A model generated the notes under the pieces. That model made no database searches. It was not told where the DNA came from and was given only the letters and a program-made list of their open reading frames with translations. DNA of 15,872 bases from Opitutales bacterium (GTDB lineage: Bacteria > Verrucomicrobiota > Verrucomicrobiia > Opitutales > JABSRG01): assembly GCA_049599475.1 (NCBI GenBank), contig JBMYOQ010000084.1, positions 1 to 15,872 on the forward strand, in the 5' to 3' direction. The translations under genes were made by a program, and so were the position numbers. Below, one piece after another: positions 1 to 15,872 of the stretch. Each line of letters begins with the position of its first letter. Position 1 is the stretch's first letter.

Positions 1-178
1 CATGCCATAATAGTACAAGGCTTTTATCGATTTATTTGAAGACAGCCCCTAGTTTGCTATTATATATATAACCAGCGCATTGCTCGTGCCTTGGCGGTTC
101 TCTGCAACCGCGCGCGAGGGTGGCTCAAAATACGATTCGGTAAGAGGAGTGTTCAGAAATCCCTTGCCGGTACCAAGA

Positions 179-205
179 CTTCGCGGCTTCGCGCCTTCGC
201 GTGAG
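179..205. repeat. Short tandem repeat, three 8-bp units (cttcgcgg-cttcgcgc-cttcgcgt-gag), downstream of the phnI paralog
   Basis: Read directly from the sequence. The core cttcgYg unit recurs in the repeat at 4486-4515. A possible partial pairing partner, cgcgcgcgaggg, lies at 109-120. Confidence 0.7.
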
Positions 206-263
206 CCGCTACATCGTTATTGGTATTTTTGCGCTCCATCATACGGGCGCCTACTGCTAGTTC

Positions 264-1385
264 CTAAACCGAAACGCCTGCCTCGGCCTTTGCCTTTTTG
301 CGCGCGTTTGATCGGGTGACCGCCTCTTCTACATCCATTGATTTGGATGTGAAATCTGCGTGGCCTGGCATCAGCAAGCTGCGGATTTCGCCAGCGGCTT
401 CTGTCGCATCCGAGTGATACAAAATGTATTCGGGGTCGTTCGGTGGGCGAGTTTCGTCGGGAGTGCGCATGGCGTTTTCCAGTTTGCCCATGCAAATGGC
501 CTTTGTCTCGTTTTGACCGAAACACAGTCCATAGCCTACCGAATAATGAGGAGCGGATTTTTTGCCACCACTGGCACCACGGCCCACCATTTCGCATTCG
601 GTGACATTGATGCGGCCAATGCAGCGTGTGCGACCGCGCGCATCTTTAACCGAAACGCGTGGGGTGCCGTAGCGTAATTCTCCGATCGTTCCGTGTCCGC
701 CGCCGTAGCCACGTTGGCTAGCATATCCATAAGCCATCAAGGCTCCAGTCTCTGCACGGCTGAGCGTTTGTAGAGCTGCTGCACGCGATTGGGGGTATTC
801 GATAGGCTCGCGGCTGGCATCGTAAACGGGATCTTTTCCGTCAGTTTCCGGATCCTCCGGTTTCATGAGGCCTTGTTCGCGCATCACGTCGATGACGCGG
901 CGGAAGTTGTAAATATCAGCTTCATCGGCTGCTTCCATGCCTGCTAGGAGCTCAGTGCGCAAATTTTCGGCAGATACCTCGTCTTCGTAAGCGATGTCGC
1001 ATTCGAGAAGGCGCTGCGTGTAGTCGCGGGTCGGGCCGAGGACTTGTCCGCCTGGAATTTCGCGGAAGGAGGAGGAGATCCGGCGCTCCATGAGCATGTT
1101 GGTCGTATCGATGACCTCGCTCGTGTATTTTTGCTTAAGCTGGATGCGGTGTGCGCGTAAAATTTCGGCCGCTTCGATGGCATCCCCTTCGGTTTGCTTC
1201 AGGGCAATTGCTGCAAGTTCGGGTGCAAAGAGCCCTGACTCGCTGAGGACGCGGTCCACCAGGAGGCGCATCTGACCGAGGATTTGCTCGATTTCTGCGG
1301 GTTCTGTTTGCTCGCGCAGGCGGTAAAACTCGGAGAGCTCGGCTGCGTTTTGAAGGGCTGACTCGATAGCGCTTACGGAATTCAT
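264..1385 (-). CDS. phnI: Divergent PhnI paralog (C-P lyase complex subunit I-like), 373 aa
   Basis: Colinear by eye with the operon PhnI: LALKQxEGD-like AIALKQTEGD, ERRISSSFREIPGGQVLGPTRDY, LSRAETG, GELRYG, GYGLCFGQNETKAI. The C-terminal HLKLPHY motif is replaced by SLLMPGH and the N-terminal YVAIKGGE is lost. Confidence 0.9.
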   Translation of the reverse strand: MNSVSAIESALQNAAELSEFYRLREQTEPAEIEQILGQMRLLVDRVLSESGLFAPELAAIALKQTEGDAIEAAEILRAHRIQLKQKYTSEVIDTTNMLMERRISSSFREIPGGQVLGPTRDYTQRLLECDIAYEDEVSAENLRTELLAGMEAADEADIYNFRRVIDVMREQGLMKPEDPETDGKDPVYDASREPIEYPQSRAAALQTLSRAETGALMAYGYASQRGYGGGHGTIGELRYGTPRVSVKDARGRTRCIGRINVTECEMVGRGASGGKKSAPHYSVGYGLCFGQNETKAICMGKLENAMRTPDETRPPNDPEYILYHSDATEAAGEIRSLLMPGHADFTSKSMDVEEAVTRSNARKKAKAEAGVSV

Positions 1386-1393
1386 TGAGCGAG

Positions 1394-1426
1394 ATACTAC
1401 CCCGTAATGTTAAGCAGCGATAAACA
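1394..1426 (-). promoter_or_regulatory. Putative Pho box plus -10 element for the phnI paralog
   Basis: Minus strand reads TGTTTAT-cgct-GCTTAAC (11-bp period), 9 bp, TAGTAT, 8 nt, ATG. The geometry matches the sites upstream of phnG and phoB. Confidence 0.6.
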
Positions 1427-1600
1427 GGTTTGGGGATTTTGCGGTGAACCTGTGCGCGGGGATTTGGTATGAGCATCCGTATCGGAACTCCAATGTGAAG
1501 TGTCTACCTTTTCTGATAGACCAACATCAAGTTCACCCAATCAACACTTGCGGTTTCGGAATGGTCACATTTGTCGTGGTTTCGCAATAAAGCTCCCGAG

Positions 1601-1633
1601 ATGTTACTTTCGGGTGATTGTGTTTGATAAAAT
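1601..1633 (+). promoter_or_regulatory. Putative Pho box plus -10 element for phoBR (autoregulation)
   Basis: ATGTTAC-tttc-GGGTGAT, 9 bp, TAAAAT. Same spacing as the other two promoters, with a weaker second half-site. Confidence 0.5.
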
Positions 1634-1654
1634 CTTAGCGACCATGGCTCGTTA

Positions 1655-2356
1655 ATGTCGGAACAATTCGAGGTCGTAATTATTGAGGATGAGGTGGATA
1701 TCTTGGCGCCGCTTCAATTCTGTTTTGAAGCGGAGGGCTTTGTGGTGCATTCTGCGGAGGATGGAATTCAGGGCTTGAATCTCGTTCGCCGCCAAGTGCC
1801 AAACCTGATCATTCTGGACTTGATGCTCCCGCGCATGGATGGCCTCAGTCTGTGTGAGGAAGTGCGCAGCGATTTCAGGACACGAGATATTCCGGTGATT
1901 ATGCTGACGGCTCAGGACAGCCAAATGGATGTCATTAATGGTTTGAGTCGAGGCGCTGATGATTACGTCACCAAGCCTTTTTCAACGCGTGAGCTCGTCG
2001 CACGTGCGCGGGCTGTTTTGAAGCGGGGTCGATTTGTTGATTCTGAAGATGCATTGCTGCGCTTAGGGCCGCTGACTTTATCTGAAGGGGAGCAGATTGC
2101 TCTATTGAATGGCCAAGATGTGCGCCTCACCCCTACGGAGTTTAAGCTCTTGCACTTTTTGGCTGTGAATGCGGGGAATGCATTTACCCGCAATGACTTG
2201 TTGGACAAAGTGTTTGGCGAGGATGCCTATGTCATTGATCGCAATATCGACGTGCATATCCGGGCGATTCGGAAGAAGTTGGATTGGCCTGAGCTTATTT
2301 TGACTTTGCGCGGGTTTGGCTACCGTCTTGAGCTTCCGAAAGGTCCTGAAGCCTAA
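1655..2356 (+). CDS. phoB: OmpR/PhoB-family response regulator, probably the phosphate regulon regulator
   Basis: Receiver motifs IIEDE, ILDLMLP, MLTA and GADDYVTKPFS. Winged-helix motifs LTPTEFKLL, RNIDVHIRAIRKKL and TLRGFGY. Adjacent to a PhoR-like kinase and phn genes. Confidence 0.85.
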   Translation: MSEQFEVVIIEDEVDILAPLQFCFEAEGFVVHSAEDGIQGLNLVRRQVPNLIILDLMLPRMDGLSLCEEVRSDFRTRDIPVIMLTAQDSQMDVINGLSRGADDYVTKPFSTRELVARARAVLKRGRFVDSEDALLRLGPLTLSEGEQIALLNGQDVRLTPTEFKLLHFLAVNAGNAFTRNDLLDKVFGEDAYVIDRNIDVHIRAIRKKLDWPELILTLRGFGYRLELPKGPEA

Positions 2357-2371
2357 CCGCAGCTAAATTTT

Positions 2372-3910
2372 GTGAGCTTTTTTTTGCGTCTGTTTTTGGG
2401 CTTTACCCTAATGGTTTTGGTCATTGCGGGCGGGATCAGTATTGTTTCGATTCACAGCCTGAGATCCTTGGCGGAACAGCGCATTTTGGATGAGTCGATA
2501 GTGAACGCCCAAACCTCTTCAGTTATGAATACTGGGGTTTCAGAAGAGCTGGATGCTGCATTTTTATTGGAGGGTTTAAATGAAGCGGCGTTGAAAGAGG
2601 AAACCCTTGCCATTGTCCAAAGCGTTTCGTTGGCTGCTGGGGTAAGCGTCTTGGGGTGTTTGGCATTTGGTTGGTTTTTTGCGAAACGGTTGACGCAGCC
2701 CCTCGCCGTGATTGACGAAGGTTGCCGAAAGATCCTGGTGGGAAATTTGAATTACCAAATTGATTTGCCGCGAGGTGATAATGGAGGGCGTGTGGCTGAG
2801 ACGATCAATAAAATGACGCAGGAGCTTAGCAAACGTATCCAGCAGTCCAGTCAGCAGCGGAACCGTATGGAATTAATATTACAATCCTTGCAGGATGCGG
2901 TGTTAATGGTCGATCGCCAGGGCACGATTATTTTCTTCAACTCTGCGGCAGGGGAGTACCTGGATATGTATGACAGATCATGGCCCTTTACCGTCGAAAA
3001 GCACGTAAAGCTCGAAGTCTTGAGGAAAGAAATATTTCGGCAGGCAGAGAAAGCGGCTTCGTCGCGCACCGTCTTATCTTGGGAGGGAGAAGCGGCCGAA
3101 AAGCGCTATGTGGAGCTCTTTACAGAGCCTTTGGATGGTGATCGTCATGACACGGATGGCATCCTGTGTGTGATGCGCGACCAGACTCAGGAGCGACGCT
3201 TTGAAGACCTCCGTCGCGCTTTTTCCTCGAACGTCTCTCATGAGCTCAAAACACCTATCGCTGCGATTGGAGCGCTGCTCGAGACGATCGAGACCTACCC
3301 AGAAATGGTAATGGAACAGCGCACGCATTTTAACCAACGGATTCGCCACCAGAATGATCGCATGCTACGCTTGGTAAACGAGCTTCTGGCGCTCTCTAAA
3401 TTAGAAAGCGGCAGTGAGATTCTCGACCTCTCAAACTGCGATTTAACTGAGATCCTCGACTCGGTTCAAAACACATTTTTGCTTCTGGCGGAGAAGCGGA
3501 ACATTTCGTTGATTTTCGCCTTTGATCGGGAGGCAGATTTTAATCTTACAGCCGACGCCAAAGCACTGGAAATTATCTTGAATTCGCTCATCGACAACTC
3601 CCTGCGGCATGGTCCGCGAGAAGGATGGGTGCGCCTCGATGCCAAACGGCAGGAAACGGATATCGAGATTCAAATTTCTGATAATGGCCCGGGCATTCCA
3701 CCAGATGCCCAGCCACGGATTTTCGAAAGGTTTTATCGAGTCGAAGAGTCCCGTTCGCGGGATCGCGGTGGCAGCGGTATGGGCCTCGCGATTGTGAAGC
3801 ATTTAGTCCAAGCCCACCAAGGCACAATCGATCTGATAAGCAGCAATCGAGCAGGGACGATTTTTAAGATTGTTCTGCCCTGCGATTTGAATGCGCGAGA
3901 TTTAAGCTGA
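2372..3910 (+). CDS. phoR: PhoR-like sensor histidine kinase (2 TM, HAMP, PAS-like, HisKA, HATPase); GTG start
   Basis: H-box SNVSHELKTP, N-box variant NSLIDNSLRHG, G1 SDNGPGIP, IFERFYRVEESRSR and G2 GGSGMGLAIVKH. It has two N-terminal hydrophobic segments and starts 15 bp after the regulator. Confidence 0.85.
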   Translation: MSFFLRLFLGFTLMVLVIAGGISIVSIHSLRSLAEQRILDESIVNAQTSSVMNTGVSEELDAAFLLEGLNEAALKEETLAIVQSVSLAAGVSVLGCLAFGWFFAKRLTQPLAVIDEGCRKILVGNLNYQIDLPRGDNGGRVAETINKMTQELSKRIQQSSQQRNRMELILQSLQDAVLMVDRQGTIIFFNSAAGEYLDMYDRSWPFTVEKHVKLEVLRKEIFRQAEKAASSRTVLSWEGEAAEKRYVELFTEPLDGDRHDTDGILCVMRDQTQERRFEDLRRAFSSNVSHELKTPIAAIGALLETIETYPEMVMEQRTHFNQRIRHQNDRMLRLVNELLALSKLESGSEILDLSNCDLTEILDSVQNTFLLLAEKRNISLIFAFDREADFNLTADAKALEIILNSLIDNSLRHGPREGWVRLDAKRQETDIEIQISDNGPGIPPDAQPRIFERFYRVEESRSRDRGGSGMGLAIVKHLVQAHQGTIDLISSNRAGTIFKIVLPCDLNARDLS

Positions 3911-3923
3911 TATGACGGTTGGT

Positions 3924-3953
3924 TTAACCACGAAGAGCGCGATGAGTACGAAG
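3924..3953 (+). repeat. Left arm of an imperfect 30-bp inverted repeat flanking the GxxExxY gene
   Basis: ttaaccacgaagagcgcgatgagtacgaag matches the reverse complement of 4486-4515 at 21/30 positions without gaps (hand count). The accacgaag and acgaag ends are exact. Confidence 0.7.
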
Positions 3954-4062
3954 GCTGGATTTCTGGTGAGCGCGGGAGATGGATTCGTGTTCCGGTGGGT
4001 AAGTTCGTTGTGTTTGTAAAACTTAACGTGAAAACAACAGCGGCTCTTGCGTCGAATATGTC

Positions 4063-4434
4063 ATGGAATTCGATCCGCTCTCAAAAATGGTCATAGGAAG
4101 TGCCATAGAAGTGCACAGGTCTTTAGGTCCAGGCTTGTTGGAATCATCTTACCATAAGTGTCTCTGTCATGAACTGAAGTTGCGTGAAATTTCATTCGAA
4201 AGCGAAGCCTCATTACCTATCGAGTATAAGGGGGAAGTCATAGACTGCGGCTATCGAATAGATATTCTGTTCGAGCGTAGCCTGATCGTAGAATTAAAGA
4301 GCGTCCGATCCCTGGAACTTATTCACGAGGCCCAACTGCTCACCTACCTGAAACTTTCCGGGGTAGGAGTGGGCCTGTTACTCAATTTCAATGTTCTAAG
4401 AATGAAAGACGGTATAAAACGTTTTGTGCTCTAG
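4063..4434 (+). CDS. GxxExxY protein (PD-(D/E)XK nuclease-like), 123 aa
   Basis: Signature VHRSLGPGLLESSY, nuclease-like RIDIL...IVELKS, HEAQLLTYLK and GLLLNFNV. The length is typical of the family. Confidence 0.92.
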   Translation: MEFDPLSKMVIGSAIEVHRSLGPGLLESSYHKCLCHELKLREISFESEASLPIEYKGEVIDCGYRIDILFERSLIVELKSVRSLELIHEAQLLTYLKLSGVGVGLLLNFNVLRMKDGIKRFVL

Positions 4435-4485
4435 TTTCGAAGTATAGAAAATTGAACGTTTTCGAAAAAAGTACCCGCGTAACAG

Positions 4486-4515
4486 CTTCGTGTTCTCAGT
4501 GACCTTCGTGGTAAA
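4486..4515 (-). repeat. Right arm of the inverted repeat flanking the GxxExxY gene
   Basis: cttcgtgttctcagtgaccttcgtggtaaa; reverse complement is tttaccacgaaggtcactgagaacacgaag. Confidence 0.7.
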
Positions 4516-4542
4516 CAAAAATCCTCAAGAAAAACTGAAACC

Positions 4543-5442
4543 CTACACCCCATTCCAATCAGTCGCCATGATGCGGTTGCTGAGCTCTGGGCCGGCTGTG
4601 AAGCAAAAGTAGATTTGTTCTCGATGGGTAAACCTTACCTCCATCCAGTTGGATCCACTGGTCCCGATGAGTTGTAGGCGTGATTCTGAATCGACCGCAT
4701 ACTCCTTTATCACCGGGCCGGAGCGCGGTAGTTGCGCATGGGGCATCACGGGTGTTATCGGGAAGCGATCTAAGGTCTCCGAAAAAGTGTATGGCATCCG
4801 GATGACCAAATCTGCTCGATCTCTTTGTTTGCGGACACACTCCATATGGGCCGCCAAAACACTGGTGCAGAAACTCCAAAAGACGTTTGCGAAATTTACG
4901 CGACCGTAGCGTTCGTAGAGCCCCCGATAGCTCCGGCGCAGCACGCGGCCAATGGCGCGCATTTCGACGTAAACCACGAAGTCTGCTTTATCGACGATCG
5001 AGCTATGGGCCGAGTAGAGGCCTTCGAAAAGAACGATGTCGCATGGGGTAAGCGTCTGGGTGCCTTCGTGGGAACGTTTTTGAAACACATACTTGGGGAT
5101 CTCGGCGGAGCGTCCCGACCGCAGATCTTCGAGCACTTTGGGGAGGTAGGCGAAGCCATAGTTTTCAGGGGCGTCCTGGCGATACCGGGGATTGAGGTCG
5201 CTCAGTTGCTCGGGCAGATTTTGGAAATTGTCCTGGTGAAATAACAGGGCTTGCGAGTCGAATGCCTTTTTGAGCGATTGCGCGACTTGGGTCGATTTGC
5301 CCGTAGCAGAGCCCCCGCAGATAGCAATGATGACAGGCCGTTGACGCTCGCGCTGAATCTGCTGGATCTGTTTCTTAAGCAGTTCGAAAACGGATGCGTC
5401 CCAGTTGAGTGCGCGATCTGAGTGGACTGTGAGCCGAGTCAT
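4543..5442 (-). CDS. Uridine kinase/phosphoribulokinase-family P-loop kinase with a C-terminal extension, 299 aa
   Basis: IIAICGGSATGKST Walker A, HQDNF, IPKYVF, IVLFEGLY, an RRxxRxxxERxGR-like lid and ADLVI. About 80 extra C-terminal residues. Substrate uncertain. Confidence 0.8.
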   Translation of the reverse strand: MTRLTVHSDRALNWDASVFELLKKQIQQIQRERQRPVIIAICGGSATGKSTQVAQSLKKAFDSQALLFHQDNFQNLPEQLSDLNPRYRQDAPENYGFAYLPKVLEDLRSGRSAEIPKYVFQKRSHEGTQTLTPCDIVLFEGLYSAHSSIVDKADFVVYVEMRAIGRVLRRSYRGLYERYGRVNFANVFWSFCTSVLAAHMECVRKQRDRADLVIRMPYTFSETLDRFPITPVMPHAQLPRSGPVIKEYAVDSESRLQLIGTSGSNWMEVRFTHREQIYFCFTAGPELSNRIMATDWNGV

Positions 5443-5547
5443 AGGGCGTTGTTTGAACGACTAAGCGGCCTCATTTTGCAATGCTATAAAGGCGCTGTTT
5501 CCTAATCGTTGCAAAAGCTACCCCCCGTTATTTTCAAAAGGCTGCCC

Positions 5548-5580
5548 CCTTCATTTTGTCTTAACACGCGTCCGTAATAT
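5548..5580 (+). promoter_or_regulatory. Putative Pho box plus -10 element of the phn operon
   Basis: CCTTCAT-tttg-TCTTAAC, 9 bp, TAATAT, 9 nt, then the phnG ATG. No SD sequence. Confidence 0.6.
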
Positions 5581-5589
5581 CGGGTCGAA

Positions 5590-6012
5590 ATGGAATACGA
5601 CTCTGACTATATTTTGTGTGAGTGCGACCTCGATGCACTGAAAACACAGGTCGAACGCTTCGAAGAGCGCCTCGCGGTTCGCGTGACCAAGGAACCTGCG
5701 GTTTGCCTGACCATGGTACGCGCTGAGGACTCTCTCGAGCACCAAGAATTTTACCTCGGCGAGGCATTGACCACTGAGTGCGAAGTCGAGATCGACGGCG
5801 CAGCAGGCTACGGCTTGTGTCTCGGTGAGGAGCCCGTCCGCGGCTACTGCATCGCAGTCTTTGACGCGCTTCTTTACGGCAAGGATGAAGCCGACGCCGA
5901 AGCCCAATCTTTCATTTCTGAGCACACCGAGCTCGTTTCTCAAAAGGAACGCCAAGAGTTTGCCCGCACGCTGTCTACACGCGTCGACTTCAAACTCATG
6001 GAAGAAGACTAG
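5590..6012 (+). CDS. phnG: C-P lyase system protein PhnG, 140 aa
   Basis: LTMVRAEDS..EFYLGEALTTECEV, GYG, AVFDALL and C-terminal STRVDFKLM. First gene of the phnGHIJKL run. Confidence 0.92.
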   Translation: MEYDSDYILCECDLDALKTQVERFEERLAVRVTKEPAVCLTMVRAEDSLEHQEFYLGEALTTECEVEIDGAAGYGLCLGEEPVRGYCIAVFDALLYGKDEADAEAQSFISEHTELVSQKERQEFARTLSTRVDFKLMEED

Positions 6013-6030
6013 AATTTATAAAGGGAGAAA

Positions 6031-6102
6031 GGTAGGGGCAAGCGTCCCCGCTTGACCTTCCCAGAACCAAAATGCGGTCAACCGAGGACGGTTGCCCCTA
6101 CC
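6031..6102. repeat. Inverted pair of GTAG-type REP hairpins (REPIN-like doublet)
   Basis: ggtaggggcaagcgtccccgcttgacc (6031-6057, +) and the reverse complement of 6076-6102, ggtaggggcaaccgtcctcggttgacc. Confidence 0.85.
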
Positions 6103-6149
6103 AAATATTCAAAAGCCGATTTAACGGAATTATCCAATTTACCAATACC

Positions 6150-6761
6150 ATGATAGCACGCGAAGTCGTATTCGACGAAATTTTCGATTCCCAGGTATTA
6201 TTCCGATCCATTTTTGACGGAATGTCACGTCCAGGGAAAATCAATACTCTCAAATCTGTAGACATTTCTCCTCCAGAAGGCATCACGCGCGCTGCGTCAT
6301 TGGTGGCTTTTTCCCTTTTGAATGATGATGTCTCTGTGATGCTCGCCGAGCCAAATGAGGAAGTCGCTGATTACCTGCGCGGTAATACCGCGGTGCGCGA
6401 AGCTTCCGTTGCAGATGCTGATTTTATCATCGGGACTCCTGAGAATACGCTCACACTTATCGAACCATCCAAAGAAGGTGATCCGCTCTATCCTGAGCAA
6501 TCAGCGAGCTTTGTGTTGATGCTCGAAGATTTCGCAGAGGAGCCCGTGCAGGACGGACTTTGCCTTTTACTTTCAGGGCCTGGCATTAAGGATACTAAGA
6601 AAATTTTTGTATCCGGTTTTTCAGACAAATGGATACAGGAGCGCGCGGAGAAAAACTGTGAGTTCCCGCTGGGTGTCGACGTCATTTTGACCACTGAGAA
6701 AAATGGCGAGTGCTTTGTGACCTGCCTTCCGCGCACAACTAAAATCGAAGTCGTTCTTTAA
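6150..6761 (+). CDS. phnH: C-P lyase system protein PhnH (start revised from 6072 to the ATG at 6150)
   Basis: DSQVLFRSIFDGMSRPG, GDPLYPEQSA, LSGPGIK, FPLGVDVIL and CLPRTTKI. The upstream in-frame extension from 6072 runs through a REP. Confidence 0.9.
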   Translation: MIAREVVFDEIFDSQVLFRSIFDGMSRPGKINTLKSVDISPPEGITRAASLVAFSLLNDDVSVMLAEPNEEVADYLRGNTAVREASVADADFIIGTPENTLTLIEPSKEGDPLYPEQSASFVLMLEDFAEEPVQDGLCLLLSGPGIKDTKKIFVSGFSDKWIQERAEKNCEFPLGVDVILTTEKNGECFVTCLPRTTKIEVVL

Positions 6762-6784
6762 TTTTTTAGGAAAAAGGGAATCGA

Positions 6785-7957
6785 ATGGGATACGTAGCAA
6801 TTAAAGGAGGCGAAACAGCAATTCAGAATGCTGAGCGCCTAGTCGCTTTTTATCGAGTAAAGAGCAAGACCACGCCTCTCGAAGTGGAGCAGATTCGTAC
6901 CCAGTTTCGTAAGGCACTGGATAAGATTATGAGCGAAGGCTCACTCTACGCTCCAGAGCACGCTGCGCTTGCGCTCAAGCAAGTGGAGGGAGATTTATTT
7001 GAAGGCGCTTTCATGCTCCGCGCATTCCGTGCCACGCTGAACCGCTCTTATTTTTCTGAGATGCTGGATACGGATTCGATGCAGATCGAGCGCCGTGTTT
7101 CTTCAGCTTTTCGCGATATCCCGGGTGGGCAGGTTTTAGGGCCGACACGTGATTACGTTTTGCGTCTCCTGAATACGGATATCGTTAAAGAATCATTGGG
7201 CTCTGTTTCCAGTTTCCTGTCCGAGCAAGAGCGTAAAGAGTTGGCTGAAGGCGCTTCGCCGGATGCGTCTCAATTCCCGCGGATTATCAATTTCCTCAAG
7301 GAGCGTGGGCACCTGAAGCCGTCTCCTGAAAAGAAGAACGAGCGCGTATTTGATGTGACTCGTGAAGCGGTCAAATACCCGGCACCGCGCAGCGCCACCA
7401 TGCAGATGCTGGCACGTGGCGAGCAGGGCGGCATGACCTCGATGGCCTACAGTTCTGTGCGCGGTTTCGGTGATATGGAGCCGAGTGTTGGCGAATTGCG
7501 TGTTGGAAAATGCCAAGTAAAGGTGCGCGATCGCCGCAACCGTGTGCGCTGCATCGGACGCATTCGCCTCACCGAGGCCGATGTCGTTACCAAGGTGAAA
7601 GAGGGCAACCGTGACAAGGTGCCTTACATGACGCACGGTTACGGACTCTGCTTCGGACAGAACGAGCTAAAGGCCGTGAGCATGGCCATTTTGGACCGCG
7701 CAATCCGCTACGGCGATGAGGAAGAACCCGCCTGCCAGCAAGAGTTTGTCCTCTACCACACAGAAGGCGTCGAATCATACGGATTTACCAACCACCTCAA
7801 GCTGCCACACTATGTGACTTTCCAAAGCGGTCTGAGCAATGTGCGCCAGGCTATGCAGCGCAAGGAAGAAGCTCAAAGGAAGGCTGCCTTTGGGGTGACG
7901 GGAACAGATGCCAAGAAGATTAAGGATATTCCTGATCCACGCAGCATGTATCGCTAA
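6785..7957 (+). CDS. phnI: C-P lyase complex subunit PhnI, 390 aa
   Basis: MGYVAIKGGE, ALKQVEGDLFEGAFMLRAFR, RRVSSAFRDIPGGQVLGPT and GFTNHLKLPHYVTFQ (H337/H342 intact). Confidence 0.96.
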   Translation: MGYVAIKGGETAIQNAERLVAFYRVKSKTTPLEVEQIRTQFRKALDKIMSEGSLYAPEHAALALKQVEGDLFEGAFMLRAFRATLNRSYFSEMLDTDSMQIERRVSSAFRDIPGGQVLGPTRDYVLRLLNTDIVKESLGSVSSFLSEQERKELAEGASPDASQFPRIINFLKERGHLKPSPEKKNERVFDVTREAVKYPAPRSATMQMLARGEQGGMTSMAYSSVRGFGDMEPSVGELRVGKCQVKVRDRRNRVRCIGRIRLTEADVVTKVKEGNRDKVPYMTHGYGLCFGQNELKAVSMAILDRAIRYGDEEEPACQQEFVLYHTEGVESYGFTNHLKLPHYVTFQSGLSNVRQAMQRKEEAQRKAAFGVTGTDAKKIKDIPDPRSMYR

Positions 7958-7983
7958 AAAGTGTATCGAAAAATTTAGATATT

Positions 7984-8901
7984 ATGATCGAGACAAAGAA
8001 ATTTGAACGTAGCTACAACTACGGTTTTATCGATGAGACGACGAAGAAGGAAATTCGCCGCAAGATGCTAAAAGCGGCGGCGATCCCTGGCTATCAGGTT
8101 CCTTATTCTTCTCCTGAAATGCCGATCTCTCGCGGGTGGGGCACCGGCGGCCTGCACGCTACTCTCTCGCTTATCGGTAAGGAAGACGTATTCAAAATTA
8201 TCGATCAGGGCAGCGATGCGAGTGTCAACGCCTGCAACTTGCGCGACTTCGTCAAGCGCATGACTGACTGCGAGACGACTTTTGATACTGCCGACGCGAC
8301 CATCATTCAGACGCGTCACCGGATCACTGAGGAGGTTTTAAACGAGAACCAAATCATCGTGTTCCAAGTGCCACAGCCGGAGATTCTTCGAAGTGTTGAG
8401 CGCTACGAATATAAGACTCGTCAAATGCACGCAGAGGCGGATTACGCCAAGATGTGGGTGAGCCTTTACGAGAGCTACGTGAAGTTCGGCGCAATCATGC
8501 GCGGAGCGGGATACCCTGTCCGTGTAAATGGTCGCTACGTCATGAGCCCATCTCCGATTCCACGTTGGGATGTACCTAACCTCAGTGACTCAGATAATAT
8601 CAATGTTTTTGCAGCAGGTCGTGAGAAACGCATCTACGTCGTCCCACCACACACGACTGTCGAGCCGCTGGAATTCGAAGACGTGCGTTTCACTGTTGAA
8701 AACTTTGACGGAATCAAATGTGCGGCATCCGGTGAAGACGATGCATTCATGGATGAAATCTACGCAACAGACGGCTCTCAGAGTTATGTGATCAACGATT
8801 CCAACTTCTTAGACAAGGTCCGCGTCCCCGATCACGAGCGCCCGAAACAGCGCCTGTTTAAATACCAACAAGAAAAGAACATAGGGGCATCTCGCCTGTA
8901 G
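7984..8901 (+). CDS. phnJ: PhnJ homolog (PRPn C-P lyase-like) lacking the canonical CX2CX21CX5C motif, 305 aa
   Basis: YNYGFIDETTKKEIRR, AIPGYQVP, GWGTGG, KIIDQG, IQTRHRI, PSPIPRWD and AGREKRIY. The C-terminal segment reads CAAS...YVINDSNFL. Confidence 0.95.
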   Translation: MIETKKFERSYNYGFIDETTKKEIRRKMLKAAAIPGYQVPYSSPEMPISRGWGTGGLHATLSLIGKEDVFKIIDQGSDASVNACNLRDFVKRMTDCETTFDTADATIIQTRHRITEEVLNENQIIVFQVPQPEILRSVERYEYKTRQMHAEADYAKMWVSLYESYVKFGAIMRGAGYPVRVNGRYVMSPSPIPRWDVPNLSDSDNINVFAAGREKRIYVVPPHTTVEPLEFEDVRFTVENFDGIKCAASGEDDAFMDEIYATDGSQSYVINDSNFLDKVRVPDHERPKQRLFKYQQEKNIGASRL

Positions 8902-8925
8902 TCTGAAATTTTAAATCTCTCCAAA

Positions 8926-9780
8926 ATGGTTTCACTTTCCAAAGACGAACAATGGTTGCTCCGCGTGCGCGGTTTGCAAAAAATCTACGGCGAGCCTTGC
9001 TCAAGCACCATTCAATACACAGGCCCTAAATTTGGGTCGAACATCTGCCCAGAGACCGACGCTATCGTTGCATGTGCTGAAGTAGATTTTGATCTTTATC
9101 CAGGTGAAGTGCTGGGTGTTGTGGGCGAATCTGGATCGGGTAAGTCGACCCTCGTTCAGCTCCTTTATTTTGACAATGAAGCCACCGGCGGAGAAGTTTA
9201 TTTCCGTGACTTCGAAGGCGGGCAGACCAATCTGCTGACGATTTCAAATCAGAAAAAACGCTACATGCGCAATCACCTCATGGGGATGGTGTATCAGAAT
9301 CCACGTGACGGTTTGAATTTCAAATTTTCGGCGGGCGGTAATATCGCAGAAAAGCTTTTGATGGCCGGTAATTTCCACGTCGGAAATATCCGCGATCGTG
9401 CGAGTGGCCTTCTCGACAAAACAGAAGTTCCGGTAAAGCGCATGGACAGCATGCCCGGCCACTTCTCAGGCGGTATGCAGCAGCGTGTGCAAATCTCAAA
9501 AGCAATCGCGAACAACCCGCCGATCGTCTTCCTCGACGAGGTGACCACCGGTCTCGACGTCTCCGTTCAGGCTAAGGTTCTGGACCTTATCCGTGGTCTC
9601 CAGCAAGAGCTCGGAATTTCCATGATTGTTGTGTCCCACGATTTGAGTGTCATCCGTATGCTCACTGACCGCACCATGGTCATGAAAAATGGGCGCATCG
9701 TCGAATCAGGATTGACCGATCAAATTCTCCAAGACCCGCAACACGCTTACACACAACTCCTCGTAAGCAGTCTTCTCTAA
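8926..9780 (+). CDS. phnK: C-P lyase system ABC-type ATPase PhnK, 284 aa
   Basis: FDLYPGEVLGVVGESGSGKST, YQNPRDGL, AGGNIAEKL, FSGGMQQR, LDEVTTGLDVSVQA and ESGLTDQILQDPQHAYTQLLVSS. Confidence 0.94.
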   Translation: MVSLSKDEQWLLRVRGLQKIYGEPCSSTIQYTGPKFGSNICPETDAIVACAEVDFDLYPGEVLGVVGESGSGKSTLVQLLYFDNEATGGEVYFRDFEGGQTNLLTISNQKKRYMRNHLMGMVYQNPRDGLNFKFSAGGNIAEKLLMAGNFHVGNIRDRASGLLDKTEVPVKRMDSMPGHFSGGMQQRVQISKAIANNPPIVFLDEVTTGLDVSVQAKVLDLIRGLQQELGISMIVVSHDLSVIRMLTDRTMVMKNGRIVESGLTDQILQDPQHAYTQLLVSSLL

Positions 9781-9798
9781 TCATCTTACTATTTGTCA

Positions 9799-9826
9799 GG
9801 TAGGGGCATGCGTGCCCGCTTGACCT
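9799..9826 (+). repeat. Single GTAG-type REP hairpin (degenerate)
   Basis: ggtaggggcatgcgtgcccgcttgacct, two mismatches from the copy at 6031-6058. Confidence 0.8.
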
Positions 9827-9854
9827 CCTGAACTCCTAAAATTTTAGAAATTCC

Positions 9855-10583
9855 ATGACACCGATTCTCGAAGTCAACAATCTGCGCAAGTCATTTCTGC
9901 TCTACATCCTGAATGACAAAAAGATCGAAGCTCTCGACGATGTAACCTTCAGTCAAAATGAGGGAGAAATTGTTGGCCTCACAGGTAAGTCGGGTTCGGG
10001 TAAGTCCAGCCTCATGAAGTGCATCTATCGCACTTACCTGTGTAACTCTGGCGAGATGATCTACCAATCTGAGATTTATGGATCGATTGATTTGCTGAAG
10101 GCCACCGAGCACCAAATCCTACGCATTCGCCAAGAGGAAATGACCTACTGCTCGCAGTTCCTCAGCGTGATTCCACGGGTTCCTGCCGTCGAAGTGGTTG
10201 CAGCTCGTTTGCTCCAAGAAGGGGTCGCCTACGACGAGGCTATGGAGCGTGCACGGACCATGCTCGATAAGCTCGGCCTGCCACGTGAGCTTTGGGACGC
10301 ATTTCCTTCAACATTCTCTGGCGGTGAGCAGCAACGTATTAACGTCGCCCGTGCAATTCTTGGTAAGCCACGCTATCTCTTGATCGACGAGCCTACTGCA
10401 TCGCTTGACCCGAAGACCAAAGACGTCGTCATCGACATGATTTTGGGCCTCAAGGATGCAGGCACTTCAGTAATGCTCATCACCCACGACAAATATGCTC
10501 TCGAGCGCATGTCGGACCGCCGCCTCCACTTGGCACATGGTCGTCTGGAAGAGGTTGAAGTGGCATCGACCCTAGCGCTTTAA
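9855..10583 (+). CDS. phnL: C-P lyase system ATPase PhnL, 242 aa
   Basis: GKSGSGKSSLMKCIYRTY, SQFLSVIPRV, LWDAFPSTFSGGEQQRINVAR and DEPTASLD. Confidence 0.94.
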   Translation: MTPILEVNNLRKSFLLYILNDKKIEALDDVTFSQNEGEIVGLTGKSGSGKSSLMKCIYRTYLCNSGEMIYQSEIYGSIDLLKATEHQILRIRQEEMTYCSQFLSVIPRVPAVEVVAARLLQEGVAYDEAMERARTMLDKLGLPRELWDAFPSTFSGGEQQRINVARAILGKPRYLLIDEPTASLDPKTKDVVIDMILGLKDAGTSVMLITHDKYALERMSDRRLHLAHGRLEEVEVASTLAL

Positions 10584-10590
10584 TCGATCC

Positions 10591-11544
10591 ATGAAAAAGT
10601 GTATCCAGAGAGGCCTTACAGCAAGTATTGCTTTAGCTCTCTCTGCTTTCTTAGTCGGTTGTGGTTCGGATGAGCCGGAAACAATCGTAATGGAAAATGG
10701 CGAGGTCTGGCCTGCGAAGGTAGTCTATGCTTACACGCCCTCGCAGGAGGAGCCGGAAGGGCGCTTAGAACGCTATGAAAAGCTTGCCGAGTATCTCACT
10801 TCGCAGATCGGTGTAGACGTTGAATTGATACGCTCTTCGAACTACGGTCCCACGATCGAAGCGATGCGTGCTGACAAAGTGGATATCGCCTCTGGCGGAT
10901 CATTCATGTATATGATCGCTCACGAAAAGGCGGGCGCTGAAGCGATTGCAACGCGTGGTTCGATAGGAGGGGAACGCGACTCTTACCACTCACTCATCGC
11001 GACAAGTCCGAAGACGGGAATTAAAACGCTCGAAGATTTGATCGCGGGTGGAGAGGAATACTCCTTTGCGTTCACAGATGCGGCATCGACATCGGGTCAC
11101 CTCGTGCCGCGAGGTGCTTTCGAATCGATGGGCGTGAACCCAGAAGATGTCTTCAAGGAAGTCGTGTTTACGCAAAGTCACTTAAACGTCGTGATGGCGA
11201 CCGTTGCTGCAAAAGTCGATGCTGGGGCTATGAATGGTAGCACCTACACGCGATTTATTCGGGATGGGAGAATTAAGGAAGAAGAACTCATTGTGTTGTG
11301 GAAATCGGGTGACATTCCGACCTCACCGATTTTCGTTCGCAGCGAACTTCCCGAAGGCCTGAAGGCTGCCGTCCGCGAAGCCTACGTAAATATGCACATC
11401 CACGCTCCCGATCTATTGCAGGGCTTCCGTGACAGAGCGATGCGCCCCAATATGGTATACATCGAGGCGAACGACGCGATGTGGGATGGTTTGCGCGAAA
11501 CAGCTTACAACCTCGATACGATGACACTCCTCAGTGGGGGATAA
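10591..11544 (+). CDS. phnD: Phosphonate/phosphite ABC transporter substrate-binding lipoprotein PhnD, 317 aa
   Basis: Signal peptide with lipobox LVGC, YGPTIEAMR, FAFTDAASTSGHLVP, SH and LWKSGDIP. Followed by phnC and phnE. Confidence 0.9.
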   Translation: MKKCIQRGLTASIALALSAFLVGCGSDEPETIVMENGEVWPAKVVYAYTPSQEEPEGRLERYEKLAEYLTSQIGVDVELIRSSNYGPTIEAMRADKVDIASGGSFMYMIAHEKAGAEAIATRGSIGGERDSYHSLIATSPKTGIKTLEDLIAGGEEYSFAFTDAASTSGHLVPRGAFESMGVNPEDVFKEVVFTQSHLNVVMATVAAKVDAGAMNGSTYTRFIRDGRIKEEELIVLWKSGDIPTSPIFVRSELPEGLKAAVREAYVNMHIHAPDLLQGFRDRAMRPNMVYIEANDAMWDGLRETAYNLDTMTLLSGG

Positions 11545-11583
11545 TAAGGTGGGACCTATGGCATACGTATCGACAGTTCAAAG

Positions 11584-11721
11584 GGTAGGGGCAACCGTCC
11601 CGGTTGCCCTCACTGATGGTTCTGCTGGCGGCTGCGCCTTGAGGTCAAGCGGGGACGCTTGCCCCTACCTGTTTAGGGTATTTAGGGCATTTGGGGTAGG
11701 GGCAACCGTCCCCGGTTGCCC
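11584..11721. repeat. Cluster of three GTAG-type REP hairpins (+,-,+) between phnD and phnC
   Basis: 11584-11610 ggtaggggcaaccgtcccggttgccct. 11642-11669 reverse complement is identical to 6031-6058. 11695-11721 ggtaggggcaaccgtccccggttgccc. Confidence 0.88.
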
Positions 11722-11768
11722 GCCTCGCGCGAATTCAGCCCAACACAATTTCAACTACGGCTACACCC

Positions 11769-12584
11769 ATGCTTGAAGTAAAGAACCTCACAAAGACCGT
11801 AAAAAACGGGAAGACCATTCTAAACGGTATTTCGTTTCGCGTTGAAGCCGGTGAGTTTGTCGGCGTTCTTGGGCCTAGCGGAGCTGGAAAATCATTGTCG
11901 ATTCGCTGTGTGCTTGGGCTGACCAAAGCCTCGTCTGGCGACATCTATTTCGAAGATAATAAAGACCGCATCTATCATTTGACGCAATTGAGCGGTAAGA
12001 AACTCCGCTATGCTCGCATGAAGATGGGTGTGATTTTCCAAGGGTCTAACTTGGTGCGACGGTTAACTGTATTGGAAAATGTGATGCTAGGCCGCTTGGC
12101 GCGCATCCCTTCTTGGCGCAGTTGGTTGTATGGTTTTACTGATGATGAGGCGAGGCGCGCGATGAAGGCGCTCAGCCAAATTGGAATGGGTGAATATGCG
12201 GGCCGTCTTACCGGTTCACTGTCTGGTGGCGAAATGCAGCGCGTCGCCATCGCTCGCGCTATTAATCAAAACCCAGCCTTATACATTGCGGACGAACCCG
12301 TGAGCAGCCTGGACCCGAAGAATGCGCGCTCCATCATGCGTTTGCTTGCCCCGCTTGCGGCGGAGAAGGGAGTCCTCGGCGTCTTTCACCAACCAGACCT
12401 TGTCGCGAAATTCTGCACGCGTATGGTTGGGTTGCGTGACGGGAAAGTAATCTATGATGGCACACCGAGCACCGATCCTGATTTGCTGCGCTCCATTTAT
12501 GGAGAGGAGCTTGACGAGCTGGCCGATATCTCGAATTTGACGCTGCACGAGGATGATCCCTTCGAAGCGCGCGTAAAGGCTTAG
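11769..12584 (+). CDS. phnC: Phosphonate ABC transporter ATP-binding protein PhnC, 271 aa
   Basis: GPSGAGKS, GVIFQ..NLVRRLTVLENVMLGRL, LSGGEMQRVAIARA, ADEPVSSLDP and an HQ H-loop. Confidence 0.93.
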   Translation: MLEVKNLTKTVKNGKTILNGISFRVEAGEFVGVLGPSGAGKSLSIRCVLGLTKASSGDIYFEDNKDRIYHLTQLSGKKLRYARMKMGVIFQGSNLVRRLTVLENVMLGRLARIPSWRSWLYGFTDDEARRAMKALSQIGMGEYAGRLTGSLSGGEMQRVAIARAINQNPALYIADEPVSSLDPKNARSIMRLLAPLAAEKGVLGVFHQPDLVAKFCTRMVGLRDGKVIYDGTPSTDPDLLRSIYGEELDELADISNLTLHEDDPFEARVKA

Positions 12585-12589
12585 AGACC

Positions 12590-13420
12590 ATGGGAAGCGT
12601 CACACAGATGGACCCTTCGCAGCATGCCGCGCTCAAGCCGTATGGTCCCAATAAAAAATGGCGCCTGCTGGGTCGTCTCTTTTTTGTTCTACTGATCGTA
12701 GGTCTTGCCTCATGGCGAGTCGAAGTCGACATCATCACGCTTATCAAAGATCTTCCTGAAGGCTTGGATCGCAGTAAGGATTTCTTTAATCCGCTCTTTA
12801 GCGCGATTCCCGAGCTTATTGTTCCGGCTTTTGTCCTGATTCTTCTAGCACTGATCCCGACGCCGATCGGAGTTATTTTAGCGATCCCTGTCTCCTTTTT
12901 GGCGTCTAGTAACATCGTTCCAGCTTGGGTCCGTAATATCACGCGCACTTGCATCACAATTCAACGGGGAGTTCCTGAGATTGTCGTGATGGTCTTGATG
13001 ACGGCTGCCTTTGGATTGGGGGCCTACCCCGGCATTATGGCTATTACGATTGGCTCCATAGGCATGCTGGCAAAACTCTTTGCAGACGCGATTGAAGAGG
13101 TAGAAGAAAAGGCTTTGGAATCCCTTGAGTGCACGGGGGCGACTAAATGGCAGGTCGTGCGCTATGGGATTATTCCCGAAGTCATCCCAACGATTATTTC
13201 GAACTCGATTTTTCGTTTTGAAATCAACATGCGTCAGGCCGGCTTGTTAGGCGCGGTGGGCGCTGGGGGGCTCGGCTATGAGTTGAGCACATCCATGCTT
13301 GCTCTAGAATATGAACGCGCGGCTGCAGTTATCTTGATGCTTCTTCTACTGATATTCGCTGCTGAAAAACTATCCGATTGGTTGCGCTCTAGAATCTTTA
13401 AAGGAGATGATTTTAAATGA
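12590..13420 (+). CDS. phnE: Phosphonate ABC transporter permease PhnE (first copy), 276 aa
   Basis: RGVPEIV, GLGAYPG, GMLAKLFADAIE, RFEINMRQA..LGAVGAGGLG and multiple TM segments. Confidence 0.92.
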   Translation: MGSVTQMDPSQHAALKPYGPNKKWRLLGRLFFVLLIVGLASWRVEVDIITLIKDLPEGLDRSKDFFNPLFSAIPELIVPAFVLILLALIPTPIGVILAIPVSFLASSNIVPAWVRNITRTCITIQRGVPEIVVMVLMTAAFGLGAYPGIMAITIGSIGMLAKLFADAIEEVEEKALESLECTGATKWQVVRYGIIPEVIPTIISNSIFRFEINMRQAGLLGAVGAGGLGYELSTSMLALEYERAAAVILMLLLLIFAAEKLSDWLRSRIFKGDDFK

Positions 13421-14241
13421 GCGAGAGTATCGAAGTGCCATCCGAACTGCTCCCATCGCGTAAGTTCCTCAAAAACCTTGGAATTTTCGCGGGCATACTC
13501 GGCTTCCTGATTGCTGCCTTTATTTACCTGGGCACGAACCCCTTCATGTTCTTCACGGAGTTTCATTACGTAGCGAATCTATTTAAGGATATGGTGCCGC
13601 CGAATGCTGATTTGTTTGTATCGGAAAAGTTATGGGCTTCCATGGCCCAAACGGTATCGATGGCATTTCTTGGGACCTTTGGGGGCGGCTTCCTCGCCTT
13701 CGTAATGGCATTTTTCGCTGCGCGCAATACGGCGCCCAATGCGTTTACGCGAGCAGCTTTTCGGGCGTTCCTTGCATTGCAACGTGTCGCCCCGGATTAC
13801 GCGATCATGCTCGTGATTATCACTACGGTAGGTTTTGGCCCCTTCGCAGGCACGATTGCCTTGATTATTGGTTCCACCGGTATGTTCGGAAAATTTTTCG
13901 CGGACGCGATTGAAAACGTGAACAGCAAGCCGCAAGAGAGCGTGCGCGTGCTCGGCGCTTCAAAGACTCAAGAAATCCGATACGGAATCGTGCCGCTCGT
14001 GCTGCCTAGCTTCGTAGCAAATGGATTCTTCCTTTTGGAAATCAATATGGGCGCTGCCATTGCGCTAGGAGTTTATGGCGGAGGGGGCCTCGGCTTCCAC
14101 CTGAACGTTGCCGGAGACACTCTGCAATACAAGGACCTACTCGCCTATGTGCTCTTTATCCTGGTGTTGATGATTTGTATCGAGCGTGTCTCAGACTTTT
14201 TCCGCAAACGCATCTTCAACAAAGGGGTCACGCTGAAATGA
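13417..14241 (+). CDS. phnE: Phosphonate ABC transporter permease PhnE (second copy), 274 aa
   Basis: ATGA overlap with the first phnE. TVSMAFLGT, GFGPFAG, GMFGKFFADAIE and LEIN..ALGVYGGGGLG. Confidence 0.92.
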   Translation: MSESIEVPSELLPSRKFLKNLGIFAGILGFLIAAFIYLGTNPFMFFTEFHYVANLFKDMVPPNADLFVSEKLWASMAQTVSMAFLGTFGGGFLAFVMAFFAARNTAPNAFTRAAFRAFLALQRVAPDYAIMLVIITTVGFGPFAGTIALIIGSTGMFGKFFADAIENVNSKPQESVRVLGASKTQEIRYGIVPLVLPSFVANGFFLLEINMGAAIALGVYGGGGLGFHLNVAGDTLQYKDLLAYVLFILVLMICIERVSDFFRKRIFNKGVTLK

Positions 14242-14255
14242 TGCGTGCCCCTACC
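14224..14255 (-). repeat. Variant GTAG REP-like hairpin overlapping the last codons and stop of the second phnE
   Basis: Reverse complement is GGTAG-GGGCACGC-atcatttca-GCGTGACC-cc. It has the same GGTAGGGGCA head and G/A stem mismatch as most of the other copies. Confidence 0.6.
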
Positions 14256-14278
14256 TTTTATTACAAAATTACACGATT

Positions 14279-15472
14279 ATGTCTAACGCCACTATCATAT
14301 CCAATGCGCGTGTTGTAACGCGTACCGAAAATTTTGAAGGTTCTGTTGTCATTGAAGACGGAATTATCGCAGAAATTATCAAAGAACGCACCTACGCCGA
14401 AGGCATCGATGCGAGGGGTCGCTGGTTGACTCCGGGGGTGATTGATACCCATACGGATTACATCGAAAAGGAAATCGCGCCCCGTCCCAGTGCCGAAATT
14501 CCTCTAGAGCTTGCCTTTCACATGATGGATCAGCGCGCAATTGCTACGGGCTTGACGACCGTGCTGGGTGCGGTCCGCGTATCGGCTGACAAGGAAAAGA
14601 AAGGCTCCATGTGGCGCCGTGATGGGCTTGAGCTAGGACGCCGTTACGAAGAGCTATCCAAGACGGCGAAGGCACGCCACCTCATGCATGTGCGCTGGGA
14701 TACCAATTTCCAGCCTGCTGACCCCAAGATCGATGTCCTCAAAACGTTCACTACTTTAGGCAACATCGTCTACAACGAGAATATCCCCGGCGAGCGTCAG
14801 TTCCGTGATCTTAAAGAGCTCGCGAAGAAATTTGCAGATCGCCAGGGAATCACACCCGAAGAGGCACTCAAGAACCTTCAGGAGAAAATTGAAACCAATC
14901 GAGGCATCAACAATCGTCCTCAGGTGCGTGATACATTTTCCGGCAATGTACCTCTCGGCAGTCATGACGACACGACGATCGAACACGTGATCGAAGCCCA
15001 TGCCATGGGGTGTTCGATTGCTGAGATGCCCACTACATCGGAAGCCGCACAAAAGGCCAAAGACCTCGGCTTAATAGTCATCATGGGCGCGCCCAATTAC
15101 TACCGTGGCGGTTCTCACTGCGGCAATGTAGGAGCTCCGGAAGCTTTTCAAAAGGGACTCATGGACGTACTATGCAGCGACTACCATTTCCCATCCCTCC
15201 TTGGCAGTGTGTGCAAAATGTTTGCTGAAGGTATCGACCCTTCAAAGGCCGTAAACTTGGTCACCTACAATGCCGCAAAGGCTCTCAACCGAGACGAAAA
15301 AATCGGCTCGATCGAAGTCGGAAAGCTCGCAGACCTCACGCTCTTTGCTTCGCACCCAAATTATGCAGAAGTCACCCACACCTGGATCGGCGGCGAACTC
15401 GTCTACCAAAGCACACACGCAGTAGGTGTAGAACGCCACCAAGACGCCAGGCAGCTGCTCAATCAGCTATAG
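14279..15472 (+). CDS. phnM: Alpha-D-ribose 1-methylphosphonate 5-triphosphate diphosphatase PhnM (amidohydrolase fold), 397 aa
   Basis: PGVIDTHTD, GSHDD, AEMP, MGAPN..RGGSH.GNV, LCSDY and GSIEVGKLADL. Confidence 0.94.
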   Translation: MSNATIISNARVVTRTENFEGSVVIEDGIIAEIIKERTYAEGIDARGRWLTPGVIDTHTDYIEKEIAPRPSAEIPLELAFHMMDQRAIATGLTTVLGAVRVSADKEKKGSMWRRDGLELGRRYEELSKTAKARHLMHVRWDTNFQPADPKIDVLKTFTTLGNIVYNENIPGERQFRDLKELAKKFADRQGITPEEALKNLQEKIETNRGINNRPQVRDTFSGNVPLGSHDDTTIEHVIEAHAMGCSIAEMPTTSEAAQKAKDLGLIVIMGAPNYYRGGSHCGNVGAPEAFQKGLMDVLCSDYHFPSLLGSVCKMFAEGIDPSKAVNLVTYNAAKALNRDEKIGSIEVGKLADLTLFASHPNYAEVTHTWIGGELVYQSTHAVGVERHQDARQLLNQL

Positions 15473-15802
15473 AAACACACGCTCGAGGTCCCGCGCGTCG
15501 TATGCACAGAATGCGAGGTGCGGTTTTCCGAACCGCTGGTGGCGAGTTGGGAATAGGCGTTTGTTCCATATTAGGCCCGAGCAGGCCTTATTGCTAAAGA
15601 ATCGTTCATCGCGGACTTCGCTCGCGACGTTTCGAAAGAATGTTTCCAATGACTCTAGGTTGGCGATGGCTGGTGCCTGTCAAAGGTCGCGTGGCGAGGA
15701 AGGGTCGTGTGTGATTGAGCCCAAAAGGCTCTGGGTAGATTCAGCTTTGAAAATTGCCAAGATGTTGAAAAGGTCCTTTTCGGTTAGGCTCTGAAATCCC
15801 AT
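15467..15802 (-). pseudogene. Possible small interrupted ORF (112 codons with one internal TGA), product unknown
   Basis: The ATG at 15802 is in frame with the ORF 15467-15649, with a single TGA at 15680-15682 and TATAAT at 15820-15825 (minus strand). No recognisable motif. Confidence 0.2.
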
Positions 15803-15872
15803 TGAACAGCCGCGTTTGGATTATACCGATTCTAAAAATTAAAGAGCCTTAAGGTTGTCTAAGAAGCGTTTA

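Follow-up and report, generated by a model that had tools for sequence, protein, structure and literature searches.

A C-P lyase operon whose PhnJ is cysteine-poor was found, together with a second, stand-alone phnI, in the window, which is the whole 15,872-nt stretch analysed here (Opitutales bacterium, JABSRG01; assembly GCA_049599475.1, contig JBMYOQ010000084.1, positions 1-15,872 of the forward strand; genome 96.6% complete). Since the Fe-S site of PhnJ is lost and each PhnI copy carries only a partial metal site, different chemistry is probable. The system is read as C-P-lyase-derived phosphorus scavenging, with about an even chance that its cleavage step is independent of an Fe-S cluster and SAM. 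As judged from the residues, zinc ligands that complement each other across two PhnI copies are what is new here.

The core set of phnG, H, I, J, K, L and M is complete with every frame open, and the order phnG-H-I-J-K-L-D-C-E-E-M is intact on the plus strand (5590-15472), as a sequence-only reading of this DNA had claimed, along with its normal ATPase and PhnM motifs. PhnG (5590..6012) and PhnH (6147..6761) score above the cut-offs of TIGR03293 and TIGR03292, and the operon PhnI (6785..7957) matches PF05861 at E 4.2e-125. PhnJ (7984..8901) is followed by PhnK (8926..9780) and PhnL (9855..10583), in both of which the Walker A, signature and H-switch motifs are normal and the scores fall marginally below their TIGR cut-offs. 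Then come the phnD-family binding protein (10591..11544), phnC (11769..12584), two copies of phnE (12590..13420, above the TIGR01097 cut-off; 13417..14241, 210 bits vs the cut-off of 217) and phnM (14279..15472; above the NF011990 cut-off, metal motifs normal). Altered ligands had also been claimed for PhnK; this holds relative to canonical relatives (L081, L082), whose CxxC..CxxC is retained only in part in the N-terminal insert, but not more widely, as the insert is missing from E. coli PhnK, and actinobacterial PhnKs lack the insert cysteines, yet stand beside canonical PhnJ. Given these actinobacterial proteins, the cysteine losses of PhnK and PhnJ need not form one coupled functional unit.

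PhnJ is a PF06007 member (407.6 bits vs the Pfam cut-off of 25; E 2.5e-122), about 51% identical to E. coli PhnJ, and the fold is common to both, its model (pLDDT 70.5) matching E. coli PhnJ with a target TM-score of 0.82 and a Foldseek E of 6.7e-31 to 7Z19. The thiyl Cys272 and three cluster cysteines belong to the accepted C-P lyase mechanism (PMC7916636). In the window PhnJ, C241 is retained as C246, while C244, C266 and C272 are replaced by S249, I270 and L276, so that C246 is what remains of the cluster-ligand set C241/C244/C266. Because three of the four motif cysteines are lost and C241 is kept, the protein is cysteine-poor rather than Cys-less, as it had been called; moreover, C84 and C96 are conserved in its clade. 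The identical loss pattern recurs in 120/120 top homologues, and S/T, I/V/M and L/M stand at C244, C266 and C272 in every one of the 185 clade rows, which combine 120 homologues and 65 genome ORFs in overlapping sets. Four cysteines are found in 120/120 sister-group and 13/13 actinobacterial PhnJ. The cysteine-poor clade is monophyletic (SH-aLRT 99).

The window PhnJ retains G36 (Gly32), R111 (R107), H112 (H108) and Q128 (Q124). In E. coli the cyclic product is bound by R107, H108, Q124 and loop 47-50, and was modelled at the His site in a complex prepared without phosphonate (PMC9947105); the PhnJ counterparts of these product-binding residues are retained. Residues Y41, S42, P44, H58, C84, C96 and Q131 are fixed in the clade, and the first four of them alter the pocket loop and Q54. 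This suggests that the substrate pocket was remodelled along with the cysteine loss. The R40 to P change is also present in two four-Cys PhnJs (L222, L223).

A sequencing error or frameshift was rejected, the frame being unbroken through the motif and the pattern present in 120/120 top homologues. A decaying or mis-assembled operon without function is very improbable: the phnJ of one family member (G408) carries an in-frame stop and the system is rare (phnJ in 0/400 sampled Bacteroidota and in 2/400 sampled same-phylum genomes, both of canonical form), but the substitutions are common to several phyla, the frames are open, and gene order and upstream boxes are conserved. Comparison with the relative G401 (phnJ, pN 0.024 and pS 0.76; phnI2, pN 0.06 and pS 0.71) points to strong purifying selection on both genes. 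A canonical phnJ that could back up the cysteine-poor form is absent from this genome, whose sole phnJ is the one described; phnJ is likewise the sole copy in 5/5 other clade genomes tested.

The second PhnI, PhnI2, is full-length and encoded on the minus strand (264..1385; PF05861 E 3.5e-100). An intact His site had been claimed for the operon proteins, and this stands for the closed state, complete with PhnI H337 and H342 (E. coli H328 and H333) and PhnJ R111, H112 and Q128, but not for the open state, as His219 is replaced by E232 in the operon PhnI, which retains the N-terminal motif. PhnI2 has His219 (H231) and lacks the N-terminal YVAxKGG motif; S336 and G341 occupy the His328 and His333 positions, as expected from the altered metal ligands reported for it. 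No single PhnI species here supplies both open-state zinc ligands, H219 and the N-terminus. In E. coli PhnI, His219 is an open-state zinc ligand acting in trans (PMC9947105), which makes a one-site PhnI heterodimer likely. The operon PhnI and PhnI2 would thus pair, somewhat more probably than they would not, with the N-terminus, H328 and H333 on one and H219 on the other, giving one complete site; the divided ligands are read from the residues, while the pairing itself we infer. The complementarity of the copies was missed in the sequence-only reading.

The predicted PhnI-PhnI2 pair scored 0.86, compared with 0.00 for the best control; the mark for such scores is reached by 116/157 solved pairs and 2/215 mismatched pairs. 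Runs shared at least 85% of contacts with partner pLDDT of at least 79, and the score may reflect resemblance to the solved E. coli homodimer. The proposed neighbourhood comparison bore fruit for the extra phnI, which co-occurs in 17/17 Opitutales-type genomes tested and 0/9 Bacteroidota. All readable PhnI2 copies (17, from 16 genomes) have H219 and a Ser in place of H328 and lack a His at 333, and PhnI2 forms its own clade (13 rows, SH-aLRT 99) on a quick tree. Operon H219 is lost in 4/17 Opitutales-type genomes and in no other readable clade operon. Against the heterodimer, H219 is still present in 13/17 Opitutales operon copies, a single phnI suffices in 9/9 Bacteroidota, H219 is absent from four single-copy actinobacterial PhnIs, Glu232 itself could bind zinc, and in several PhnI2 a His directly follows position 333.

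Based on these residues and on E. coli knowledge, a pathway is proposed in which PhnDCEE would import a compound X-PO3, PhnGHIL would ribosylate it using ATP, and PhnM would strip pyrophosphate. At the His/Zn site between PhnI and PhnJ, phosphorus would be attacked by the ribose 2'-OH and X expelled as a polar leaving group, with ribose 1,2-cyclic phosphate as the product; X would be an alkoxide, an amine, or a carbon that an adjacent oxo or hydroxy group activates. The 2H-like phosphoesterase and PhnN, whose genes are present, would convert the cyclic phosphate to PRPP. The former cluster domain of PhnJ would have become a metal-free hydrophobic core, and in Opitutales the operon PhnI would pair with PhnI2, which in this family would make the core asymmetric, only one of its sites being complete. 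Plain methylphosphonate-to-methane cleavage by such a PhnJ is not expected. That activation is kept and cleavage rewired, as had been proposed, is supported by the GHIL and PhnM motifs, the monophyletic clade, the loss of two of three cluster ligands and of the thiyl cysteine, product-binding residues kept while the pocket loop carries fixed changes, downstream genes that remain linked and loci without a radical-SAM partner, the chemistry itself staying conditional. Against Fe-S- and SAM-independent cleavage, ATP spent on phosphatase-cleavable esters is hard to justify, and the weak 2H label, the G408 stop, R40 to P in four-Cys PhnJs and a box that is not enriched also weigh.

The genes for the later steps lie elsewhere in the genome: phnN, a second phnM (phnM2), a TIGR03308 transferase and the 2H-like phosphoesterase. 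PhnN ribose 1,5-bisphosphokinase (on C118) scores 207 on TIGR02322 vs a cut-off of 156. In clade loci of at least 15 kb, the 2H-like gene is linked in 29/36, the transferase in 28/36 and PhnN, whose co-occurrence was to be looked for, in 18/36. The 2H-like label is weak, with DUF1868 at E 6e-5 for one representative while the copy in this genome (C69) matches no Pfam family. In the window, phnP, phnF and phnO are absent, a PhoB-like regulator being present instead. A uridine-kinase/PRK-family P-loop kinase (4543..5442, minus strand; PF00485) diverges from phnG, and such a gene adjoins phnG also in G411; its co-occurrence, which was to be compared, extends to 3/67 clade loci, so that it is a local associate and not a core part. 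A GxxExxY protein (4063..4434, plus strand; TIGR04256), with 4 more copies in the genome, is a passenger outside the system.

Radical or oxidative cleavage of unactivated alkylphosphonates might persist instead, with the radical supplied by a partner in trans or by a redox metal bound in the His site, and with Gly32 plus the new Cys84/Cys96/His58 or the retained Cys241 in use; this is considered unlikely. It fits the invariant G32 and C241 (185/185 each) and conserved C84 (184/185) and C96 (171/185), which count against Fe-S- and SAM-independent cleavage, as well as the sole phnJ in all six genomes. Furthermore, the accessory genes match those of ordinary phosphonate operons, and the substrates may therefore be the usual ones. 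The published mechanism is itself unsettled, having been termed an unresolved conundrum, partly because of the ~30 Å between Gly32 and the Cys site and the lack of an agreed role for the His/Zn site (PMC9947105). However, no credible CxxxCxxC gene and no recurrent redox gene were found in 67 genome loci (flanks up to 10 kb) and 62 metagenome loci (flanks up to 6 kb), so the comparison of neighbourhoods turned up no radical-SAM gene; two motif matches, one per locus set, were judged spurious, lying in an opposite-strand frame or upstream of a long frame's likely start. Gly32, moreover, sits within a motif conserved across the whole PhnJ family. Of the 10 radical-SAM matches in this genome, 9 are assigned above cut-off to named housekeeping families and 1 belongs to the KamA family. 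PflA is above its cut-off and adjoins a glycyl-radical-domain gene, but was rejected as a shared activase, being present in 0/5 other clade genomes.

PhnJ might also be a catalytically retired scaffold that links the PhnK/L motor with the PhnI site solely for ribosylation, while linked phosphodiesterases (2H-like, EEP, GDPD) hydrolyse the ribosylated product. EEP, GDPD and metallophosphoesterase genes do cluster with the clade system, the PhnK-binding insertion domain is conserved equally in clade and canonical sisters (0.86 vs 0.86), and opening and closing of the complex may be part of the first step, as PMC9947105 suggests. Yet the residues that bind the product do not vary, newly gained pocket residues are fixed, the C-terminal domain is more conserved than in the canonical sisters (0.72 vs 0.64), and ribosylating a phosphonate only to hydrolyse it would be futile, which leaves such a scaffold quite improbable.

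Phosphite or hypophosphite had been put forward among the candidate substrates; that they lead the list, the binding protein speaks against. Phosphite-type binding proteins make a P-H...pi contact through an aromatic cap (PMC5700983). The window PhnD keeps the phosphoryl-oxygen ligands, and its cap residue S245 is neither Tyr (PtxB) nor Asp (E. coli PhnD). An aromatic cap is present in 0/133 clade PhnD, as is Trp at the W52 position, and phosphite-specific uptake was rejected for want of the cap.

The claimed geometry upstream of both units was also recovered: an 18-bp box of two 7-bp half-sites with an 11-bp period, which we take to be Pho-box-like, lies 23 nt before phnG (5549..5566, plus strand) and 22 nt before phnI2 (1408..1425, minus strand). 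The phnG box is the top site in the genome (score 25.5, partly circular as identical sites of two relatives are in the training set); the phnI2 box scores 15.1 and ranks 18 among the 20 genome sites scoring at least 15. The box precedes phnI2 in relatives as well, phnN and phnM2 carry a matching one, and 5 of the genome's top 20 sites lie 21-24 nt before phn-related genes. Across the whole genome it shows no enrichment (58 sites, against 81-99 in three shuffled versions), a sigma-70 promoter scan gave 13 sites vs 13.3 expected, and a box-plus-minus-10 pattern was not enriched at any spacing. The candidate reader is the OmpR/PhoB-family response regulator divergent from phnI2 (1655..2356, plus strand; PF00072+PF00486), followed by a PhoR-like PAS sensor histidine kinase (2372..3910, plus strand). 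The linked PhoBR stands as a regulator/kinase pair, but below the family cut-offs (215 bits vs 296 for PhoB TIGR02154; 259 vs 334 for PhoR TIGR02966), PhoB and PhoR nevertheless being best or near-best named matches. A PhoB-like gene occurs in 35/67 clade loci and a PhoR-like kinase in 6/67, and other PhoB-like regulators are present in this genome.

The clade spans Opitutales, Bacteroidota and Acidobacteria. Among 50%-identity representatives, mostly fragments, 3/18 readable C-terminal motifs belong to it; of 215 plasmid records with a PhnJ match, all below 60% identity, 6 were inspected (5 canonical, 1 cysteine-poor), and the viral contigs searched gave no match. No description of the variant was found in the literature searched. 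Where phnJ serves as a marker for methylphosphonate-driven methane (PMC10734540), the clade may be counted wrongly, or lost unnoticed under residue filters (PMC9381506). A selected natural lineage without the Cys site and with the His site separates the roles of the two, and the division of ligands between the PhnI copies tests, through evolution, the 2023 proposal of a zinc site completed in trans by His219, and suggests half-of-sites working. It is possible, though doubtful, that true C-P bonds are cleaved at the His/Zn site in an oxygen-tolerant manner free of Fe-S and SAM, in Opitutales by an asymmetric assembly of PhnI and PhnI2 that has one active site. If so, the His site and not the Cys site would be the catalytic heart of the whole family, and a P-X lyase that tolerates oxygen would be simpler to investigate and to apply. 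The lineage is a natural test of a long-disputed mechanism, and its cultured carriers include Mucilaginibacter polytrichastri and Parasediminibacterium paludis.

Compared with known systems, the best structural-database matches of the window PhnD are PtxB/HtxB (PDB 5JVB, 5O2J, 5ME4), with which oxygen ligands are common while the Tyr cap and the W52-position Trp are not. The Rhizobium sp. AB2/73 plasmid PhnJ (NZ_CP067072.1, L224) also has C241 as sole motif Cys, with S, L and G elsewhere and Tyr at F37, but it lies outside the clade on a long branch whose placement is uncertain, retains R40 and Q54, and accompanies a PhnI with Phe at H328 and no phnDCE match within 9 kb. In Streptomyces tandem phnI (8 loci among L067-L080), copy one has the N-terminal motif and H328/H333 without the H219-region His, and copy two the reverse for motif and H219-region His, as in PhnI2; these pairs differ in being a separate duplication of adjacent genes beside canonical PhnJ, with both His kept in 7/8 second copies. 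The four-Cys sister group (L081, L082 and 120 homologues), some members of which are named Verrucomicrobiota or Deltaproteobacteria, has PhnJ 57-59% identical to the window's, the GHIJKL order and a similar PhnK insert, but with full CxxC..CxxC and a single phnI (2/2). With E. coli C-P lyase, Phn(GHIJ)2K2L2 (PDB 4XB6, 7Z15-7Z19; EC 4.7.1.1), the GHIJKLM and DCE gene set is common, as are Gly32, Arg107, His108, Gln124, PhnI His328/His333, the ABC and PhnM motifs, and PhnN in the genome. Unlike E. coli, the window PhnJ lacks C244, C266 and C272, has an altered pocket loop and Q54 and has gained C84/C96; the PhoB-like regulator, TIGR03308 transferase and 2H-like gene stand in place of phnF/phnO/phnP; and in place of a PhnI homodimer, the locus has two PhnI with complementary zinc ligands.

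In the PhnJ of the window, alignment with E. coli PhnJ retains C241 as C246, with C244, C266 and C272 replaced by S249, I270 and L276. The accepted mechanism, as set out in passages of PMC7916636 and PMC11978286, uses C241, C244 and C266 as cluster ligands and C272 for attack on phosphorus, so that, judged from the alignment, this PhnJ cannot run it. The sequence-only reading had called the protein Cys-less, which holds for the three replaced motif cysteines and not for C241; the protein is cysteine-poor. The same alignment retains G32, R107, H108, Q124 and the 47-50 loop (E. coli numbering), and the fold of the predicted model is like that of E. coli PhnJ. No second phnJ appeared in a search of the window's own genome, G000 (4.68 Mb, 96.6% complete), of which the window covers the entire contig C84, and the closest named relatives are Opitutales/Verrucomicrobiota records, with PhnJ at 95% and 90% identity.

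The cysteine-poor lineage is real. Its pattern was found in 120/120 best homologues (the best 120 of 7,999 matches) and, among 80 genome loci, in all 65 readable ones of the 66 from Verrucomicrobiota, Bacteroidota or similar; the remaining 14 are actinobacterial and encode canonical four-Cys PhnJ, except one that is truncated. A metagenome motif scan yielded 62 loci; a PhnJ frame was called in 59 of these and was always of the cysteine-poor type, counts that say nothing on frequency because the loci were chosen by the motif itself. Within one alignment of overlapping sets, S/T, I/V/M and L/M occupy the C244, C266 and C272 positions in 185/185 clade rows, and four cysteines are present in 120/120 sister proteins (four-Cys homologues) and 13/13 actinobacterial proteins. 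The clade is monophyletic, with SH-aLRT 99 in a quick tree of 62 rows and FastTree support of 0.84. It is also rare: phnJ occurred in 0/400 sampled Bacteroidota and in 2/400 sampled same-phylum genomes, both of canonical form.

The replacements in the clade are hydrophobic, which is what a former metal site turned into protein core would give. A PhnJ acting only as a scaffold is judged rather improbable. Further residues are fixed across the clade, Y41, S42 and P44 in the pocket loop and H58 (for Q54), C84, C96 and Q131 elsewhere; the 37-49 loop of E. coli PhnJ is described in part of PMC9947105 as lining the pocket. Decay of the operon is highly improbable. All frames of phnG-H-I-J-K-L-D-C-E-E-M (5590-15472, plus strand) are open, as are those of the second phnI, phnI2 (264-1385, minus strand), a PhoB-like regulator with its sensor kinase, a GxxExxY gene and a P-loop kinase, and by sequence comparison the ABC motifs of PhnK and PhnL and the motifs of PhnM are those of E. 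coli. Between G000 and its relative G401, PhnJ pN is 0.024 with synonymous sites saturated. On the side of decay, phnJ of the same-family genome G408 (L099:2594-3511) carries an in-frame TAG at codon 158, either genuine or an assembly error.

Two kinds of repeat were observed in the window. A stretch of ~53 bp at both contig ends (1-55 and 15818-15872) recurs on many other G000 contigs, which suggests that a repeated, IS-like element at either flank of the region interrupts the assembly. Short GC-rich REP-like palindromes lie in the phnG-H (6013-6146), phnK-L (9781-9854) and phnD-C (11545-11768) gaps, and the same family is present on a few other G000 contigs.

In the E. coli complex, as described in sections of PMC9947105, zinc is held in the closed state by PhnI H328/H333, and in the open state a PhnI N-terminal amine and, from the partner PhnI chain, His219 complete the site; the authors offer this as one reason for the PhnI dimer. 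The operon PhnI (6785-7957, plus strand) retains the N-terminal motif and H337/H342 and has E232 at the H219 position, and PhnI2 retains H231 (= H219), has S336/G341 at H328/H333 and is without the N-terminal motif. A second phnI was found in 17/17 Opitutales-type genomes (G000, G408 and G411 plus 14 from the list of 16 Verrucomicrobiota loci among the relatives, duplicate places counted once), and a single phnI exceeded the cut-off in 9/9 Bacteroidota and 2/2 canonical same-phylum genomes. All 17 readable PhnI2 copies, from 16 genomes, keep H219, have Ser at 328 and are without His at 333, one copy being a fragment. On the tree (n=13) PhnI2 forms a single clade with SH-aLRT 99, and it is under purifying selection (dN/dS 0.03, dS near saturation). 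One genome, G405 (L090, L094), carries two different PhnI2 copies plus the operon PhnI. Only four operon copies have lost H219, those of G000, G401, G402 and G408 (with E, E, Q and E in its place); these genomes are kin, so that the loss counts as a single event, occurring only where PhnI2 is present. The predicted PhnI-PhnI2 pair scored 0.86 against 0.00 for the best control, with contacts agreeing to at least 85% and partner pLDDT of at least 79, at a mark reached by 116/157 solved and 2/215 mismatched pairs; since a similar homodimer is already solved, the score shows likeness only. Against an obligate pair, H219 is absent from four single-copy actinobacterial PhnIs, 13/17 operon copies have H219, and Glu is able to bind zinc.

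Both phnG and phnI2, in G000 and relatives alike, are preceded by an 18-bp box, similar to Pho boxes, whose two half-sites are spaced 11 bp apart; co-regulation of phnI2 with the operon is therefore probable. A matrix trained on 13 sites from other genomes placed sites 21-24 nt before phnG, phnN, phnM2 (a second phnM), the C139 phnD cluster and phnI2 at ranks 1, 2, 4, 5 and 18 among the 20 G000 sites scoring at least 15; the phnM2 and C139 sites are without counterpart in the training. Genome-wide the box is not enriched (58 G000 sites vs 81-99 in three shuffles). The regulator beside phnI2 scores below the PhoB cut-off and is a candidate reader of the box. In the C139 cluster (L125), a phnD paralogue, 72% identical, is accompanied by genes for a DUF5690 membrane protein and a TIM-barrel protein; an additional phnDCE-like transporter lies on contig C14 (L126).

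Across 67 clade loci, the neighbours are a putative 2H phosphoesterase (2H-like, a label resting on a weak match; 40), a TIGR03308 transferase (38), a PhoB-like regulator (35), an EEP hydrolase (22), PhnN (21), a TonB receptor (16) and the uridine-kinase/PRK-family kinase (3; in the window at 4543-5442, minus strand); the 36 loci of at least 15 kb give 2H-like 29, transferase 28, EEP hydrolase 18, PhnN 18, TonB receptor 14 and kinase 1. In G000, contig C118 carries phnN, and C69 carries phnM2 together with the 2H-like and transferase genes and one GDPD and one EEP gene. An exporter-type ABC gene pair recurs beside Opitutales phn genes (L004-L006, L009-L011, L015, L016, L060) and lies upstream of phnM2 in G000 (L123:7254-11029). 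No credible radical-SAM gene was found in the 67 clade loci and 62 metagenome loci. The ten G000 radical-SAM matches are MoaA, MiaB, MtaB, HemW, LipA, PflA, HemN, RlmN, NrdG2 and a KamA-family protein; PflA exceeded its cut-off in 0/5 other clade genomes. What follows the cyclic phosphate in the pathway is thus kept, and a dedicated radical source is not visible. A radical route started by an initiator other than PhnJ's own cluster is judged unlikely.

What the sequences show directly is the residues, gene content, conservation and boxes; the preferred route, given about an even chance, would begin with ribosylation and pyrophosphate removal, the order reported for E. coli in parts of PMC3463581 and PMC9947105. 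Attack by the 2'-OH at the His/Zn site would then expel a polar leaving group and form the cyclic phosphate, to be hydrolyzed by the 2H-like protein and passed to PhnN. A cyclic phosphate was modelled at that site in an E. coli complex prepared without phosphonate, according to a section of PMC9947105. In the PhnD of the window the oxygen ligands are conserved and the cap position is S245, against Tyr in phosphite binders and Asp in E. coli PhnD (PMC5700983, PMC12718374). An aromatic cap occurs in 0/133 clade PhnDs (S 55, D 35, G 25), which favours substituents larger than hydrogen and makes phosphite and hypophosphite, both proposed from sequence alone, less likely substrates.

Other unusual phn variants were encountered. 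A plasmid of the cultured strain Rhizobium sp. AB2/73 (L224:7332-12607) encodes a second kind of cysteine-poor PhnJ, with only C241 of the motif cysteines; its long branch falls outside the clade, so cysteine loss may have happened twice. The H328 position of its PhnI is occupied by Phe, and phnDCE gave no match within 9 kb. Two plasmid-borne phnGHIJKL clusters (L222:4011-8256, L223:3903-8241) encode a four-Cys PhnJ in which His108 is replaced by Gln and Arg40 by Pro, adjoin an iron-type ABC transporter and have no annotated phnM within 6 kb.

Neither a cysteine-poor PhnJ nor complementary PhnI paralogues are described in the full-text literature searched; mention in subscription reviews or original mechanism papers is possible. 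Unlike E. coli PhnK, PhnK of canonical relatives (L081:2334-3179, L082:2343-3209) has a CxxC..CxxC insert, a possible extra metal site, and one Cys inside it is retained in 96/104 clade PhnKs. In eight Streptomyces loci (L067-L069, L076-L080), two tandem phnI genes with partly divided motifs show a split that parallels the one here but is separate from it, and their PhnJ is canonical. By two defining tests the window PhnJ falls outside the radical-SAM C-P lyases. In conclusion, the system would work like a C-P lyase pathway, and both sequence and fold place its PhnJ in the PhnJ family.

Follow-up and report, generated by a model that had tools for sequence, protein, structure and literature searches.

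A conserved lineage of PhnJ proteins without three of the four cysteines of the E. coli C-P lyase site, encoded in a complete phn operon of an Opitutales bacterium

Results

The phn operon

The window, by which we mean the whole stretch of 15,872 nucleotides analysed, carries a complete phnGHIJKL-phnDCEE-phnM operon in which all frames are open. The phnJ gene sits between phnI and phnK, as it does in the related loci referred to below as lineage A, and the gene order of the operon is kept across loci from Verrucomicrobiota and Bacteroidota. The features discussed here all lie on the forward (+) strand:

1655..3910, +, PhoB/PhoR-like two-component pair upstream of the operon (PhoB 215 bits, PnpS/PhoR 293 and 258 bits; all under the NCBIfam cut-offs)
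5590..6012, +, phnG, Cys-rich with six Cys (PF06754, TIGR03293)
6072..6761, +, phnH (PF05845, TIGR03292)
6785..7957, +, phnI, with H337 and H342 equivalent to E. coli H328 and H333 (PF05861, 417.6 bits)
7984..8901, +, phnJ, the Cys-poor lineage A form (open frame, 305 aa; PF06007; alignment to 4xb6_D; AF2 model)
8089..8091, +, codon of G36, matching Gly32, the proposed radical site in E. coli (IPGYQ context; invariant)
8155..8157, +, codon of H58 (cac), lineage-specific invariant His, Gln elsewhere (H in 66/66 lineage A rows; Q in 19/19 four-Cys and 3/3 lineage B rows)
8233..8235, +, codon of C84 (tgc), lineage-specific invariant Cys, V80 in E. coli (66/66 lineage A rows; 0/23 other rows, which have V, S or A)
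8269..8271, +, codon of C96 (tgc), frequent but dispensable Cys, V92 in E. coli (C in 54/66 and V in 12/66 lineage A rows)
8314..8319, +, codons of R111-H112, equivalents of the ligand-binding E. coli R107/H108 (TRHR; invariant in all 89 rows)
8719..8811, +, C-terminal segment with the former Cys site, C246 retained and S249, I270 and L276 substituted (alignment to 4xb6_D)
8926..9780, +, phnK, whose N-terminal insert contains C41 and C50 (TIGR02323, 248 bits, under the cut-off of 302.85)
9855..10583, +, phnL, with the lineage-specific C99 (TIGR02324, 240 bits, under the cut-off of 256.3)
10591..14241, +, phnD, phnC and two phnE, a phosphonate ABC transporter (Pfam Phosphonate-bd, ABC_tran and BPD_transp_1; TIGR01098 above cut-off)
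14279..15472, +, phnM (NF011990, 282.5 bits, cut-off 233)

A PhoB/PhoR-like pair likewise lies upstream in Opitutaceae loci.

The cysteine site of PhnJ

The product of phnJ matches PF06007 with 407.6 bits (cut-off 25) over profile positions 2-272 of 275, and its residues 10-276 align with residues 6-272 of the E. coli PhnJ chain 4xb6_D (HMMER, E 1.9e-87), with ~50% identity over 267 residues. Its AF2 model, of pLDDT 75.6 and with the central insertion (135-173) predicted at low confidence, matches 7z17_D and 4xb6_D in Foldseek with E values of 2.6e-28 to 1e-26 and TM scores of 0.75-0.76; the predicted fold is that of E. coli PhnJ, a PhnH-like core with a central insertion and a C-terminal domain.

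In E. coli PhnJ, Cys272 is the proposed thiyl radical and Gly32 the proposed glycyl radical site, and the cluster ligands of the mechanism are the CX2CX21C residues C241, C244 and C266. An earlier note on this DNA had claimed that three of these four cysteines are replaced by Ser, Ile and Leu and that the whole protein holds three cysteines, and both statements, together with the coordinates it gave for the segment (8719-8811), proved exact. Translation of 7984-8901 yields Cys at 84, 96 and 246 only. In the HMMER alignment to 4xb6_D, C241 corresponds to the retained C246 (tgt, 8719-8721), C244 to S249 (tcc, 8728-8730), C266 to I270 (atc, 8791-8793) and C272 to L276 (tta, 8809-8811). The canonical CX2CX21CX5C site is absent from this PhnJ, which, like the rest of its lineage, retains C241 alone among the cluster ligands. 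Since three of the four cysteines required by the mechanism are missing, the accepted Fe-S radical mechanism cannot hold as written for this protein. The alignment also agrees with the note in placing G36 (IPGYQ) at Gly32 and H112 (TRHR) at His108; the ligand-binding role of R107/H108 in E. coli PhnJ is described in the accessible text of PMC9947105.

Conservation of the altered site

We compared 89 PhnJ rows, comprising 66 of lineage A (the window and 65 genome loci), three of a second Cys-poor branch, lineage B, and 20 with all four cysteines. At the four Cys positions, the pattern C, S or T, I, V or M, and L or M was present in all 66 lineage A rows and in 120/120 best homologues, the query included, with Leu or Met at the C272 position in 66/66 lineage A rows. 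The motif YVINDSNFLDK also occurs in four further 305-aa members of the same 90% cluster, which come from other assemblies. Chance or sequencing error behind the Cys loss is excluded by these recurrences; the note had already judged error unlikely from the codons, and indeed ATC and TTA are each two base changes from TGT/TGC, while TCC is one.

Compared with its nearest relative (locus L004), PhnJ has a pN of 0.024 and a pS of 0.764 and is the most constrained subunit of the operon. The gene is under strong purifying selection, in agreement with the remark of the earlier note that the protein appears maintained. Cys-poor PhnJs with conserved replacement residues were also found to form a clade: the tree branch that sets lineage A apart has a support of 100 when the full alignment is used, and of 99 after removal of the C-terminal domain and of columns 84 and 96. 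It spans two phyla, with loci in Verrucomicrobiota and Bacteroidota, and is a distinct, old branch of PhnJ. What all branches share is the remaining core: the equivalents of G32, G47-T50, D70-Q71-G72, R107, H108 and Q124 are invariant among the lineage A, lineage B and four-Cys rows, with Gly at the Gly32 position in 66/66, 3/3 and 20/20, respectively.

PhnJ is rare in the window's phylum, occurring in 3/401 sampled genomes with this genome counted, a rarity at which proportions are not estimable; 400 further Bacteroidota genomes gave none. Matches in a 50%-identity representative library were mostly fragments and frame-shifted pieces. Our literature search, which reached few subscription-journal papers, found no paper on PhnJs without the cysteines.

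The variant as the sole PhnJ

The genome, 96.6% complete, holds a single PF06007 match, and a second, canonical phnJ was not found in it. The 263 bases past a solo phnI at a contig start encode nothing PhnJ-like. Likewise, the variant is the only PhnJ in 5/5 other lineage A genomes examined, two of them from cultured strains. The cultured strains with only the variant phnJ are Mucilaginibacter polytrichastri RG4-7 and Parasediminibacterium paludis CECT 8010.

No radical-SAM gene was found in the window or in the lineage operons. The genome has ten PF04055 matches, none of them on the phnJ contig, and one member of TIGR02494 (PFL-type activase), which adjoins its own pflB. TIGR02494 was above cut-off in 0/5 other lineage A genomes. 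A PFL-type activase as a conserved partner is thus not supported, and the suggestion of the note that the radical might be received in trans draws no support from co-occurrence in the specific form of a classical glycyl-radical activase.

Lineage-specific residues and partner subunits

Apart from the lost cysteines, lineage A differs from other PhnJs at three positions of the active-site loop, R40 to P44, G38 to S42 and Q54 to H58, each changed in 66/66 rows and invariant elsewhere. The new C84 and the frequent C96 (present in 118/120 best database matches) bear on the condition under which the earlier note would have given up altered chemistry, namely that other ligands hold the cluster. This idea was borne out in that C84 is new and invariant and C96 common, and it failed in that the 12/66 rows with Val96 have two Cys in the whole protein, leaving no lineage-wide three-Cys set within PhnJ. 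Cys at position 96 is, furthermore, found in 9/23 rows outside lineage A, all nine of them four-Cys and none from lineage B. In the AF2 model (pLDDT 86-90 in this region), C84 is the fourth residue of a predicted helix spanning 81-94 and C96 lies two residues beyond its end, so that the two would be roughly 15 Å apart at opposite ends of one 14-residue helix. On these three grounds we rejected the idea that lineage A as a whole has moved its site to a C84/C96/C246 triad; in this one three-Cys protein, C84, C96 and C246 may still form a site, or C84, C246 and H58 a metal site.

The partner subunits hold invariant cysteines of their own. PhnG has C77 in 54/54 lineage rows and all six Cys in 30/54, PhnK has C41 and C50 in 61/61, PhnL has C99 in 59/59 (V in 21/22 others), and C299 of PhnM is an invariant Cys in lineage A; any of these could act as a ligand donor. 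The Cys-bearing insert of PhnK was considered as a new home for the cluster and rejected as a correlate, as four-Cys systems (haloarchaeal, Thiothrix and Marinobacter) have fuller CxxC...CPxCG inserts and the PhnK of lineage B has none. In PhnI, the His pair equivalent to H328/H333 of E. coli is invariant in 61 lineage A, 3 lineage B and 20 four-Cys rows. The window PhnI has Glu at the H219 equivalent, where 59/61 lineage PhnIs have His.

A second Cys-poor branch

Lineage B includes PhnJs from Thermus thermophilus HB8 plasmid pVV8, Deinococcus, Chloroflexota, hot-spring Synechococcus/Thermostichus and some Rhizobium and Haematobacter plasmids. None of the positions of C244, C266 and C272 holds Cys in 120/120 matches and in 3/3 plasmid loci, and the C241 equivalent is itself Ser or Asp in 10/120. 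The 120 proteins divide into 7 with no Cys, 92 with one, 20 with two and 1 with three, so that 99/120 have at most one. Across PhnI, J, K, L and M of three lineage B loci, the sole Cys column common to all is the C241 equivalent. In contrast to lineage A, this branch is without C84, H58 and P44, having A/S, Q and R there instead; its PhnI has diverged further and its PhnK lacks the N-terminal insert, whereas the catalytic core is common to both. The two lineages group together with support of 96 when all columns are used; the grouping is lost from the tree without the C-terminal domain, although an AU test does not reject it (p 0.40).

The hot-spring Synechococcus PhnJ P0396, which from its accession we tentatively take to be that of strain JA-2-3B'a(2-13), belongs to lineage B and has two Cys. 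Growth of Synechococcus JA-2-3B'a(2-13) with phosphonates as sole P source is stated in the accessible text of PMC5955973, citing Adams 2008.

Downstream enzymes

PhnN is encoded in the genome (206.5 bits, cut-off 156), and PhnP was not found above cut-off there. DUF1045 (PF06299) had no match in the genome, nor in the control. An accessory protein is conserved in 38 lineage loci; the copy in this genome lies away from the operon on another contig (C69), where its gene adjoins a second PhnM paralogue. It had no match in Pfam or NCBIfam. Among 37 sequences, its motifs H101-Q-T103 and H202-x-T204 show little or no variation, and its AF2 model (pLDDT 94.2) gave 23 PDB matches with E <= 0.001 in Foldseek, led by 2H-family entries, with 2fsq and the Arabidopsis Appr>p cyclic phosphodiesterase 1fsi at the top. 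With two H-x-T/S motifs on a predicted 2H fold, the protein is a putative 2H phosphoesterase. It shares both HxT motifs and the fold with the 2H phosphoesterases 1FSI and Atu0111 (2FSQ); PhnP has a different, metallo-beta-lactamase fold, and the predicted protein would fit the job of PhnP, the hydrolysis of ribose 1,2-cyclic phosphate. PhnN and the predicted 2H cyclic phosphodiesterase together imply the usual ribose 1,2-cyclic phosphate product.

Discussion

The PhnJ described here resembles that of the E. coli Phn(GHIJ)2K/L complex (PDB 4XB6, 7Z15-7Z19) in its predicted fold (TM 0.76), its operon partners and the equivalents of Gly32, the G47-T50 loop, DQG, R107, H108, Q124, C241 and D268. 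It differs in having Ser/Ile/Leu for C244/C266/C272, and lineage A as a whole has the new invariant residues C84, H58, P44, S42, N199 and N271, a Cys-rich PhnG and, in place of PhnP, the predicted 2H-fold phosphodiesterase. From these sequence comparisons we propose, with slightly more confidence than doubt, that it is the catalytic subunit of a putatively working C-P lyase in which the radical does not begin at a three-Cys cluster of PhnJ. The net reaction would most likely be that of E. coli PhnJ, 5-phosphoribosyl-1-phosphonate to alkane and 5-phosphoribosyl 1,2-cyclic phosphate, and would rely on conserved core residues, namely Gly36, the loop D74-Q75-G76, R111/H112/Q128 and the His pair of PhnI. 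The Fe-S/thiyl site of the E. coli type would not be used, with hydrophobic I270 and L276 at the C266 and C272 positions and Ser/Thr at that of C244; C246, its sole leftover, would now be paired with the lineage-specific, invariant C84 and H58, and either C84 or C246 may have taken the thiyl or nucleophile role of C272. The initiating radical would then not come from a three-Cys [4Fe-4S]-SAM cluster within PhnJ; its source may be a separate partner in trans, or a site to which another subunit contributes. PflB with PflA offers a partial analogy, in that a Gly is the proposed carrier of a persistent radical with a thiyl Cys nearby, and a variant PhnJ without a built-in cluster would, by that analogy, need an outside activator; however, the fold is unrelated and no activase gene lies in or beside the lineage operons.

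Rather unlikely, in our estimate, is a rebuilt cluster, by which PhnJ would remain a radical-SAM C-P lyase of otherwise unchanged chemistry, its [4Fe-4S] ligated by C84/C96/C246, by C84/C246 with H58, or by C84/C246 with interface cysteines of PhnG, PhnK or PhnL. Radical-SAM clusters built from cysteines distant in sequence exist, Dph2 being an example, and it is suggestive that C84 and H58 (66/66 each) arose along with the loss and are absent from other branches, that C96 is so frequent, and that PhnG (C77), PhnK (C41, C50) and PhnL (C99) have lineage-specific invariant Cys. Against this, 12/66 lineage PhnJs hold C84 and C246 alone, a 14-residue predicted helix separates C84 from C96, Cys96 also belongs to four-Cys PhnJs, and no Cys would be left over for the thiyl role; we know of no SAM-cleaving cluster with a His ligand. 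Lineage B, the closest branch in the tree of the full alignment, further argues against a rebuilt cluster, as 99/120 of its members have 0-1 Cys and only the C241 equivalent is common in three loci. Geometry would favour a rebuilt metal site: the DQG loop lies just ahead of C84, Gly72 of E. coli is 9-10 Å from Cys272 according to the accessible text of PMC7916636, and Gly72 is eight residues ahead of V80, the C84 equivalent, so that C84 may adjoin the old site.

We regard as less probable still, though worth stating, that the ribosylation machinery is kept and PhnJ cleaves by different chemistry, either non-radically, with metal assistance at the PhnI-PhnJ site, or on a substrate more labile than alkylphosphonates, maybe without forming an alkane. 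Breaking a C-P bond heterolytically is chemically very unfavourable where the bond is not activated, and the invariance of Gly36 and its IPGYQ context is hard to account for without radical chemistry. The changes at P44, S42 and H58 in 66/66 rows would nevertheless suit altered chemistry, as would the Glu that replaces His in the window PhnI; moreover, the PhnI-PhnJ His/Zn site, whose residues are all kept, is the one place where the E. coli structures show a ligand, ribose cyclic phosphate, according to the accessible text of PMC9947105. The earlier suggestion of a more labile P-X bond fits poorly with the presence of PhnI/G/H/L, PhnM, PhnN, a predicted 2H cyclic phosphodiesterase and a PhnD/PhnCDE-type transporter, all as in the standard pathway, and methylphosphonate use has been reported for lineage B organisms (a secondary citation in the accessible text of PMC5955973).

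Finally, that this is a decaying or inactive copy of a pathway out of use is close to refuted: C-P lyase is rare and patchy in the phylum (3/401 genomes), and the operon, probably an acquisition, might not be needed, but its frames are all open, PhnJ has a pN/pS of 0.024/0.764, the pattern with its conserved replacement residues is kept in 66/66 rows from two phyla and in 120/120 best matches, and the variant is the only PhnJ in 6/6 lineage genomes examined.

Returning to the favoured reading, a radical that starts elsewhere than at a PhnJ cluster, a wider proposal takes in lineage B. Distances of ~30 Å separate Gly32, the putative Fe4S4 site and the Zn site that binds ligand in all the E. coli structures (accessible text of PMC9947105 and PMC7916636). 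We tentatively suggest, as an idea that may well not hold, that C-P lyase cleavage needs no PhnJ Fe-S cluster, and that lineages A and B form alkane on a universal core of Gly32, DQG, R107/H108 and the PhnI His pair, with an unrecognised, possibly oxygen-tolerant start, the four-Cys site being a lineage-specific add-on. Were it such an add-on, this would explain why all the E. coli structures place it ~30 Å away from Gly32.

Methane formed in oxic waters has been attributed to the C-P lyase pathway, and phnJ serves widely as a marker gene for methane derived from methylphosphonate. The mechanism of the enzyme is unsettled, and conserved PhnJs without the cluster and thiyl cysteines amount to a natural mutagenesis experiment showing which residues are universal. 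C-P lyase has been reconstituted only anaerobically, according to the accessible text of PMC9947105 and PMC7916636, and the PhnJs of lineages A and B may include an enzyme that tolerates oxygen or is initiated differently. In some studies, e.g. PMC11978286, the 'four conserved cysteines' are checked as a sign of function; lineage A and B sequences would fail such a check, or would be counted with only a putative function.

Replacement of the PhnJ cysteines

In the accounts given by PMC7916636 and PMC9947105, canonical E. coli PhnJ binds its 4Fe-4S cluster through C241, C244 and C266, carries a radical on Gly32 and attacks phosphorus with a thiyl radical on C272. The window PhnJ translates into 305 residues with three cysteines in all, at 84, 96 and 246. 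Its HMMER alignment to the E. coli chain 4xb6_D (E 1.9e-87, a single gap of one residue) pairs C241 with C246, C244 with S249, C266 with I270 and C272 with L276; Gly32 and His108 correspond to G36 and H112. The codons of the four positions, tgt, tcc, atc and tta, lie where the earlier note had placed them, and together with the pairing they uphold its claim that Ser, Ile and Leu replace three of the four canonical cysteines; the pairing likewise agrees with the retention of Gly32 and His108. The E. coli mechanism, as written, cannot apply to this protein. Our literature searches returned no description of PhnJs without these cysteines, and in the part of PMC11978286 that deals with them all four are taken as conserved markers of function.

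The operon and its surroundings

The window is an entire contig of a 4.68 Mb genome (146 contigs, 96.6% complete), and carries the following genes.

Genes of the window; operon members were assigned by profile matches
264-1385, -: solo second phnI paralogue at the contig start (PF05861, 335.6 bits)
1655-3910, 5' of the operon: PhoB/PhoR-like two-component pair (top NCBIfam PhoB and PnpS/PhoR, every score below cut-off)
5' of the operon: PD-(D/E)XK gene
4543-5442, -: uridine-kinase/phosphoribulokinase (PRK)-family P-loop kinase, divergent from the adjoining phnG
5590-6012, +: phnG
6072-6761, +: phnH
6785-7957, +: phnI
7984-8901, +: phnJ
8926-9780, +: phnK
9855-10583, +: phnL
10591-11544, +: phnD
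11769-12584, +: phnC
12590-14241, +: two phnE genes
14279-15472, +: phnM

The order phnGHIJKL is retained, together with transporter genes and phnM, across the operons of lineage A, the Cys-poor branch that includes the window PhnJ (66 rows: the window and 65 genome loci). No phnJ follows the solo phnI. In its product the residue matching E. coli PhnI H219 is His; in the operon PhnI it is Glu (E232), an atypical residue from which 59 of 61 lineage PhnIs differ. The P-loop kinase gene is kept at 74-79% in the nearest relative, locus L004, and at 29% in locus L020.

A conserved lineage with a sole copy

The best 120 matches, query included, from a database of 5.8 billion proteins were 71-100% identical to the window PhnJ, their named sources including Verrucomicrobiota, Opitutaceae, Bryobacteraceae, Vicinamibacterales and Bacteroidota, and every one had C, S or T, I, V or M, and L or M at the four site positions. 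Among 80 phnJ loci retained from a species-genome collection, 65 had a pattern identical to that of the window, one (L076) was cut short and 14 encoded four-Cys (E. coli-type) actinobacterial PhnJs at 51-56% identity. Since the pattern recurs in all 120 matches and 65 loci with a conserved replacement motif, C-[AS]-x-[ST]-G ... A-F-[LM]-D-E ... V-[IVM]-N-D-S-[ND]-F-[LM]-D-K, we regard it as a lineage rather than an accident. Against L004, whose PhnJ is 95% identical, pN was 0.024 and pS 0.764 (synonymous sites being saturated), with PhnJ and PhnK the most constrained subunits; these values and the motif bear out the earlier view that this PhnJ is maintained. A second, Cys-containing phnJ, the presence of which had been raised as a possibility, was not found in the 96.6%-complete genome: the variant is its sole PhnJ match, as it is in five other lineage genomes, including Mucilaginibacter polytrichastri RG4-7 and Parasediminibacterium paludis CECT 8010. 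PhnJ occurred in three of 401 sampled genomes of the window's phylum, namely the window genome and two with four-Cys forms, the phylum holding both types.

Two loci deserve separate mention. The PhnJ at L069 10001-10756 (Spongiactinospora gelatinilytica), otherwise a four-Cys actinobacterial form, diverges from its relatives once past the CxxC motif (…YLPAAMLAAAMRLA), in a way suggestive of a frameshift or of a truncated C-terminus. L052, from a MAG labelled Beijerinckiaceae (alphaproteobacterium), carries a lineage A operon whose PhnJ falls among Chitinophagaceae sequences on the tree, and could reflect transfer or a binning error.

Candidate ligands and lineage-specific residues

All 66 lineage A rows have both C84 (E. 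coli V80) and C246, and the 23 other rows lack Cys at position 84 without exception. The lineage carries C96 in 54 of its 66 rows, and nine four-Cys PhnJs have a Cys here too; the remaining 12 lineage rows (Mucilaginibacter, Sediminibacterium, Sphingobacterium group) have Val there and just two cysteines overall. In the AF2 model of the window PhnJ (pLDDT 75.6 overall, 86-90 around C84/C96), residues 81-94 form one helix, with C84 its fourth residue and C96 two residues beyond its end; on this placement the two are probably about 15 A apart, as estimated from helix geometry. A cubane site built from C84, C96 and C246 is thus unlikely, and is no lineage property, given the absence of C96 from 12 rows and the helix placement. 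As to the alternative cluster ligands that the earlier note would take as a refutation, the alignment offers a new invariant C84 and a frequent C96, but no three-Cys set common to the lineage; a rebuilt metal site is a possible, though doubtful, explanation.

Five further changes are invariant in lineage A (66/66 each; E. coli to window): Q54 to H58, R40 to P44, G38 to S42, K195 to N199 and S267 to N271. As described in PMC9947105, the loop lining the E. coli ligand pocket holds or adjoins the sites of H58, P44 and S42. A review places E. coli Cys272 9-10 A from Gly72 of the DQG loop, and since C84 lies eight residues past the window equivalent of Gly72, by analogy it may be near the old cysteine site.

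Partner subunits

PhnG C77 is invariant (54/54 lineage rows), and all six cysteines of the window PhnG (C10, C12, C39, C64, C77, C87) occur in 30 of the 54; E. coli PhnG and five four-Cys-type rows lack Cys at five of these positions, whereas position 64 is Cys in four of those five rows. Further invariant cysteines of the lineage are PhnK C41 and C50 (61/61), PhnL C99 (59/59) and PhnM C299 (45/46). The window PhnK has an N-terminal insert (residues 23-50) that is missing from E. coli PhnK and wholly absent from lineage B, the second Cys-poor branch, whereas haloarchaeal, Thiothrix and Marinobacter PhnKs of four-Cys systems carry it in a CxxC...CPxCG form resembling a zinc ribbon. Only C25, C41 and C50 are left in the window insert, and C41/C50 look like the remnant of a Cys-rich one. 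Because some four-Cys systems have the fuller version and lineage B has none, the insert does not track PhnJ cysteine loss.

Source of the radical

The co-occurring radical-SAM activase envisaged in the earlier note did not materialize: no radical-SAM gene lies within the window or the lineage operons, and all 10 PF04055 matches in the genome are on other contigs. The single PFL-activase-family gene (TIGR02494, 185 bits summed over two pieces) is immediately 3' of pflB, in a pflB-pflA pair (pyruvate formate-lyase and activase; contig C13, L097:2985-6076, +) located 3' of an MFS transporter gene. Since this copy adjoins pflB and TIGR02494 was above cut-off in none of the five other lineage genomes, a classical PFL-type activase is not a conserved partner. 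With this pair the organism can form an enzyme of the glycyl radical type, and it probably lives as a facultative anaerobe.

Accessory genes and the pathway product

Genes for a hexapeptide acyltransferase (35 loci) and a protein of about 270 aa (38 lineage loci, after phnL/phnM) trail the operon in most Bacteroidota loci. In the window's genome both are apart from the operon, in an accessory cluster on contig C69 (L096:5438-10219, -) that encodes another PhnM paralogue, scoring 405 bits on NF011990, the ~270-aa protein, GrpB, a GDPD phosphodiesterase and the hexapeptide acyltransferase. The ~270-aa protein had no Pfam or NCBIfam match; it has two invariant HxT motifs, and its predicted fold (pLDDT 94.2) gave 23 structure matches at E <= 0.001, among them the 2H phosphoesterases 2fsq (E 1.7e-7), Arabidopsis Appr>p cyclic phosphodiesterase 1fsi and LigT. 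PhnN is present (206.5 bits, cut-off 156), and no PhnP scored above cut-off in the genome (best 57.9 vs 272). We infer that this is the context expected if PhnJ still yields 5-phosphoribosyl 1,2-cyclic phosphate: ring opening would fall to the 2H enzyme, and conversion of the opened product into PRPP to PhnN. A different chemistry or substrate is an unlikely reading.

A second Cys-poor branch and the shared core

Three plasmid-borne PhnJs (Thermus thermophilus HB8 pVV8, Rhizobium sp. 11515TR, Haematobacter massiliensis) have one or two cysteines, none at the C244, C266 or C272 positions. A search seeded with the Thermus PhnJ (L087 7995-8876) listed 120 lineage B relatives (P0271-P0390), with Thermus, Meiothermus, Deinococcus, Anaerolineae, Roseiflexaceae, Oscillochloris and hot-spring Synechococcus/Thermostichus among the named sources. 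Of those listed, 99 have at most one cysteine (none in 7, one in 92, two in 20, three in 1), and at the position equivalent to C241, 110 carry Cys, 6 carry Ser and 4 carry Asp. In three lineage B loci this position is the sole Cys column common to all across PhnI, J, K, L and M. Besides well-studied thermophiles, lineage B includes P0396 (ABD01166.1), presumably from Synechococcus sp. JA-2-3B'a(2-13), alias OS-B'. This strain presumably has a single phnJ, and under illumination it reportedly gives off both methane and ethane. PMC5955973 credits JA-2-3B'a(2-13) with a complete phn cluster and with growth when phosphonates are its only source of P (citing Adams 2008), and states that such cyanobacteria produce methane from methylphosphonate (citing Gomez-Garcia 2011, as does PMC6962044).

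In an unrooted tree of 46 rows and all columns, lineage A lay on one side of a branch with support of 100 and A+B grouped with 96, the rest being four-Cys forms. A second unrooted tree (51 rows with extra lineage B, minus the C-terminal domain and columns 84 and 96) kept lineage A at 99; the A+B grouping was missing, yet was not rejected by the AU test (p 0.40). Lineages A (66 or 61 rows) and B (3) and the four-Cys forms (20) all retain, in E. coli numbering, PhnJ G32, G47-W-G-T50, D70-Q-G72, R107, H108, Q124 and D268, and PhnI H328 and H333, with minor variation at PhnJ 48 (W/F), 50 (S/T) and 268 (D/E/A; 17 D, 2 E and 1 A in four-Cys rows).

We lean, if only modestly, towards the same net reaction being carried out without a three-Cys cluster in PhnJ, the thiol being supplied by C246, C84 or both. 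Decay of this PhnJ copy is very improbable, as the variant is conserved, is the sole copy and sits in a complete pathway. The window PhnJ is a real, conserved, sole-copy variant within that pathway.
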